A stretch of DNA of 64,000 nucleotides from Setoptus koraiensis. Lineage: Eukaryota; Animalia; Arthropoda. This document shows, one piece after another, positions 1 to 64,000 of the stretch. Location of the stretch: positions 12,462,001 through 12,526,000 of the forward strand of contig CM106585.1 of assembly GCA_048013815.1 (NCBI GenBank), written 5' to 3'. Positions within the stretch are counted from its first letter, which is position 1; every line of letters begins with the position of its first letter. Both the position numbers and the translations under genes were made by a program. The notes beneath the pieces were generated by a model, which was not told the DNA's origin, did not search any database, and worked only from the letters and a program-made list of their open reading frames with translations.

Positions 1-2585
1 TCGTGCTCCTTGAGCGATTCCATTTCTTTGCGCAATTCCTCAAAGAAATTCTCCTTGCGTTGGTGGTACTTTTGTTGACAACAATTGTCCAAATGAATAT
101 CGTCTATCTGCCAATAATCCAGATCATTTTGGAAGGCCATAACGCACATTTCGTCGGGCAAATGTAGCTTGCCCGTTCGGTAATAATCGAGAATACAATT
201 GAATGATTTCGGCTGCCGATCAAAATAAAACTCGTTCGTTTCTAGATTGAAATCGTCGCAATAATTTAGCAGCGATCTCAATTGTCTCATTGTCAACAGA
301 GCAACAGCAACAAAACTGTTACTGTTATCGCCCGGCTCACTGATGGCTCGCGCCGAATTTCTCGAGTTCAGCCTGGCCGCGCACTCCACGCTGACGGGCT
401 CCACCTTATCATTTCCGGTTGGGTCATCTTTATCTTTATCGGTTGCAGCGGCTCGATTAGTTGGCGCTTGGCCGTGAATATAATTGTGACTGTAATTGCA
501 TTGGTGCTCCTGTTGCAACAAATTGTGGTCGTCGTGAAATGGCTGGCGTGGTTGCTGTTGTTGTTGTTGTTGTTGTTGTTGTTGCGATGAAAGTTTTGTT
601 TGTGGGGCAGTTGGCGATGCTTTTGTATTGGTGCTGTTGCCGGTGGTGGCCGGCATTGGAGGTGTGGCGGCGGCTAGCGGTGGAGTTGGCGATGGCGAGG
701 CCGATGTCGACGGCATCGCTCTCGGGAGTTGCGTTTGGTGGTTGGCCGACGACGAGGCCGACGGAATCTGATGACAGGCAACGAATGCCAGGCGAGCCAG
801 TCGCGTATTGGGCACCCTCAGCAACGTTGACCACAGCACCTCGTGCTTGACGCCGCCAACATTCAAGATGCACCGTGTGGCCCCATTAAACGAGCAGCGT
901 CTCGTTGAGGTGCCCGACGAAATGTTGTTAGACTGGCTGAATCTGTCGGTGAAGTTGTTGTTCATGCTAACGGCCGAGGTTGTTTTCATGCTCTTGCCCA
1001 TCAACGAGGCGCTTCCTTGGCTGCCGATGCTGTTCACGCGGCTCCGGCTGCCCGAGCTCGGCCCGGTGGCCGCCCTGTCCCGCATCTCCGCATTTGGATG
1101 CTGTTGCTGGTATGGCGATTGGTTGGACAACGGATTGGACAGGGCAATTATTTTGGCTAGCGATTTTTTGCTGCGCAACCAAAATTTCTTGCCCCGACTC
1201 AAATTGTTGTTGTCGCTGTTGTTGTTGTTGCCGTTGGACTGTGTTGTTGTCGGCTGTCGCATTGCATTTTTTAGCCCCGCTGTTATGTCACCCAATTCCA
1301 TGTCGCACAAATTCGTTTCACTGCTCATAAGTTGATGACGTTGCTGCCTTGGCAGCAGGCGACGCTTTTTTCCTGGTCCCGTTTGTCCGGCGCCAAATCC
1401 GTTTGAGCGAACCATATTCTTCTTGTTATCCGGTATGGGTGTTGCGTCGTCGTAGGACAATGGACGCTGCCGATTGGAACGGGAGCTCAATTTACAATTG
1501 TTCGTTGCGTTGTGTAAATTCATCAGCGACAAAGTGCTGCAATGTTCAGGCCGGATGTAATTAGCGAAATCGGGCGATTGGGATCGTTTCATGGATAACA
1601 TCTTGTGAATTGGACTGGCGCTATTGCTGCAATAATGTTGCGGCGATCGCAACTTTTCCGCAATGGATCTGGTGCCCATGAGTCGCTCTTCGTCGTCATC
1701 ATCATATTGCGCATAATTGGGTATGGTGGACCTATCGAAGGCAGCTTGTTGATTGGTCATGTTGTTCAAACTGCAAACACTGGCCGAACTGAGGGGCAAT
1801 TTTTTTGGGTGGCGCGAATGGGTGGCATCGTGTTGCTTGTGCTTGCAATTACTATCGTTACAAAACTTTCCAATTGAGGCCGACGAGCCGCGCCGGGCCA
1901 ATGACTCGAGCTGATGCTGATGTCGGCCGTTTCTGATGAGCGCCGGCTGCCGATGGCGGCCAATTTTTCCAAAATTGAACGAGGTGTCAAATTTAAAAGG
2001 TAAATGCTGCTTGAGCTGACTTTCGGCCTCCGTCCATTGGTCTGCCGGTGCCGCCGCTAATGTTTGGCGACGCTGCTCAATGTGGGCGCTAGTGGCGTAA
2101 TCGTGGGGCCCCAGTTGCCGGTCGAACAAGGGCCGAGATCTTACATATGGCGTTGCTGGAGTAATTGGAGTGGCGGGCGTAATAATGGCGCTTGGTACTC
2201 TAATGGTGGCCATATCAGAGTCTTGTTGTTGCGACTGCTGGCGCTGTTGTAAACTGGCGAGAGATTTACGATCTGATTGGTCTATTAAGCGGGCGTCTTC
2301 GTTGTTATTTGGTGCCGTTGTTGCTGTTGTCGCCGTTGTTGGTGCTGCTGGCGATGCCCCGTCAATTGTGTCAGTTGCATTGTTCGCTTGTCGAGCCTCC
2401 GGCACAACAATGTTGTTGTCGTGGTCGTCGTTGTTGCCGTTGCCGTTACTGCTGCCGTAGTCGTTATTGTTGCTGTTGTTGTTGTCGTTGCTGGATTGGC
2501 CGGCTAGCATGTCGCTGGCATATGGAAGTCCAGCCTGCGGTTGTTGGCCCCCCTCCATTGTATCTTGTTGTTTATTAAGCGCCAT
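1..2585 (-). CDS. Shab: Voltage-gated K+ channel Shab/Kv2, 5' part (N-terminus and T1 domain; ORF continues off the left edge)
   Basis: Manual translation of the minus frame starting at ATG 2585 ([13 protein letters not shown]...) is open to position 1, with an in-frame TAG just upstream. It contains [29 protein letters not shown] (~875-789) and [75 protein letters not shown] (~275-50), which match the Kv2/Shab T1 domain. It is missing from the ORF track because there is no stop in the window. Confidence 0.93.
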
Positions 2586-2591
2586 TGTGCA

Positions 2592-2640
2592 CTAGGTGTG
2601 CAAGTGTGTGGGGCCCGGCTTCTGCGAGGTGTCCACTTAC
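2592..2640 (-). other. Candidate 49-nt 5'-UTR intron of Shab
   Basis: Minus strand reads gtaagt...cacctag, ending 6 nt before the ATG at 2585. The upstream segment has an in-frame stop, so it would be UTR. Confidence 0.3.
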
Positions 2641-4348
2641 CACTTTATGCTAATCATCTGTCTTAAATTGCACCCTGATTTAAGTAGAGACGCGCGTCAC
2701 ACTAGGCCCAAACTGGTTACGGGCGATGGCAAGCCCAGCCTAGCTAACTAGGGTTTTCTTTGTTTCGCAAAAATTGCCAAACAGTTACGCGTTGTGTCCG
2801 GTGAGAGTGGTCAGACTCTTTTAGTGTTTGTATGGATAGTGTGGCCAATAATGCCTGGCGTTGTTTGTGTGACATTCAAATAGTGTTCATCTAATAGCAG
2901 TGAGTTTTTGGAGAGAGAAAAAAAAACACGCTAGTCCAATTAGCCGTCGTTTGCATCTCAGATCGGACTGCTCTTCTAATTGTGACGTTATTGTTGTTGT
3001 TATTGTTGTTGCTGCTGCTATTATTATATTGATCGTGTAATGGCTCGTTGATGGGACTCGCGTCGCACCTCAACGCATCTGATTATAATGAAATAATTTT
3101 GCTGGCGACACTACATACCACGCCAAGACGCAGACTGGCACGAGGTTGTTGTCTTGTTGCTCTGTAGTCGTTGGCTGCGTGAACAGTTTGCAATGGTTGG
3201 CATAGTCAAAGTTGTTGCTTTAGTTCGGACAGAATATTCTCGGCTCTAGTTTCAGTTTGTATTGCTGGGGCCGCCGACTGGCACTCGTCGCAAACAAACT
3301 CGCTGGAAAAAGTTGCTATAGTCAATTGTTTCCTGTGGCGACTCGCTCAATAAATTCATGTCGTCAGTAGCTGATGATAGTTCACGAAACAAACGGTTGG
3401 CTGGCCAAATCATATGTATGGCATGTATGGTATTAGGGGCGCACAACACGGCACATATAAACATATGTATATTGCATGCGACAAACAAACATAATGCGAG
3501 TTGATTATGTCGTTGTTGCCAACTTTATATCTCTCTTTCTGCTGCATATATATGGAATATATCTTTCTATATATCTGTGTGGGTATTATGTGTATTTGTG
3601 TGTGTATGTGTGTGTGTCTACTGTGACAGAGATCTCTCAAACAAGATTAACAGCGATGCCGGATTTAGATGGATAATAATAATTTAGATGGAATTGTAGC
3701 CTCGGTATCTTGTCTACGGTATCATGTATTCCGTGAAGGAGTGTAACTTAGTTGCACAATTTACTTACGCAATTGATTGGACTTGTCTTCGGCGGTCTTG
3801 GGCGCCGTTCATCAGTGGCGTTCGGCGACTACTAAACTGAATGCACACTTACACACACGAACACACACACACACACACACACACACCCAGTGAGTCACTC
3901 GCGAGTCGCGACAAACAAGTGCACCTAGCGACCCAGTAGCGACCATTCGGCGGCATGCAAATACTGCCGACTACTGCTAGTAATAATACTATTTTTTAAT
4001 AATAATCATTCACTAAGCTGCCTCATTCAATAACATACTGCTCTGGCTTTAATAGTGTAGCAAGTATGTCTGCAAATATACCACTACGATGGCAACAACA
4101 ACAAACAACAACGACACAATATGCAAACGACGTTCTCGTCTCCGTCGTCGTTGTTGTCGTCGTCTTCTGATCCTCTCGGTTAGTCTCTGATAGATTGTAG
4201 CTCGCTCAGCGCTAGACAGTTTTCCAGTTTTTAGCTCAAATTTTAGTTTCCACGGCTGCATGCTTCATGTTGTTGCTGTGTCTATAGATGTTGTTGGCTT
4301 CTAGTTACATTCATCACGCAACTACTTAACTTGATGTTCTTGGCGACA

Positions 4349-4350
<2 letters not shown>

Positions 4351-4421
<71 letters not shown>

Positions 4422-4458
4422 ACACTCACACACACACACACACACACGCACACACACA
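4351..4458. repeat. Compound (CT)n-(CA)n microsatellite
   Basis: About 20 CT units directly followed by an imperfect CA tract. Other dinucleotide tracts lie at 3861-3886 (AC) and 4985-5020 (GA). Confidence 0.95.
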
Positions 4459-4981
4459 ATCACAGTTCAAGTTGAGGTCGCTAAAACTAAATTGGTTTCC
4501 AGCAGACAGATTAGTGAAACATCATTCGCTGAGACGCATCAATGTGGATGGTGCGTAAATTGTATGAATGGCCCGCAAATATGCTGATGATAGTATGAAT
4601 GACAAGTGCACGCGAGAACGACCAGATAAGAATGGATAGATAAATTGAGATTATTATTAAATTGTTTCCAACACGACAATCAAGATGGTTGCTGTTGCCG
4701 ACTAGATGCGCGCACAAACAACCATCTCCAATCAAATGATTCAGCCCGTGTAATTGCGACCAATAATAATAATACAATCGCATTTAAACAGTACAGGCAA
4801 CGTCAATTTTAATATAGTTAGGTGACACTCGCTCTGCAATCATCTAGGGGTTCATCGTGTCGCATAATTAACTATTTGCATATGACAATGTGCCATTTCA
4901 ATTTGTCGTCACTTGGCGGCTCCGATCTCACTTCTCGGAATAGTTCGAACAATCGGAACATGACTAGTCTAGTCTAAAGAT

Positions 4982-5022
<41 letters not shown>

Positions 5023-6666
5023 AGCGAACAACCAATAATTGTGATTGGACTGACAGAGCCCATATGAAGGAATAACAAACAGTCTGGGCCGTAGGCGCGA
5101 CAATGTCCAACGATAGATATAACTGTAAAGTAGATTGATTCTGAGTGAATAATTCATTCTTGTCGCGATATGCGTGCCAACATTGACAACGTTATTGTCA
5201 TGATCAATTTCATTATTAATTTCATTTAGACGTTGCTGTTGATGTCGTTGTCGGTAGTCGCAGTTGACAACTCCAAGCATCATCATCGTACATCTACACA
5301 GTTGAATTATTTACTAGCATCCAATAAATGTCATACCGTGTGATGCATATCATTCACAACCGTCGCTACCGGTACATTGTTGGACGAATTTTGCACTTTT
5401 CATACATTTATTGAATAACTTTATTGGCAAGGCAGTCAAATGGCTATAATTAAAAATTATCGCGTACAAATACGTCGGTATGGCAGTAACTGTTAGTTCT
5501 GTTCGGATATATTTACTGGCAGTAGCGTCGCAGTTGTGTCGCTCGTCAGGCGTTGCCAGGCTCCTCAGCTGGCCTCACCCGATCTATTATTGTGAAGCAA
5601 CAAATTCTGCTGACATAATTCCATCGTACTCTGCTAACTACTCTATCGTGACTTGACACTAATCCTCATCTTTGTGCATTGTCCACACTAAGCTGTCAAT
5701 TTATGAGTGCGCCGGCCGACCTCACTCTCGGCCTCAATACATTATGTCCGTCGGAGCATTCGTCTGGTTGCAAGAAATTGTGACGATGCGGCACAATTAC
5801 GCGTCGATAAAGAATTGATTGGAGGCGACGGTAGAGAAAAGAGGGTGGGGAATTCAACTCCATTTGAGACATCAAGTGGCAATTGAGAAGTGTCCTGCTC
5901 CAGTTTCACCCAGTCAGCAGTGGTAGTGACACCATTTCTCGTCCTCGCAAACATTGGCTGCTAATGCTTGTGATCTTTTTACTGGCCAGATTATAGAGCA
6001 AGTTTTCTAGTTGCATATCCAATTGGATTGGTGGCTGTCACGACATCAACGAGGCCCCAACTATCGGCGAGCACAACCATACTAGTACAGAAGGTAGTAG
6101 AAGTTTGTGCACACACATTCAAGCCTTATCAATGACAACGACTGTAAACACAAGAGCAATATACGGGCCTAGTTACCCAAAAGAGCCCCTTTTTTTTGTT
6201 GGCACCATGACTACAGCGCACTAAAATAGACATTTGTTTGCGATCACTAAAAGCAGATAAACACGTAGTTGGGAGCAATAGGGGCACTTGTGACAGTGAC
6301 CCAACTTTCAGCTGGTTAGAGGCAGCAAGTAGACCAGATAATATACTAATGAGCTGTATCGATGCATTTCAAACATGCAATGTACTTCCAATATTATTGA
6401 TTTCCATGTAGCCCATGGTCGAGCCGTAGTTGATAGTGGTGGCGGAGTCACATACATACAAACACACTTACATGCACACAGAATGCCTAAAGTAGATATT
6501 CAGATAATTTCGGACGCTTCTAGTGGCGATATCTGTGTGCATTTAGGTGTCACGCACCTATTATGCTGAAAGGACAGACAAACATGGACAATTGGTGACA
6601 TGTTGGAGTATTGTTGTTAGTTGTTATTATTTTATTGGCATTTGGTGCATGCTCAATTAAGTTAAT

Positions 6667-7290
6667 CTAGGACCTTGGTCTTTCCTTCTTTTCCTTATAT
6701 AAGGCTAAGAGAGATACATTGGCCACCTTGACTATCTTGAAACGTACACCTGGAATATCACCCACGGCGTGACCTTTACGACCGAAACCGGCCACTAAAA
6801 CTTCGTCATTGTCTTCGATGTAATTTAGACAACCGTCACGAGGCACAAATGCTGTGATCTTTTTACCGTTCTTAATCAATTGAACACGGACACATTTACG
6901 AATGGCCGAGTTAGGTTGCTTAGCACCAATACCGACTTTCTCGAGAACAATTCCTTTAGCGTGGGAAGCACCACCAAAAGGATTTGATTTCCATCTGGTA
7001 CCCGAATGTGCTTTCTTGTAGTCCTTGTCGGCCCATCTTTGTTCGCGACGATGATTCTTGTGCTTACGGGCGGTTCTTAATCCCTTTGGTTTACCTAATT
7101 ATTTATATATTTTTTTCACCATATGGGGGACAGTTAATGAAAACGGTGATTAGTATTTAAAAATCTCTGAAATAACATTCGGTTAGGGGCTGACATGAGC
7201 ACCGAAGCAAAGCAATTATTACTTTGTTCATTAGCCAATTAATTGTCTCCACAGAGATGAATATTCCTATAAGTAAGGTGACTTACCCAT
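6667..7290 (-). CDS. RPS23: 40S ribosomal protein S23 (uS12); join(7290..7287, 7094..6667), 143 aa
   Basis: ATG G|gtaagt donor and aattag|GT AAA acceptor give [13 protein letters not shown]...[21 protein letters not shown]...KKERPRS*. The CDS is 432 nt, the canonical length. Confidence 0.98.
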
Positions 7291-7940
7291 GATGCTATTT
7301 GTTGTGTTTTTGTTTCAGTGAGAGATAATATGAGCCAGAGAAGCAATGGAAATTGTGGGCGATCCCGAAATGTCGTAGGTAGATCCGTAGATACGATAAA
7401 TAATCAATTGAATATTCTAATAATAATAATAATAATGGATATCAGGTAGATTCCAGGATGGCGAAAGAAATGTTCCTACAACCAGCAACTAAACGTGTGT
7501 GTGACTCGGTGACAGAGAGCGTGCGGTGTGTTCTGCAGTTCTCTCTCTACAATAGCACACCGGATACAAAGATGGCTGCACAAAATTTTAGAGCGCCACC
7601 TCTCCGTCGCCGGGAACAACTCGTAAGCAAGTGGCGAAATAATGCCAGATTGTTAGCAAAAGTGGTTCTGCGCATTGTGAGCTGCGCCAAGAGCGCGAAA
7701 TTCGACACGCTAAAAAATTTGCCGTGTTTACGCTTGCCATTAACGGTTAGCGCCTTACAAGTAAACAAAATCACATGTTCATGTTATGCAAATATCACGC
7801 GGATTCTAACTTTTGTCATTGACACAAACGAACCGATATAAACATATTTACTCTGAATCAACCTACAATCGGGTTCGGAAGCCAAATCTCACCTCGAAGC
7901 CATATTGGCGCCGCTGGAAAGCCACAGGCACACGCAGAGA

Positions 7941-8198
7941 ATGACGGTAACCAGGCCACCGGGTAGACAGGGATTGAGCAATAACACCAAAATATTGATA
8001 GGTTACGCAGCCAGTCTAGTTATATGTATTACCTCGTATTATTATGCCAGAATTTGGGTTGTCGAGCAAAGGACTGAAAATATGAAAGTGAGACAAAAGA
8101 TCAACTCCCGTTACGGTTTGGACTATGTCAGACTGAAAAAGGGAGAGACAACAACTGTGAGGGAGGGCCAAGATCCAGTAGATCTCAACAACAAATGA
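7941..8198 (+). CDS. Small single-pass membrane protein, 85 aa, function unknown (weak resemblance to DUF4748-type proteins)
   Basis: ATG 7941 in the ORF-track frame gives MTVTRPPGRQGLSNNTKILIGYAASLVICITSYYYARIWVVEQRTENMKVRQKI..., one hydrophobic helix followed by an amphipathic basic helix. It sits between RPS23 (divergent) and GLD2 (convergent). Confidence 0.6.
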   Translation: MTVTRPPGRQGLSNNTKILIGYAASLVICITSYYYARIWVVEQRTENMKVRQKINSRYGLDYVRLKKGETTTVREGQDPVDLNNK

Positions 8199-8250
8199 TA
8201 GTTTTAGGAGTGAATATGTAAAAGTAGTGAATAAAGCAGCAATTATCACA

Positions 8251-10190
8251 TCATAATATTGCGTTTAAGTTTCGCTCTCGTTGCAGTTTAAAATGGCTAC
8301 ACCTAAAAACTTCTAGGATTCTCAAAAATGCTTCCTCATCCCAAACTGATCTAGCCGTGTTAGTACGATCAAATGGCTCCTCTATACATATCCATCTCCA
8401 CTGTGTGGGTGTGTTTTTGTTATTGACATGATTTCGTGCAGTTTCCTTATCGATTGTACAACCCAATCTTATGGATATGACATCACTCGCGTAACGATAC
8501 ACATACGAGTAATAATTAAAAAATCCTAATAAAAGTTCGCCTAATGACTGGAGATTCTTCGAACTGAAATCTGGTAGTTCTTCCAACAGATCCAAGCGTT
8601 TAATATCCGAATTTGATCTAAATACTTCTGGCATCATCTTTTGCAAACATGGCAAAACAGGGGGATTGCTTCCGCCTAAGGGGGCAAATGCAAACACACA
8701 ATCGTTTTTTTTTTCAATGTGAAGTTTGTCAATTTTGGGAGAACGTACAAGTATTAGTTTTGTTGTATTTCAAATTGCAAGCACTTCATGTGGCAAAGCT
8801 TTATCTGTTGATAACCATACATCATCGGATTAAAATGATGTATTGACTTTTTTTAAGTAAAAGTCGACATAACTTACATTGTAGGAAGTGTATAACCATT
8901 AAGACAAGACTATAACTAGACAACGTTTTGTTATAGGCATCATTAATCCGATTCTTGCGAGCCCACAATTTGATAACAATTACCAATGGTTGCACACGGC
9001 GATCCACTTTTGAAATATATCATGACGTTTGTTAGTTGAAGAGATAATAATAATAATCAAACACAAACGATTGACAATGTTAGATAAACGAAGCTTAATG
9101 TATTTTGTTTATCTGTATGCATGTGTTACTGTGAGCGTATGTTAGTGCGCTTGATAGTGATTGAGCTCGATGATTGATTAGTTCGCCAAAGAAAACTTAC
9201 GCCGTGTGTAACAATTAATTAAGTGAGTATTCCTAATTCCTACACTATTATTGACATTTAAGTCCACCATTACCGAGGAAACAGCATCTTCAAATCGTAG
9301 TAAAGGTACTTTAGCCATTATTAGGTGAGGTTTTCTGACAAAATCTATGATGTCACATGATGATAAGGATTAATTGTACCAGTGATGATTAGTTAGACAG
9401 TAAATAGATTTAGAATGATGAAATTTGGTGAGAGTGAGAGAGAGAGAGAGAAAGAGAGAGGGAGAGAGTGCGGGTACGAGTGCGAGCAAACCAACGAAAA
9501 TAGCATAAGTCACAAACAAATTGTTCAACTTACGAGCCAACCTTGATAACTAAACAAAGTTGATAATATTGACCTACCATACATCGTAATCTGATCCTGA
9601 ACGAATTGTAATATAGGCAAGGCTTCCGTCATTTGATTAATCTCACAATCAGATATGACTAGACACATATCAACATCGCTGGTACTATTGCCAAGATTAT
9701 TAATTGATGAGCCAACAATGTAAAGATCTATAGCTATATTTTATGGTAGGTAAGAGTAGTTGATTATCTCCATAATAGTGTACATGTGTGATATACCATA
9801 AATGAATGTATGAGTAAGTGTGTGTTTATTTGTTTGATTGTGTCATTGCATATGCAAATATTGCAAAATAATATGGAGAAAGAATGGAAGACAAGATGGC
9901 AAAGTTAGTTAACAAGAAAGAAGTTTTGATTAAGAAGATTCATTGATTGAGCTACACGTGATTAAATTAATCATGTGATTGAAATGATTAATTTTGGTTC
10001 AACGACGAACAGAGTAGCTGACAGGCTCTCTTGTCTTTGTTCGTCTCTACTTACGACCTTCTTTGAAACTTTTCCTCAGTATGTTGTAAAGCTTTTCCCT
10101 AAGCTTCGCCTTCTGTATATATATCTCATTAGATTGGCGTACCCTTAAAAATGTATCATAAATTTGCCGAGATACAGCGTGTAGGGCCAT
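8251..10190 (-). CDS. GLD2: Non-canonical poly(A) RNA polymerase, GLD2/TENT2 family; join(10190..10055, 9727..9578, 9344..9201, 9006..8878, 8675..8251), ~327 aa; 5' start uncertain
   Basis: All four introns are GT-AG and phase 1, and the joins keep frame. Motifs: LYIVGSSINNLGNSTSDVDMCL (nucleotidyltransferase GS..DxD), AKVPLLRF, VDLNVNNSVGIRNTHL (third catalytic Asp), TLSSYSLVLMVIHFLQ, and PAP-associated WICIEEPFDRTNTARSV. Confidence 0.88.
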
Positions 10191-12251
10191 CACGGTTGTT
10201 AATAAATGAATGTATGGGGGCAATAATAGTGGTGATAGTGGTGGTAATGGTGGGTGATATGGTGGTGATATATGGTGGTGTGATGGTGGTAGTGGTAGTG
10301 GCAGTGGTGTTGGTGGTGGCAGCTGAGGTGGTGAAGCGATGATGATGATGACAGTTGGCAATATATTTTAAAAAAACAGAAGGATAATAATAATGATGAG
10401 ACTAAAGGTCCAACTACATTAGTCGTCTGTGTTGAACGAGTAGTATCATCCAGATTGAATGAATTAACTAGCGTTGGTGATAATTGTGAACGTGTAGGGC
10501 AATACGAGAGGGAGAGAGAGAAAGGGGGAGAGAGAGCGAGTATAAGGTGGTCTGGGCACAACAGGTACGACTAGAACTGTTTATGTCTACTGGCTTTCAT
10601 TATATGTGGAGAACAGTAGATCGTAAGCAAGCACAGATTGTGCACTTGCGCCTCGTGAGCACCCCTTGCGTCAGATTAACTATTGGTGCTCTCGGCGAAG
10701 GGAGTCAAGCAAGCACACACAAACATTACGAACGTTTTGTGCCCTTGTGCAGCACAGTGTGCAGCCGGGCAGCTTGACCAGTTGGTTGAACTTTCTACTG
10801 CTCATGCTTGTGAGTTGGTTGCCACACTGCATGAACACAGAAAAGCCATGAGCGGGCACAGATAGTGCCTAGGCGCATACTGCTCGACAAGTTTTATACA
10901 GTTGAGGTTAGACAACCACAATACACACGCCAGAGTTGATTGCAAGCGGCACACATTGGACAACGGTACACCATGTGCTGGCGAGCAACTCGTTTTGAGC
11001 AGCAAGACTTGATCACCTCACCAGCCTATATGCACATGAACATGTACGGCAGTAGTGGTAGTGGTAGTAGTACAGGTATGTGTGTAAGCAGTAGACAGGC
11101 AGACGCAACAGAGAGCGCAACTCACAAGTCAGCTGCTAAGACGTGAACACACCAGCTAACGCACCCGCTCACTGCAGAAAGCTGGCTGAGCAGACAAGCG
11201 GGCAGACAGACGGACTTTGTAGAACATTGAAAAAAAGGTGAGTAAAGGCAGCCGCCAGGCTCACGGGATTGGAGCGAGCAACAGCTTCATACACATAGCT
11301 ACACACACACACACACACGGTACAGTTGAAACATCAGCGAACGAATGCGATTGAGCGAACGAATGAAACATGAAAACATCAGTTCTTCAGTGCTCATAAA
11401 TCGGGCCACATCGATGAGACGCAGCTAAACACAAGCGCACACACAGACACACATACACATTTTTGACTCACAGACACACACACACACGCACACACACACA
11501 CACACACACACTGAGATTCGATTTGGTCATGAAGACGATCGTTGTTCGTCCATTCGATCAGTCGGCCACTATAGCCACAACAGTTCGTTCGCTCTTCGTC
11601 CCATTCGTTCGCCAGCCTGCCCGTTCGCCGACAACATTATTGGTCGTCGTCTGTTACAGTCTGTAGTCGAATTATTTCTGTCCCAGCCAACAGCTCGACT
11701 ATTTGCAGCAGTTAGATTATTTGCGACAGTTCGATCATTTCCAGCGTTAGTTCGACAATAGTTCCACAATAGTTCGACAACGCGAATAATTAAATTAAAA
11801 ATATTCGTTAGAATTCGACAAATTTCAGCAACTACTAAATTAATATTTTCGTGTTTTCGACACACACACACTCGATTAAAATAAATAAGATCAGGCCAAA
11901 ATTCAATTAGCAGCACATCAGTGGCGATAATAATAATTACATGCGACACAACCGGTCATAATTGTTGTTGTCGAATCATAAAATAGCACCAGTGCAGCAT
12001 CGAGTAAAATGTTTCCACTGAGATCACGCCTGAACCATCATCGTCAAGAAGAAGAAGAAGAAGACGAAGACAATTATTTCACTGACAACAGCGCAGACAG
12101 TTGAACATTTCATCGACAACGACCAAAAACCGACAACCGATCGACAAAACGTTGTTGATATCATCAAAATGTACTTGTGTATTTATGACAAATACTAATT
12201 AGCAAATACAAATATAGACACTAATAATCTTTACACATCTAGAAGAGAATA

Positions 12252-13902
12252 ATGGAATTTTCGTCCGCCGTTGTTCATCACCTGTTGATGATGAGCCGCC
12301 GCCATCGCCGCCGCAGCTCGCCCAACTGCATCTCCAACAATAACAAAGTCGTGTGCTCCAACCAGAGATGCTGTTTTCAATTGCTGGCAACATCGTTTGT
12401 CTACAGCGCTATCATCGCATCACTACTGGCATCAATGTTACACGCCTCAGTTATAAATAGCCACGAAAATTTAAAATTTAAAGAGACCCTCACAAGCACG
12501 TCACATCGCCATTCGAGGCATGACGACAGTGAGTTAGCCGAGGCCTCGCTGGCAGCGCTACCCGATGAGCGGCCACCCAGCGCTCATCGACGGTATCGTG
12601 CCACTAATAATCAAGGCGACAACAACAACAACAGCAACACTTCAACAAGTGATAATGAGACGAGTGAAAAACGCAAATCGCGCTTTAAACGCAATCAAAT
12701 TAATTATTCTAGTCAATCGAGCACTAATGATCATGTGAATACAGTTAACAACAACAACGATGCTGGTTGCCCTTCCAACAAATTGCGAATGTCACTGTTG
12801 CCTGTTGAATTGCAGCAACCGCAACAACAATCGTCCTCCAGAATGGCCAACAACAATAGGCAGACATCGACGTCTGCAGCCGCAGCCGCTTATTGTGAAT
12901 GTCAGTCTGACTTTTTGGGTTGGCAAATCACTTGCTATGATCCTGGTCCCATCCCTTTGTCCATGACAGCATCTAGGCAGCAGCAACAACATAGAGTTAC
13001 TAATAATATTCCACACCAATTTCATCCCGCTTTCTTGTTGAAATCACAACAAAACCAACAAGCTAGAAGATACACAAATAGTAATAATAGATCAAGTGCA
13101 TCGCTGTTCGACGAAGTCAAAATAGATAATAATAAGTCAAGTGACATGATTAATAGCAATACAGCACCATCGTCAAGATTGAAAATATCCAATCTGCTCA
13201 CTAGAAGGACTCGCTCTCTCGCGTCTAATGCTATATCACAGCTTTATAACAGTAACGAAACAAATCCGAACGTCACGCGATCAACTTCGGCCACGTTGAT
13301 TTCCAAATTACCCACAACGGTTCACTTGGATAACGAGAAAGGGCCCTATGCCAACGATGTCAGTGGTGGTGGCTTGTCGAGCAGTGATAGCGCATCAATT
13401 GAAAGTATCGATAATAATAATGGCAATGATCAAGATACAGTGAGTGGATTTGACGCTGACTTGTCTCATGATTTTTTAGAAAATGCAAACAGCAACAACA
13501 ACAATAATAATCACAACAACATGAACTATGGTGACCAAACAAGTAGCACTGAATCGCATCACCATCACTCAACAGAATTCTATAGAAACAACAACAGTAT
13601 TGGTCTAGGTAGTAGCAGTCAGCATAACCAACACCAAATACAAGGTCATCATAACTCACCCGAAGGCAGCCATTTAAATCTGATGCATGACACAATCACG
13701 AACAACGACGACGAAAGCAACCAATCTATGGATGGATTCATATCTTCGCCATCATCGCTGTCATCGTCATCATCGTCATCGGCATCGTCTGTTTCGTTCC
13801 AAACTATACCAAGCTTGTTCTCTATCAAATATTTACGCAACACCAATATCGAGATAGACTGTGATCAACTAGCTCCCAACTATAGGCCAGCAATGTTTCA
13901 AG
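12252..13902 (+). CDS. Tl: Toll receptor, exon 1 (hydrophobic signal/anchor segment and N-terminal Cys cap, interrupted by N/S/Q-rich inserts)
   Basis: 1651-nt reading frame from ATG 12252 ends at CAA G|gtaagt (phase 1). It contains CECQSDFLGWQITC and FSIKYLRNTNIEIDCDQ, the N-terminal cap of protostome Toll-1-type receptors. Confidence 0.8.
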
Positions 13903-16900
13903 GTAAGTTGTATAAATAGTAATAACTTTATTATTATTATCATTATCAGCGCTATATTGCCTTAAAATTGAATGATGTTGCCCCAATAGTAATAACTCAT
14001 AGTTAGTCGAGACTATCAGAGAGTACAATTACTGTTGTGGTTGTAGGATAAAATTAGCCCAACTGCGCATGCTAGAGGAGGACCATGCATATCTAATTGT
14101 GTGTGTGTGTTTAACCGACAGACAGTAATATCTCCATAATAGTATTTTATCCTCCAAATCATGTTCATCATCACAATGGATTTGCGAAGCTACGACTAAC
14201 TTGAGACTGAAATTTAGTTATTCATGAACTAGTTATGAATAACTTTGCAACCTAGAGTGGATAATGATGGTCGTGAGAGCGTTGAAGCGTCAAGTAAAAC
14301 CCAAATATATTGCATCATCATCGAAGGTGCTTAAAGCTTATTATTCATCAAGATAATGCTGCATTAACTGCTGAATTATTATTATTACATGTATTATCTA
14401 TTTTGTCATGCGGTGCCCATAAGGATCATTGTTATTGACAATCGAGATGGATATAATTATCATCATTATTGTAATTTTCTTCTCTTGATGGATACTGATC
14501 AATGGTTATAGTCTGACGCAATCACATTCTAGTACCACATTTGACATCTCATCGAGATAGATATATCTAGTAAGCTACAGCGAGAGTCATAGGCTTGTGA
14601 ATGATGAAACAATCCAGCTACAAGTTTTTTGTTCCTCCATGCTCATGATCATGATATGCATGCATCTAATTTCTTGTATGTAATAGCAGCAATAGTGATA
14701 GTAGTAGTAGTGGCATGGGTTTTTCTGGTACTGTTCTATCTGTATGTCAAAGTAGCTACAGAGAGCATCTTGCGGAGCAGAGCCTACAGTCTACCTTTAG
14801 CCATGTCTAAATCTCATTCATGTTTTTTTATTATTGGTGTGACATTAAGAAAAGAGAGTGGCATCTATATAATACAAGGTCATGAATTTGGGCTTCTACT
14901 CACGCAAAATGCTGATATCGATGGCGATCATCATAGGCTAAGAGAAAATATGATGTGACATACTTTGGAAAGCCATACAAAGTTGTTATGTGAAGTAGAA
15001 ATGTCGCAATAGCATATATATTTCTAGTTTTTACCTTACGAAATATTGCAGATTATGTTTTGCTCCTTACGATGAATAATTGATCACTTTCAACTTCAGA
15101 ATCAAGTGTCAAAGTTGATGGCATCACTTACAATCCATAGTACTGTCAGCCGCTGGCAAGACACTTACGCCGACACCCTTTGTTATGCATGCATGAAGAG
15201 AATTATGAATGGTGCTTCTTATTGTTTTTATTTGGAGAGCAAGATAAAAATCAGATAGGGAGAGAAAGAGAGTTCAACTTTAGTTTAGGTGGGGCACCGT
15301 GTTAGTGCTTCTATCCTTAGCAGTCGAACAACTAGTCAAATAGAGATAGAGAGAAATTTGACTTGTGTGACAGCGTAATTACAAATTAAGAAGAATACTC
15401 ATATAGAAGAAAGAATAATATTATTACGACGACCAGAACGTTCAAGCGCATTGTTATCAAAGATTGAATACTGCAGCCATGATTATCGTATTTCTCTTTT
15501 GGCTTTTTTGGTAGTAGTCGTCGCCTTGTTGGTTTACTGCGCAAGAGGGAGATATAAATGTCAGTGTTGGTTTTAGTGGTCATAATATTCTGCATGAACA
15601 CACAAACACAATTCTAGATGATGATTTGTGCGATAGTCACCAACGCCAAATCAACAGTTTCTTCACCCAAGTTTCCCAGCTCGCACATTATTGTGTGTAT
15701 GTGTTTGCTTGATTAGTTGTCTTGGTATCTTGTCAACGCATTCTACAGATAGACTTGCCATTCCGTAGTGATTACGTCATTACCAATTAGAAGAAAACAA
15801 CGACGACGACAACAACAATCTTCTGGCAATAATGAAAGGCAAGGCGCTTGCACACCACACTGCCACTACTATTACAATAACTTGGTGTCTTCTTGCCTGT
15901 GCATTCGCTCTATGTATAAGGCTAATGTTCGAGCAGGGAAAGGTTCTGCAATATTGTAGGAATGGTCATTAGAATGTTGATAGAAGAGAGTTCAATGAAC
16001 AATTGAGCAGTGCCTAGGAGTGGATAAAAGTAAGGCAGTAAAATACTGCCGATACAACAGCTAATGATACGTAGATCCCTAATGATGACGTGATCTATGT
16101 TGAGCCTGTTAGCTCCGGGGCTTTATTCCGAAGGGAGAAAACCCTCGCCTATTGGTGTCAACAGCAGCAATGATTAAACTAGGAGAGTGAGAGAGGGAGA
16201 GAGAGAGAGAGAGAGAGAGAAAGCGAAATAGATTTTTGTTATTTTTCATTTTCTCACTTCTGCGTTATTTGTTACTTTTATCTGTTGTTCTCGCTCCCTT
16301 TCACTTTCTACACTTTCTCGACGACCAGACAGCTAGACTGTTTGGTGGTGGAAATTGAGTCTGGAGAGTTTCAAGGAGAAAGAGTGTTTGTGGTGACGGC
16401 AGTCGCGCTGGTATCATAAAAGTGCCCAGGCAGGTGGGTATATTTTCGTTGTTGTTACCTGACACTTGCCAGAACTAGTTGCTCTCGAGTGTATAGAATT
16501 TGTTCTCTGCGTAATGGGTTTTCTTGAAGTAGCAGTGGCAACATTCGAGCTAACAAGCAGCAACTACGACAGCAGTTGGAAATTTTACCTTTAGGCCAGC
16601 TTGATAGGTCTGAGTAAAGACAACTATTATGATTTTCGAATTTAACAAATACTCAAAACATGATCAGGCCAATCAGTTATTAGATCAGACACTTTTTGCA
16701 ACCATGCACTTGTTAGCCCAGCACAATATATCGGCAACAACGACAACAAAATTACAACAATATTGCCGGGCGCACAGGCGCACAAACACATATCACATGC
16801 TATTTGTGTTTATATCATTCTAAAAATCTGTTTGAAAAGAATCTACCTGTCAGTTGGTATGGATGAAGCAGAACTGTGTTCACTTTTGCTTGGCATGTTG

Positions 16901-17693
16901 GGTGCGAATTCTTATAGACATTCAATGTTCATTGTTGTATAGACAGTTATAAAGTAGGAAAAGTGACTCGAATCTCAGATTAGTCGTCGGTCTCATTATT
17001 ATTGTTCTGTGCGTTCGATATGATTCGTTGCCGCCATTGCCGCTGCTGTTGTGATTAAAATTGCCAATGCCATAACGACATTCAGTTGGCTATTATTTTG
17101 TAATCGGCATCAATAGGCATTATTTATGTAATAATCTGTGTTTGTTGGTTGAACAACCGAGCGGACACAGATTGCTAATGCTGCCAAAAGTAACACAACC
17201 GGCCAGTCAGTCAAACGGCCATTGGCCTGAGCAACACGTGCACAATGGTCGTCTAAACCGAACTAACAAAAGATGAAGATGATTCACCTGTTGCATGACA
17301 TATGACAGTTGACTTTCTCTGTGAATGTGTATGTCGATCATACGAACACAAAGGACGAGTTCATTCGCAACTATCAGCCAGTCAAACAACTTGGCTGTCA
17401 ATATTGGGTGGTGGCCACTTTGTCAGTTTACCTCACTCATATTGCACATTCCCATTGATTTAAGCTATCTATAACAGGTAATTTTCCAGTTAGTGGGATG
17501 CACAATAAATTAGACCACTTATACTGCAGGCTGCCTACGTGAATAACTCGCCGGTTCAACCTGTTAGCAACTGTACATACATGTCTACTTGTCTGTATTT
17601 CACTGCGTGCCGCCGGGTCACATTGGATGTGTCAGAACAAATCTATTGTGACTTGTGCACATAACGGACAGAATGGCAAGTGGTTCGGGAGAT

Positions 17694-17726
<33 letters not shown>

Positions 17727-18062
17727 AAGAGAGAGAATGGTCGCTTCGTCTTCGCATCCGAGTAAACGGACTACATACCGATAAATGTTGCCAGTGAATG
17801 TTATTATGTTGTGTCAAGCGAGTTAACAAATTAGCTAAGATAAACGAGTGTATATATTATTGCTCTTTAGAAGTCGATTTTTTGATCGAAAATCCTTAGT
17901 ATGTGTCTCTATGTGTGTGAACAGAGCGAGAGTGTCTAATCGAAGTGTAATCAATTGTGGAGACCATATGTGAATGCCGACAAATGCCGACTGTTTATTG
18001 TTGTATAATATTCAATAGACACGGATGGTGTTGATTGTGGTTAGCGAAGCAATTTTTTCTTG

Positions 18063-18063
<1 letters not shown>

Positions 18064-18141
<78 letters not shown>
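18064..18141. repeat. (CT)n microsatellite, about 39 units, in the Toll intron
   Basis: Uninterrupted CT run seen directly. Similar GA/CT/CA tracts lie at about 16190-16220, 17690-17737 and 22278-22308. Confidence 0.95.
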
Positions 18142-18143
<2 letters not shown>

Positions 18144-21100
18144 GTTTCTCTTATCCATCCATCTCTACGCTCGCCCGGTCTCACCAGATAGACCTAACTA
18201 ATTCCAACTACACACAGTTCCGAATCAGCTGCGCCGATTCCCGTCAATTAGTGTCTTTCCATCTCTTTGTTAGTTAGTGAGTAGTGAGGCATTAAGCTCA
18301 TTCGTTTTCTATCTCTCTCTCTCTCCCTGTGAGTGTGTGTGTGTGTGTGTACAGTGGGTTCGTTTAAATATATATAAATGCTCAGTTGCCTCGTTTGTCC
18401 CCGTTATCTCGGGCTTTATTGTGTTCCGCTTGCAATTAGGCGTCAGAAGAAGCGCTAGCAACGCAAGAGCAACAGCAAAAACAGCAACAAGTGGCATGGT
18501 ATCATAGAACATGGCTTGTGGAACGAACAGCTGACAAAGCGATGATCATTAATTAAGATTCGTCGCCGTCGTCGTTGTCTTTTCACTCTACCCACTCGCA
18601 TAATCTTCTTCGCTTCGTTTCGCTCTGAGTTGCCTTGCTAACTTGCCACCAGTAAAGTCCAAATGGGAAAAACATATGATGAAGATTGCCAACTGGAAAG
18701 ACGACAACGACGTAGAAGAAGAAGAAGAAGAAGCAGTTCTACTACGCCTGTTGTAACTCTGATAGATTTGGCACCAACTAAACAACCTACCGGCCAGTCG
18801 ACTGGCCGGCCAGTCCAACTAACAACCTTCTTGTTAGATAGTTTCCTGTGTTATAATTTATCCTATTAGCCTTTTAGTCTAGCTTAATAGATAATTCATT
18901 TGTTTGTTGCGTACATTACTGGCTTCAGTATTGTGAATGTGAGTGTGTGTGTGTGTGTGTCACATGAGCATGTCAGTTGTTGAGGTTTGATTCCCTCCTC
19001 ACCAATGGCGAATCACCAACAAAGCGAGTTATTGCGAGTTATACAGAGTGTGTTCACGCATCGCAGCCATCGTTGCCACTGGCCAGTTATTATTGCCACC
19101 AGCAGTTGTGCGGCGTATGTGCCGCCGGACAAGTCAGTCACGACAACACAACAGTGCTTATTGTTCCTTATGTGACCAATGTCACCACTAATTAACCACC
19201 GTCTTGTCACCTGTGTGCTGGATGTTAGACGCTTCCCTCTGGCCAGTTAGTTCATTAAAGGGGGGACTCTTTCTGCATCACAACAGCAACCTGTCGAGAG
19301 TTTGTTGCTACATAGTGTCTGGTAGAGAGCCAAAAGATAATCAACTGCACTGAGAACAGCAACAACAGCAACAACTCTTAAACTTTATGATGCTGCAACA
19401 CAAGGATGCTGACAATAGGAAGCAAGAGAGTTGTTGTTTGTTCACCGAATTTGATTCAATTTGACCATCGTCGTCAACATGAGCTGTTAACTGACTGTCC
19501 GACCGAATGTTTGTCCGACTGTCTAACCGAATGGAAATAAAATAGAATCCTGTGCCATGTTCGCTTCAACAACGCGAAGCAGCAACGACAAACAGTCAGC
19601 ACAACTAATAGGCTGGCCCTCGCAAAGAGACAAGTTTCTTTTGTGCGCCCAAATTTGATACTTCCTGTTTATTTACCAAGCACACACACACTCACACAGT
19701 TTCGTCAACGTCGTGTCTGTTTTATTGAACCGACATTATCAATCGTGCAAATTTGCATATTTAACTGCTGCCCCATTGCATGTTATTTGGGCATGTTGGT
19801 TGGTGTGTGTGTACTCACAAGTGTTAGACATATACTCACACAACAGTAGCGCCTCGAGCTGCCCACATGAGCTCAGTGGTCCATATAAGCTAGTCATAAT
19901 GTGAGGATATTGGGAATTCACTCTATTTGAGCACACAAAACATGCTAGCAGTTCGTTGGACAAACAACACACATCGACAAGCGATTACAAGCTAAGAGCA
20001 AGAACGCCAACCAACTGGTCATCATTCATTGCAGGCAAAAGTAGTCAAAAGCCAAAAGTAGATCGCTCGCATTGCACGACGATGATGATGATTGATTTTC
20101 GGGCAAATACAAGTAGAAAAAGAGCGACGACTGAATGTGGGGGGGGGAGAGAAAGAAAAAAGAACAGAAAATGCCAACAACAAATGTTCCCTGGTTTGTC
20201 CGATGTAACTCCAACTATTTGATTGTTGTTGTTGTTTTAAGCATCATGTTGCATGCAAAGCGCTTTGTATTGTCTCGATGCGGCTATTATACCCCTCTCG
20301 AATCAGCAGCGGCCACACACACGCTGACCGGCGACAGGCATTAGCTAATGACTCGTCTTGATATGTCTATCTCTTTCTCTTAATGTTGACCATTGATAGT
20401 CAGCCAGCTGGTAGCAAGCGAATCGGTGGATCGGTGGTCAAAAATAACTGTGTCAGTGTGTGGCCTGATTTGATTATTAGTAACAAACATCGGCAGCAAC
20501 GGCAAGTCAGTAAATGAATGAGCAATTGAATGTGTGTGTGTTTACATTTTGAGATAAATGCTGTCGCAAAACCAATTGCAACGAATGGGTGAGGGAAAAA
20601 AGTCACTTGACCTGGCGGGTCATTCATGTTTCTATATCGTAAGCTCAAGATTATTATTTGCTTGCACTGCTGTCGTTGCTACTGGAGGCAATTTGCCCAT
20701 GCTAGCAACATCGTCAAGAGAGAAAAGGTGAAAATTACGAATTGTTTCTTTTCGGAGTGAGAGAGAGAGAGAGGCATTCAGAGAAAGATACAAGCAGCAC
20801 TCTTATTACGGCTATGGCCTATGGCAACACACACACACACACTCATAGACACAAGCAAACACAGGTTGTGGCGTTTAGAGGAAAACGACAGTAGCTTATT
20901 GTTGTTGTCGCTTGATTCGCTCTGTTTGCTAATGTTGCTCAAGTCTGTCGAGCTGGTATCACGTTGATCAACTTGATTGGTTTATGTCGAACTTGGCACA
21001 GGCAGCACATTAATCTAATAATAGTTAATAGTCCCTAGATAGTTTATCGAACTAGCAACTTTTTCTTGATTCTCTTTTAATTCCCGCCTAAAATAACTGT

Positions 21101-21302
21101 CTTTACATGTAATGTTCTACCACCTGAGGGGCTTCGTGATTTATGAGAATAAAAGAACTGCACACACACACACTTTGAGAGACACTTGACGAATATCTGT
21201 GTCGTGCTGTTCTGATCAATCAATCAGCTGGAGGTCGCCCATTGCGCAACAACAAAGCATATCGCACCCCAGCGATATATCATATATGAATGATTGTCCA
21301 TA

Positions 21303-21597
21303 TAAAGGGTGTTTCAATCAGAACCTGGATTTGAACTGATTATGCTACGCTGCCTTCCACAGTGCTTTATTTTTCGATATTTGTCGATGCATTCTGGAAG
21401 CTACAGCGTGCAGAAAGAGACTATGTGCAGCGCGAAATAATTAGTTGTGCCAAGCGAATGGGACTTTTCTCGACCTCAACACAGTCTATCTGATTTGTTG
21501 TGCCGAATTTCATTTGATCACCACTTCGGAAAGAATATGTGCTAGCGAGCAGCACAGTGTGTTTTATTGATCCAGGTTCTGATTGAAACACCCTTTA
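21303..21597. mobile_element. Non-autonomous Tc1/mariner-type MITE (291 bp between TA target-site duplications)
   Basis: Perfect inverted repeat: ATAAAGGGTGTTTCAATCAGAACCTGGAT (21302-21330) versus ATCCAGGTTCTGATTGAAACACCCTTTAT (21570-21598). This reads as a 26-bp TIR flanked by TA at 21303-04 and 21596-97. No internal ORF. Confidence 0.8.
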
Positions 21598-22279
21598 TGT
21601 ATTGTTTTTCAGCGTATGTCAGCGTCGAGCCGAGCGTCTTGCAAGTGCACAAATTATCGCCAAGTTAAACTAAAGCGATTGCATACAAAATGCCGACGGA
21701 GATGGTCGCTGGCTGATGTGAGAGTGTTGATTAACTTGACTTTTGTGTTCTTGTAATCACTTAATTGACTAACAATAGCACTATTGTTGTTAATCAATTA
21801 ATTGTATTGCAGACGGAGGAGCCCTGTATTCAATGTGTCCCCCGCTTTGTGGAGTGAGAGCGCGTGCTCGCTTCGAGTGGGCTCAAGTGGGCTCATTTGA
21901 ATCAGCCGACTGGGAGTGTTGAAATGGCTCGCAACAGGTAACAACAAATACTACCAACAATTGCAAGAACTCTCCTGATAGAGCTCTCAAGATCATCATG
22001 CCACCGACATGTAAATGGTAGTACAGTGAGCATGATGGAAGTATTAGAAAATCTCTTTTTATCTGGCATGGCTGCTCTTGGCAGCTAATAATAGCCGTGC
22101 AGCGGCTTTGTGCCGCCTGATAGGCTGCCGCTGGTGCCTTGGTTGTTGTTGTGGGCCTGGCAACAGACGCCATCAGACGACCATCACACAGCCATGGACG
22201 AGAAAAAATTGTTCGCCAATTTATATTTGCCAGAGAGAGAACTTTGCCTAACTCGCCTGCTCGCTTTACTCAAATCGCT

Positions 22280-22310
<31 letters not shown>

Positions 22311-23581
22311 CAGTTCAGTGTCAAGTGTTTCTCTCTGTTTGGCCCATTGTTCGGCGCGCTGGAACTAGGCCAATGGTTTCATTTGCATACACTATCTATA
22401 TATAAAGCATAAATTGATAGACGGCCCGAGCCGTGCTATTGATGTCGCTGCCATTGATGGATGCATGGACATGGCGAATATTCCAACTGCCGCTAAAGCA
22501 GCGCCATGTTTGTGCGCTGGTGCTCCAAGATAATAGCTGCGTGTGTGATTTGCGCAAAAAATAGTGCCCATTCCAGCGCTGTCCCCTCTGTGTCTTGCGA
22601 GTCACAAGTTGTGTGACACACAAGCGTCCTGTGGGTAAGTTACAGCAGTTAACATTCAGTTCGATTGGCAACAGTTCTACATTCTGGATGGAGCGGCCAG
22701 TTACAGTTCGCTGGTGTGGCGCTGCCGATTCAATGTCGCGCTCACCAATTGGCTGGCTCACTATTGGTGGCGCACTCGCGTATCGAGGCCGTGTGTGATG
22801 AGTTGCTGTCGTTGGTGCTGGCATGCGGCGCGGTCGCGTTCCGTTGTTGACGCATCGATATTATAGCGAATATAGCGCGATGCGCGATGGCGCGTAACCG
22901 GCCGCTACACACACGTTGCCAAGGCCTGTAGCCCCTGGGACAGCACACAATCGAATTATTGCACACACGATGGCATGCATCGTGCCGGATCGAACTTTTG
23001 TGAGCACTTTGTCGGTGAGATTGTCGGCAAGACACAATAGGGGGACACCGGCAAAAAGTTCGATTTTCGGTGCTCGATTTTGCCATTGTGCCACCGTGGG
23101 CCACTCATACAAGAGGAAGTAATTTAGCTATTAATAATGGCGGCCGTGGGGGGGTGGGACGGCGGCCATTGTTGTCGAAGCGGCCAGATTCATGCCGGGC
23201 AACAAACGACCATTGTGCGCGTGAACGGGACAACGCAGCCAATTTAAGCAGCAGCAGCAGCGGTAATAAAATGATGCAAGTTCGGCATGGTCGCCGTTAA
23301 TCGTCGATACTTACTCGTCGATTTAATTCGGCTATCGGCCAACCTGCACACAGTTGCATAATGCAATAATTTTCAGCAACAAGTTCCACTAACCTGCACT
23401 ATTCAATTTGCCCAACTCAAACTAACAGTCTCTCTAATTCTCATCTCTCTTATTTAAATTATCTCGACCCCTCTTATTGCGTTATCATTCATTCGCTCGC
23501 ATAACATATTATCGTGTTACCTGCGCCCTGATGCGTGATGATGACACTCAACAACAACAACGACAACAACAACAACGACAG

Positions 23582-26500
23582 GCTTCAATGTGGACGAAAT
23601 CGGCACCTTTACTCTCAACAATTGCCCATTGCCACCAATTCCGTTTAGCGTGATATTCCACAGGCAACAAATTGTCGGCACGAATCAACGCAACAAGCGC
23701 AATCATGTGATGGCGATGCACGATCACACAATCGACAACAACAACGACAGCAACAATGCAATTGAGCCACCAAACGATGACCAAACGACAGCTTATGACG
23801 CCAGGCAACAGAGGCGACGCAGAGTTGACGAAACTAGCCACAACAATCCAACTGGCGCCAATGCATCGCCAACAATGGCCAACGCCAATCAACAGCAACA
23901 GATTGCTCCGGCGGAGCCCAGTGTCGTCAAGAGTCTCACTATCAACCTGAATACAATTGTTGATCAACGAACGCTTGTAACACTGTTGACCGGATTGGAC
24001 TCTCTAGAGGAACTTGCGCTCAATTACATGCAGCTCGCGCTTAATTTTACCCAATTAGAGCCACCTATGGCTGCTAGTGATCTGGTCGCCGAACCAACCA
24101 ACGCTCAAACTACACCGCATCCGTTGACATCGCCCTCAAATCATCATCACAACAATCAAATAAACAACTTTACCAATGCCGATGACACTGCCGTTAGGCA
24201 ACTACAATCAACAGTATCATCGGCCCAATCACTTCTGCTTCCGTCCGAGTCAACTCAACAATTATCTAGGGTCTTGGCCAGTGCGCAGCAGTTGTTACAC
24301 GCGAGCTCGGCGATGTTTGCAACATCTCAGAATCCCCCTCTAACCCATTCTATAAACAGCACGTCGTCGTCATCGTCGATGCCAGCATCAAGCCACCACC
24401 AGCCAACCACATTGGTGACAACCACAACTACAACTAATACGCCACCACCGACAACAACCACCAATGGATGGTCAACAACGGTGCCAACTGATACCAGCAT
24501 TGTCGTCGGCCAGCCGGCCAACACAAACAACAATGGTGCCGGTCAAACCACTAGTCAAACGGCGACAACGACGACATCAACAATAGGCCAGACAGCTACA
24601 AGTAATGGACAGAACCAAACTCAGCTTAGGAACACCCCAGTGAATGCTAACAGCAACAACAGTAGGGATCGCTTGTTGGCAACACCTCGTGGAAACATCC
24701 TGCTGCACTTAGGCTCTAACTCGCATCATAATTCATATCAACCAAGTGGTACCACCCAGCCTACTGCTACTGTCACGAACAACACCAACAGCATATCAAC
24801 AACTAATGGTGGCGCTGTCGATTACATTAGTCACACTCAACCGATCAATTACAAACAACCATCGACATCATTCTCATTAAATACTGCAACTGCTAATACT
24901 GTTGCTGCAAACACCGCCACTAATTATCCATCTCATCCGTCATCGTTGCCCAGTCACAATAATAATATAAATCAAAATAATCAGAATACAGTTAGTGCTG
25001 TTAGCTCTAGTCAAATATTGTCATCTATATCATATACGAATAACAATAACAACAATAACATTTTTAATGTTAATAACAATCAATCACCCTCATCAAATAA
25101 TAATAATAATAATAATAACAACAATAATGGTATGATGAATACCAATAGTAGGATACGCCAGCCAATTATCACAACCACTGCGATTAATCAAGTTCCACCC
25201 GGTGGTAGAATCCTACAACAAGCTAAGACCGGCTATACTACTCCTCATGATGGCTCAATCTCGAATACTGTGACAGCTCCAACCATTATGATGACTACAC
25301 CAACAACTGGAAATCATAACAGTATCACTAGCAATAGTAATAACAATAACAACAATAATAATAACAACATCAACAATAATAATGGTAATAACTTTGGTGT
25401 GAGAACCTCGTCCACCAATGGTCAAACTATTTCGCCACCGATAAATACATTGAGAGCGCGCCAAACAACAAATCAGTACACAACTACTGCAAACAATAAC
25501 AACAATAACAACCTCAACGGTTTAAACAATAATGATGTATCCACCACTTCCTCTAATATGTTTGGGACAAATCATCAGCAACACATGCATTTTTCTCAGC
25601 CGAACGAGCAGGTTACGACAGCGTCAACTGCACAACAACAACAATTCGTTAGGCCAACAACCACCACGCCCAGCTCTAGTCAAACAATCATAGCAACAAC
25701 AGGTGGTCAGACCAACAGTAATTTTGCTAATCTACATCGTTCCTCTAATGGTCTCAATGCTTTCTCGGGATACAGCAACAACCAGCAGGCTGCTGGTTCC
25801 AGGTTGAGCGGTACCTCATCAAGACGCTTTTCATCATCCTTGGGTCCCTCTACATCGTTTATGACGACATCAGCATCAGCTGGTTCCAATACTAATAATC
25901 CTACAACAAATAACAATCATAATCTGATGGCACAAACAGAGGCTCTACATCACTATACTCAAACAGCAAGTGGTCCAACCACGGGTTCTTCCTACTATAG
26001 GCCGTCACAGTCAGCTTTGTCGACATTACAAAGTGAGAATAGCTTACAATATCCTCAGTCAACAACATCGAATCTCTATTCTAATCAACCGGCTGGGGGA
26101 ACAAGCACTAACGGTGTGCCGTCACAGACAACAAACCATGGCGATTTGCTAAGATTGAAAAGAAGCAGTAATGTAGAGTTTGAATTGTCTTTTGGAGATT
26201 TACTTCCTAATCTACGCTCATTGAAACTAGAATCTTTCATTGATATGTCTGTGTTGAATCAGGTCCTGCAACGTGCCGCAACTTCGTCTTCCCAGTTGTC
26301 GATGCATTCAGCACCATCATCAACAACAGCTTCGACTCCTATCTTAAACACTACACCAGCGCCCATTGCAACGACGTCCAGTACTGTCAACAATCGGTCC
26401 GGTCCTGTCAGGGTACAACATTTGAAGCCGGTAGCCTTCTCTTTGACAACAGAAAACCAAACTTCTACCACGCGATCGCCTTCCGCTATAGCTAGTCCAA

Positions 26501-29500
26501 GGCACGTGGCTGCAGCAGCAAATCTAGTGCGCCGTCAAACTAGTCCAGCCACAAGTCCTCGCCGGTTCAGGCGCCAATGGTCATCGGGTGACATGCCTGA
26601 GAAAGATGAGACTTTCGGTGAGGGCGACGAGAATGCGCTCGGTACAAACAATGGACAAGATGATTCCCTGATGATGGAAGAATCCAATGTGCATCACAAC
26701 GTAATGTTGGCCTCATCTCCATCTTTGGCATCACCTACTTTGTCAACTGCATCATCAAGTAGATGGCCCGCATCAATGGAGTCAAGCCACTACTACGATG
26801 ATGACATGACAGGTGGTTTACCAAGTCAAAGTGGCCCTTCTGAAGATGACACGAGTTTAACGGAAAGTAGTCCCGAAAGTAGACAAGACAATTCAGATTT
26901 GAATGTTCAAGCGGCAATAAATGACGCTGCATTGTCTAACAATTTACTAGTTCAACAGTATTCAAGTATACTCATCAAATTATTCTCACATTTGACCAAA
27001 TTGAAGATACTGCAATTAGTTAGCAATGATCTACCCTACTTACCCGACAACTTATTAAATGATTCGCATCACTCACTGCAACGTTTATATCTGATGTCAA
27101 ACAAGATACGTTACGTGTCGGATGACGCATTACAACAGCAACATCATTTAGAAACACTCGATTTAACTAACAATCAGTTGAGACAGTTGTCACCAAAAAT
27201 TTTCAGGGATACTCAGAATCTCAAACAATTACGACTTCGTAGAAACTTACTCCGTTCTGTACCATCTAAATTGTTTGCGTATAATCAAAACAGATTGGAG
27301 ATAATAGACTTGGCTCAGAACCGTCATCTCAAACAAATACCCCTGGATCTTTTCTCATCCGCTGGTCTCAGTGTAACAAATTTAACCTTCAACGACTGCC
27401 AATTGAACGACTCATTGACAGCCCGCTCACCAGATCAATTATTTGCGTCCTTGCCAAATTTGATTGATCTCAACCTACAAGGTAATAGATTGCGTTCACT
27501 ATTGGCTAATGCAAATCTGTTTGCACGTAACAATCGTCTGCAGCGCATCAATATCAGCCGAAATCAGCTCAATCAGCTCAATGGAAATCTTTTCAACCAA
27601 AATGGTAGTCAAATTATTGAGCTCAATCTTAGTCATAACAAACTACAAGATCAATTGCCCAACCAATTTCTATTACATCTTAGGAAGTTACGTAAGCTGA
27701 ATCTGAGCCACAACAGATTTACACAGTTGCGATCCAATTTATTTGTTACTAATCAGCAATTGGAATATCTAGATTTATCACACAATCTACTTACCACTAT
27801 TAACACGGCCCAATCGCAGAATTTACCATTTGGATTGGGAGCCAGTCTGAAGTCATTGCAACTATCGCACAACAACCTTAGTCAATTCACTGAAGATATC
27901 ATCGATATCAACTGGACATTTTACAGTAAGTTACAGTTATTGGACCTGAGTCATAACAAGTTTGTTGGTAGGATATCAGTGCCAATATTTTACGTTATCA
28001 GTGATGAGTTGCATTTCAATTTAGGCCACAATTTTATCACCACCTTGGATGTACAAGCGTTGATGCAGCACGAGCAAACTCTCAGTCAATTTGCTAATAT
28101 ATCCCCAGCTTCGACAATTGATATGGTATCAGTCGATCTGAACACTGAATTTGAAAAAGATCGAAGACGTGAGCAGCGTCAGGTTACCACGGCTAAATTA
28201 CCTATTGTCGATTTTAAATTAACAGGTAATCCCATAGTGTGTGACTGTTTACTTGAACCTTTGGTGAGCTACTCACGAAGGGTTGCTGCAGCTACTAATC
28301 CTTCTGTGGCTGCCTCGATATTTTCATCTAGCAATGAACCTGCTTCAGCACAAATTGACTCTGCAACATCCACGGCAGCGGGATCTCGCTACTCGCTTTC
28401 TAATGGCGGAGCCTCCAGTAGCAGTACAACTACCTCGGCATCTACAGGAAAACAAAAGGCACAAATCAGCAGACAATCAGGAGTGCAGATCTTCTATCAG
28501 TTCAAGTTCAATGATCTATATTGTGCGCAACCGGTATCATTGCAGCAACAACTATTGAATCACGTCTCCATTGGAGATTTATTGTGTCCCATCAAGGACA
28601 CTAAATTATGCCCAAGCGAATGCCAGTGCCACTATCAATCGTCCTTCAAGACAGTTATTGTAGACTGTCACAATAGGAAATTAAGCACTATACCAAAGCA
28701 GTTGAGTCATATGGATAATTTCATACATTTTAGTGCTCAACCAGCCACATCGAGCTCTAACAAAATAGATGATGCTTCCACTGAGGCTCTGAGTAATATA
28801 TCCGATATTGACAAGCTGATTATCCGGCTTGATAGTAATCAACTCACCAACATGGATGCTTTGAGTCAACTATTCCAACCCATAGATGCCAATGATGCGA
28901 TTAATAACAATAACAATAACAATAATTTGCTGATGTCAGGCAACAATGCTGCAACATCATCGACGTCCGCAGACAATACGGAAAAAATGGAATCGACTGT
29001 TGTGACAAGCCAACCACAACGTCGCCAAGTTACAGTCACCACTCGGCCTCAGTCTCAATCTCTGACCATGGCAGCAAGAAATCAATCTGCACAAATCAAT
29101 CCGGAATCCGAGAATGCTACAAATCAAAGTAATAACCAAAAGAAAGTATTAATGTCACCTGTAGCTATGGGAAGACAATCGAACCAGAATAAACTATTAA
29201 CAAGACCGATTAGAAAGGCGTCGGTACAGCGCAGACAAGTTTGGATGCCGGCAACAACAGGCAATTCAGATGATGGTCTTTTAATGGAACCGGGCGCAAA
29301 TACTCAACATGGTGGCTTCGAAGTGGTTTTGGAGACATCAGAAGTATACAGATCCAAAAACTTCATGATGACATGCGAATTGTACTTAGATAACAATCAG
29401 ATAGAGACAATTTCCGACAGGTTTTTGCAACTACTGGATAAGATACCACAAACTTCGATGTCTTCTACAATGGGAATGACCTCACCTCAGTCAGCACTCC

Positions 29501-31950
29501 CCACCTCAATGCTAGCTCCGCCTCTTCACACTAAAATCAATGATGCTGTTGAAACACCGGTCATTGGTAATACAGTTAGTGAGAATGCGGGCGTCGATAA
29601 CAATCCCGTTCTTCCGCTGGGCACGAGAATCCCCAAACTGATGGCTGGGGGTGGTGATGAGCCTGGCATTAACGGAAATCAAGAGATTTCCCTATCAAGT
29701 ATGAGGAAAATCATGGTCCTGCCATCCCTGAAGATACTATCTCTAAGGAACAATCGCTTGCAATCCATTTCGAGCCAGACATTGAATCGTCTTAGTAAAC
29801 TTATCAAGTCCAGTCATACTAAGATATATCTTGGTCATAACCCGTACAACTGTAGTGACAATTTTTCGCCGGCCTCACAACAAAACTCGCAAGACCCACT
29901 GTTAATAAAAACTGATGAGCACCAAGCTTCCTCAGCATCAGCCTTGAATGATATCTCCAGTTCAGCTGTGCCTATGAATAACTTGTTGGAGCCGGCTGAA
30001 TGTCCGGTTGGACAACTCAAGAATTGGCTAACAGTGAATCACAACAACGTAGGAGATTTGGACGAAATCTATTGCACGCACATACCGGACGATCTGTTAG
30101 CAAAAATTGCGCCGGCACATGCAAACTCTAGATCGAACGGAACCACCAGTGAAGACCAGAGAAAGAACTTGAGTCCTCATTCGACTGACTCTAGTTTGGA
30201 CGAAATAAGCACCACGACTGCTAATTCAGTGACTGGGTCCCAGTCCAGTGAACCATCGACTTGGGAGCACGAACATCCCTGGTCTGGTTCATTGGCGATG
30301 TCAAGTAGCGTGGACAAAGCCGTAGTAGTTAGACAGAATGGTACCAATTCTAGCAACTTAGTGGGTGGAGATCAGTCGATGGCACCATATGTGAAACTGA
30401 TTGAAATCAATCTCTACGATCTGTGTCCTTATTCACCAGGTCTGCAACTGCAACATTTGGCTGGCCAGACTGGACTACTTTCTGCAAAGAGCCAACAAAT
30501 TTTGTTGAGTTTAACGATAGTGTTTATCTTGTTGACATTGTTACTGTTGATAATACTTATATATTTCGGTGATTATCAAACAATCATGGCATTCATCTAC
30601 ATACATATGCGACCCATCTATGTGTGTCTCAATCTTAACGAATCACATTTGGATGGTGATAAATTATACGACGCATTTGTATCATACTCAAGTTCTGATC
30701 GTGATATTGTTATGGAACTAATTGAAAAGTTGGAACAGCAGCAAGTGAGTTTAAATACTTCAGCTCCTACAAATCAGAGTGCTTATGACAACGTTGCTGA
30801 TGTCCTTGTTCAAGACTCCGACATATATTTCAAGCGAAATGTGCAACCACCGCAACCTCAGAGTAATAACCAACTACTGCAACAGAGAAGGACAAATTCG
30901 TTTCAAGATTTAAATACCATGACCAGATCAACAAGTCGCATAATGATGAATGAAGACAGTGCCTCGTCTATCGATCAGATTAACCAGGTGGGGTCAGTTT
31001 CAGATTGGACAAAGCACGAAGAGGCAAATGCCAAACAAAAGGAGTCAACAGGTTATAAGTTGTGCATACATGAACGTGATTGGCTTCCTGGCCATTTGAT
31101 TAGCTGGAATATAGTTAATTCCGTGCAGAATTCGCGCAGAACAATATTAATTCTATCTAAAGAGTTTATACAATCCATATGGTTTAAAGTGGAATTTCAC
31201 ACTGCTTACTATCAAATGTTGGAAGATAAAATTGATAGATTGATTGTGATAGTGCGAGGCGAAATGCCCCCCAAGGAAGAAATGGACAAGGACTTAGCCT
31301 TCCTTCTAACTACAAAAACCTATCTGACGTGGGGCGAAAAATGGTTCTGGGAGCGGCTCCATTATGCTCTGCCTCACAAATCAATGCCACCGCCATCAAA
31401 AATGGTTTCATCTAGCAATACACTGGTAGATTTAGCTAAAAAGAAGCAGAGACTAGCTAAGCGACAGCAACAGCAAGTACATCAAACACCTACACCTCAG
31501 AAGCCTTTACTAATGTCTAGTATAGGCAAGGATTGCTCTAATCTACTTTTACCGATTCACCAACAGCAGCAACAATCTCCGTTAAATACTAGAAGCAATA
31601 GTCAAGTGCTTATGCAAACAACTGAGAATCTCGGTTCGCCTCAGCAGACTTTGGAGATCACTAGGAGTAATGATCAACTGATGAATAGCACTGATAGTGG
31701 TCGAGCTACATGCAGCACTCTCACCGGCGGTGGTGTCTCTTCAACGCGCATTATGGTAAAGTCTAATCCCGATATGAGTGGAAACCTTAACCCATCATCT
31801 AATGAAAATGCAAGCAATGGAACGTTGATAGCTGCGCCAGTGCCTAAATCTAAAGTGAGAACAAACAAAACTGCTGGCCAATCGCAACGACAGCTTCAGA
31901 ACTATGTTGACAAGACCATCAGCAATCATTTTAATCTGTCTGAGCTTTGA
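23582..31950 (+). CDS. Tl: Toll receptor, exon 2 (LRRs, two Cys clusters, TM helix, TIR); full protein about 3,339 aa
   Basis: Acceptor gacag|GC TTC (phase 1) joins ...MFQG|FNVDEIGTFTLNNCPLP. LRR block at ~26970-28080; GNPIVCDC...CPSECQC...VDC LRRCT/LRRNT pair; second LRRCT GHNPYNC...DLCP; TM at ~30505-30570; TIR from DKLYDAFVSYS through KLCIHERDWLPG to WFWERLHYALP. The two-cluster architecture is Toll-1 type; exact orthology is not established. Confidence 0.95.
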
Positions 31951-32910
31951 ATTTTTACATGAGGTTTAGACACTTTGAATCGGCTTGCAGAGAGACAACG
32001 CACAACCCAAATGATTGATGTGTAAATATTCGAAAAAGAAAACGTACGGAAAAGTCTGAATTTTCAAGTTAAGTGACATAACAAGATTGGTAACTCTAAT
32101 CAACGCTAGTATATAGTGTCAATAATCCAAATGACGTTACATTCATATCTCACCTCTAGGCTCAGCAACCTACCTTATAACTAATTTTCATTGATTGTCT
32201 GAGTTTGGCTAGGGAGAAAAGTTGAGATTTCCCACAAGGGGACAATAATATTGTGATAGTTGATAATAAATTTATCTAAATATATATAAAAATTACTCTA
32301 AATCTATTAATTATAGTGTACTGTTGGCTAAACATGTATGTCGGCAACTAAAACTACTACAAGACTATACTAAATCTAAACCAAATGTATCTCACTATAA
32401 AATAAGTTATGTCGCTTGATTGTAGAAAAATTATCTCTCACCCTGGTTACTATTTCTTATCATGCAATCAGTGATAAAGACATATCAAAATATAACAATC
32501 ATTCGCATTGTAGGAATTGTTCTTGTGATGAATAATAAAATAAAGAATATGTGATCACAATATAGCTCGATATTTTTGTTGTTCAAGATTTTTTGCTTCA
32601 ACTTCACACTCGATCGTAAACTTCTAAATTAATCTTTACAGTTTAGCTTTTCTCTTCATGGTTTGTTAGTCTTCTTCAAGACTTGATAGACTTTGTTTGG
32701 TAGATTGACCAGTGAAAACCAAACAAGTAGCACTGGTCAGTCCTGCTTTCATGTCTGAATTCTTGCTGCAGCCCTCTCGTTGATATTTGTTCATTTTGAA
32801 AAGGACTGGAATTTATTCATGAAATTGGCCGAATATCGTGAACAAATTTCAGTCCCCAAAGAGCTGGAACGGAATTCATCCTAGGACTAACCAAGTACTA
32901 CTTAGTCGGT

Positions 32911-33277
32911 TCAAATGGTCTTCAGAGTGACTGTTGGTATTCTTCCATTTTGTGCTTGGATTAAATTACTAAGTTGTAGAGTTCGTTGCTTCTGGGAGTG
33001 AATAGTTAATTTGGAATCTGTTTCTCTGTCCCTTTTTTCTGTCAAACAAAATGAAAGTTATTTTTTCGTACGTGGCTGTATGTGTGTTGTTAGATTGAAT
33101 AGGGGTCAATTGAATTTGTTGCAATAAAATCAACAAAGTAGTAATTTGCGATTGGTAGTTGGAAGTGAACGTGCTATGTTTGCATTGATCATGTTGGCGC
33201 CTGCATTCACCGTTCAATGGAAACATTTTGAGTTCGCGCAACAACTTGGTTCGACGGCTCCCGAATCGGAGCATCAT
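32911..33277 (-). CDS. Possible two-exon orphan microprotein, join(33277..33211, 33038..32911), 64 aa
   Basis: ATG, phase-1 donor AACG|gtgaat, strong acceptor ttcattttgtttgacag|, frame preserved to TGA, and AATAAA about 95 nt downstream. No recognisable homology. Confidence 0.2.
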
Positions 33278-36200
33278 ACTGATTTCATTTTAATATGATT
33301 TGATGTTAATCTGACTGGTATTTTAACTAGTCAGCATATTGGAGTCCTTTTGAATACACTCTTGATGAAAAACAATAGAATTGAAAATGAAAGTAGTGCA
33401 CACTGTCACCTATGCCATTGTAGTGATATAACTAATGTTATATATCAGCCATTGTTGATGGAGGCATATTGTGAGTATTCGCACAACTCATCAACAAGTG
33501 ATGGCAGATACACATTTGAGATATTATTAGTATGCTACTCGATTCAAGTGACGAAATGATAATAATCGTTTCACTTGTTGTTCGAGTGTGTGTTTGTGTG
33601 TATGTGTGTGGACAGCATAACATCAACTATAGTGGATTGGTCTATATTTGTCAGTTATATTTGGACATCTTCTGACTGGGAGCAATCATTTATTTGATAG
33701 AACGACATAAGAGAGAAGAAGAACAGGCTAGTCTTCATCAAAAAGATCCTAAACGATGAGTTATACCGACGTGTCAATATATCACCATGCCTTCTCTCTT
33801 TCTCTGTAACAATTGCGCTCAATGGTATCGGTCACATTAGTAGTTATTGACTCACTGGCTCACTTGTTGATCTAAAATAACTGACTGAATATCGAATGTC
33901 GACGCCAAACTATCACTCAATAAACACTAATATAGTTCACTAATAAGTGAGTTAGTGAGTCAAGCACCAAAGAGAATAGAACAGGGAGATTCCAATGTAT
34001 GAGTATGTGTATCACGTAGCTAAATCATCACTAAAATTAATGGCATTGTCGCTGTCACACAGTGTAGTTGACAAAGATAAATTAAATGGGAGAAATATGG
34101 GTTGACACTAACTCACAAAGTAGTTGTTGTTGTCATAGATAATAAGAGCAAGAAAATTACATCTGGTCGCCTCTTGATTGATTGATTTCAGCAGTCGACA
34201 ATATTTCATGCGTTTGTATTGCCAGTTGTTGTGTCCAATTTGTAGTTGTTGTCTTTGTGAGTTTATTTATATCTCTAGAACTATCAAACATTCACATTAC
34301 ACACATTTGTTCGCCTAGTTCGCGTAGCGATAAACAGTACAACAAGTATAATTGTACACACACAACAAGTAAAGAGCATTATACGGCAGTGCTCGATATA
34401 AACAATAATAGTTTTTACTTATTCAGCCCTATGTATGCTATTATTGTTTGCTTATCTCATCAATTTAATGATGTCATCAATGACTATCGTCATTTAATAC
34501 CTACTTCTTAGTCATGAACGATCATGTTAAACGAACTGTTACAAAAAAAGCACGATGATGATGATAGGCAGTGGGATAGCATTTGTTTGTTCGGTTGCAA
34601 ATATTGCAACACCAAGCATTATGTGTCACAATGATTTACGCAAGTGGCGAACCTATTCAAATAGGAGCTTGTGGTTGTGATTAACGATTGGCCATCCAGT
34701 GGGCGCCGATGTCCAGTGTCAAGTCTTACGCAATACTGTCTTTAGAGAGCGCGAACAATAATTTCGATAACTCGTGATAATGCCAAGTTGGGCCAAAAGT
34801 GACACAGACTTTCACAACATTCGAATTTGTCGATGTGTAGATGGCGCCACATCTGACCGTCAACTGGGCCACTCAATTTGTCGACGGTTCCTTTGTTACG
34901 TCATGGGAACACCATGGTCGCTCAACATTAACGGGCCAGCCTGTTAAAAAAGATTCGTGCCACAATAGCCGTGGAGTGAGACACTGCAAACACAAACACT
35001 GCGCGCAAATTATCAGTACAGTATAGTGCGATGGCGAACACAAAAGAATGATAGTTTGTTGGCGAGACCATTGAGTTAAGTTGAACGATAGCGTTGAGCC
35101 GACAATGGTATGGTTGCACACTGACAACGTCAACACAATTTTCCGGACACGAGCCAGGCTTGTAGTGTCTAGCTGAATGCGATTTCGCGGGACGAATGAC
35201 GCGCTGGCTATACAAAACCTAAAAATAGCTGAATGTGTTATATGGGAGCTGCTGGTATGTGTGTATGACGGTTGTTGTTGTTGGCGTAGTGTTGTAGCAG
35301 CATCATTAGTTTCTCATCAACATATAAAGAGATATTTGCGCAAATACAAACACTGTATGCAACACTGCAGTAGCTGTGGCCCACCGAGGACCGGCCGCTC
35401 TAACACTGGCCTGGTACTCATGCCGAGGGCGCTACTTGTTTGTGGTGGCACCGTTTGGTGTTGTTGTCGCCGTTGTTGTTTTGTAGCGAAAGCACTGAGA
35501 CGTAAACGAGCCACCAGTGTAGTTACGTAAGCTTTGCGTCAGCGTGACACCCACATGGTGAGCCAGCAGCAGCAGCAACAACAACAGACATTCCGATTAT
35601 ATCCACTGCTGGATGTTTGTGCTTTGTTGCGTAACCGGCCGCCAGTGTTTGTCAGAGTGTGTGTGCTGTAACGGTAGTCTGGGTGACTCGTGTGTCTCGA
35701 TGACCTCTGTCAGCAATCATTTGCGAGCAAACACTGCAGCATCACATGGCCAGTGCTGATGAGAGAGGGAGCGAGTGCTCTGCTGTGACCCGATTACTAA
35801 GGCCACGAAAACCCGTTATGATTACGTAGCAATCATACCACTTAAATGGCACTTTATCAATGGATAGCTCCACTCGGGCTAGCACAACCGTCATTGCTCA
35901 CGATTGTCAGCACTGGCAATAGGTGCTGACTTTTGTTGCTGTTCCGTGTGGATATTCATCTTGCCATCAGTGACTGAAGTGGGTTCGCATACAACTTCTT
36001 CTACATATGGTATGCATGTGTCGGTGCGCAAGTGAATACGTGCGAGCACCGATATCCACCGGTGAATATCGGTGCCGGCAATTGTCGTCGGGTATCTCAA
36101 GTGGATTGTGCGATATGGCGATGTGTGTTCAAGTTATTTTCGCATGGGCGCCCCACTTATATCGATGGCCGCCAGCAATGGGTCGATGCCGTTCGGCGGC

Positions 36201-38220
36201 TGATGCTGTTCGCTTGTTGTTGTCGTTGTCTCAGAAAGTTCAATATAAATACGATTTGTCATTTTGTTTGTTGCACAACTAACGGCAGCAACTGCATGTC
36301 TGGCGCACTTAATCTTAATCCAGTCGCTTGTTGTGTCATGCCGGCGGCGCGATGGAAAACAAGCAAGCGCTCGTGACTCGGCACCGAGGAAAACAATTCA
36401 CCGAGGCCGCCCCATGACAAGATAATTGCCATGACACACACACACACACACACACACACAACAAGCCAGCGGCATCAATAAGTGATGAGGACGCGCACAG
36501 AGGGCAGAAAATTACGTAATGGCACGCGAGAGGCGCATATATTTATATATATATATATATATATATGTGCGTATGTATAAGATGATATTTCGATATATGA
36601 GGAGTGGGCAACGGATTAGAATTGAGCAAGCAAGCAAGCTGGCTTACTTGCGACGGCCTCGATTCTGACGCAACAATCCACTTGCTACAGCGACAACGAA
36701 AACAACAACCTTGTAGAGACACACACACACACACGAGCAACGAGAAAATCGGCGAGCCGGCACTGTTAACAAGATTATCACGTCGGAAGCGGACAACAGT
36801 GCGTGCGTAATTACGCAACCATAGCTCGTTTATAGGAACTGGGGCCCCGTTCGCATGGACGCATCCATCAAAGTGGCCCAACGGCGCCCAGTGATACGAC
36901 GCGTATGCGCGCGATGCTTCAGTATGCGCGTTTTTTGTTCAGCACACATCCGGTGAGTTTGTTTCGAATCCGCCAGGGCGGCGCACTTTGATTTTGTGGT
37001 GCGATGCCAGTGGGTAGCAGTTAGTTTTGGGCACCACTTATCTGCAGAATCTGTGGGCATGATTGCGCCAGGAGTCAAGTGACATGGCGTTGTTGGCACG
37101 AAAGCAAAAAAGAGAAACATTTAGTAGCGTAAAACTGTGTTTGTGTGACGGCATTCCGCGTCGCTTTGTGCGCCCCTCACGGATTTCCAACGAAGCCACC
37201 GGAAAGAGCGCGGTCACAATGCAGCAAGGGACAGCCAGTTAGTGCGGCCAGACAGAGAACGAAGCAATAGCAAAAAACAAAGCAACTGCGTGCTTGCTAA
37301 CTGTTTGTGCCTCGCCAAAACAATACGCCACCCATCATACATCATCTAATCACGTGCCCCAGAGCGCCATTTATTTTATATATATCATACAGACGCGGCA
37401 AGGCTCAACGCGTGCATGTGCGAGCTCAGTAATGGGTTGGCAAGCCGATCCATTGTTGTTGTGTGGCTCAGATGAATGACACCACTATTCTTTTGATGAT
37501 TGTGTTTGTTGTTCGCTCGCTCGCTCCTTTTGTTCGTTAGTTGTTTCGCCGGATCTTTGGTGGCTCGCGCGCGCGCGCGCTGAGCCGGCCGGCTTTTGAC
37601 CGCGGGCCCCCGCCCAGCGCGCCCCGCCATTGATGGATGGGCAGGCCGGGCACAGAGCGTGCGGCGTTGGCGTTCATTTGTGTCGTAATGCTTGTGGACT
37701 GTGTCAACTGTCACCAGTGGCCAGTGACCAGTCAACGACAAGGCCAGCGGCGCATGTGACACGAAGTAACTTCTGGTCCGATACACACACTGGCACATTG
37801 TTGTCATTGTTGCGCAACACTGACCACTGGCCGGCTGCAGCCGGGTGGCCTTTTCGGCCAAAGTGGCCGCGCTAACTGGCCAGCAAACTGCGATTGCAAA
37901 TTGCCCTTTGCGACTCGCAAACTGCGAGCATTTTTTTGTAAACGGCGCTCGCTTCCAGCCAGAAGAGTCGCGTTGTTTGTTTTGAGTGTGTCGCGCGACG
38001 AAAGTCGCGCGACAGAGGTCAGACGACAGAAGGGGGCGCGTGGCGCGACACACGAGCGAAGCCGCAAGTGGGGCGAGTGTGACGAGAATTGATTAGTGGC
38101 ACTCTCATTAGCATGTTCGCGTCGTTATGGCTCCATACTGCGGAGTCCATGGGCCCGTTCACCTGGCCGGTGCCATACCGGCGGCGCGCACGCGACACGC
38201 TCGTCCGAATCGCGACCGCC

Positions 38221-38335
38221 TATTTAGTTGTTTGGCCCATTCAGTTATTCAGTTGTTTAGCTATTCAGTTTTTTAGCTATTTAGCTGTTTAGTTGTTTGG
38301 CTTATTTAGCTGTTTGGCTTATTTAGTTGTTTGGC
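38221..38335. repeat. Degenerate 8-9-bp tandem repeat (TTAGYTGT / TTAGCTAT family) downstream of tetraspanin A
   Basis: About 12 imperfect units visible directly. Confidence 0.7.
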
Positions 38336-38442
38336 GTGTTTGTTGGTTGAAATGGCAATGGCAATTGTGAGCTATTTTAATTGTTGAACTGTCACAAATA
38401 TAAGCGCTAGTGAGCGCACACAGACAAGCACGCCGATAATAA

Positions 38443-39341
38443 CTAATGGTTGGCCGCTTGGTGGTGGCCCGAGCGCGTGCCGCAACCGCTGATGCAAGCA
38501 ATGAGAGCCAGCGGCACGCTCAATGCCATGGCCAGCACCAGTGTGCCGAGAACCAAAAATATGGGCCCGTAAGCGATTCGCAGGCAGCCCATTTGGCTGT
38601 CACTGTGCGAACAATACTGATTGTCTGATCCGTCGACCTCTGGATCCTTGCAACACGATTTAGCAAAACTGTGCCGGTTCGGCGACAGCGGTAGCCAGTC
38701 TTTGGGGCTGCTGAGGCCGCAGCACACGTGATCCGCTTGCAGTTGGTCCCAAAATGCGTTCACTGTGCTGTTGTCGCCCTTCTTGAAACTGTATTTCGAC
38801 AGGCTGCTGTTTAGCTTTTCCGAGAACTTTAGCTCTGACTCCTGTTGGCTGGGCAAATACGCCACCACAACCACGCACACCACAATGTTTACCACCAGCA
38901 ACAGGGTGAACTGTCCGTCGGTCCATTTGGTCATCGCGGCCGTTCGCGCCATTTGGTCGATTTGGGCGATTTGGGCGATTTGGGCGAATGGTATCAGTAA
39001 TAAATTAATTATCGGATTAATTAATAAATTAATTAATGATCGGGCGCATGAACAAAGACTGGCTCGTCTGGAGCGGGGCTACTTACGAAACGGATGACGC
39101 GCTTGTTGTTGTAGAAGGCGCCCAGCGAGCCGGCCACTGTCAGCACTATCAAGTAGACGGCACAAGCGAACAGGTAGCTCAGGTTCTGCTTCCAATCGGG
39201 CGCGTCCAATTGCGTGTAAAACGAGCGCACCCAACTCACCTCGGCGGCCAGACCGACGGCCACTATGCCCAACAGGAGACTGCCGAAGAACAGCAGCAAC
39301 CTGAAGGAGCCCGTGATACAGGTGAAGATTTGTTGGCACAT
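38443..39341 (-). CDS. Divergent tetraspanin A; join(39341..39087, 38910..38443), 240 aa
   Basis: Four hydrophobic helices. EC2 has FWDQLQADHVCCG...DW...SCC...C...GC, the tetraspanin CCG signature with 6 Cys. Phase-0 intron TTC|gtaagt...gacag|TTC. Confidence 0.9.
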
Positions 39342-40292
39342 TTTGCTGGGGGGCGTTGAGGATTTCGCGCTTGGCGCTTGGCCGTTGTCGCCGGACACAA
39401 AAACACGGAGTTACAATTTCGCAGTTGCAGATTCTCGTCGATCGTTTGCTCTCGATAATGGTCGGCAATAATTAATAATTATTAATACTTGTTGAATCAC
39501 TCGTGCGTCCAAAGGCAATGCGTGCTCAAAGTGTCACAGTGTCAGCGAGTTACAATTAGCAACACTGAAGTGGGCAGCTCATAATCCTGATTGGTTAAAT
39601 ACTGAAATGCTGTTGTCGTTGTTGTCGTCGTTGTTGTCGTTGTTGCTGTCGTGGTTGTTTGATGAGCGATTCATCAATCAAACGCGATGTGAAATGTGAT
39701 GTGTTTGCAATTTTACTTTGTTGTTTTCGTTTCGGGCGAGCATGTATGATTTGTGTAATCCGATGAAGTGACTTGTGAGAGAGATAAACGCCGCTGCACA
39801 TTTGTTTACATGACTATAAACGATGACTCAACTGCGATGCTTATCAGCGCCGGCTAACAATAATTAACCATCTGCCATAGCCATCAGTAATGAGTCAGAC
39901 GAGAGAAACGATGATACGATTATTGCATTAGAATGACTTTATTGCATGAGTGTCGTACGAACACCATGGTGCAACAAATAGCATAACAATAGCAATGACA
40001 CAATTATAAGCGACCAACCATGAGATTCTCTAGCGAGCTGACACACAAATCAGCGCAACTCCAGACAAACAACAAACACTGCCAGTAGCTACCGTGAGTA
40101 GCTTGCCAGTGAATCATTTCAATCAGTGTACGATAATGTGACACAGTTGGCATTTCGCAGGCACGTATCGGCGCCACATTGCGGATATTGCCCAACCTGG
40201 TTCGACAGGCACCCTTTGCGCCGATTACTTATCAATTGTCGCAACGAAACTTTTTCACATTTTACGCAAGCTAACAAGTGGCAAGTGGGCCT

Positions 40293-40350
40293 CAAATTAG
40301 TGTGTCTAACAAGCCAAATTAGCGTGTCTACAAACCAAATTAGTGTTTAA
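40293..40350. repeat. Three copies of a 21-22-bp unit (CAAATTAG[T/C]GTGTCTA...)
   Basis: Copies start at 40293, 40315 and 40336. Confidence 0.7.
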
Positions 40351-40596
40351 GTGAGTGACCGTATGATAACAACAGCGACAGTAATTGTCAGTTTAATGCA
40401 ACAGTGTCCGCGCAACAAGCCCGCGCTCATGCAAACATTGGCCAGAGAGAAAGTCGCCAGAAAAGTGTGCAACATCCTGCAAAATCAATCACAGATTCAT
40501 TGATTGACTGATCACAACCGTGGCATTGAAAAAGGTGCCAATTCTTTGTTTATCTCGATTCTTTTTTTCACCTGGACACAAGCGAGCAGAGCGCCG

Positions 40597-42988
40597 TCAG
40601 TAGAATTGGTGCGACTTGTAGCCACTTATGAGGCTCAGCACACTTAAAAAGGCGCTTGCGGTGGCCGCCAACAAGACGGTCAGGTTTATGAGTACCACTG
40701 GCAGCTCAATGCGATGGTAGCAACTCGAATAGGAACTAGGCGACTCCGTGCAGTGACCGTACTCACTTCCGTCGGATCTAATTCCCACGCTTGGTTGCGG
40801 GCAGCACGATTTTGGATAGGAATTTTTGTCGGGCGACAAAACGAGCCATTCGTTTTTGTTGTCCAGACCGCAACACTCGAGTCTGCTCTGCAGATTGTCC
40901 CAAAATTGGGTGACATTCCTCTCAATATTCTTCGTAGAGTCTTGCCCTCCATCCCTGTGCGCTTCCTCCGAGGCTTGTGGTTGGGGTTGTTGTCCGCCCT
41001 CAGTGCCCACCGGAGACGGCGCGGTGGCGCCCCCACTCGAGTCACCATTGACCGGCCGTTGGGGTTCAACAGCAGGGGGCGTGGTGTCCTCATTCGGACC
41101 ACCGCTGACCGGTCGTTCAGCCTGATTCGGCTTCTCCGGCGATTGCGGTTGTGATGGTTGTGACTGCTTCTGCCCTTGACCGTCAGCGGTGCCCCCCGCA
41201 GAAGGCGTGGCGGCCTCATTCGGATCAATGCTGACCGGCCGTTCAGCCTGATTCGGCTTCTCCGGCGATTGCGGTTGTGATGGTTGTGAGTGCTTCTGCC
41301 CTTGACCGTCAGCGGTGCCCCCCGCAGAAGGCGTGGCGGCCTCTTTCGCGTCAGCGGTGACCGACTGTTCAGGCTCCGCCGCAGAAGGCGTGGCGGCCTC
41401 ATTCGCATCAATGCTGACCGGCCGTTCAGCCTGATTCGCTTTCTCCGGCGATTGCGGTTGTGATGGTTGTGAGTGCTTCTGCCCTTGACCGTCAGCGGTG
41501 CCCCCCGCAGAAGGCGTGGCGGCCTCTTTCGCGTCAGCGGTGACCGACTGTTCAGGCTCCGCCGCAGAAGGCGTGGCGGCCTCATTCGGATCACCACTGA
41601 CCGGCCGTTCAGGCTCCGCCGCAGAAGGCGTGGCGGCCTCATTCGCATCAATGCTGACCGGCCGTTCAGCCTGATTCGGCTTCTCCGGCGATTGCGGTTG
41701 TGATGGTTGTGAGTGCTTCTGCCCTTGACCGTCAGCGGTGCCCCCCGCAGAAGGCGTGGCGGCCTCTTTCGCGTCAGCGGTGACCGACTGTTCAGGCTCC
41801 GCCGCAGAAGGCGTGGCGGCCTCATTCGCATCAATGGTGACCGACCGTTCAGCTTGATTCGGCCTCTCCAGAGATTGCGGTTGTGATGGTTGTGACTGCT
41901 TCTGCCCTTGACCGTCAGCGGTGCCCCCCGCAGGAGACGTGGCGGCCTCATTCGCCGGAGGAGGCTTGGTGTCTTGAACCGAATCACTGCCGGCCTGCCC
42001 TCGATCCCTTCTCGCCTGCTTCGGGGATCGCTGCTGCAGTTTCTGTGGAGATGTCTCCTGATTAGGATGTGGTGGTGGTGGTGGTGGCTGTGGTCCAGGA
42101 TGTGGTGGTGGTATCTTTGGAAGTACGGATCGTTGGATGTAACTGGCAAGCACCGCAGCGGGCTCCGTGGCGTCTTTGATTAGCGTGGAAAGTATGCCGC
42201 TATTTCTGGTCAGTCGGATGGTCAAGGTGGCCGGCGACTGCGACGACAACGACTCTTCTTTTGGGGCCTTCTGCTGTCTGTTCGCCGGATCGCTCGTGTG
42301 TGTGGGCCCGGCTCCTGGCAAATTGTCATAGTTAGTTGTGGATGATGCAGCTTTTGGCGTGCTTGTAGCATCACTAATGTGTGACCAATCGTACTTATCC
42401 ATGGCCCCGTCAAACTCATTGCCCGGCTTGATGGTATCTCTGACATTTGGCACGTAATAAACGACAAACAATAAACCCAGTATCATGTTGGCGATGCACA
42501 AGCCTGAAAGCTGCTCACACAAAGGTCAATCATACAAAGTTCAAGGTGTAATTGATTAGATATTGTCCGTAGTTACTAGCTTGGTGGCTTTTTGTAATTA
42601 GAGCGCGAACGCCCGAGGCATTCAGTGCTTAAACGTATAAATGACGAGTGCTTATAAATCCACTTACCAGTTTAATGAGGCCCCTCCGTTTATATATTGA
42701 GCCAGTGCAGCCAATCATGCTCAACAGTAGCAGATAGGCTGCGGTCAATAAGAGCCAAGTGGTGTAAAATCGGGGCCATTGATTGTGCTCGCCGAGAGTG
42801 GAAAAAACATCTCTAAAGCAGACGAGCAATCCTATTATCAGAATGGATATGAAGGCAAGTGACACACTGCCAACTAACAGGATGAGTCGACAGGATTCCC
42901 AAATAAACGAGATTATCCTTTCGAGAAACTGAACTATTCGAGAGAATAATCCATTTATTGAATCGATTATACCCTTGTTGCCTCGCAT
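40597..42988 (-). CDS. Divergent tetraspanin B with a ~480-aa repetitive insertion in EC2; join(42988..42668, 42510..40597), ~744 aa
   Basis: Exon 1 encodes TM1-TM2 (...LSMIGCTGSIYKRRGLIKL|gtaagt). Exon 2 encodes TM3, the insert, FWDNLQSRLECCGLDNKNEW...YPKSCC...C...SC and TM4. Same intron position and phase as tetraspanin A. The start codon could lie further upstream. Confidence 0.88.
41071..41928 (-). repeat. Coding higher-order minisatellite of 126-nt (A) and 57-nt (B) units in the order A-B-A-B'-B-A-B-A-A
   Basis: A = GGTADGQGQK[H/Q]SQPSQPQSPEKPNQAERPVSIDANEAATPSA (42 aa). B = AEPEQSVTADAKEAATPSA and B' = AEPERPVSGDPNEAATPSA (19 aa each). 5x126 + 4x57 = 858 nt. Confidence 0.95.
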
Positions 42989-45900
42989 TGAGCGGCCGAT
43001 CGCCTCCTTTGGGTCACTATCAAACAATTATAAGTTTGTTCTTGGCTTAAATTTAGAACGTTGGTGCTCATTTAGATTTTTAAAGTTGACTAATAATTGA
43101 GCGTTTTTGTCGTGGGCGCAATAAATTAGTGCATTCGATTAATTAATGCAATTTGTCATGATGCAAGCGGCCTATTAATACTGTGGTAAACAAGCCACGC
43201 GCTTAGACTCACAGGAACAAACACACATGCCCAACAATAACACTTGTTATTTGCTGATGTGAATACGATCAATGGGAAGACAGTGAAAAGATTAGCCACG
43301 ATGCTGGGGTGCGCGATCAAGGTCGAAGATACAAACAAACGAAGTGAATGACAAAACAAAAGTCGAAGATCTCAGCCAAGAGTGTAGAGAGGCGCCCATG
43401 AGAACGTTAGCAACCATTGAAGCAGCGATCCAATGAAGCAATCACTGGATAATTGGCCGTGTTCATGCTCGATTGCATTAAATGCATCACAACAATCGGT
43501 AGTGAGCACTAGATTAGATTGATCAGACCAAAAGATTACACACAACATAACAAGCTTCGTTGCAGTGTTTAATTAACTTTGTATGTGAGCTGACAATCTT
43601 GATGCCATGACACAACAACAAATTGGCAACAATAGTTAGTTAGTAGGCAATTGTTTATCTTGGTAGTGTTGGTTTGTTTTCTTTGTTTCCATTTCATTAT
43701 GCTCCAACATCCAATGCATTTGATGATGAAAGCTGTCGTTGCCAAGATCAAGATATCGCTTTGCGGTGCCAATCAGCCAGATAACACAATCTTCGGCAAT
43801 CAATGGCTTGCTACCGAATACCTGATTACAGTGCATAGCTAGACTTGTTGATTAATTAGACTGATAATCTATTGTGTCTCTTGTGTTTTGAATTGTTACG
43901 CAAATAACTGCTCGAAAATGCACAATTTTCCGATGAGTCGGTTTGCTCTTGAGAGCGAAAAAACTGTGGCAAATTTCGATTGCATTCCAATCAATTTTAG
44001 CGAGCCTTCTCTTGTTCGAAACAACGTCAAAACTATGGCCAATTATCGTCATCCTGTTATTGACCAGATATGGATGGAAGTGACGGGTGCTTTTGGGCCG
44101 ATTAATCCGATATTGGTAAGGGTGGCACGATGGGAGATTGCAACAAGCTTATTCCATGCAAATGCACTAGAGCTCGAGAACAATGGCCTGATAGTTGGGA
44201 GTCAGACGTGTCCAAGAAGCATCTTGTTGTCGATACTGTCGAGTGAGTCCAAAAGTCGGGCCACCGAAAAGAAGAGGCAACCACACCGAAGAGGCCCCCA
44301 AAGCCCGGAGCCAAAAGCCAAATGGCAAGCAACACTGCCAGCTATCAATGTCTCGGCATTCATTGGGCACAAACAACTAATTGGCCCGTCCGGTTTACTC
44401 TGGGGCCCAGCGTATGGGGGCAGAGTTTCGTCGCAACAATGCACTGGAGCAGCCAGAGAGCCGATAAGCTGATAAATCGATAAGTCTACACTCGACTTGA
44501 GCTATCACTTTGGCCTAAATTCGCCCCAGGTTAGCCCGGAATCGCTTAGTTTAGCCAGAGGTTTGTGTGTGCTTGCATCTAACGAGCACACATATCCATG
44601 GATGGCCATCCATTTGGAATGGGGCGCCATCTCAGGTACTTGCCTTTAGATGAGTCGATTTGCTTGGCTGGTTTCGGCGAGCCAAGCAAATCGACAAAGT
44701 TTCCAAGTTGACACTTGGGAGTGTCTTGCAAAAACAGTGTTTCTTTACGTTTGCACAATGGCCTCATGATGAGTGGCCAAGTTACCGGCTCGAGTCGACA
44801 CCGAACGATTCCTTATATCGGAGGCCGTTTCTCTTGTATCGCTCTTGTATTGGATTCGTTTTGCTGCCCAAGCTATGCGAAGCACATAACCGTTTTGGGT
44901 GCGGATTCCAATAAAATTATCTATGCATTAGAGAGGTACAAGCTTCGAAGGAGCCCCGAAAATTCCGCCTCGGCAGACAACAATGCATTTCGCGGAAATT
45001 GTTGAATTGGTTGGCTGGTCGGCATCAAAAAGTGTTGTAGTCGGGCGTCACTTCGATCACTAGCTAGCGTCTGACAGTGTATATTCCTAATTGGAAAAAT
45101 AACGTTGCTGCACGAAACAACGATTGCAGTCAAGTCAAGTGATTCTTCTTCTCCAATCGTCGCACGCATACATCATACTGATGGGCCGGTCCATCTATCA
45201 GCGGTGTATCTATGGTGGCGGGCTCAGTCGGCGGCCAACTATCGACAGACAACTCGCCTGAGACAAGTGGCCCATATCCTGTCGGATATGGGGCCAGCCA
45301 GTCGCTTGTAAATGGAATAGACGACGACGGCGGACATAATTCAATTTTGTTTGCGACCACGGGGTAGCATTGTATAAATTGTGTGAGACCGACTGCTACT
45401 CTGCACAAATGGGGCCCCGAAACCGCGCGCCTCGTAATAGAGTTATCAAAGTCTGCACTACTGGATGCACGATCTAAATGGTGGTCGGCCATTAAATTGC
45501 CGTTCGGGCCAACTTCCTTTGGATGGTCTCGCGGTCTAAACAATGGGCCCGCTTTTATTATCGTGGCCATCATCGTGCCATGGGCGGCAGGGTTGAAAAT
45601 GTAAACCAAAATTGTTATTTGGTTGTAATTGGACACTGACGCAACATGAACAACGAGGCACAGTGGCAAAGGGGGTACGATTGTGATTTGTGTGCGCCGA
45701 GAGGAAATAATCCAGCCCGACACAGAGAGTCAATAAATAGACGTGTCACCCGATTCAGCGACCAGGCCGAGCACGAGATCCGGTGATTATGAGCGGGCCC
45801 ACTGATAAAGTACAAAACTGAAGAACAATCTGGCCATTTATTATCTGTCTATCTAACGAGTGTCGGATAAAATGTTATCCATCTTTTTGGTTGCTCTATA

Positions 45901-48625
45901 TTAAATCACAGTCTATTTGTGGAGCGCAAGTAGCGACGCCGAGCTGGCTCGCGCTGGCCTCGGCCAGCTCCAATAGTGGCAATTCGGAGCAGCACCACTG
46001 CATTCGTTCCCAATTATCAACGGTTCGTCGTCGACAATTGCTTACTTATCAATTCTTCAATTATCCCTTGAAGGCTGCTGCTGTGGATGAGACAAACTCG
46101 CAAGTGATAACACACAATTGGGTGATGTGCTGGAAAACGGGATATTCACCTGAGAATATCGCCCCATCGGCGATTGCAACAAAGAATTTGTGCCTGAATT
46201 GGCTAAATTGTGAGCCATTCAATTGTGTGCCCTCTGGAGACCGTGCGGCTGGTCAGCAAAGTTGCACAAAATAGATCGTGTCACTCGACTGGCCAATGAC
46301 CAACAAGCAACGGCTGGCTGACAATGCCGAGACACACAATGCGACCATATCCGCTTTTGTCGCTTTTTATTGTGGCAACACACAGTTCAAGTGAGCTCAA
46401 CTCTGGGGCCCCATGAGGCGTGAGCCGAGTGTATTTGTGTGTGTGTTCGCTTCAGTTGACGCTCGCTGTTATCTCTGGCAAAACACTGAACACGAGGACT
46501 CGTATGTAAGGTTAAATATATAAATTTTATTTATTTTATTCACACACATACACATCCACGAATCTCAAGAATTACGTAATAACGACAGTCGTATGGCTGG
46601 CGATTCTCGAACAACACTTGTGAGTGTGTCATTAATAATCGCACGCTTTGAGCCGCCGAAAAGGGGGCCCGTTACGGTCGCTGTGGCCGACGGATAACTG
46701 GCTAAAAGCGTGTCTGCTCGAAGTGGCGAGACAGCAAGCTCAGTGTGGGGCTTCGATTGAGAGCGAGCTGGCCGGGTTATTACACGACAGAATGGGTATT
46801 ACTTACTCACAGTTGAATTGTTGGCTTGGGATACAATAAAAAGAATTCAATTGAACATTCAATTGAGGCTGGCTCGTTTTAAATTTCTTCTTTTCTATTT
46901 GCAGTTATACCATAACGGTATCGCTGGTACAAATCTATTGTTGCACCGCCATGGTAGCATCGTAGATAACTGCTGGCGGCAACGAGCGCGCCAGAAGTTT
47001 TTGTCACATGAGACGCGACGATGTGAAGGTTGCGGGCTGGCTGTTCCTTGCGGGGCCCCCTCGATGATCTGTCTGGGCCTGTGAGGCTGCCAAGCGACGC
47101 CGCTAATATTGATAATGGCACAGGCCCCGAACGACAGGTACCGACCCGACGAGCAAGTTGCGCTGCTCGCCGCCGCCGGGCCGCAGCAACAAACCGCAGC
47201 CACATTACAAACGCCGGCAAAAATCCAAATGCATTCGGTCTCATTTCCCCAAACAGAGCCGAGTTTTGAGCATCAATGTAATTTATTTGCTCTCCCCTCG
47301 TATGCCCTCTACTCGTATGCTTTCTCATGTAATCACGCCAGCCAAGCCAGCGGCATCTATCAAGATTGACGCGTTCGGGCGGGTGGGGGGGGGGCCGTCG
47401 CGCAAACGCGCCCATCATTAACTGGCCGCACGGCCAACCAGCAGCGCAAATGTGATTATGTAACGCGTTGCTCGCGCAACAAAACAATCCTACAAGCCCC
47501 AGTAGTTTAAAACTGTCCATGGATATATGGCCGGGCATTGGGCGACCGCCGGAACCGCTGCTGCCAGCACGCCAAGGCGAGCCCCCGAATGGTGGCCGTT
47601 TGGGGGGATTTGTGCGCGAGGCTTAATGGGCACGACATCATCGAGATGAGTTACTCTGTTTGTTGTTGGCCAGAGTTGGTTATAGTTGGAGTGTGTATGC
47701 TAACAAAAGATGTTCCGTTGTCCGAGCATCGACTCGCTCATCTGCATGTCGCTCCGGGGTTCGCATTTCGAACCCGGGCGAGGCCCCCCCGTCCGGAATT
47801 GCGCCAGAGAATCCCTGCTAGTTGGAACTTTGGCCCACAAGATCCGGGGCTGGTTTTCTAGCGGCCCCAGCGAACTCGCTTGCCATTAGTTGCAAGTGTG
47901 GGCCGTGCAGCCGTGAAGCGGGGGCGCCAGCTTGTCTGTGTTTCTACGGTCTGTCTGTTCGACACACAAATATCCTGTGCGCTCCTGGCGAATTTTCCAG
48001 CCCGCCAACACAATTCGCCCCCTGAGGCGGGTCCCTGGCAGTGGCTGCAGTTGAGGCCCAGCACACAAATTAAACGCTCATGATAATGTTGCAAGTCGCA
48101 GAGATCGTCGCTGTCGACATTTATCCGCGCGCGCGCGCGCCGGCAAACGAGGGCCCCCGACGGGCGCACAAAAAAGTTTGCACATCCAGCCCAACCGAAC
48201 AACGGATCATCAGGGGCCCCATTGAGCGCACGAAGCTAAAATGGAGACTTTGTTCGTCCGCGACATCGCCATTTCCAGCGGCATCGTTAGCTCGCGCACG
48301 TGAGAACGTTGCCATCGTTCTCGTCGACGGCACGAGAGGCTCGGCTGCTGTTTAGGGGGCCCGCTTTGCGCTCGACGGCAATAACGACATGCATTCTTCA
48401 TAATATCGCAATATCACACACAGAGCACACTGAATAGCAGCAGAAATCGCCAGACAGAAGAAATTCTCTGACGCTGGCAGAATCTCGTCAGCTCGCTGCT
48501 CAATAATGCCCAATATATATCATTCATACTATGAATTTAGCAGTTACAAATTGAACGTGCTCGTATTACGCAACAGACAATATCCACTCGGTTGGCCGCT
48601 GTTGAAGTTGCCAAGGGGGCCTCTT

Positions 48626-48674
48626 CTATGGGGCGCTTCTATGGGCGCTTCAATGGGCGCTTCTATGGGTGCCT
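48626..48674. repeat. Four copies of a 12-bp unit (CTATGGGCGCTT)
   Basis: Units start at 48626, 48639, 48651 and 48663. Confidence 0.8.
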
Positions 48675-50502
48675 GTGTCGGTGGCGCTGTGGGTGCCAGT
48701 GAGTGGCAGCGGTGCGTGCTACGTGATACTGTCATGATAAAAATTGCAATTCTCGCTGCTCTGGCTTCTCGTGCTTGCTGCGCCGCTCTCTCCTCGGAGT
48801 TGCCGGCGCCATCATTATTGCGTAATAGATCGAGCATATAGCACCAATTACATATTAGAGAACAAGTGGCACAATTGAGACAGATGGGGCCAAGACAGGC
48901 GAGCGCGTGTTCGCACGTGCTCCTGTCTTGCCACGTTGGAGACCCCATTCGAATACAGTGCACGGTCTACAGCCGAATGTATTGAGTGTTTGTTGCAAAA
49001 ATACAACCCCGGGCGCCCCAATACTGCTTGCCTGTGTCCAACTATCTCGAGGCCATTTCGATCTGTCCCTGCATTATAATTATACAATATCAATTCGAAG
49101 AAAGCCAACCAACAGCCGCAGCTAGCCACCCAATAGAGAGATAGAGAATGGGCAGGAATAAATTATAAACTGCATCGCTGTATCCAATCTATGCCTTTGT
49201 GAGCCAACCAGTTTGGGCTTGCCAAGTCGGGCCTAAATGAAATTACATAATCAAACTCTCTCGCGTGGGCGCCTACGTAATGCACACGACACATGTAAAT
49301 CGAAAGTAGTTTGCAATGATACATGCCGGATTTCGCCGGGTGGTGATATTCTCCGTTACAAAGTAGAATTGGCACTTGCATGTATGCACCAAGTACGAGC
49401 ACCAATGTTGGATATACTGTATATATCATATACACATCAAATGGTGTTCGATTAGATGGATGCGAAAAACAATAAATAACCGCGATTGCAACGATAAAAG
49501 CGAACTCAATTCAGCGTCGCATTCAGCTTAAATTGATAGCCACCGACTGACTGTAATGGCCAGAATGTGTCAATTCTGGCTCTAAATTCGTTACGAGCTC
49601 GCTCGCATGGGAAAAGCCTCGGAAATTTCCCTGATAGATTAAGGCACCCTATCCAGACCCAACATCTGAACCCGAATCATTTCATGTACAATAACTGGCG
49701 CCTCGTACTGAGCGAGTCGTATCCGCTCATGCTTGATGCCTAGTTAAGTTGTCTTTTTGGGCACCTCACGAACCTTGAATCAGGATGCGTCCAACCTGGA
49801 CGTGTTGCCAATGCGCCATCGTCGTGTCGCAAAAAATGAGACTTTCTAGAGCCCCCCCCCCCTTGACCTTGGTGTGTTAGCATTAGTTTGACGGCAGATA
49901 GGCCAGCATGCTGGCGGCCCATTTTGGCTAAGATAATCATCTAAATCGATGCAACCCTATGCTCGATGTCGACACTGTCGCTCATTTATTCTCGCGTGCA
50001 ACATCCACTCAGAGGGGCGCCTATCAGCATCTCAGGGGCCTTGTAGATGACGAACTGGCGAAATCTGAAATGAAACCACTTCCCAACTTGAGGGCCTCAA
50101 GTCTTCTCAGCGGCCGATGTCGGGACTGAAAAACAAAGAGCTCAGGGGCATAATTGAAATCATTGAATGTGCCTTCAGAATCTGATGATCAGATAAAATT
50201 CAGACGATTATTATTGAAATAGCCGAATGCCATAAGATTGCAGATAACTGTCACCGTGTTACCGTTATACAAGATATTGCATGAGATTAAGAGAGTATTA
50301 AGAGAAAAGAACAAGGCGAGGCTAGTGAAACATCCTGTTTATTAGTGACCCAATAATGACAAACAACGATCAATTGTCAATGGAGGCAATTGTGGTAGAA
50401 AAAATATAGTCGTCTATCGATAATATATGTACAACAATAATAGTAAGCTGCTCACACAAGAAATCGACCGATTTCAATGACAACACAGTTTTCCAGCATC
50501 CA

Positions 50503-53022
50503 TCAATAATTGATTGCTGCATTTGTTGTGGCGCTCTGGCCCAAAAAGGGGCCCCTGGGCGATTTTTGGCCGCTGTCCAGCGCTGTTTGCGCTTGTCCGT
50601 GTTCGCTAATGATAAAATTCTCGTCGAAGTTACTTTGTCTTAAATTGCATAATCTTGCAGCAGCAGCGCCCTTCTTGATTGGATTACATTGATTAGTTTT
50701 GGACAATTTGCCATTGCGTCCATTGTGTGCAGACGACGATGCCTGCTGATAAACGTCCGCTGAGGGCGACTCATGATTGTGACCGTTAACGGTCCCATTC
50801 ACCAGCCGCCCGTTGGCCATCTCTTCCACATGATAACTGTTACTCTTAGAATTGTCACAATTGTCTCGGTGACTTGGCGAGCTCAGCGGACTCAGTTCAA
50901 TATCTGTGCGCGTTGCAGTATCGCTGGCACTGTCCAATGACGACATTGAACTGGCCGGTCTCAGGTGACTGCGACCGTTCATTTTTTTGCCGTTAGCTTG
51001 TTGTTGCTTGCAACGTTTGTTTGCATTCTTTTTTGCTTTACCCTCCATATTTGTATTGGCAGCATGCGGTGTTGCATCATTCGCAATCATTGTTTTGACG
51101 CTGTGACAATTGTTGGCTTGACCATTCAATGTGGGCAATTGTGTGGCGCGCAACGGCGATCTTATATGATTAGTGCGCTGTTGTTGTTGTTGTTGTTCGA
51201 GTTCTAGTTGTAGCTGTTGGCCATTGTGGCCCGTTGAGACACGTTTGTTGTCGCTGGACATGTAGCGAGAGTTGTTGCCGTTGCTGTTGTTGTCGTTGTT
51301 ATCGTCTTCATCGACGTCGATGTCGGTGTGGAAGGAACGCCGCAGATAGTGCGATTTATCTCTATTCTTGGACGAGCTAAATTCGAGATATTCGTAGGTG
51401 AACGCGCCAAACAGACCCGCAATGAACGGCGTCACCAGGTAAACAAACTGACGATTGTTGTATATGGACCAATGGCCGGCACAGGTCGGTTGTTGCAACG
51501 ATTCGAGCAGTTGCAACCATTCGAGCAGTTGAATGGATTAGAAGATGACAAAGATTAATTGTGTGATTGCAGCAGATACCGGCCGCCACTGATTGATATT
51601 GTCGATTTGATGAGACTCAAAAATCAAAAGTTACCCTCAAAGGTGAGAGTGGCTTACCCATTGATTGTTCCAGCGTTGTGCAAACAGAGCTAGCGACATG
51701 AGCTGAAATGGATGCGCATACAATCCGCCCGACAGGCTCTAATGGCGACAATGATCGGGTGACAGTTTTGACGCAATGCGATTAGATTTGATTTGATACG
51801 AGCCGAATAATGGAATTTGCGGACAAGAAGACGAAGAATAGGAAAACAAACAATGAGTTAACGTAGACACAAAAGCTGCTCGCCAGTGTGACAGTTGGCG
51901 CTTCTTCTAATTGCGTAGCACGACAACCGGCCAGACAATCGGCTCTCAAATAATGAGAGTGTCACATAATCATACCAGACTTACGGACTATAAACACTCG
52001 ATAAACACTGGCGCTGGCTGGCAGCAGCTGCCAATCATTTAATATAAATCTAATATCGCCAGCAGTGTTTCCATTATCAACTGTGGACGAGTGCACTTAC
52101 CGTGAACGCGTAGCCAACGAAATAGGCCAAGCCGATGGAGAGCGATTTAAAGCCCAGGTCTTGGCGGGCCGGCTCAACATTTGCCAAATATGTCAGCACT
52201 ATCAGCAGTGTTGCTATAAATTGAAAACCAAACAATTGGCTGCTGTTAAACAGATCAGCGTTTGTAGTATCTATGTCGGCAGTGTGAGGCGCTTTGTTGG
52301 CCTCTCTTCTGTCGTTGTTGTTCCAAATTTTACTAATGTTTTGATTCGGCGAATTGGGCATATTCAACGCACGGCCATTGTTGTTGCTGTTGCTGTCCGA
52401 CGACAAGCCGCTCGCATTTGATACACGGTGCACAACGGCGCTCATTTTCTTTCCGTCGTGATGCAACTTGAACGCTGTGACCGGTAGAGCATAATCAATC
52501 ATTGATATAATTACATCCCTTCTGCCAGACTCAAACAAACCACTAGCGCTAGTGGCGCCCAAGGCTAACGGTGTTGCCATTGTCGATGTCGATGTCGGTG
52601 GCATCTCAAACAAATTTGATGGTAATTGCGCGCCAGCCATTTGGCCCCTTTCCAGGTGAGCGTTGCGCCCCTCTCCTATATAGCGGCGCTTTCGGCGTCG
52701 GCGTCTCTCCCCGTCGGCCGACTCGTCGGTCAAACCGCTTGAGCTGGGGCCCACCTTTTCAGGCCTCTCGTATTGCGTTACATTCAGGCTGGCTGCTTGG
52801 TTGCGGCCCCTGCTATCACCGCTAACACTGCCGATACTATTAATATCACTACTATCATTAGTAACATGAGAATACTTGGCAACGTCGCGCAGCCTATCTG
52901 CTCTATCTGTTTTATCTATACCACTGACTCCAACCGCCAATTGTGCGGCCGAAGAAGTTGCCGTTCCCGCAAGAGCATAGGGGCGCATTATTTTCGCCGC
53001 GCCCCTATGCTTTGAGCCGACG

Positions 53023-53063
<41 letters not shown>

Positions 53064-54914
53064 AATGTTGTTGTTGCCGGCGTTGGTGCTCGGGCCGCTG
53101 GCCACCATCTCACCTGTGCCAACCTCGCTGCTTGTGTACGGACTCCAGGCTGACCACTGTCCATATTGAGTTGTTGCTGGCTGCTGTTGTTGCTGTTGTT
53201 GCATTAGATGGGGGCCAGAGGGGCCACTGGTAATCTTGTTAGCTTCGTCCTGTTGTTGGCGTCGCTTTTTCTTCCTATTGTGCAGTTCATCCAATATTGA
53301 TAGCAGAATTAATTCGCTACCATCACCTAATAATTTATTGCCAGTCGCCAGTTCATTGGCACTGGTGGTTGTAATTGGTGGCGCCACTGTTGTCGCAGAG
53401 CTCGTTGTTGTTGTTGTTGTTGTTGCTGCTGCTGTTGCTGTTGTCGTTGTTGCTGTCGGAATTGTTATTGTCGCTTGGACGGCCGGTTCGCGCTGTTGTT
53501 GTAGTTGTTGCTGTTTGTTTGTGTCGCGCACAATAAGCAACTCATTAGTGTATTCTGTCACTGGCAACGACTCGTTGGCTTCCTCAGATCGTTTAGCTCT
53601 CAGAAATCTTATCTGATGGCTAAAGTCATGATTAAATTTGTCTTGCATAGAGGCTTGCATACCAGCGACCGTCGTAACATTGTTAGCGCCGTCCCCTAGC
53701 AGCATTTGCATTTCTCTCAAGGGAAATTCAGGTGAGTCGCCGCTGCTTGCTGTAAGATAGCTAACTGGTATTGATAAGTCGCCTCTATTCACACTAACAC
53801 CTAAGCCTGTATATGGGGCTCCTAACTGCACTTGCTGTTGCTGCTGAGTAACGGGCATTTCTACTATGGATGCCGATAAACTCCACAATAGGGTCACCGC
53901 GATAATTGAGCCAAAGAATTGTGCAACGAGATAACAAGTGAAACGAGTTGAAGTAATATGCCGCCTAACTAACAATGCCAAGCTAATTGATGGGACTATA
54001 TGACAGCCGCTAATATTTCCAAATATTTGCGTCAGAGAGGCCACTGTAAACGCTTGAAACAAACCATTTAGTAAGGCCACTAGTAACAGCGACAATGACA
54101 ACTTGTCGCCGGTACCCTGATTATCTGTGTCGCTGTTAGATGGCCGATTGAGACCGTGATTGCCAGAATTGATAGTGTCACCAGAATCGAGGTGATGCAA
54201 CAATGGCGAACTTGCATAGTGGCTCTTGTTGTAATAGTTTGTAGTTATCAACAATTGCGTTGTTAATGTAACAAATAGCAATGATGTCAGAAATTCTGTA
54301 CGGACACATTTCCAGAATTGATACGATCTCAGTTCATCGCTGGCACTCACATCATTGGGCACAGATATGAGATATTTGTATAAGGAATTGAATTTGGTGT
54401 ACAAAAATAAATTCGACGATGTTCGCTGATGGTGCCGCTGCTGATTATGATAATTAGGCTGATTGATTTGCTGTCTATGATGATGGTGGTGGTCGGGTTG
54501 AGAACCGTATTGCGCACCATAGCTATCTGTTTGGCTATTTTTGGACATCGCTGGACACTCAATTAGCATGGATTCGGATACAGAAAGAATGTGAGGCTGT
54601 TGTTTTGGCTGGGGCGAATTATGACGATACTGGCGATAGTGTTGCTGCTTATCTGATGCCGCTGATGAGGATGCCGTTGCTGTTGTTGTTGTTGCATGGT
54701 TTAGTTGACGCCTCTCGTGCGATAAAGACGATGGTAACTTTGAATCATGAGAACTATTTCGCTGCGATATCGACGCCAAACCGGACTTTTTCGATATTGT
54801 TTTCTTCATTGGCGACTTGTCATACGTAACTTCAAGGGCCTCCACAGATAGTTGCGTAAGAGGCGACTCATCGGGAGAATTGTTTGCACTAGCACTAGTT
54901 TTATTGGGTGGCAT
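50503..54914 (-). CDS. bib: Big brain-like aquaporin (MIP family) with degenerate NPA boxes; join(54914..52101, 51738..51658, 51447..50503), ~1,279 aa
   Basis: ELRSYQFWKCVRTEFL (TM1), ASLTQIFGNISGCHI, IVLTYLANVEP, SIGLAY, RWNNQWFVYLVTP and TYEYL align with the Bib subfamily pattern as I recall it (EIRTLEFW, ATLTQCFLHISGAHI, SIGCAY, KWDSHWVYW, VYEYI). An 81-nt internal exon not in the ORF track supplies loop E. Both introns are phase 0, GT-AG. Confidence 0.8.
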
Positions 54915-55477
54915 CTTGCTGAAAATTATCACTACTATATTACCTATCCAGTGAAAACTTTGTCGACCTCTCTTTATGACACATAAACTAGACTACTGCA
55001 AACATCGGATTTACTCTTACTCTCGCCGCGTCTCAAATCACTGAATTGATCAAGTCGATGATCTCTCTCAAAGGTGGTCATTCTCTAAAATGCCCAACAG
55101 GCCATATAATCTATTATGTAATTGTGTTCACTACATCCAATCACATAGATCAGTATGTCAAAAGATGTCTGATGTCTGATCATTGGATGTTGCAAAGACT
55201 AACTAAACAAACCGAAATGAAAAAAGTTTCACTCTCCCACTTTCAATAGAGAGATTCGAACAAACAGTTGGTTCCTTCTTTATCTTATGGCCACCAGTAC
55301 GGACTATATGAAGAATAATACCCCGTAGATCTTATCGAAAGAAAGATAGAGACAGCACAAGCTTTGTGCGCAAGTCCAACAAAAGAATCTAGCCAAAACA
55401 CACGACATCTAGTGAACAAGGTAACAAACGTTATACATAGAAACGCTTCAAAGTTTTTATAGCTGCATAATGAAAAG

Positions 55478-57085
55478 CTACATAATATTTTGTTGCTGTA
55501 GTTGTTGTGGATGTTGCTGCTGTTGTGGCTGTTGTTGTTGTTGCTGCTGCGACTGAGGCTGTTGCTGTTGCTGCTGCGGCTGTTGTTGCTGCTGCTCCTG
55601 CTGTTGCTGTGAATTGTTGCTAGAATCCAAACTGCTGCTACTGTTAGCTGGCATCATTTGATTACTCATTTGTTGAATAGAGTTTGCAGTATTTTTAACA
55701 TGCAATCCGCTCTTGATTACGGCTGCTCTCAAAATTAGAGCCCGCGCTCTAGTTTGCCAATCTTTGCCCATTTTGATCGCATGCTCAAATGTCACAGTCC
55801 GTTGATCAACATCTTTGGCAAACAATATCTTATTATGCGAATCTATACGGGCTTGTATTTGACCCTCTAGTATGAGATGCATTACTTCCTGCTCTAGATC
55901 ATTGATATTAGTGTTGAAAGCTGTGGCCATTGTGAACATCGCAGCAGATGAATATGGTGAAAAGTATTGTATTAGTGCTCGATTCCTTATCATTGTGTAC
56001 AAACGGTCAATGTGAGGAGCTAAATATATATCTAACACTAAAACGTCTTTGATTTCGGCTAAAATAGATAGGCACGATGCGTAGTTGGAGTCATAAAATT
56101 TGCATACAGCATCGCGTAGTTGTGGATCTAGCTCGAAGAATAACTTGAAAGAGGAGGAATTGATGACACTTTTGTACAATTCGGAACGATCAAATGTGGC
56201 CAAAGCGCACAGGCTTCCATAAACTGCAATGTTATTTGGACACAATATATCCCAACATGTGCCCTTGTCAGGGCTATTACTGGTACCTTGATGGAAGTGT
56301 TCAAAGTTGGTATTTAAGAAATGTTTGGCCGCCTTTTTAAATTTTCTCGCTGTTAGCTCAAACAATCCTGCAGCACAATGTAATTTTGTTGATATTGTTG
56401 GATTGATGGAATTATCACCTTGAACTTGAGTCTCTGCTTTAGCGACGTAACTAGAGACATTGTTCCAGTTTTGTGTAAATATACTAATACGTATCATATT
56501 GAGACATTGGTTAACATTATTCTTAGGTGAGGTACAATAATCACGAGATCTAGAATAACATTTAAGAGCGTTTTGTAGATCGCCACAATCAAGATAATGA
56601 TCGCCAAGGTCATCATGGCCACGTCTGATAGATTCCTTGATAGAGTTGCTCTTATAATTTTTCAGATCATTGTCTAGCTTGTCTAACTTGGTGGCCACTT
56701 GTTTCATTTTGGTGTCTATCCATGCCTGGTCTGGTTGAGGTATGGCTACAACAGCCTGACCAGGCGTTTCATTATTTTCGGCGATGGCCTCCTGTAATCT
56801 CTTGAATAATCTATTGTAAGCTTGAACATTGAATGTGTTCTCTTTTATATAATTAATAGCCAACGTCAATGCGTCCACTCTCAGTTGCCTGCAATGATTG
56901 GCGATGAATTCTAGACGTGATATCTTGGCTAGGCCCTGATAATTTGCCGCGTAGCTCTCTAAATCAATATTGGCATTGTCAATAACGTAGACGTTTTGAT
57001 TTGGTTGTTCTTCGTTGTCCTCGTGATCGACATCGAGCTCCATGGGCTCATAATTGTTGGCCGCGACCTGTACCGGCAAAGGCAT
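55478..57085 (-). CDS. GPS1: COP9 signalosome subunit 1 (CSN1/GPS1), 535 aa, intronless CDS, Gln-rich tail
   Basis: NYKSNSIKESIRRGHDDLGDHYLDCGDLQNALKCYSRSRDYCT, YGSLCALATFDR and PCI-domain QIQARIDSHNKIL are characteristic of CSN1. Confidence 0.97.
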   Translation of the reverse strand: MPLPVQVAANNYEPMELDVDHEDNEEQPNQNVYVIDNANIDLESYAANYQGLAKISRLEFIANHCRQLRVDALTLAINYIKENTFNVQAYNRLFKRLQEAIAENNETPGQAVVAIPQPDQAWIDTKMKQVATKLDKLDNDLKNYKSNSIKESIRRGHDDLGDHYLDCGDLQNALKCYSRSRDYCTSPKNNVNQCLNMIRISIFTQNWNNVSSYVAKAETQVQGDNSINPTISTKLHCAAGLFELTARKFKKAAKHFLNTNFEHFHQGTSNSPDKGTCWDILCPNNIAVYGSLCALATFDRSELYKSVINSSSFKLFFELDPQLRDAVCKFYDSNYASCLSILAEIKDVLVLDIYLAPHIDRLYTMIRNRALIQYFSPYSSAAMFTMATAFNTNINDLEQEVMHLILEGQIQARIDSHNKILFAKDVDQRTVTFEHAIKMGKDWQTRARALILRAAVIKSGLHVKNTANSIQQMSNQMMPANSSSSLDSSNNSQQQQEQQQQQPQQQQQQPQSQQQQQQQPQQQQHPQQLQQQNIM

Positions 57086-57751
57086 CCTGAGCGAACAAAC
57101 AAATTAGCCTAATTTTTGCCTTGTATGTACTGAGTACTTTCAACAGTCACTAGATCTCTCTCTAAAATGAAAAGACTGATTGCTGTTGTTTAATCAAAAC
57201 ACTAATTGACGACAATGAAACCAAATAACAGATAGTTGATTTGTCCAAATATTGTTAGGGGTCACAGAATTGATGTTATCACACGTGTAAAAGGTAATAA
57301 ACGTTGCGGTGCTAGCATGTAGTAATGTAATGGCCCCTCTGCGTGCTCTCGAATCCCAACAATTGCCTGCCATTTCTGTTTCTCCTGCACAGTAAACACG
57401 TCTGTGCAAATTTTTATTTTGCAACTACAGCTGATACAGCATGACTGTGTGTTGTCAGCAGAGTCACATGAGCAATTTTCTGCTGCTGCTGTATTGTTTC
57501 TTCAAAAAGTGTGCCAAAAATCACAATGCTGCTGCAACTTCACCAGAAGCGCATATCGGCGGCCGAAAACAACCACAGCTACCCCCAACGATTTTTTATT
57601 TATTATTACCATGATTATGCAAATCTAGGATACACTCATCAACAATCATTCATCATATCCACACAAAATTATTCTGTTGCTGTTTAGGCCCACTAAGCAC
57701 AACAAATTGTTTGTACATGATACACCCCGTTGCTAGAACAAGCAAGCGGCC

Positions 57752-58144
57752 ATGGATGAAACCGAACAAGGTATTGAATTGCGCGAACACATTATGCAGT
57801 TGATTGAGGCACAAAAGCGCCAGATTCTGTCGCATTATTCCGAGTTTAAATTGAAAACACCAGCATCCATTAAGTCAGCCACCATTGCCCAACTTAGGAG
57901 TGCCGGCGCCAAAATTGATCCCCTCTACGTTTGTCTGCCAATCAGAGCCATCGAGGATATACATGCAAACACGGAGAGCACACGTAAAAGGGACGACATC
58001 GAAGACAGAATGATGCAAATAAAAGAGGAACATATTAAGAAAATCAAGAACTATTATGAGAGACTCAAAAATAGCATGCCGCTAGATGTACAAACGGTCC
58101 AACTCAAACATTTAAACGAGCGCTCTATTAAGTTATATACATAA
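57752..58144 (+). CDS. 130-aa protein with two internal 38-aa repeats resembling the Borealin/Nbl1 N-terminal helix
   Basis: Clean ATG-to-stop ORF, divergent from CSN1 and convergent with PTGES2. It has helical, protein-like composition and an ungapped internal duplication. Confidence 0.65.
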   Translation: MDETEQGIELREHIMQLIEAQKRQILSHYSEFKLKTPASIKSATIAQLRSAGAKIDPLYVCLPIRAIEDIHANTESTRKRDDIEDRMMQIKEEHIKKIKNYYERLKNSMPLDVQTVQLKHLNERSIKLYT

Positions 58145-58292
58145 TGTGATCGAGAACAACAAGTCAAAAACTTGTTCCAGCAGATTCTAAACCTCGAATG
58201 TGTAAAGCCAGAGAAATCATCATAGTTTCTGACTCTACATGAACACACGTACACATAAATATTCCCTCCAGTGAACGACTTGTTGGTGGGCG

Positions 58293-59678
58293 TCAATATG
58301 AATTAACGAGCTGTTTTCCATTGTTTGCCTGACATGCTTCTTTCATTGCAAAGTACCAGGGTTTTATGCTGGTATTTGATAACAAGTCATCGAAGGCGGT
58401 GCATCCCTCAATGGATCGCAGGACTCCGAACACGCTGAGATCTGCCAAATTCGGTCTTTCGCCTCCCATGAATTGTCGTTGTTTTCCGATAGCCTTGACC
58501 CATCTACGACAGTCGTCATAGAGAGACTCTCGCACATCATTTTTCAAATTGTACTTCTTTTTTAGACGTTTGCTAATCATAAACATGGCAGCTGATCCAA
58601 GGTAAATAGCGGTCATTCTCTCTAGGAAAGAAAAGTGTTCCTCCCAGTTGCCCATCACCGAAAAGTTGCGAAACGCTTGCATAGCTTCGGGTATAGTTCT
58701 ATATATATTTGGAGATAGAGAGTGGACCAGTACATTGTCGGCCCATTCGCGCCACTGACGTTCTTCGGCTAGGTCCGTTTCTCTTTTTTTGAATTCCTTG
58801 TCTCCAATATCACCCAGCATTAAGAAATACTTATTAGGAATCTCTTTTTTCATCTTGCCGTCATCATCCTCTACCTCGATGGGCTGGTACTGATTGATTA
58901 TATTCTCTAGGTCATCAATGGTCTTGGCATGTCCTTTCTCTGTCAAATTTCGCTTAGACAATAGGAAGCTACCCAGACTGCTTATGATAACGGATGAGTC
59001 ATTTATTTGAATAATCTTCTCTTCCTGATCCTTCTTTTGAGAGTTTGGTTTAGAGCTAGCCAACACAACTGGTACTTTTCGATATGTGGACCATTTGAGT
59101 TGTTGCCTCAGAACTGGATTCACTTCGACAATATCGTAATTAACTCCAAAATAGTCGAAAAATGTGCGTGTCTTGCAACAGAATGGACAGCTGCAGTATT
59201 GAAATAATGTGAGATTGAAGTCTAAATTTGTGGGCCCTGGCACAGTCTTGGTCACTGGAACTTGAGGCTTACGCACCAATCGTCTATCTTCATTCACCAG
59301 GTGAGTAGCAGTCGAGTATTGTACTGCGTTATATTTTTGATAGTTAACATAGCCATAATAACTGGCACTAGCAACAAAGGCTGCTCCACCAATCTGGGCA
59401 TATTTCGATAAGTTGCCTGCGACCATGGCTAGTGTGCACTGATTAGTATAACTGGGACTAGTTCGGGTTCTATGAGAAGTTGTATGGGGTCCGTTTAGGG
59501 AATAAGACGTGGAAATAGTCCTAATTAAATGCAGATTGGGCTTTGATCTATTGAGAGCGATTATTCTAGGATTGAGCGTGAAAATCTCAAAGAAACTATT
59601 TGCTGATAGTAATCGTATATAAGAACATTGGCTAATACTGTTTTTCACTGAACTGGAGGCTATTCTCTGGATAACCAT
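58293..59678 (-). CDS. PTGES2: Prostaglandin E synthase 2 (mPGES-2), 461 aa, intronless
   Basis: LTLFQYCSCPFCCKTR (glutaredoxin CPFC), VVEVNPV, YRKVP, QINDSSVIIS, WADNVLVHSLSPNIYRT and FMGGERPNLADLSVFGVL, preceded by a long basic transit-like N-terminus and a TM anchor. Confidence 0.96.
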   Translation of the reverse strand: MVIQRIASSSVKNSISQCSYIRLLSANSFFEIFTLNPRIIALNRSKPNLHLIRTISTSYSLNGPHTTSHRTRTSPSYTNQCTLAMVAGNLSKYAQIGGAAFVASASYYGYVNYQKYNAVQYSTATHLVNEDRRLVRKPQVPVTKTVPGPTNLDFNLTLFQYCSCPFCCKTRTFFDYFGVNYDIVEVNPVLRQQLKWSTYRKVPVVLASSKPNSQKKDQEEKIIQINDSSVIISSLGSFLLSKRNLTEKGHAKTIDDLENIINQYQPIEVEDDDGKMKKEIPNKYFLMLGDIGDKEFKKRETDLAEERQWREWADNVLVHSLSPNIYRTIPEAMQAFRNFSVMGNWEEHFSFLERMTAIYLGSAAMFMISKRLKKKYNLKNDVRESLYDDCRRWVKAIGKQRQFMGGERPNLADLSVFGVLRSIEGCTAFDDLLSNTSIKPWYFAMKEACQANNGKQLVNSY

Positions 59679-60645
59679 AGTCGCGCCAAAGTGAAATGAA
59701 CTTGATTATTGTAAATTTTAAAGATCTGATAAATAGTGACCACAGATATAGAATATAACTGTTCAATTGACTTGTTCTGTTGACCTTTCATCTCATCATA
59801 CCGCGACACTTTTATGATTGAATGAAAAATAAAAACAATCAGCAGCGAAATAAAGGCATGTGGGAACCGCATGTCTAGTGTCAATGACAAAAGTGCGGCC
59901 TATTCAAAAGAGTGTCGAATCGGATTCGGCGAATCGGTTTCGCTGAATCTCATGTATCCGCTTCACTAGTCCTAAAACCATTTTCACTCCGAGCACTACC
60001 GCTGAAACATCGATGGTCTCTGGCTTTCGAATCTGGTTCATCTAATTCGATTGCCGAAGAAACTCGACAAAATAATTGAAGTGGTAAAGCGAGGCGAAAA
60101 GGTTCCCCGCTCTCGCAACTGTTTTCCGGGCAGAAATTCTCCCGCCCTGATACTCGGGTCAGTGAGGGCGGCTCTCATTAGCTCCCAGTAACAATATTAT
60201 CCCGTTATTATTATTAAAACTCCCATCACCAGTCACTATACACGATTGAATTTCGGAACTAGAAAATCGTCAAGGTGGTTCAAATTTAGCGCCAGCAAGA
60301 CCGAGGTGGGTGTGCTTACAGGGTGTCTGTGAGTGACAGTCAGCTTTCGTTGTGTGAGAGTTTTTAAAAATGAATCAGCGTAAGATGAAGTTTCGATTAC
60401 GTTCCACGCAGCTTTCTATGTCGAGTTTCGAACAGGCCATCGTCTGAAAAAGAGAGACAGAGAGAGAGAGAGTGTGTGTTAGTGAATCAATTAGTCAACG
60501 TTTGAACTCAGTTACGTCTGAGAACTCGTCGGAAACCACCATCAGTCTACCATTTTTAGAGGTTGTCAATTATTATAACTGTATTAACAAATAACGACGT
60601 CCACCGGTCACACAAATCGAGTTGTAGTTGGACTACAATTTCATC

Positions 60646-62883
60646 ATGAATCTAAAATTAATTTCATTCCTAGTGATTTGCTTCTGTGTGACGAGAACCC
60701 ACACCGAGGGCGCCGAGAAGCATGCCTTCCAAGCAGAGGTGTCACGTATGATGAAACTGATCATCAATTCATTATATACAAACAAAGAAATTTTCTTACG
60801 TGAACTCATATCAAATGCGAGCGATGCCCTCGATAAGATCCGTGTTCTCGCACTAACTAACAAGGAAACTTTAGACTCTCTAGGTGATCTAGAAATCCGA
60901 ATTAAAGCCGATGAGGGCAGCAATACTTTGAGCATCTCCGATACAGGTATTGGTATGAGCAAACAGGAACTAATCAACAATCTTGGAACTATTGCCAAAT
61001 CAGGAACAAGTGAATTCTTGAAACAAAATCTAGACAAGCCAGATCAAGTTCAATTGACCGATCTAATTGGTCAGTTCGGTGTTGGTTTCTACTCTTCCTT
61101 TTTGGTCGCAGATAAGGTGGTGGTTTCTAGTAAATCAGACAGTGACCCGATCAGACACATTTGGGAGTCAAATTCAACTGAGTACAGTGTTGCCGACGAC
61201 ACAAGCGAAGACGAGTCAACTAAACGTGGTTCAGTCATTACATTGCATCTCAAGGAGGAAGCCAAAGACTTCCTGAACCAGAACACGTTGCGAGATCTTA
61301 TTAAGAAGTATTCTCAATTCATCAACTTTCCTATTTATTTATGGTCTTCTAAAACTATACAAGAAGAAGTTCCAATAGAGGAAGATAAAAAAGAAGATGA
61401 CTCGGAAACGACGACAGTAGCACCCGATGAGGAGGACAAAAAAGAAGAGGTCAAGAAGCCCAAAACAAAGAAAGTAGATAAGACAGTCTGGGATTGGGAA
61501 AGAATCAATATTGCTAAACCTATCTGGCAAAGAAAACCAAGCGAAGTTAGCGATGAAGAGTATACAGAGTTCTACAAATCCATCACCCGAGACACTCAGC
61601 CTCCTATTGCCAAGTCACATTTCACAGCTGAAGGAGAGCTCACATTCAAGTCACTACTTTTCAATCCGAAGATGCAACCAACAGATTCATTCAACAAATA
61701 TGGATCTAAAAGCGATAATATCAAGTTGTACGTTCGCAGAGTATTCATTAGCGATGAGTTTAATGACTTGATGCCATCTTACCTGAGTTTCATAAGAGGA
61801 GTAGTTGATAGCGATGATTTACCTTTGAACGTTGGACGTGAAACTTTACAGCAGCATAAATTACTCAAAGTCATAAAAAAGAAATTGGTTCGTAAAACTT
61901 TGGACATGATTGCGAAAATTGACGAAAACAAATATAACGATTTCTGGAAGGAGTTTAGCACTAACTTGAAGCTTGGAATTATTGAGGATCAAAATAATAG
62001 AAACCGTATTGCCAAATTGTTACGATTTCACTCATCAAAAACTGGACCGGATGGTTGGACATCTCTTACTAAATATGTCAAAGATATGCCTGAAGGCCAA
62101 GATCAGATCTACTATATAGCCGGATCTAGCTATGATGAAGTATCAAATTCTCCCTTTGTTGAGAAAATCCTTAAGAAAGGCCATGAAGTGTTGTATTTAA
62201 CAGATGCTGTTGATGAATATTGCCTATCCAATCTACCAGATTTCAATGACAAGAAGTTCCAAAGTGTTGCCAAAGAGGGCTTGAAAGTCGACAAATCGGC
62301 TAAGGCAGAATCGTACAGAAAATCTTTAGAAACGAAATATGCTGGTCTCATCTCATGGTTGAAAGATTCAGCGCTCAAAGACAAAGTTCAAAATGTTGTT
62401 CTATCTGAACGTCTTTCTGAATCTCCAGCCGCATTAGTTGCAACAGCATTCGGTTGGACCGGAAATATGGAGCGTTTGGCTAAAAGTAACGCTCATTCTA
62501 AAACTAAGGATGCTACTCGCGATTACTACCTCAGTCAGAAGAAAATACTCGAAATCAACCCTCATCATCCGATCATCAAAGAGATGTCTAAGAGAATAGC
62601 TGACGATGAATCCGACAATCAAGCTAAACAAACTGCCGTCCTTCTTTTAGAAACGGCTACCATAAGGTCGGGATACATGCTGCAAGACACCGAAGACTTT
62701 GGCAAGCGAATAGAAAGATTAATGAAAAACAGTTTGAATATTCCAGAAGATGCTCCAGTTGAAGAAGATCCCCAAGAAGAAGAAGACGATATTTCCAACT
62801 CATCTAAAGAAGAGGAGGATGTAGCTAAGGATAGTAAGCCAATCAATGATGATGTGGATAATGAGAAGCGTGATGAGCTTTGA
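60646..62883 (+). CDS. HSP90B1: Endoplasmin / GRP94 (ER Hsp90), 745 aa from ATG 60646, intronless, C-terminal RDEL
   Basis: Signal peptide, [55 protein letters not shown] and the ER-retention signal KRDEL*. Confidence 0.98.
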
Positions 62884-63095
62884 ACATGTATCAGTTCCAG
62901 AGCTACTTGAGATTGTATTTTGAAAATAGAAATAAATAATACTTAATTTATTAAATATGTAAATAGATACTCCTAATGGAAATCGATTTCGACACTTCCG
63001 AGGCTAGAGTGTTGTCATGAAGAACTTTGACTTTATTAACGCAAAATTTACTCATTTGCAAAACTATATTTTAATGACCCACTGCTTTTATAGAA

Positions 63096-63785
63096 TCAGT
63101 CTTTCCTTAAGGAAAATGAGTGATGAGCTATACCTTGAGCAGTTATCACCTGAACGGAGACAGAATCACCCACGTATATGTCACGCTCGCCGGCAGAGAC
63201 AAAAACATCGTGGACAAGCTTAATCGCTTCCTCCTTGGAAAGTTTGGTGGTGTCCGGGTTGACTATGTTTTTCAAGCCAACTTGATTGTCCAAAAGGGGT
63301 TGTATTAGCGAGCATGATGAACCGCCGGCGCGGTACATGCTTTTTTCGCAGTGACCGACTGGATCGTAGCTATACACCACTCCCTTGCCATCTTCGTCGA
63401 GACCGGCGAGTATATTGGAGATGTAATAAGGAAAGAATCTTTTATAATACAGCATATTACTGATAAGTTGTGCACAAGCCTCAGTTGACATGACCTTGTT
63501 ATGCTCATAGAGATAACTCTTGATTCTGGTTCCGATCACTTTGGCGAAAGTTACAATATCGCACCAACATCCTGTGCTACCCAATACGGTTTTGGGGGTG
63601 AGATTGAATAATTTATCTTGTTCCCTGGTGTATATCTGGTAGCCTGTCGACAATCGTGTCTCGGAGGCAATGATTGCGTAATCCTCACCAGCTATCGCCA
63701 CAACAGTACCTCCATTATCGGCGTATGGCGAAAAGCGTTGAACATTTCTAGGTTGAGCGCCATCTTTGCTCTCTCCAACTGCCAT
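63096..63785 (-). CDS. PSMB1: Proteasome subunit beta type-1 (beta6), 229 aa, intronless
   Basis: RFSPYADNGGT, LYYKRFFPYY, GVVYSYDPVG, LIQPLLDNQ and ERDIYVGD...LRKD*. Confidence 0.97.
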   Translation of the reverse strand: MAVGESKDGAQPRNVQRFSPYADNGGTVVAIAGEDYAIIASETRLSTGYQIYTREQDKLFNLTPKTVLGSTGCWCDIVTFAKVIGTRIKSYLYEHNKVMSTEACAQLISNMLYYKRFFPYYISNILAGLDEDGKGVVYSYDPVGHCEKSMYRAGGSSCSLIQPLLDNQVGLKNIVNPDTTKLSKEEAIKLVHDVFVSAGERDIYVGDSVSVQVITAQGIAHHSFSLRKD

Positions 63786-64000
63786 TCTTTCAAACTTTAA
63801 TTAGATTGCAAACAAATTATGTAAATATAAAGTGTGTTTCTAAGAACTGATGTGGCTTGTGATGGGATATTTGTGACTGAAGTTTATTTGTGAAAAATCT
63901 CAATACCGAGATCAAGACAATATGATCAGGTACTTGATTTCGCCAGGCGGCGCTATCTACTTTGGGCGCGTGATTTAAAGTGCCAAAATGAATTTTATTG

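Follow-up and report, generated by a model that had tools for sequence, protein, structure and literature searches.

Eriophyoid mites are a textbook example of genome streamlining, with loss of both introns and genes. A 64,000-nt stretch of DNA from Setoptus koraiensis (contig CM106585.1 of assembly GCA_048013815.1, positions 12,462,001-12,526,000; hereafter referred to as the window; GC content ~44%) encodes four membrane proteins, the potassium channel Shab, a Toll receptor, tetraspanin B and a Big brain (Bib)-like aquaporin, whose conserved folds are each interrupted by 100-960 stop-free codons rich in N, Q, S, T and P, as already noticed in a sequence-only reading of this DNA. This arrangement raises the question of whether the inserted segments are part of the mature proteins, how they arose, and why they are found in these proteins next to a set of compact housekeeping genes.

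Results

The identities and positions of the genes proposed in the sequence-only reading were all borne out by Pfam searches, as was the compactness of RPS23, the core exons of GLD2, PTGES2, GRP94 and PSMB1, to which tetraspanin A can be added. The ORF list and Pfam also agree with its proposal that CSN1 (55481-57085, minus strand), PTGES2 (58296-59678, minus), GRP94 (60628-62880, plus) and PSMB1 (63099-63785, minus) are compact single-ORF genes without an intron in their coding sequence; a further compact ORF of 135 aa lies at 57737-58141 (plus). The RPS23 ORF, as read from the sequence, lacks a start codon, which implies the existence of a 5' intron. A contig from a sister species (L001) retains the gene order of the region 55481-63785, with 87-96% identity at the protein and 82% at the DNA level, and ends 475 bp past CSN1, short of bib; in Fragariocoptes, bib was not found adjoining CSN1. 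At 535 aa, CSN1 exceeds its Tetranychus and Brevipalpus counterparts (485-487 aa) by ~50 aa, with part of this excess contributed by a Q-rich tail that differs by 20 aa between the window mite and the sister species. The relatives of Bib and the close relatives of Toll used for comparison are Logan, JGI and ENA sequences, whose taxonomic depth is judged from sequence identity only.

Shab, a Kv2-type K+ channel, is truncated at the left edge of the window, which contains only its 5' part (3-2585, minus strand), comprising an N-terminal low-complexity region and the T1 domain (Pfam BTB_2, 2.7e-25). Its best match in the PDB is human Kv2.1 (phmmer, 2.9e-37). Both halves of the T1 domain align well with that of Kv2.1 (KCNB1; e.g. 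PDB 9o10, 7re5), including the zinc-site His and Cys residues, whose H, C and CC signature is retained in the second half. Whereas the two halves are joined by 5 residues in the human channel, they are 169 residues apart in the mite protein, due to an A/Q/S/P/T-rich insert of ~165 aa (291-785, minus). This insert contains a Q11 run with 10 CAA codons, has no stop in the host frame compared to 5.7 expected from shuffles, and shows a codon score of +0.10, with positive values in the host frame alone. A metagenome scan with the Shab T1 domain did not return any relative.

The Toll protein comprises 3,339 aa, encoded by an open frame of 2,801 codons (23545-31947) and an upstream exon. This first exon (12252-13902, plus strand) encodes N/S/Q-rich sequence with a start resembling a signal anchor, a cluster of Cys residues and an end resembling an LRR, and terminates with a phase-1 donor (CAAG|GTAAGT). 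In a relative (L007), a stretch located 2.5 kb ahead of the toll ORF is 76% identical to the last 38 aa of exon 1, with an identical donor and junction. The intervening intron of ~9.7 kb (13903-23581, plus) contains (CT)n and (GA)n microsatellites and scores negatively in all three frames of the codon model; reading all of its ORFs of at least 55 aa by eye did not reveal any long ORF, gene or protein-like translation. The second exon (23582-31947, plus; Pfam LRR_8, LRRNT, TIR) is a single open frame encoding LRR blocks with cysteine caps, one transmembrane helix, a TIR domain and a tail, in an order co-linear with that of mosquito and spider Tolls. The corresponding regions of the Toll relatives are likewise uninterrupted single ORFs (2,398-2,860 codons).

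Within this framework, splits occur in the TIR domain, in the second LRR block and in each of the two LRRCT caps. An N-terminal low-complexity stretch of ~960 aa (24052-26934, plus) lacks any stop, compared to 48.9 expected, and small conserved LRR islands both flank it (aa 48-174) and occur within it (aa 882-914); the length ahead of the first shared anchor varies between 806, 754, 272 and 537 aa in four mite species. According to an anchor table across species, five further inserts lie in LRRCT-1, the second LRR block and LRRCT-2 (28312-30384, plus; aa 1590-1653, 1721-1944, 1988-2060, 2104-2151 and 2178-2280). They measure, e.g., 65/58/67/56 and 148/141/149/117 aa in the four mites, as against 1-27 aa in mosquito and spider Tolls. 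The same table places an insert of ~100 aa in the loop that connects helix A to strand B of the TIR domain (30745-31047, plus), which spans 102, 119, 122 and 94 aa in the four closely related species and 96 aa in Panonychus citri, compared to 1 aa in Anopheles and Parasteatoda. It contains a motif, RR..SFQDLSTMSR...SRIMM, that is conserved in four species and fades in P. citri. Thus, the Toll insert sites are common to the window mite and its three relatives, and most of them are also found in P. citri. The Toll-like protein of the latter (LOC128387182, P0125; 1,891 aa) is encoded by two exons like that of the window, a short one followed by a giant one, which are separated by a single intron in the same position as in the window, the insert sites being free of introns, and its NCBI gene model keeps the inserts, including those at the TIR loop and several shared LRR sites, within one 5.2-kb exon. 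It is, however, ~1,450 aa shorter than the window protein and has no inserts in the LRRCT caps (7-8 aa versus 56-104 aa). A spider Toll relative is encoded without introns.

Two tetraspanin genes lie in tandem. Tetraspanin A (38446-39410, minus strand) is of normal size, covers the Pfam Tetraspanin profile at positions 11-76 and 79-220 with two adjacent ORFs, and does not contain any insert; it serves as an internal membrane-protein control. Its paralog tetraspanin B (40600-43027, minus; Pfam matches on both exons) consists of an exon for TM1-2 (42632-43027), an intron of ~150 nt (GTAAGT...CAG, as read at the junction) and an exon for TM3, EC2 and TM4. The ECCG and SCC motifs are both readable in EC2, which aligns to that of CD63 with an E-value of 0.0095. 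Between EC2 helix A and the CD63-like helix B/CCG region, the protein carries a P/A/S/Q/G/E-rich insert of ~486 aa (40921-42378, minus), part of which (41078-41955) is made up of tandem 57- and 126-bp units with 91-97% identity, as detected by TRF. All of its 25 best self-offsets are divisible by 3, and its host frame is free of stops (13.4 expected). Differences between the repeats are spread evenly over the three codon positions (8/6/6 and 10/7/10), giving no sign of constraint at the peptide level.

For the Bib-like protein, exon 1 (52101-54914, minus strand; Pfam MIP, 4.2e-22) encodes 938 aa comprising the cytoplasmic N-terminus and TM1-TM5, which align to AQP1, and ends after TM5 with a GTAAGT donor at 52100, the same point at which the genes of closer relatives are split. 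The ORF of the last exon (50506-51537, minus) contains a TM6-like segment, FVYLVTPFIAGLFGAF, that matches the TM6 region of three full-length relatives (P0246, P0250, P0256), followed by an N/Q/S-rich tail; no in-frame join was found between exon 1 and the downstream exons, including the one for the second half-helix. The gap between TM3 and TM4, which comprises 9 residues in human AQP1, is filled by a loop C of 534 aa (52260-53861, minus). It contains several islands, including RAKR (53583-53597), a helix (53235-53318), RKKKRR (53262-53279), R5KRR (52683-52706) and a hydrophobic motif at aa 801-815, set in variable N/T/Q-rich linkers. In 18 relatives, loop C ranges from 210 to 564 aa and again features conserved polybasic and helical islands. 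Bib was the one protein of the four that was folded: in a model that is weak overall (mean pLDDT 42.8), loop C remains below 50 except for the helix at 533-560, which reaches 86. The first NPA box reads HIVPS in the window and HL(L/I)PS in the relatives, and no intact copy of the second was found within the window, leaving the protein without the two-NPA signature. As judged from the sequence, these altered boxes would argue against a water pore rather than against descent from the MIP family.

Searches with Bib were otherwise of limited yield, with only generic aquaporins returned by an Atlas protein search and a single match, dominated by low-complexity words, by the first word search. Three contigs (X1-X3) that contain the bib intron are same-species DNA and differ from the window by 3 bases and no indel in 6 kb; the splice-like joints they seemed to display were rejected as cross-matches among GTT-type microsatellites. 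Whole-codon indels among Bib variants of other species with 98-99.9% identity were likewise discarded as evidence, given their ascertainment bias.

The sequence-only reading had left open whether transcripts contain the inserts, and one alternative explanation is that they are overlooked introns, or segments subject to alternative splicing, in which the frame is open by chance, such that the mature proteins are of normal size. We consider this highly improbable. Every insert has zero stops in the host frame, compared to 3.5-49 expected from shuffles, with P values of at most 0.001 for inserts of at least 104 codons and of 0.009-0.024 for two short Toll inserts; for a 46-codon segment in Bib loop A, the deficit does not reach significance (P = 0.10, with 2.2 expected). 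This absence of stops extends over up to 961 codons and is specific to the host frame, since nearly all other frames of the inserts contain stops. A codon model that had been trained exclusively on coding sequence outside the inserts assigns positive scores to all of them in the host frame alone, whereas the toll intron, the bib intron and intergenic DNA score below zero in every frame. Moreover, four to five species share the open frame at the Toll sites and 18 relatives share it for Bib, conserved motifs lie within the inserts, and consensus GTRAGT donors are absent from the Shab, tetraspanin and Bib inserts, whereas the real introns of the window open with GTAAGT. The idea draws some support from tetraspanin B, whose insert has the lowest coding score of all (+0.008) and a second frame that is almost open throughout, in a family whose genes commonly have an intron within EC2. 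By every sequence test available, the inserts thus appear to be in frame and coding. Alignments to Kv2.1, AQP1 and CD63 place them between secondary-structure elements, and predictions point to disorder over most of their length.

Discussion

The coding signature of the inserts, their positions, their sharing among relatives and their repeat structure are probably best explained by translated and mostly disordered loop inserts, old ones in the case of Toll and Bib, that are shaped by slippage and duplication under differential constraint. We infer that these segments are translated in vivo, that they are disordered and that a selective filter determines where they persist. All four proteins would then carry translated, largely disordered segments in surface loops of conserved folds, namely in the loop between the T1 halves, the helix A-strand B loop of TIR, gaps of the LRRs and their caps, the A-B loop of tetraspanin EC2, and MIP loops A and C. 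The Toll and Bib loops would have been fixed in position before the divergence of the eriophyoids and, for the majority of the Toll sites, before eriophyoids and spider mites had separated. Their short conserved motifs would be separated by linkers that slippage has lengthened and homogenised in the window mite, leaving codon-pure N, Q, T and P tracts, whereas in tetraspanin B the same outcome would be due to recent in-frame tandem duplication. Stronger purifying selection against insertions in abundant, tightly packed proteins would keep the housekeeping neighbours compact.

The sharing of insert sites does not support the earlier proposal of a lineage-specific process, because the Toll sites are common to three other mites, and most of them to P. 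citri, and a giant loop C is present in 18 Bib relatives. It suggests that in Toll and Bib the inserts are old loops with fixed positions, in which the linkers are subject to turnover through slippage. The inserts of Shab and tetraspanin B, which have no relatives in our comparison, may be young and species-specific. Of the two origins that had been suggested, expansion of coding micro- or minisatellites is directly visible in codon-pure N14, Q11 and P6 runs and in the 57/126-bp units of tetraspanin B. The other, exonisation, would hold that ancestral introns were retained once an intron-poor lineage ceased to splice them and acquired their low complexity later. The published account of eriophyoid genomes describes the loss of most introns (PMC7738191), consistent with the intronless neighbours in the window. 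In addition, introns often fall between structural elements, as the insert sites do. Nevertheless, such an origin is very improbable, given that a spider Toll relative lacks introns, that the single intron of P. citri toll lies away from the insert sites, that the bib loop is common to relatives of widely differing composition, and that bib still uses the donor that closes its exon 1 behind TM5.

The proposal that a lineage-specific process adds disordered loops selectively to surface and neuronal proteins, thereby building a glycocalyx, releasing shed peptides or forming condensates, likewise appears improbable. Four of the five membrane proteins in the window are inflated, compared to none of the six soluble ones, a nominally significant split (hypergeometric p ~0.015), such that a class bias may exist. 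The window was chosen after the pattern had been seen. According to family topology, the EC2 loop, loop C and the LRRs face the outside of the cell, and both the mucin-like, P/S/T/A-rich tandem repeats of tetraspanin B and the polybasic sites of Bib loop C would be in line with a surface function. However, the T1 and TIR domains are cytoplasmic, as are the long termini of Shab, Bib and Toll, tetraspanin A does not have any insert, the soluble CSN1 has a Q-rich tail, and the Toll and Bib inserts are older than the lineage. Among these 11 genes, membrane localization is confounded with not being a housekeeping protein, and selectivity for surface proteins is thus unproven. More likely, the contrast with the compact housekeeping genes is the usual one and does not reflect a special surface-protein process; differential constraint accounts for it more simply than a membrane-directed mechanism, which is not needed.

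It is conceivable, albeit somewhat unlikely, that the conserved parts of the inserts are selected functional modules separated by low-complexity spacers, such as a furin-type cleavage site that would cut Bib loop C to generate two half-channels or a shed peptide, or a phosphorylation switch in the TIR loop. The R-x-K-R and RR-x-KR-x-R motifs and the amphipathic helix, the sole confidently predicted element of loop C, are kept in 14 or more of the 19 Bib relatives, the RR..SF.DLSTMSR motif in four Tolls, and the loops persist in relatives on gene-dense contigs, with two of the three closest Bib relatives residing on contigs that are both gene-dense and intron-poor. On the other hand, basic runs are common in disordered regions, and the conservation of the TIR motif does not extend fully to P. 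citri. It is even more speculative, and in our view rather unlikely, that the mites have turned positionally fixed surface loops into regulated modules, with a Bib whose extracellular loop of 200-560 aa, equipped with conserved furin-type sites and a helix, would allow the channel to be cut into two halves or to release a peptide, a phospho-type motif in the Toll TIR domain, and the remainder as tolerated spacer. If this were true, the low-complexity filler would have withstood streamlining even in animals whose genomes rank among the most compact.

Returning to old loop inserts under differential constraint, our findings suggest that a genome can streamline its non-coding DNA and still inflate coding loops: despite streamlining, single proteins would reach 2-5 times their usual length through coding filler at long-kept sites. 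They also point to a hazard for annotation, as the halves of T1, TIR and MIP domains lie hundreds of residues apart, such that ortholog lengths and domain scans mislead. Finally, they highlight two candidate modules, Bib loop C with its conserved basic sites and the motif in the TIR loop. A process directed at surface proteins would matter more but is not supported.

Several known systems offer instructive comparisons. The TM1-TM5 blocks of the mite Bib protein align with those of Drosophila Big brain, a member of the MIP family that also has long Q-rich cytoplasmic ends. In the fly protein, loop C is short and the NPA box is kept, whereas the mite protein and its 18 relatives have a loop C of 210-564 aa and a first NPA box of the form (L/V)PS. 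In sequence, the insert of tetraspanin B resembles mucin-type tandem-repeat (VNTR) ectodomains in being extracellular, rich in P, S, T and A and composed of near-identical in-frame units; while mucin-type repeats form a stalk of their own, those of tetraspanin B sit within the EC2 loop. The text-searched eriophyoid genome papers do not mention low complexity or protein length. A close parallel may be drawn with Plasmodium falciparum, whose low-complexity and homopeptide insertions are in-frame, Asn-rich, slippage-prone and fast-evolving and are enriched near disordered parts of domains (PMC7534687, PMC11260460, PMC3140889). The mite inserts are likewise in-frame, slippage-prone, N-rich segments within coding sequence. 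However, P. falciparum has an extreme AT bias, whereas the window mite is a metazoan with ~44% GC, and the mite inserts, unlike those of the parasite, have a mixed N/Q/S/T/P composition and, in Toll and Bib, occupy positions that are conserved across species and contain conserved motifs.

Results

Long N/Q/S/T/P-rich segments interrupt conserved folds of Shab, Toll, tetraspanin B and the Bib-like aquaporin (Bib), and we infer from three sequence tests that these inserts are coding and would be translated. Each insert contains no stop codon in the host frame, compared with 3.5-49 expected from shuffled sequences, and stops do occur in almost every one of the five alternative frames; a 46-codon segment in Bib loop A is too short for significance (P=0.10). 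A codon model trained on the window's non-insert coding parts alone gives each insert a positive score in the host frame and negative scores in both alternatives; for intergenic DNA and for the introns of Toll and Bib, its scores are negative in every frame. The third test is the spacing of the tetraspanin B repeats in multiples of three, described below. In addition, no consensus donor (GTRAGT) lies within the Shab, tetraspanin or Bib inserts, and the true introns of the window begin with GTAAGT. Alignment gaps, Pfam matches and these coding tests thus bear out the long stop-free segments that the sequence-only reading had described within the four folds.

The Toll gene comprises an open frame of 2,801 codons (23545-31947, plus strand) and an upstream exon (12252-13902, plus) ending in CAAG/GTAAGT, whose final 38 residues and donor are found again 2.5 kb ahead of the Toll ORF in L007, a contig from a relative. 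An acceptor at 23581/23582 brings the exons back in frame, yielding 3,339 codons. No gene was seen in the 9.7 kb between them; this intron (13903-23581), rich in (CT)n/(GA)n arrays, lies inside an otherwise intron-poor compact region, and its homolog measures ~2.5 kb in L007 and ~1.1 kb in the spider mite Panonychus citri. Alignment to Tolls of mosquito and spider shows breaks in the TIR domain, in the second LRR block and in each of the two cysteine caps, with ~960 residues of low complexity ahead of the first LRR block that is intact. Three relatives have uninterrupted ORFs of 2,398-2,860 codons, and the NCBI model of P. citri has 1,891 aa. In a joint alignment including the mosquito and spider proteins, the insert sites coincide across mites. 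The TIR loop measures 102, 119, 122 and 94 aa in four close mites, 96 aa in P. citri and 1 aa in the outgroups; the LRRCT-1 insert measures 65, 58, 67 and 56 aa in the close mites and 8 aa in P. citri, and the inserts in LRRCT-2 and in the second LRR block follow the same pattern. Length varies widely in the N-terminal stretch only (806, 754, 272 and 537 aa). Domain blocks are 49-90% identical to those of the three closer relatives, and inserts 22-36%. Within the TIR insert (30745-31047, plus), the motif RR..SFQDLSTMSR...SRIMM, which resembles a basophilic kinase site, is kept in all four close species, as is a D(T/V)LV(T/Q)(E/D) motif in four mite Tolls. Downstream of its Toll gene, L007 carries a 1,385-codon ORF (13683-17840) without any Pfam hit.

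In Bib, 534 residues separate TM3 from TM4, where human AQP1 has nine, and another 46 lie in loop A. An exhaustive HMMER search identified 221 relatives; among 20 of the best-scoring that were mapped, 18 show a TM3-TM4 spacing of 210-564 aa, and the other two are short MIPs (11 and 52 aa). Loop C contains islands that are each kept in 14 or more of 19 sequences: the site R-x-K-R, the helix GSE(T/L)ILLSI, the run RR-x-KR-x-R and, immediately ahead of TM4, hydrophobic motifs. Full-length relatives of quite different composition have these islands in common. In an AlphaFold2 model built from the Bib alignment, which is weak overall, loop C has a pLDDT below 50 except for the GSE(T/L)ILLSI helix (up to 86). 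Two of the three closest relatives lie on contigs with one gene per 1-2 kb, mostly single-ORF.

The extracellular loop C also contains, at 52683-53597 (minus), furin-type polybasic sites (RAKR, RKKKRR, R5KRR) that coincide with basic runs kept in most relatives; if cut there, the channel would be split between TM3 and TM4. The first NPA box reads HIVPS (53950-54000, minus) and HL(L/I)PS in the full-length relatives P0246, P0250 and P0256, and the second stays GNP(V/A/M) in full-length relatives. The entire Bib-like clade probably does not conduct water. For the 3' part of the gene (51480-52100, minus), no in-frame junction was found: the perfect donor, GTAAGT, has phase 0, the TM6 exon is in a different frame from a segment that looks like the second pore half-helix (…GICCNHTINL…), and ~110 nt without AG precede a candidate acceptor, TGTGCAG/G. 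An assembly error was ruled out as the cause of this mismatch, because the window sequence is matched by DNA contigs from three runs.

The two halves of the Shab T1 domain align with residues 32-62 and 68-157 of human Kv2.1 and lie 169 residues apart. In tetraspanin B, ~486 residues separate EC2 helix A from the helix B/CCG region. Self-similarity there peaks at multiples of three (25 of 25 best offsets), resolving two independent units of 57 and 126 bp in an array of young tandem copies with 91-97% identity. This insert is the weakest coding case, with a codon score near zero, a nearly open second frame and inter-repeat differences spread evenly over the three codon positions. The second frame stays open for 497 codons across the array (40689-42179, minus), so that within this repeat a lack of stops says little by itself about coding.

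The window is dense in genes (GC ~44%), and Pfam confirmed each of the gene identities named previously. CSN1, PTGES2, GRP94 and PSMB1 are indeed single ORFs. The proposed compactness of the housekeeping neighbours holds for RPS23, the GLD2 core exons and the single-ORF genes, but CSN1 is ~50 aa longer than its Tetranychus and Brevipalpus counterparts, partly owing to its Q-rich tail, in which it and a sister species differ by 20 aa. Among the named matches of CSN1, the eriophyoid Fragariocoptes setiger ranks first (69%); in the sister species, from a Logan sample, CSN1 is 97% identical over the conserved core and 96% over the full protein, with 82% DNA identity across 8.8 kb and identical gene order. 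A small ORF between PTGES2 and CSN1 (57737-58141, plus), without family assignment, is kept in the sister species (contig L001, 6948-7412; 87%) and Fragariocoptes (contig L002, 9089-9484; 30%). ORFs of 190-250 codons without Pfam match lie at 37388-38092, 43852-44469, 45133-45729 and 46882-47622, in surroundings (36000-50500) of raised GC (0.49-0.56). The three runs containing the stretch are same-species DNA contigs with hardly any variation; over 50450-56449, three public DNA data sets under two organism labels show 3 base differences in 6 kb and no indels, reflecting either very low diversity or the same material.

Discussion

The sequence-only reading had envisaged a lineage-specific process acting selectively on surface proteins. 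Within the window, four of five membrane proteins and none of six soluble proteins are inflated (p ~0.015), a pattern spotted before the test and with a soluble set that is nearly all housekeeping. Selectivity for surface proteins is not borne out, given this composition and the cytoplasmic position of the inserts in T1 and TIR. Only 1.2 kb away from tetraspanin B, the membrane protein tetraspanin A lacks an insert. As the long ends of Shab, Bib and Toll are likewise cytoplasmic, a glycocalyx or peptide shedding cannot be the common cause. Nor are the inserts lineage-specific for Toll and Bib, since their sites or loops are common to other mites' Tolls and to 18 Bib relatives.

Two origins had been suggested, exonisation of introns and coding repeat expansion. 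The former is not supported, because a spider Toll relative is intronless and the sole intron of the P. citri gene matches the window's own, away from the insert sites. Repeat expansion is visible in codon-pure runs (Bib N14, all AAC; Shab Q11, with 10 CAA; tetraspanin P6, all CCA), the mark of recent slippage; other homopolymer runs have mixed codons. The inserts fall between secondary-structure elements of solved homologs. Probably, permissive old loops, some with putatively functional short motifs, grow and shrink through slippage and unequal exchange, and insertions into abundant compact housekeeping proteins are purged.

Low-complexity inserts go unmentioned in the eriophyoid genome literature that we text-searched, and no account of mite Bib with a long loop C turned up in a literature search. 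Two features, the giant conserved loop C of Bib and the motif in the TIR loop, may merit separate study. In-frame low-complexity insertions are known from Dictyostelium and from developmental genes of Drosophila, and the mite inserts belong to this already known type. Similar to them, the insertions well described in Plasmodium falciparum are in-frame low-complexity segments located within and around domains (PMC7534687, PMC11260460, PMC3140889).

Follow-up and report, generated by a model that had tools for sequence, protein, structure and literature searches.

An intact two-exon gene for a 3,339-residue Toll with loops expanded in frame, and probable convertase sites, in an eriophyoid mite

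In Drosophila Toll and Aedes Toll5A (PDB 4lxr/4lxs, 4arn, 7b1b), an N-terminal LRR solenoid is followed by an internal LRRCT-LRRNT pair, short membrane-proximal LRRs, an LRRCT, a transmembrane segment and a TIR domain, and the N-cap carries the cysteine patterns CxC...C and C-x27-C. A disordered insertion within an LRR solenoid is known from the vertebrate receptors TLR7/8/9, which are endosomal, have a single domain and carry one Z-loop, a few tens of residues long, at its middle. In human TLR7, furin-like convertases of the secretory pathway cleave this loop, and the resulting pieces remain bound to one another (PMC4432728). Acariform mites also have relatives of the gene described here, which databases label only as "uncharacterized", "hypothetical" or "TIR domain-containing"; the named orthologues are Panonychus citri LOC128387182 (1,891 aa), Brevipalpus obovatus LOC141851707 (1,674 aa) and Blomia tropicalis KAJ6220444.1 (1,628 aa). 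For the eriophyoids, the A. lycopersici genome paper has no mention of Toll, low-complexity, immune or disordered, while the T2T eriophyoid genome paper leaves Toll unmentioned and uses "low complexity" for a genomic repeat class only. Protein loop inflation is discussed in neither, and a full-text literature search for eriophyoid and Toll returned nothing relevant.

We analyzed a stretch of 64,000 nucleotides from the eriophyoid mite Setoptus koraiensis (contig CM106585.1; hereafter the window) and found that it holds one genuine, intact Toll gene made of two exons. The endoplasmin gene points to the eriophyoids (gall and rust mites), its best named hit being Aceria tosichella at 74%. The two underlying ORFs lie on the + strand at 12252..13919 (555 aa) and 23590..31950 (2,786 aa). 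They are joined in phase 1 by a splice donor, CAAG/GTAAGT, at 13902/13903 and an acceptor, ...acag/GC, at 23581/23582, giving a CDS of 3,339 codons:

12252..13902, + strand: exon 1, 550 codons plus 1 base
13903..23581, + strand: single phase-1 intron of 9.7 kb, GTAAGT...ACAG, with several (GA)n/(CT)n arrays
23582..31950, + strand: exon 2, the remainder of the protein, 2,788 codons plus stop

A first-pass annotation made from the sequence alone had proposed this splice within one gene for a giant Toll of ~3,340 residues, on the grounds that it rebuilds C-x27-C with the spacing of Drosophila Toll. Each of these points was borne out. The exon junction reads CDQLAPNYRPAMFQ-G-FNVDEIGTFTLNNC and restores C-x27-C; 27 residues likewise separate the two cysteines in Drosophila Toll (4lxr sequence), and 24-29 do so in other insect and Daphnia Tolls. 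The same phase-1 intron interrupts the same codon in P. citri and at locus L006, on another eriophyoid contig, where it is 2.4 kb long, and the start of Brevipalpus exon 2 coincides with that of the window gene. Moreover, the N-cap runs uninterrupted, with C-x27-C, in the Panonychus, Brevipalpus and Blomia orthologues (P0125, P0127 and P0128; Blomia lies within the P0128 cluster). The window intron contains no ORF >142 aa and no Rfam family. Because the protein itself is absent among the matches of a length-matched protein search, this Toll is without independent annotation.

Alignment with 15 relatives was used to set the boundaries between conserved pieces and inserts, which alternate along the protein as follows:

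exon-1 residues 42-66, + strand: hydrophobic signal-like segment after a long basic n-region, read from sequence
GCPSNKL at 12765 and CEC...ITCY at 12894-12938, + strand: low-complexity leader of exon 1, then first half of the N-cap; pieces also in L006 exon 1 and in Brevipalpus/Panonychus
12945..13796, + strand: N-cap insert, ~282 aa (exon-1 residues ~232-513); ~95 aa in L006, 25-35 aa in tetranychoids
13797-13901, + strand: end of exon 1, FQTIPSLFSIKYLRNTNIEIDCDQLAPNYRPAMFQ, after the ~282-aa insert; conserved in L006 exon 1 and the Brevipalpus/Panonychus proteins
23582..23673, + strand: second half of the N-cap, G-FNVDEIGTFTLNNCPLPPIPFSVIFHR; pLDDT 78-92
23674..23895, + strand: insert 1, ~74-86 aa; ~6 aa in insect Tolls; pLDDT <50
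23896..24036, + strand: island A, LRR1-2, VKSLTINLNTIVDQRTLVTLLTGLDSLEELALNYMQL; two strands, pLDDT 89-96
24037..26169, + strand: insert 2, 711 aa, N/T/S-rich, after LDSLEELALN; pLDDT 30-40
26152..26163, + strand: furin-type motif RLKR, directly upstream of island B; in 7/7 eriophyoid sequences, 5-16 aa before the island
26170..26295, + strand: island B, a lone LRR, NVEFELSFGDLLPNLRSLKLESFID...; pLDDT 81-97
26296..26919, + strand: insert 3, ~208-235 aa depending on the island end chosen, after LLPNLRSLKLE; eriophyoid-specific, 0-2 aa in other mites
26563..26574, + strand: second furin-type motif RFRR, then conserved DMPEKDE; in 7/7 eriophyoid sequences
26920..28314, + strand: main LRR block (~15 repeats) and start of the first C-terminal Cys cluster (NPIVCDC); LRR_8 3e-26, pLDDT ~90-97, VIA match to Toll5A and Toll
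28315..28485, + strand: insert 4, 57 aa, within the first Cys cluster; 0-6 aa in other mites
28486..28890, + strand: end of Cys cluster 1, second LRRNT (CPSECQC...VDC) and first membrane-proximal LRRs; invariant Cys columns, pLDDT 85-97
28891..29349, + strand: insert 5, 153 aa, between membrane-proximal LRRs
29350..29454, + strand: lone membrane-proximal LRR, CELYLDNNQIETISDRF; from alignment and AF2
29455..29706, + strand: insert 6, ~84-117 aa
29707..29874, + strand: last LRRs and first Cys of the membrane-proximal LRRCT (GHNPYNC)
29875..29991, + strand: insert 7, 39 aa, splitting the LRRCT CxC; 13-14 aa in tetranychoids, 0 in insects
29992..30432, + strand: remainder of the LRRCT (ECPVGQLKNWL...YC), disordered stalk and conserved juxtamembrane LYDLCPYS
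30496..30570, + strand: transmembrane segment, ILLSLTIVFILLTLLLLIILIYF, read from sequence; conserved block
30652..31407, + strand: TIR domain with box 1 DAFVSYS, box 2 RDWLPG and box 3 WFW; Pfam TIR 1.5e-12 and alignment
30760..31038, + strand: TIR insert, 93 aa, separating helix A from strand B; every acariform orthologue has 39-124 aa here, insects 0
31408..31947, + strand: cytoplasmic tail, 180 aa, with conserved short motifs (MSSIGKDCSNLLLP; C-terminal ...HFNLSEL)

The protein thus has the LRR solenoid, the single TM helix and the TIR boxes 1-3 of the Toll family, in the domain order of Drosophila Toll and Toll5A. Pfam detected LRR_8 (3.1e-26), TIR (1.5e-12) and TIR_2 (6.8e-11) on exon 2, with PDB matches to Toll, and scored LRRNT at 21.2 bits, under the cut-off of 25.8. 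The predicted TM segment consists of ~24 hydrophobic residues (exon-2 residues 2304-2327, read from sequence) and is conserved in all relatives. At the other end of the protein, the leading 41 residues of exon 1 form an unusually long n-region, and the N-termini of L006 and Brevipalpus are more clearly signal-like. The cysteine columns of the internal LRRCT-LRRNT pair (NPIVCDC ... CPSECQC ... VDC) are invariant in 25 sequences; together with the N-cap CxC...C and C-x27-C, this pair marks a Toll-1-type (multiple-Cys-cluster) protostome Toll.

What sets the window Toll apart from Drosophila Toll and Toll5A is its length, which is three times theirs, the 200-700 residues of predicted disorder between single LRRs, the split CxC of the last LRRCT and the 93-residue TIR insert. 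The huge inserts that the first-pass annotation had described in the N-cap, after LDSLEELALN and after LLPNLRSLKLE emerged from the alignment at matching coordinates, as did the further ones it had placed in both Cys clusters (28315-28485 and 29875-29991) and among the membrane-proximal LRRs (28891-29349 and 29455-29706). At least 10 surface loops or linkers are enlarged by in-frame low-complexity sequence rich in N/S/T/Q, so that about two thirds of the 3,339 residues are low-complexity loops between folded pieces; spacers take up ~65% of exon 2 versus 14% in insect Tolls. The TIR insert (30760-31038) and the long tail are features beyond the first-pass list.

The claim that the conserved pieces are islands in disordered sequence agreed with AlphaFold2 (AF2), which gave the islands pLDDT values >80 and the inserts <50. 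In the AF2 models, the solenoid islands reassemble: 162 residues from positions 1-1200 of the N-terminal model superpose on residues 96-264 of Drosophila Toll (Z 13.5, rmsd 2.2 Å), and 592 residues superpose on residues 182-784 of Aedes Toll5A (VIA, Z 28.6), with superpositions through both LRR domains spanning 573-592 residues. The islands are therefore predicted to stack into a Toll-like ectodomain from which the inserts are left disordered, a stacking read from the superposition ranges of models built on shallow alignments (16 and 25 rows).

Phylogenetic analysis (IQ-TREE in a quick run, 36 rows by 955 columns, rooted at the midpoint, with SH-aLRT in place of bootstrap) recovered a mite clade of 12 rows with an SH-aLRT of 100. 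A split with an SH-aLRT of 99 separated the long Tolls (Toll-6/7/8 and Tollo) from "protein toll" plus the mite clade. We accordingly place the window Toll, on aligned sequence, in an acariform-mite orthogroup related to Drosophila Toll, as a "Toll-1-like" protein and not a long Toll, with the proviso that the mite clade has a long stem (1.04) and long-branch effects could influence this placement. Across the mites compared, the inserts are layered. The spider-mite, flat-mite and Blomia orthologues, at 1,600-1,900 aa, already carry the LRR2-LRR3 loop, the insert in the TIR A-B loop and the split CxC, and they also share with the window Toll the two-exon structure and intron position, the N-cap and the tail motifs. 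Their inserts are 2-5 times shorter, and neither the stretch from LRR3 to the main block nor Cys cluster 1 holds an insert in them. As described here for the first time, the insert set arose in an acariform-wide Toll-1-like orthogroup, and the eriophyoids added new inserts and inflated old ones.

Two of the conserved features within the inserts are motifs of the furin type. All seven eriophyoid sequences have R-x-[KR]-R both before and after island B, with a chance by shuffling of 0.0002-0.03 per sequence, the sequences being related to one another. The second site lies 107 aa past island B in the window and 21-43 aa past it in the other eriophyoids; the acariform orthologues differ in having a single furin-type motif, placed early in insert 2 and not at its end. 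These paired sites flanking a lone LRR, new here, suggest TLR7-like processing. The likeness to TLR7/8/9 consists of a disordered insertion within the LRR solenoid and conserved R-x-K/R-R sites in inter-LRR loops, seen here as motifs only; unlike those receptors, the window Toll is of Toll-1 type and has many loops of up to 711 aa, so that the analogy is one of mechanism and not of membership. In its fullest form, this reading would make the eriophyoid Toll, and with one site the acariform orthogroup as a whole, a giant precursor that proprotein convertases cut at conserved loop sites into a three-chain ectodomain, a protostome counterpart, of Toll-1 type, to the processing of the TLR7/9 Z-loop. 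The S/T/P-rich LRR2-LRR3 loop, mucin-like in all the acariform orthologues compared, would then serve either to space the pieces functionally or to release the N-terminal cap as a module and so control access of the ligand. We offer that full form as a tentative possibility, doubtful on present evidence.

The first-pass annotation had suggested that a mucin-like shield may mask or sterically alter ligand binding at the N-terminal LRRs, which bind Spaetzle in insects. Spelled out, the inserts would be an adaptation, carry O-glycans and mask this region or gate it. Insert 2 lends this idea some substance: no other spacer of the window Toll is as rich in S/T/P or as poor in charge (37% S/T/P, 25% N/Q), and in the eriophyoid sequences with full coverage its S/T/P share is 37-46% and its charge 5-10%. 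It is the one insert that stays rich in S/T/P and low in charge from species to species, and its counterpart in tetranychoids, though unalignable, keeps the S/T/P-rich make-up; 153-379 aa occupy this site in tetranychoid and astigmatid orthologues, and ~10 aa in insects. Insert 2 also lies between LRR2 and LRR3, inside the N-terminal part that superposes on Drosophila Toll 96-264, which in the Toll-Spz complex (4lxr/4lxs) is the end that binds the ligand. Against a shield, similar low-complexity inserts occur on the cytoplasmic side as well, in both the TIR domain and the tail, a side on which shielding by glycans is impossible, insert length varies 2- to 5-fold among species, and neighboring membrane-protein genes are equally inflated. 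TRF, in addition, found short (AAT)n and (CAA)n-type trinucleotide arrays only and no Pro/Thr/Ser tandem repeats of mucin type, and an origin from mucin tandem repeats was rejected. A mucin-like property may thus fit insert 2 alone; as an account of the inserts in general the shield is not needed, and we consider it unlikely.

A different origin would have the inserts descend from introns that ceased to be spliced, and so turned into coding sequence, as eriophyoids shed their introns. Eriophyoid genomes are reported to be intron-poor and have lost most introns (PMC11879100), but the region homologous to exon 2 is a single exon in P. citri and B. obovatus, where the largest insert and the TIR insert are already coding. 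As the orthologues of these two species are without an intron at any insert site, we rejected this origin for the window Toll as highly improbable.

Splicing might also remove some or all of the inserts, as introns or retained introns, and leave a protein of ordinary Toll size; the unalignable sequence of the inserts among species would be in keeping with this. The reading frame speaks otherwise. Across every insert (~1,800 codons) there are 0 in-frame stops, compared with dozens in the other frames: the largest insert has 0 in frame versus 23 and 76 in the other two (~35 expected; P(0) ~7e-16), and exon 1 has 0 versus 21 and 66. At four further eriophyoid loci, where the sequence has turned over, the frame still runs open for 2,433-3,023 codons, and close variants of the Toll are five indel events apart, all in frame, with 0 frameshifts. 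The NCBI models of P. citri and B. obovatus, furthermore, read through the shorter inserts that these species have at the corresponding sites as part of a single unbroken exon, and splicing on this scale would sit poorly with the scarcity of eriophyoid introns noted above (PMC11879100). Because the frame is conserved, we judge it very unlikely that the inserts are spliced out.

Weakest of all, and scarcely credible, is a separate or non-coding exon 1 beside a 5'-truncated or decaying Toll in exon 2: exon 1 has no Pfam match, 9.7 kb is very long for an intron in such a genome, and no equivalent was found within 6.7-8.3 kb upstream of loci L001-L005, where only low-complexity noise was seen, but the end of exon 1 is the exact sequence that precedes the exon-2 start in the contiguous Panonychus, Brevipalpus and Blomia-cluster proteins, L006 has the same pair of exons at the same splice phase, exon 2 by itself lacks both an ATG start and a signal sequence, and its islands and TIR domain are strongly conserved (79-88% column identity among relatives for the TIR domain). 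The splice phase, the shared intron, the open frames and the in-frame indels together establish the gene model and its coding status.

We therefore hold it to be highly probable that the locus is an intact two-exon gene for a 3,339-residue type I Toll whose loops have expanded in frame and in layers, with probable convertase sites. The likely route of loop growth would be slippage-type in-frame indels, within a genome-wide tolerance of loop inflation, and most of the insert length may be neutral. The folded pieces would stack as in an ordinary Toll ectodomain, with the loops protruding from it. Within the secretory pathway, a proprotein convertase probably cleaves the R-x-K/R-R sites on either side of LRR3, which would leave an ectodomain of several chains that is nevertheless assembled, as in human TLR7. 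Ligand-induced dimerization and TIR signaling would presumably then proceed as in other Tolls. The tetraspanin and Bib genes of the same window also have in-frame low-complexity inserts in the extracellular loops of conserved membrane proteins (52-57% low-entropy, versus 0-22% for housekeeping genes). Unlike these, the Toll is the longest case in this analysis and has a repeat solenoid split at many points, not one loop. Related mites and other genes of the genome share the tendency to loop inflation, which the Toll carries to an extreme.

For annotation, this gene is a warning: homology-based gene models in eriophyoid mites would tend to break such genes, and prokaryote-style gene calls on L003 and L004 began 560-730 codons too late. 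It shows how much interruption an LRR solenoid, its Cys-knot caps and, beyond these, a TIR domain tolerate while the folded pieces stay strongly constrained, and it is a natural system in which to study how discontinuous repeat proteins fold. The analysis also delimits a subfamily of acariform Tolls, as yet unnamed, in which loops are built in and convertase-type sites are conserved, and these sites make the processing of Toll ectodomains outside the vertebrate endosomal TLRs a testable question. Finally, the window Toll offers a clear, well-anchored example of genome-wide loop inflation in the very small, streamlined genomes of these mites.

Two plus-strand ORFs of the window, 12252-13919 (555 aa) and 23590-31950 (2,786 aa), join into a Toll coding sequence of 3,339 codons, matching the size of about 3,340 aa that a first-pass annotation had proposed. 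The exon 1 ORF terminates at a consensus donor (CAAG/GTAAGT, 13902/13903), and the exon 2 ORF has an acceptor (...acag/) upstream, at 23581; both boundaries are phase 1, and the split codon G/GC encodes glycine. Read exon by exon, the junction is CDQLAPNYRPAMFQ-G-FNVDEIGTFTLNNC, that is, C-x27-C. The annotation had given this spacing for Drosophila Toll, and the Drosophila sequence in the 4lxr alignment does place 27 residues between the equivalent cysteines; the count in other insect and Daphnia Tolls is 24-29. Exon 2 matched the Pfam families LRR_8 (3e-26) and TIR (1.5e-12), with LRRNT below threshold, and a Pfam search of exon 1 gave no match. Sequence matches in the PDB included Drosophila Toll and TLR TIR domains. 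The parts of the gene are:

12252-13902 (+), exon 1
13903-23581 (+), the single intron, 9.7 kb
23582-31950 (+), exon 2
24037-26169 (+), insert 2, between LRR2 and LRR3
26170-26295 (+), the lone LRR3

Four lines of sequence evidence indicate that exons 1 and 2 belong to one gene, as had been claimed. First, in another eriophyoid locus, L006, an exon-1 equivalent lies 2.4 kb upstream of the giant ORF and ends ...IEIDCDQASPNYKPAMLQ G/GTAAGT; the acceptor there (...TTTCCAG/) is followed by G-FNVNEINSFAFNNC, with codon and phase identical to those of the window. Second, the whole N-cap is contiguous in shorter acariform orthologues: P0125 from Panonychus citri and P0127 from Brevipalpus obovatus, both annotated by NCBI, and P0128, whose cluster includes Blomia tropicalis proteins. 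All three share the PAMFQGF joint and the exact C-x27-C with the window. Third, P0125 mapped to its own genome as two exons split at the PAMFQGF joint, as in the window, and exon 2 in Brevipalpus begins at this point too. Fourth, exon 2 has neither an ATG start nor a signal sequence of its own, and exon 1 provides a hydrophobic, signal-like segment.

The eriophyoid genome type is reported to be compact and intron-poor, and PMC11879100 describes a gapless eriophyoid genome of two chromosomes. In L001, L003, and L004, three further eriophyoid loci, a search of the 6.7-8.3 kb upstream did not find exon 1, so these loci seem to share a long first intron; the 9.7-kb intron may hold regulatory DNA. 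In L006 the first intron spans 2.4 kb; tetranychoids have one of about 0.5-1.1 kb. In the window, the intron contains (GA)n/(CT)n arrays at 16183-16220, 17689-17736, 18064-18141, and 22280-22308.

A tree built from 36 Tolls placed the seven eriophyoid giants in one clade (SH-aLRT 100), the window protein being sister to the other six. Together with the tetranychoid and astigmatid orthologues they made up a long-stemmed mite clade (SH-aLRT 100), which joined pancrustacean 'protein toll' sequences as against the long Tolls (SH-aLRT 99). The first-pass observation is confirmed, and its interpretation is supported in part: a single gene, the Toll-1 type, and islands in disordered sequence. The only other named 'giant' TIR-LRR match, P0123 from Centruroides vittatus (3,715 aa), carries the retrotransposon-type domains PF07727, PF14223, PF13976, and PF22936 and is probably an annotation fusion rather than a true giant Toll.

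A conservation profile of window exon 2 against four giant relatives revealed islands at aa 1-28, 103-149, 861-902, 1111-1575, 1633-1767, 1921-1955, 2040-2095, and 2135-2178, together with the TM helix, both halves of the TIR, and short motifs in the tail; the intervening stretches could not be aligned among the relatives. An E-INS-i alignment of 16 sequences gave an identical picture, and the island boundaries agree with the insert positions first annotated. One tail motif, MSSIGKDCSNLL(L/F)P (window about 31510-31551), is conserved among the giant proteins. A C-terminal ...NLSEL (window 31927-31947), which looks like a class I PDZ ligand, is shared by all seven eriophyoid proteins; the last residues of the tetranychoid and astigmatid orthologues are ETET or ETNT.

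Removal of the inserts by splicing is very unlikely judging from the reading frames, because every insert has 0 in-frame stops, with many in the other five frames, because the equivalent frames are open for 2,433-3,023 codons in the loci of four other species, and because close variants differ by in-frame indels. In insert 2 (690 codons tested), the frames hold 0, 23, and 76 stops, where composition predicts ~35 (P(0) ~7e-16). The close variants, P0001 and P0254, show 27 substitutions relative to each other, plus five in-frame indel events that all lie in S/N/G runs. In L003 (7808-16603) and L004 (8309-17380) the reading frame is already open at the start of exon 2 and the gene caller's start is later: the prokaryote-style calls for P0004 and P0001 begin 731 and 564 codons, respectively, after the true exon-2 start, and the open frame runs from the acceptor. 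The full ORF of the L003 species is P0255 (2,931 aa, JGI); P0121 and P0122 are two additional giant sequences. On the coding strand the inserts are A+C-rich and contain only short trinucleotide arrays, which fits slippage-driven growth. Old intron positions are ruled out as insert sites, since tetranychoid exon 2 is uninterrupted.

The inflation is layered across mites. Spacers account for 65% of window exon 2 (1,801/2,786 aa). The membrane-proximal LRRCT CxC is split in every acariform orthologue, where the gap measures 13-14 aa (tetranychoids) or 39-88 aa (eriophyoids): insect Tolls have an intact NPxxCDC, whereas acariform orthologues read NPYNC...[insert]...EC (window 29860-29998).

Loop lengths and spacer share in eriophyoid giants; tetranychoid and astigmatid orthologues; insect Tolls
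LRR2-LRR3 loop: 470-749 aa (five covering the loop); 153-379 aa; about 10 aa
LRR3-to-main-block loop: 104-235 aa; 0-2 aa; 0
Cys-cluster-1 insert: 46-59 aa; 0-6 aa; 0
TIR A-B loop insert: 85-124 aa; 39-87 aa; 0
All spacers, share of exon 2: 52-67%; 25-42%; 14%

An AF2 model of exon-2 aa 1-1200 (16-row alignment, pTM 0.50) had pLDDT >80 only at aa 1-30, 105-155, 861-900, and 1111-1200, and <50 elsewhere. Compared with all of the PDB, 150-162 of its residues, drawn from positions 1 to 1200, superposed on contiguous LRR stretches of ~165 residues, including residues 96-264 of the N-terminal domain of Drosophila Toll (162 aligned, Z 13.5, rmsd 2.2 A). As the largest island in this piece has only 90 residues, the superposition ranges imply that the islands must be stacked into a single solenoid in this model. 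A second model (aa 1101-2300, 25 rows, pTM 0.64) showed a similar island-and-loop pattern and best matched the ectodomain of Aedes Toll5A, with 592 residues aligned at Z 28.6 (model 23-1181 on chain 182-784), followed by Drosophila Toll (Z 23.4, 573 aligned). By these superpositions, the solenoid reassembly check suggested in the first-pass annotation is positive in prediction, even with the inserts left in.

The motif R-x-[KR]-R is rare in the giants (2-5 occurrences per protein). One copy nevertheless stands 5-16 aa ahead of the lone LRR3 in 7/7 eriophyoid sequences (window RLKR, 26152-26163) and a second past it, also in 7/7, in the conserved context RF[KR]RQ[FW]..D.PEKDE (window RFRR, 26563-26574), although the surrounding sequence has turned over. 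When each spacer was shuffled, the per-sequence chance of the first site was 0.0002-0.011 and that of the second 0.007-0.03; products across these related sequences would overstate the surprise. Among five non-eriophyoid orthologues, four have just one copy, early in the LRR2-LRR3 loop. A third site, in insert 5, 54-87 aa before a lone membrane-proximal LRR, occurs in 5/7 eriophyoids (L001, L003, L004, L006, and P0122) and is absent from the window protein and P0121. In human TLR7, furin-like convertases of the secretory pathway make such a cut, and the N-terminal fragment remains bound (PMC4432728), a known precedent for how a cut receptor could work. We infer that the eriophyoid Toll may be cleaved at the conserved sites.

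The inserts might act as a steric shield. Insert 2 is the most S/T/P-rich and least charged spacer among eriophyoids, so a mucin-like property of this loop is possible. However, mucin-type tandem repeats were not found, the cytoplasmic TIR domain and tail carry inserts too, and low-entropy sequence elsewhere in the window makes up 57% of a tetraspanin ORF and 52% of a Bib/MIP ORF, versus 0-22% of CSN1, endoplasmin, and a proteasome subunit. Three of these neighbours are:

40597-42519 (-), tetraspanin ORF, covering Pfam positions 123-201 of 225 only
52077-54929 (-), Bib/MIP ORF, covering MIP positions 1-114 of 222 only
60628-62880 (+), endoplasmin/Gp93-type HSP90 gene, a single unbroken, intron-less ORF

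The two partial profile matches are consistent with large in-frame inserts splitting both domains. The top named match of the endoplasmin is from Aceria tosichella (74%), with other arachnids at <=65%; about 40 Logan proteins reach 68-77% and one, P0134, 96%, which places a close relative of the window's mite in a public run. These matches assign the window to an eriophyoid mite.

Neither Toll nor protein loop inflation is mentioned in the searchable eriophyoid genome papers. We read this Toll as an extreme, well-anchored case of a lineage-wide tolerance of loop inflation, atop an older, possibly functional set of loops. Spider mites are reported to lack an induced antibacterial response (PMC5474072), so the role of this Toll is as likely to be developmental as immune.

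Follow-up and report, generated by a model that had tools for sequence, protein, structure and literature searches.

A mite tetraspanin gene with a long, predicted disordered insert between helices A and B of EC2

The window analysed is a 64,000-nucleotide stretch of the Setoptus koraiensis genome (GenBank assembly GCA_048013815.1, contig CM106585.1). Two adjacent tetraspanin genes, each with two exons, lie on its minus strand: gene A (38443-39341, 240 aa) and gene B (40597-42988, 744 aa). Exon 1 of gene A (39087-39341, 85 aa) starts with an ATG at 39341 and specifies TM1, a small extracellular loop, TM2 and a short inner loop. The donor, CGTTTC followed by gtaagt, is at 39086. The intron (38911-39086, 176 nt, phase 0) reads GTAAGT...CAG in the sequence, with the acceptor at 38911, and holds a short (CGCCCAAAT)n microsatellite. 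Exon 2 (38443-38910, 155 aa plus the stop) specifies TM3, then EC2, with an A-B turn of nine residues, CCG and six Cys, and finally TM4.

Gene B starts with an ATG at 42988. Its first exon (42668-42988, 107 aa) specifies an N-terminal tail, TM1, a small loop and TM2, and ends at a donor (AAACTG followed by gtaagt) at 42667. The intron (42511-42667, 157 nt, phase 0) again reads GTAAGT...CAG, and the acceptor at 42511 was checked by script. Both introns lie directly before TM3. Exon 2 of gene B (40597-42510) has three parts. The first (42391-42510) covers TM3 and helix A, as far as the KY of KYDW. Next is a 492-residue insert without Cys (40915-42390), in the turn between helix A and helix B of EC2. 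The last part (40597-40914) contains the EC2 core (helix B, CCG, PKSCC and two more Cys), TM4, a short tail and the stop. Note that searches, alignments and fold predictions were all made exon by exon; from these we infer the topology of the whole protein.

Both second exons exceed the PF00335 cut-off of 32.1 bits (54.5 bits, E 1.7e-14, for gene A; 38.3 bits for gene B). As expected for gene pieces, the matches of the first exons are partial and below the cut-off (E 0.075 for gene A and 4.5e-4 for gene B). The EC2 core and TM4 of gene B match PF00335 at 1.5e-9. In a Kyte-Doolittle scan, each of the four exons encodes two hydrophobic segments, giving four per gene, as in other tetraspanins, and no hydrophobic TM-like segment appears in the gene B insert. 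CCG, KSCC (the PxSCC of tetraspanins) and two further Cys are present in both genes, and an alignment of 20 sequences shows little or no variation in these columns. The gene models and PF00335 scores confirm a sequence-only reading of this locus, which had proposed two tandem tetraspanin genes with these limits.

Among solved structures, a family profile (A4) matched TSPAN7 (3.8e-26) and 15 other tetraspanin chains. Human TSPAN7 is the best solved relative by profile, followed by CD53, UPK1B, TSPAN15, CD63, CD9 and CD81. As a further likeness to TSPAN7, helix A ends in a Y-D/N motif. In an AlphaFold2 model of gene B exon 2, the EC2 core and TM4 are folded, with pLDDT values of 84-96, and the insert is predicted to be disordered, with values below 50 nearly throughout. 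Helices are modelled at residues 2-19, 23-38 and 597-636. The first 12 Foldseek matches listed for the model are all tetraspanin LEL structures, and include CD82, CD63, Sm-TSP-2, TSPAN15, UPK1B and TSPAN10, but E-values reach only 0.06-1.5 and, with 75% of the query disordered, TM-scores are low. Together, the model and the TSPAN7 alignment place the insertion point in the A-B turn of EC2, where the earlier reading had also put it.

Tetraspanins are usually 200-300 aa in size (PMC8097176). Among the 150 closest library relatives, the median distance from TM3 to CCG is 41 residues (146 CCG motifs with a flanking TM). Gene B differs from such ordinary tetraspanins, with about 528 residues between TM3 and CCG. 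Other tetraspanins with an enlarged EC2 that does a specialised job, Peripherin-2/ROM1 and UPK1A/B, are matched by the family profile. In Peripherin-2/ROM1 and the uroplakins, the extra EC2 sequence is folded, contains Cys, amounts to tens of residues and serves oligomerisation or partner binding. In gene B, by contrast, it is some 490 residues long, free of Cys and predicted to be disordered.

The spacing between KY and V..FW, counted in the earlier reading as 9 residues in gene A and 492 Cys-free residues in gene B, is exactly that. The insert opens with about 145 aa of unique sequence, continues with about 305 aa of modules of 19, 42 and 61 aa, and closes with a short tail. Within it is a hydrophobic island (42120-42230), running from LTIRL... 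to ...SVLPKI and followed by poly-proline. The island is 28% hydrophobic, measured in 50-aa blocks, and AlphaFold2 gives a weak helix at residues 111-128. The modules form an in-frame minisatellite array (41041-41955, GC about 64%), for which TRF reports periods of 57, 126, 183 and 240 nt, all multiples of three. Identity among the long repeat units is 97-99%; the 61-aa units differ in only 3 of 183 nucleotide columns. Differences between copies fall on the three codon positions with counts of 6/5/6 and 5/5/7. Since this spread is even, the repeat sequence shows no purifying selection. A dispersed repeat was considered as the source of the 183-nt unit and rejected, as its matches in the genome are confined to its own array. 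The array is GC-rich and rich in Pro, Ala and Glu; other long ORFs of the window carry low-complexity sequence rich in Ser, Asn and Gln.

By residue, the insert contains 14.6% Pro, 14.2% Ala, 11.4% Ser, 10.8% Gln, 7.5% Gly, 7.5% Glu and 7.3% Thr. Together, A, E, G, P, S and T account for 62.6% (73.4% with Gln), hydrophobic residues for 7.9%, and the net charge is about -23. In composition this resembles the acidic, disordered Pro/Ala/Ser/Glu/Gly/Thr polymers of the PAS/XTEN kind. Chains of this kind should form hydrated random coils that take up a large volume. The parallel, which takes in natural entropic-bristle domains as well as engineered PASylation and XTEN, is one of physical behaviour only and does not imply homology.

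Orthologues of both genes were found. Exon 2 of gene A is 53% identical to P0001 over 144 aa. The relative of gene B is P0002, an ORF from a Logan assembly. It is 53% identical to gene B across TM3 and helix A and 61% identical across the EC2 core and TM4, and has an insert of about 170 residues at the same point. In Smith-Waterman alignment, the two inserts resemble each other no more than composition-matched shuffles do: the observed score was reached by 301 of 1000 and 137 of 1000 shuffles. Both contain LTIRL, at offsets of 53 and 57 residues after KYDW. While an exact 5-mer of this kind is shared by chance in 16% of shuffles, the matching offset is suggestive, and is the sole hint that the two inserts are related in sequence.

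Shorter versions of the same feature occur in other mite genes. Spacing from the YD/YN motif to CCG is 45-103 residues in two related mite groups and about 25 in the rest; in the L009 group, all eight sequences have spacings of 58-103 residues. Across relatives, the A-B loop ranges from about 20 to 500 residues. A giant tetraspanin of the same genome (G000:C1:20216000-20224000) is extended by about 450 low-complexity residues in another EC2 loop and also has long tails. We conclude that the gene B insert is no one-off, but the far end of a tendency that related mite genes share. This qualifies the novelty suggested by the sequence-only reading: the literature searched yielded no description of such a tetraspanin architecture, but long loops are present in P0002, in the related groups and, at another position, elsewhere in the genome. 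This giant tetraspanin and a giant Toll of the window are alike in having low-complexity inserts in extracellular loops of otherwise normal folded proteins. However, those inserts are rich in Ser, Asn, Gln and Ala and mostly non-periodic, whereas gene B has a GC-rich, strictly periodic and very young minisatellite on an older insert.

Word-index searches with the gene B EC2 core (in the 352-1121 aa class), gene A exon 2 and P0002 returned only P0002, within the limits set by word sharing and the length window. A scan of JGI metagenomes found no relatives, and all that the ESM Atlas gave were clusters of ordinary tetraspanins (181-197 aa; scores below 0.9). Seven sequences picked out by length as possible relatives with a long loop (P0004, P0011, P0014, P0022, P0026, P0037 and P0043) proved to be gene models in which two or three ordinary tetraspanins are fused. 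Two apparent tree neighbours, P0008 with gene B and P0024 with gene A, are long branches only and unrelated in detail.

How genes A and B are related to each other is less clear-cut. As had been noted, their EC2 cores align; with TM4, identity is 40% over 98 aa (E 5e-20). The genes are neighbours on one strand and each is the other's best match (39-40% identity). These features would fit the tandem duplication claimed earlier. Conversely, another paralogue is equally close to gene B (40%), and the tree supports (A,P0001) and (B,P0002) well but does not resolve A and B as sisters. The phase-0 intron before TM3, offered as evidence for duplication, is also found in all four other paralogues examined, at three loci, and so by itself is no proof.

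Taking these observations together, gene B is probably an intact, translated eriophyoid-mite tetraspanin, in which a normally folded EC2 carries a 492-residue, Cys-free, net-acidic and disordered A-B loop. An insert of about 170 residues would predate the split between this species and the source of P0002. Very recent expansion of one segment in this lineage, through slippage in frame or unequal exchange, would then have yielded the roughly 305 residues of 19/42/61-aa modules. Note that the insert leaves, and then re-enters, a core modelled with high confidence. Hence, it forms a closed loop that cannot raise the domain above the membrane; the term 'stalk', used in the earlier reading, does not apply. 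Instead, the loop may form a hydrated cloud several nm across on top of an EC2 of about 3-4 nm, possibly stiffened by some O-glycans. The tetraspanin and its neighbours in the membrane would thus be covered by a steric or entropic brush. Selection on the exact length of the insert is probably weak, and individuals of the population may differ in it.

Alternatively, the loop could be a functionless passenger. Here, the A-B turn would tolerate anything, in a genome that accumulates low-complexity coding insertions, and the loop would be translated but idle, its length drifting. The lack of constraint on the repeats, and the failure of the inserts to align between species, both fit this reading. 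So do the near identity of the long units and the range of A-B loop lengths among relatives. Similarly, added sequence is found elsewhere in the genome, in the tetraspanin with about 450 extra low-complexity residues and in a GalNAc-transferase with a 454-residue N-terminal extension. Against this, two lineages have maintained an open insert of 170 residues or more while their cores diverged to 61% identity. Its proximal sequence is conserved in length, as judged from the LTIRL offsets, and long spacings are held by every member of the L009 group. The array also differs from the Ser/Asn/Gln-rich long ORFs of the window in its base and residue composition. We regard an idle loop as unlikely.

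The sequence-only reading had called the insert 'mucin-like'. In that case, gene B would be a tetraspanin-mucin hybrid with a stiff, densely O-glycosylated domain, for adhesion, vesicle coating or the mite-plant interface. Like mucin PTS repeats, the insert is Cys-free, tandemly repeated, Pro-rich, extracellular and fast-evolving in copy number. Of its 92 Ser and Thr residues, 42 have Pro at -1, +1 or +3, and P0002 retains an insert with 25% Ser plus Thr. Furthermore, the genome encodes the GalNAc-transferase architecture Glycos_transf_2 + Glyco_transf_7C + Ricin_B_lectin (two verified, with six Ricin-domain loci). Hence, judging from sequence features, O-glycosylation of the insert is possible. 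Mucin PTS domains, though, are usually defined by a Ser plus Thr content of about 40% or more. The gene B insert does not reach this level, at 18.7% overall and no more than 25% in any 100-aa window, and 40% of its residues are Ala, Gln, Glu or Gly. The repeats are very young and without codon-level constraint, and a loop tied at both ends within a folded domain is no linear stalk. The label 'mucin-like' is thus not upheld, and we consider a true mucin domain improbable.

A stronger version of the disordered-loop reading would make the gene B lineage of mite tetraspanins a conserved line of 'brush tetraspanins'. The long A-B loop would be selected for and O-glycosylated, and would coat particular cell surfaces or vesicles of gall mites (such as those of gut, salivary or cuticle-secreting cells) with a glycocalyx anchored by tetraspanins. 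Docking would take place at the LTIRL/poly-Pro island. If true, this would be a form of surface-coat construction not previously described for tetraspanins. We put it forward as speculation, with more doubt than either of the preceding alternatives.

A further alternative treats all or most of the insert as an unrecognised intron, or as alternatively spliced out, which would leave a mature tetraspanin of ordinary size, about 250 aa. For the probable source genome, the published annotation was made without RNA-seq. In addition, the GC-rich repeats can be read without a stop in a further minus-strand frame, which makes the open frame of the array weak evidence by itself. The 435 nt of insert outside the repeats are more telling, being free of stops in frame 0 and interrupted by 3-7 stops in each of the other five frames. 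The insert has no GTRAGT-type donor, while the introns of genes A and B and of four paralogues all have GTAAGT donors and lengths of 106-176 nt. Every repeat period is divisible by three, and the P0002 ORF runs uninterrupted, in the same frame, from TM3 and helix A through about 170 codons to the EC2 core and TM4. For these reasons we judge the insert to be almost certainly coding and, from the sequence, very probably translated; an intron is most unlikely. That the array has the wrong copy number through misassembly, or that gene B is a decaying pseudogene, is hardly credible. The probable source assembly derives from PacBio CLR sequencing of more than 100,000 pooled individuals (heterozygosity 1.13%), so the copy number could be a consensus over alleles. 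But the array is under 1 kb and far below read length, its copies each have variants of their own yet follow a consistent 19/42/61-aa grammar, the gene B ORF is unbroken, and the orthologue shares CCG and all six EC2 Cys.

Tetraspanins are generally seen as compact organisers that project only a few nm from the membrane. At the tip of its EC2, gene B appears to tolerate, and to have long kept, a loop of 170-490 disordered residues. We hypothesise that this loop has a functional role. The A-B turn stands out as a site where insertions are naturally tolerated, useful for tetraspanin display or tagging, for instance on extracellular vesicles. Gene B would also be a natural test of how a polymer brush affects tetraspanin packing. 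Finally, with an old insert and a very young in-frame minisatellite, it offers one more clear and datable case of loop inflation in extracellular proteins of an otherwise streamlined mite genome. Loop inflation of extracellular proteins in this genome may be the more interesting phenomenon.

Genes A and B are neighbours on the minus strand, and each has two coding exons. Gene A begins with an ATG at position 39341. Its first exon (39087-39341) encodes 85 amino acids and is separated by a 176 nt intron (38911-39086) from the second (38443-38910), which encodes 155, giving a protein of 240 amino acids. Gene B, with an ATG at 42988, comprises exon 1 (42668-42988; 107 amino acids), a 157 nt intron (42511-42667) and exon 2 (40597-42510; 637 amino acids). 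The encoded protein has 744 amino acids; tetraspanins are normally 200-300 amino acids in size (PMC8097176). Both introns are phase 0, follow the pattern GTAAGT...CAG and are located after the short inner loop, ahead of TM3. Note that a microsatellite of CGCCCAAAT-like units (38953-38995, minus strand) sits in the gene A intron, immediately upstream of the acceptor region. Searches and structure prediction were done with separate exons. Exon 2 of each gene exceeded the cut-off for Pfam Tetraspanin (PF00335). Among solved structures, the family profile matched TSPAN7 (3.8e-26), then CD53, UPK1B, TSPAN15, CD63, CD9, CD81, and PRPH2. The two proteins align over 98 amino acids of the EC2 core and TM4, with 40% identity (E 5e-20). 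Every exon encodes two hydrophobic segments and there are none within the B insert. Between KY and V..FW, there are exactly 9 residues in A and 492, with no cysteine, in B, as counted in the sequence-only reading. Both the gene pair and the coding nature of the insert are highly probable.

An alternative is that the insert, encoded at 40915-42390 within the large extracellular loop (EC2), is spliced out. Its 435 nt non-repeat part is open in the frame of the gene only, with 3-7 stops in each of the other five frames. All repeat periods of the array (57, 126, 183, and 240 nt according to TRF) are multiples of three and so keep the frame. The repeat part is open in a second sense frame too; hence, its openness says little. 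This +1 frame holds an ORF of 487 amino acids (40686-42149, minus strand), rich in arginine, leucine, and proline. Judging by composition, it is a by-product of GC-rich periodic sequence rather than a gene. GTAAGT is used by all six introns compared (those of A, B, and four paralogues), which are 106-176 nt in size, and no GTRAGT donor occurs in the insert. We also scanned 1.84 billion representatives with a HMMER profile of A and B. Two strong matches were found, both ORFs from other assemblies. The first, P0001, is an exon 2 ORF with a short loop and 53% identity to A. The second, P0002, is a 304-amino acid ORF from a Logan assembly, with 53% identity to TM3 and helix A of B, and 61% to the EC2 core and TM4. 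From KYDW to V..FW, P0002 has approximately 170 uninterrupted residues, free of cysteine and rich in alanine, serine, threonine, and proline. An intron would not be expected to keep an open frame across two lineages so diverged. Together, the reading frames, repeat periods, lack of a donor and the homologue P0002 make translation of the B insert very probable. The published assembly of this eriophyoid mite is chromosome-level (two chromosomes, N50 24.53 Mb), was built with PacBio CLR sequencing of many pooled individuals, and was annotated without RNA-seq (PMC11920263).

The insert has three parts. The first, of about 145 non-repetitive residues, includes one hydrophobic island (approximately 42120-42230, minus strand; LTIRL ... 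SVLPKI), 28% hydrophobic and followed by a poly-proline run, PPPHPGPQPPPPPPHP. Basic motifs, RLTR and RRDR, are close to the island; this stretch might serve in docking or processing. The middle part (approximately 41041-41955) consists of about 305 residues in tandem modules of 19, 42, and 61 amino acids. The three 61-amino acid units differ in 3 of 183 nucleotide columns. Variable columns are evenly spread across codon positions (6/5/6 and 5/5/7 for the 42- and 19-amino acid modules, respectively). We conclude that the array is very young, and that its sequence bears no sign of purifying selection beyond upkeep of the frame. The array has a GC content of 64% and encodes proline, alanine, serine, glutamine, glycine, and glutamate, unlike other long ORFs of the window, which are rich in serine, asparagine, glutamine, and alanine. 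A genome search found no copy of the repeat unit outside its own array. The last part is a tail of about 45 residues that runs up to a conserved N-x-T sequon, with helix B next. The sequon (40915-40925, minus strand), directly ahead of helix B, is NVT in B and P0002, and NST in A. It recurs at the equivalent point in P0005 and paralogues at locus L008, as NAT in sequences other than A, B, and P0002. Members of this mite tetraspanin group probably share it as a conserved N-glycosylation site. Within the 492-residue insert, N-x-S/T sequons are absent.

AlphaFold2 was run on exon 2 of B with a 20-sequence alignment. TM3 (exon residues 2-19) and helix A (23-38) gave 10-residue block means of 75 and 81, and 68 and 90, respectively. 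The pLDDT is below 50 for the insert, from residue 49 to about 520, with a weak helix at 111-128 only, and 84-96 for helix B (523-544) and onwards through the remaining EC2 and TM4. The first 12 Foldseek matches listed were all tetraspanin structures, with E-values kept weak by the disorder of most of the query. The model places the insert in the A-B loop, as proposed from sequence. Since the chain exits and rejoins the folded domain at adjoining points, the insert is a closed loop. With both ends in the folded domain, it is unable to raise EC2, and the description 'stalk' does not hold.

The term 'mucin-like' fits only loosely. Serine and threonine make up 18.7% of the insert, and at most 25% of any 100 residues. 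Proline accounts for 14.6%, hydrophobic residues for 7.9%, and alanine, glutamate, glycine, proline, serine, and threonine jointly for 62.6%; net charge is approximately -23. This composition is nearer to that of a natural, hydrated random coil of PAS/XTEN type than to that of a PTS domain. The size of a free chain scales with its length, giving an estimated radius of gyration near 8 nm for a chain of this length; a closed loop would be somewhat smaller. Proline occurs at -1, +1 or +3 of 42 of the 92 serine and threonine residues, and genes of GalNAc-transferase architecture are present in the genome. O-glycosylation of some sites is plausible. One such gene, at locus L005 (1028-3754, minus strand; G000:C2:2449000-2454000), combines Glycos_transf_2, Glyco_transf_7C, and Ricin_B_lectin. 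Its protein is also inflated, with a catalytic domain beginning only at residue 455. In total, the genome has six Ricin-lectin loci of this kind.

The A/B split is older than the split of the two source species, since the EC2-core tree groups A with P0001 (support 96/96) and B with P0002 (95/99). Tandem duplication of A and B had been proposed. They are adjacent, reciprocal best hits within the genome, by a narrow margin, and their cores are alike; however, the tree leaves their sister grouping without resolution. The phase 0 intron before TM3 is also present in four of four other paralogues examined (L007, two genes at L008, and L010; GTAAGT, 106-125 nt, three loci). Hence, it is not evidence for an A-B duplication in particular. 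By appearance it is an ancestral intron, kept in a lineage that otherwise has few introns. The two L008 genes (G000:C1:3813000-3817000), near-identical, about 1.7 kb apart and with identical intron ends, are a very recent tandem duplication. Alignment of the B and P0002 inserts was no better than shuffles, which reached the observed score in 301 and 137 of 1000 cases. Both inserts have LTIRL, at nearly equal distances from KYDW (53 and 57 residues). One P0002 segment resembles, by eye, the unit amplified in B (P.K.NQ..PVS.DA), which is suggestive rather than proof. Most simply, an old insert of about 170 residues would predate the lineage, and recent minisatellite amplification in the Setoptus koraiensis lineage would have tripled it.

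In the 150 nearest library relatives, 146 CCG motifs are flanked by TM segments, and these lie a median of 41 and at most 132 residues from TM3. The TM3-to-CCG distance is approximately 528 in B and 215 in P0002, the latter being outside this count because its sequence starts inside TM3. Longer library sequences were rejected as long-loop relatives, all being fused gene models. Counting from the YD/YN-type motif that ends helix A, CCG is 21-35 residues away in most other sequences, 45-63 in L007, a related mite group, and 58-103 in a second such group, L009 (eight sequences). A second giant tetraspanin is encoded at L001 (G000:C1:20216000-20224000; ORFs 53-2581 and 3726-6677, plus strand). It has approximately 450 low-complexity residues after CCG and SCC, before the next EC2 cysteine and TM4, and low-complexity tails of about 600 (N-terminal) and 400 (C-terminal) amino acids. 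No paper on such tetraspanins was found in the literature searched.

Taken together, the sequence-only observation is confirmed; 'tetraspanin-mucin hybrid with a stalk' is an overstatement. Our best reading is that B is a tetraspanin in which a permissive turn of EC2 holds a disordered polymer loop, old in origin and recently amplified. The length of this loop is probably under weak constraint. The loop would behave as a steric brush, and any biological function is hypothetical. Given the spacings in other mite groups, and the giant at L001, B stands at the far end of a graded tendency across the lineage and is not a new kind of molecule.

Follow-up and report, generated by a model that had tools for sequence, protein, structure and literature searches.

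A mite aquaporin-fold gene from Setoptus koraiensis with altered pore residues and its unnamed relatives

Described aquaporins with deviant pores and the window gene

Aquaporins are a textbook fold defined by pore chemistry. The Asn pair of the two NPA boxes and the Arg of the ar/R region represent the filters that coordinate water and exclude cations and protons (PMC4150397, PMC5513457). Big brain (Bib) shows no appreciable water permeability and has been proposed to function in adhesion, signalling or cation conductance (PMC4539701, PMC5513457, PMC5713292). Whether such 'non-water' aquaporins are channels or scaffolds is an old question on which the genes described here bear. In the unorthodox aquaporins AQP11/12 and the Aqp12-like proteins of arthropods, the first NPA is deviant (CPY/NPC), the Arg is sometimes absent, and water transport is doubtful or absent (PMC5513457).

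The window, i.e. the whole stretch of 64,000 nucleotides of S. koraiensis DNA that was analysed, contains an intact gene of three exons on the minus strand, predicted to encode an aquaporin-fold (MIP) protein of about 1,278 aa. Like this protein, Bib and the arthropod Bib-like (BibL) group have long cytoplasmic N- and C-termini flanking a classical MIP core; by contrast, the NPA motifs and the Arg are intact in Bibs as described, and a large loop C is absent. AQP11/12 belong to a different MIP branch, whereas the closest relatives of the window protein are of the classical AQP1/4 type, and Aqp12-like proteins differ further in their retained second-box Asn-Pro and ordinary size. AQP2 of Trypanosoma brucei (TbAQP2), which has changed its function, resembles the window protein in having two non-canonical boxes (NSA/NPS) and another residue, in its case Leu, in place of the ar/R Arg (PMC4150397, PMC8355241). 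However, TbAQP2 is an aquaglyceroporin that retains both Asn and is devoid of loop or tail expansions, and its change is recent and restricted to a single lineage, whereas that of the window clade is old.

The best matches among solved structures were AQP1 and AQP4. With these (e.g. 1fqy, 8v91) the window protein shares the TM1 Glu, the ISG.H motif of loop B, D.RR.DLG in loop D, L.IGL in TM5 and ..GG..A...Y[DE][YF]I in TM6, but its loop C is longer by about 525 residues and its termini by about 480. The nearest named relatives are mite and spider aquaporins of the classical type, namely D. farinae XP_046918068.1 / KAH9528706.1 ('lens fiber MIP-like' / hypothetical), Halotydeus destructor KAI1287792.1 ('Aquaporin-1') and Trichonephila GFR22638.1 ('aquaporin-4'). 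The mite and spider proteins share with the window protein the pre-TM1 motif ..Y[IL].S[LV]P.., FWK..RTEF in TM1 and ..GFKSLSIG.. in TM5, and in several of them the first NPA is also degenerate (HLSIA in D. farinae, HVTPT in Halotydeus). In contrast to the window protein, they retain the TM4 Glu and, in loop E, an NPA followed by Arg or Lys; ar/R position 2 is mostly His, loop C is short (18-62 aa), and some have insertions in loop D instead.

Gene model, pore residues and membrane domain

All features below lie on the minus strand. Exon A (52101..54911) is an open reading frame of 937 codons, running from the ATG (MPPNK...) to the donor ACG/GTAAGT, and encodes the N-terminal cytoplasmic region, TM1-3, loop C and TM4-5. 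Intron 1 (51739..52100; 362 nt, GT...AG) separates it from exon B (51658..51738; 81 nt, 27 codons), which encodes the loop E half-helix, contains no stop in translation and is flanked by an AG acceptor and the donor GTAAGC. Following intron 2 (51448..51657; 210 nt, GT...AG), exon C (50503..51447) comprises 314 codons plus TGA and encodes TM6, the post-TM6 motif and a tail of about 290 aa. Both introns, if retained, contain in-frame stops. The LSIGL motif of TM5 and the xP of loop E are 22 residues apart across the intron, a spacing equal to that in AQP1 and in intron-less homologues, and a small loop E exon occurs at the same place in the relatives L001, L003, L005 and L008. The 81-nt exon proposed by the first-pass annotation is thus borne out by open frame, splice signals, spacing and its counterpart in relatives, within a splice model based on conservation and spacing (the locus is in no RNA run). 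That annotation had also allowed for an alternative exon supplying an NPA; this was rejected, as a six-frame scan of the whole window gave no NPA-type loop exon near the gene. Across 50300-55000, contigs from three public DNA runs differ from the window sequence at only three single bases and have no indels. None of the differences is located at pore codons or splice sites, and the pore codons are identical in the three independent DNA assemblies. Apparent splice joints in the DNA contigs are artefacts of CAA/CAG-type repeats.

In the loop B half-helix GNISGCHIVPSISLALLV (53967..54020), the place of NPA is taken by VPS, encoded by GTC CCA TCA at 53996-53988 within ...ISGCHIVPSISLAL.... Loop E has HPF (CAT CCA TTT, 51714-51706) within SGGLYAHPFQ, and the ar/R Arg position, also in exon B, is Gln (51703-51705). 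TM1 (54246..54323) carries the conserved Glu (residue 206, 54294-54296), and TM4 (52179..52241) has Gln (residue 897, 52221-52223) where MIPs have a buried Glu. In a phmmer comparison with solved structures, the loop B Val corresponded to Asn76 of human AQP1 and the Glu of RTEF to Glu17; via the homologue P0006, the TM4 Gln was equated with Glu142, the loop E Asn position, now His, with Asn192, and the residue next to the box, now Gln, with Arg195. Phe56/His180/Cys189 of AQP1 are replaced by Gln/Tyr/Leu. The putative filter of the window protein hence reads Gln/Tyr/Leu/Gln, with Val and His at the centre; it is still partly polar, and some conductance through it might persist. Minus-strand reading and structure alignment confirmed what the first-pass annotation had read as VPS, HPF, TM4 Gln, loss of the selectivity Arg and presence of the TM1 Glu. 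Measured against MIPs, the window protein therefore has neither the two Asn-Pro-Ala boxes nor the TM4 Glu and the ar/R Arg, while the TM1 Glu is present. The latter had been put forward as a telling feature but is uninformative, as it occurs in 74 of 74 MIPs compared. The claim that both NPA boxes are lost holds for both Asn, but the Pro is kept in each box.

The membrane domain scored 78.6 bits against Pfam MIP (PF00230; cut-off 25; 7.6e-22 for exon A) in two stretches flanking loop C. Hydropathy picked TM2, TM3 and TM4, and alignment supplied the positions of TM1, TM5, TM6 and the loop E half-helix. An AlphaFold2 model of P0006 from an 18-row alignment had the secondary structure of six TM helices and two half-helices, at a mean pLDDT of only 44. 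The pre-TM1 cytoplasmic motif KFNSLYKYLISVPND (54351..54395) was assigned by alignment and is a helix of pLDDT ~70 in the P0006 model; its counterpart is MRRYIESLP.. in other arachnid MIPs and RMKEYFESF in the clade. Loop C (52242..53873; about 545 residues) is of low complexity, extracellular according to MIP topology, and contains six N-x-S/T sequons. Two conserved islands occur within it. Island 1 (GSELILLSILDE..., 53250..53321) gave a BLASTP match to P0001, corresponds to the family consensus GSETILLSIMEQ, for which the P0006 model has a helix (pLDDT 78), and is followed by the polybasic stretch RKKKRR. Island 2 (..VIISMIDYALPV.., 52470..52523) corresponds to the family's YINLLEFALPD, and a second polybasic run, RRRRRKRR, is located at 52683-52706. 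Pfam matches of loop C to New_glue, EED insertion and TMEM51 were below the cut-offs and compositional, and were rejected. Loop D (VEPARQDLGFKS) and TM5 (LSIGLAYFVGYAFT), together at 52101..52178, form the best-conserved stretch of the family, with 69% identity to P0001 over 51 aa and a constant loop D length of 10 in the clade. Exon C encodes TM6 (51379-51447), the post-TM6 motif ..YLRRSF.. (51316-51354) and the conserved tail motif SNFDENFIIS (50605-50634). Bib tails contain a conserved Tyr-containing motif (PMC5513457), from which the conserved D.NF[LI]IS of the window tail differs by description.

A clade of unnamed mite proteins

An exhaustive profile search identified about 25 relatives of 380-1294 aa with 25-49% identity, among them 18 proteins at E<1e-30. 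All originate from raw assemblies or metagenomes and none is named; no NCBI or UniProt name was found for the clade members. Word-index searches with the window sequence returned one homologue or none, and with the family alignment only unnamed family members; an ESM Atlas feature search gave only generic 'Aquaporin-1 family' clusters. Most sequence clusters were without names, and the few named ones supplied the names used here. Together with P0001-P0021 and P0164-P0167, the window protein forms a clade of 26 members (support 100/99), in which it is sister to the other 25. A synteny comparison found the CSN1 neighbour on none of the relatives' contigs. For mite biology, this clade adds an unannotated, lineage-restricted surface protein family that is so far unnamed.

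The first-box Asn is absent in all 26 members and replaced by Val, Leu, Ile, Ala, Ser or Thr, so that Leu, Ile or Val occupies the pore centre in most of them. TM4 Gln likewise occurs in 26 of 26, versus Glu in 45 of 46 other MIPs. Ten readings of the Arg position gave Q, H, H, H, Q, H, F, H, H and L. The loop E Asn-Pro, in contrast, is kept in 7 of the 11 members readable there, and His is found only in this genome; as a property of the family, the loss of both NPA boxes was therefore overstated. Loop C measures 50-575 aa in the clade (548 aa in the window protein) versus 18-62 aa in MIPs outside it, and every member readable to its end has a tail with D.NF[LI]IS. The window protein has all traits of the clade, i.e. 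TM4 Gln, a non-Asn first box, ..GFKSLSIG.. in TM5 and an enlarged loop C, along with the clade-type islands ..SE.ILLSI.. and ..LL.[FY]ALP.. and the tail motif. Thus, loss of the first Asn, the TM4 Glu and the filter Arg preceded diversification of the clade and is common to all of it, and the exchange of the second NPA Asn for His is an additional change in the window protein. A clade without Asn pair, filter Arg and buried Glu would represent a natural experiment on the MIP fold minus its selective water pore, one that has remained in raw assemblies as some 25 genes under no NCBI or UniProt name.

In the tree, the window gene is positioned within the mite/arachnid radiation of classical aquaporins, adjoining the D. 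farinae and Halotydeus proteins in a mite clade of 47 rows (support 99/92). Limulus 'big brain-like' XP_013786741.1 is located outside this clade, its partners being Lingula and vertebrate AQP4-like sequences. A tree constrained to unite it with the window clade was 38 log-likelihood units worse and was rejected (p-AU 0.042), in a weak test that used one sequence named big brain-like and no curated Bib. By family profile, Bib-like fragments scored no better than AQP1- or AQP4-like proteins. With mite and spider aquaporins as nearest named relatives, the 'Bib-like' label of the first-pass annotation, which had called for such a phylogeny, is unsupported.

Selective constraint was estimated from one pair of relatives, L008 and L010, which lie outside the window's own lineage and have synonymous sites near saturation; dN/dS was 0.046 for the membrane core, 0.46 for loop C and 0.35 for the N-terminus. 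L005 and L009 are 99% identical with 9 differences and have no dN/dS power. Within the clade, ar/R position 1 was the most variable of 126 membrane columns (3.37 bits; mean entropy 0.94 bits), ar/R position 2, the only other filter position amenable to scoring, ranked 4th, and the NPA1 Asn column 11th. The same three columns ranked 49th, 98th and 105th in other MIPs, a heterogeneous group, and loop E positions were read in only 11 clade members. Judged by these patterns, constraint is relaxed exactly at the pore filter while the rest of the membrane core is strongly constrained, and the pore changes appear to be old and under selection, unlike decay.

Possible functions of the altered pore

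The window protein is probably no water channel because the residues of pore selectivity have been lost and now vary freely within the clade. The best explanation, to which we assign a probability of about 0.6 on sequence evidence, is that it serves in scaffolding, adhesion or signalling, with a pore that is no longer a selective water conduit. The monomer pore would have given up this role, and the membrane domain would be retained as a stable, probably tetrameric platform. Outside the cell, the platform would present loop C with its conserved helical islands, polybasic sites and glycosylation sequons; on the cytoplasmic side, it would display the pre-TM1 helix, loop B, loop D, the LRRSF motif after TM6 and the tail motif D.NF[LI]IS. 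Conservation of these non-pore elements points to a role in scaffolding, adhesion or signalling. The 'pseudo-channel' suggested by the first-pass annotation holds up as far as a non-water pore is concerned, since each of the four classical determinants is changed, apparently long ago and under selection. A more specific version is possible but tentative, namely that the clade was converted to cell-surface receptors or adhesion molecules, with a dead pore, the tetrameric core as an anchor and cytoplasmic docking motifs. Here, the loop C islands and the polybasic, convertase-type sites might constitute a processed ligand-binding or adhesive domain.

The protein might instead still be a channel with new selectivity, its monomer pore, now lacking both cation filters, conducting cations, protons or larger/hydrophobic solutes, or the central pore of the tetramer conducting ions, as has been reported for Drosophila Bib and AQP1; we regard this as rather doubtful. 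According to mutagenesis by Beitz (2006) and Wu (2009), reviewed in PMC4150397, cations and protons are no longer excluded once the ar/R Arg and the NPA Asn are lost. The strong selection on the membrane core would fit a channel, as would loop D (..DPRR.DLG..), whose length does not vary within the clade and whose sequence is highly conserved there; it is similar to the Arg-rich loop D of AQP1. Precedents exist as well: a large cationic drug is taken up by TbAQP2, which has NSA/NPS boxes and lacks the Arg (PMC4150397, PMC8355241), and Bib conducts cations without water permeability (PMC5713292, PMC4539701). However, the membrane columns that vary most within the clade are those that would line and tune a monomer pore, a pattern unexpected for a conserved conduction path, and most members have Leu, Ile or Val in place of Asn at the pore centre. 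It is unlikely that the gene is orthologous to Big brain, or to a chelicerate Bib-like group, and has evolved fast in mites, so that Bib biology (Notch-pathway and endosomal roles, adhesion, cation conductance) would carry over to it. The loop B surroundings of Drosophila Bib (..TLTQCF.HISGAH..) presumably resemble ..SLTQIFGNISGCH.. of the window protein, a lead that we count in favour of orthology. The long N-terminus and the roughly 290 residues after TM6 match the Bib architecture, in which tails of about 300 aa are characteristic (PMC5513457, PMC4539701); Bib and Bib-like genes have been reported in chelicerates including Tetranychus (PMC4539701 supplement; PMC5513457), and identity in the membrane part of the highly divergent Bibs is 27-38% (PMC4539701). 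Yet described Bibs have both NPA motifs and the Arg (PMC5513457), and both the nesting of the clade with proteins bearing the NCBI names 'lens fiber MIP-like', 'Aquaporin-1' and 'aquaporin-4' and the separate position of the Limulus sequence speak against orthology, as do the profile scores.

A pseudogene or annotation artefact, in which the motifs of a dead aquaporin copy have decayed, is a highly improbable reading of the locus. Such a copy would account for the loss of all signature residues, for the absence of the locus from the RNA runs and for the largely low-complexity protein. It is at odds with 1,278 open codons in three exons with canonical splice sites, and with about 25 relatives (25-49% identity) sharing the same fixed substitutions. 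The core dN/dS of relatives is about 0.05, and the islands persist in loop and tail. Finally, the three assemblies are free of frameshifts, and synonymous changes make up two of the three SNPs.

Gene model and pore residues of the window protein

The MIP-family gene lies on the minus strand and was modelled in three exons. Exon 1 (54911-52101, 937 codons) extends from an ATG (MPPNK...) to the donor ACG/GTAAGT, exon 2 (51738-51658, 27 codons) is bounded by an AG acceptor and a GTAAGC donor, and the predicted last exon (51447-50506, 314 codons) is followed by the stop codon at 50505-50503. The two introns, 362 and 210 nt in length, would each introduce in-frame stops if retained, and the sum of the three exons yields a predicted protein of 1,278 residues. 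Contigs from three public DNA runs differed from the window between 50300 and 55000 by three SNPs and no indels; two SNPs were synonymous (50782 and 54549), and the third, A>T at 51166 in run X3, changes residue 94 of the tail exon from His to Gln. The upstream neighbour (55478-57085, minus strand) is a single-ORF gene for COP9 signalosome subunit 1 (RPN7, PCI and CSN1_C domains) with a long, poly-Gln C-terminal extension. Four contigs representing three related family members instead carry at this place a same-strand ORF of >1,300-2,100 aa with no Pfam match (L003:1-5705, L005:1-3718, L006:1-3331, L009:1-2718).

The Pfam MIP domain matched exon 1 (7.6e-22) in two stretches with about 545 residues between them. 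The degenerate boxes, VPS in loop B (53996-53988) and HPF in loop E (51714-51706), were located exactly where the first-pass annotation had placed them. An alternative exon supplying an NPA, which that annotation had named as counter-evidence, was sought elsewhere in the window and none was found. The best solved-structure matches by phmmer were AQP1 and AQP4, and the alignment places the loop B Val at AQP1 Asn76 and the Glu of RTEF at Glu17. For the C-terminal half we used the intron-less relative P0006, in which Glu142 is matched by the TM4 Gln, Asn192 by the loop E Asn and Arg195 by the residue after the box; the one structure model made, of P0006, was of low confidence. AQP1, P0006 and the window protein (counted across its intron) all have 22 residues from TM5 LSIGL to the loop E xP, indicating that in the window protein Asn192 corresponds to His and Arg195 to Gln. 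In the same register, its aromatic/arginine (ar/R) filter reads Gln/Tyr/Leu/Gln.

A clade of unnamed MIP proteins

A word-index search recovered a single homologue, P0001, whose contig carries the small loop E exon (reading NPF-Q) and the last exon in the same places as the window gene. An exhaustive HMMER search with a two-sequence profile of TM1-3 yielded 18 proteins of 508-1294 aa at E<1e-30, beyond which scores stepped down to ordinary MIPs. All family clusters looked up came from Logan, ENA or JGI assemblies and were without name, and a second word search with the 18-row alignment returned unnamed family members only. Literature searches, whose coverage was incomplete, turned up no account of a clade of this kind. 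A maximum-likelihood tree of 69 rows and 207 columns placed the window protein as sister to 25 others (clade support 100/99), whose taxonomy was taken only from the nearest named neighbours in the tree. The clade falls within a 47-row group (99/92) beside two other groups, one holding Dermatophagoides farinae XP_046918068.1 and KAH9528706.1 and the other Halotydeus destructor KAI1287792.1; a spider 'aquaporin-4' lies just outside.

The first-box Asn was absent from all 26 clade members, compared to its presence in 12/25 other arachnid sequences and 23/23 of the rest; the column instead holds Ile (10), Leu (7), Ala (3), Val, Ser or Thr (2 each). At the TM4 position, Gln occurs in 26/26 clade members and Glu in 45/46 others. 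Among the 11 members with a readable loop E, seven have NP[A/M/V/F], three early-branching ones SP[A/Q] and only the window protein HPF; the Arg position after the second box is occupied by Q, H, F or L. Clade members have a loop C of 50-575 aa (548 in the window protein) versus 18-62 aa elsewhere, and a loop D of 10 residues throughout. The family consensus of loop C comprises the islands ..GSETILLSIMEQ.., then a polybasic run, then ..YINLLEFALPD.IMSS.SIRQC.., and every conserved island and the polybasic run are kept in the window protein. Conserved on the cytoplasmic side are a pre-TM1 helix, a post-TM6 ..LRRSF.. motif and the tail motif D.NF[LI]IS (SNFDENFIIS in the window protein). The window's polybasic runs, RRRRRKRR at 52683-52706 and RKKKRR within 53250-53270, lie in the predicted extracellular loop C, where the family consensus has similar runs, and are possible candidate convertase sites.

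Outside the clade, a sister group of mite MIPs (P0041, P0053, P0079, P0069) retains Asn-Pro in loop B (..SCHLNP..) but has cytoplasmic loop D enlarged by insertions of 95-193 aa; different loops thus seem to be enlarged in different mite paralogues. The first box is also degenerate in the annotated mite aquaporins P0174 (D. farinae KAH9528706.1, HLSIA) and P0042 (Halotydeus KAI1287792.1, HVTPT), both of which retain the TM4 Glu and a loop E NPA with Lys or Arg, indicating that erosion of the first NPA had begun before the clade originated.

Constraint and possible function

Mean entropy over 126 membrane columns was 0.94 bits in the clade compared to 1.81 bits in other MIPs. The column of ar/R position 1 was the most variable of the 126 in the clade (3.37 bits), ar/R position 2 ranked 4th and the first-box Asn 11th; in other MIPs these columns ranked 49th, 98th and 105th. 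The core is thus under tighter constraint than usual, whereas the residues that define a selective pore are freed from it. Between L008 and L010, contigs with two family members of one run at 55% amino-acid identity, the membrane core gave a dN/dS of 0.046, loop C 0.46 and the N-terminus 0.35, values that are rough because synonymous sites are near saturation; the core difference (pN 0.08 versus pS 0.68) was unambiguous. The gene is very unlikely to be a pseudogene.

In the aquaporin pore, water is coordinated and cations and protons are excluded by the Asn pair and the Arg (PMC4150397, PMC5513457). Such elements have been lost across the clade, after which the filter columns drifted freely. 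The most economical reading, to which we assign a probability of about 0.6, is that selection no longer maintains the monomer pore function and acts instead on the membrane core as a platform, along with the conserved islands of the predicted extracellular loop C and the cytoplasmic motifs. The main rival, a channel with new selectivity, conducting cations or solutes through the filter-less monomer pore or ions through a central pore with the conserved loop D, has precedents in Bib and TbAQP2 (PMC5713292, PMC8355241) and is possible, if rather improbable; the variability of lining residues counts against a conserved monomer pathway but is silent on a central one. The gene appears unlikely to be an orthologue of Bib or of the chelicerate Bib-like group (PMC5513457). 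The architecture, with long termini and a tail of ~290 aa, is Bib-like (PMC4539701, PMC5513457), but described Bib members keep the NPA boxes and Arg that the window protein has lost, and Bib-like fragments score no better with the family profile than AQP1-/AQP4-like proteins. The MIP phylogeny proposed in the first-pass annotation likewise left orthology doubtful: a Limulus 'big brain-like' protein (an automatic NCBI name; its Tachypleus counterpart is named 'AQPAe.a-like') fell elsewhere in the tree, and forcing it to join the clade lowers the log-likelihood by 38 units (p-AU 0.042). The retained TM1 Glu, earlier brought forward as a Bib-like trait, carries no weight, as it is universal (74/74 sequences).

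The L008 and L010 copies (P0010, L008:4001-7378; P0012, L010:3001-6294) are divergent (dS ~1.2), and each adjoins a Dishevelled-like gene (DIX/PDZ/DEP). The pair could represent a duplicated block, two species in the sample or very old haplotypes.
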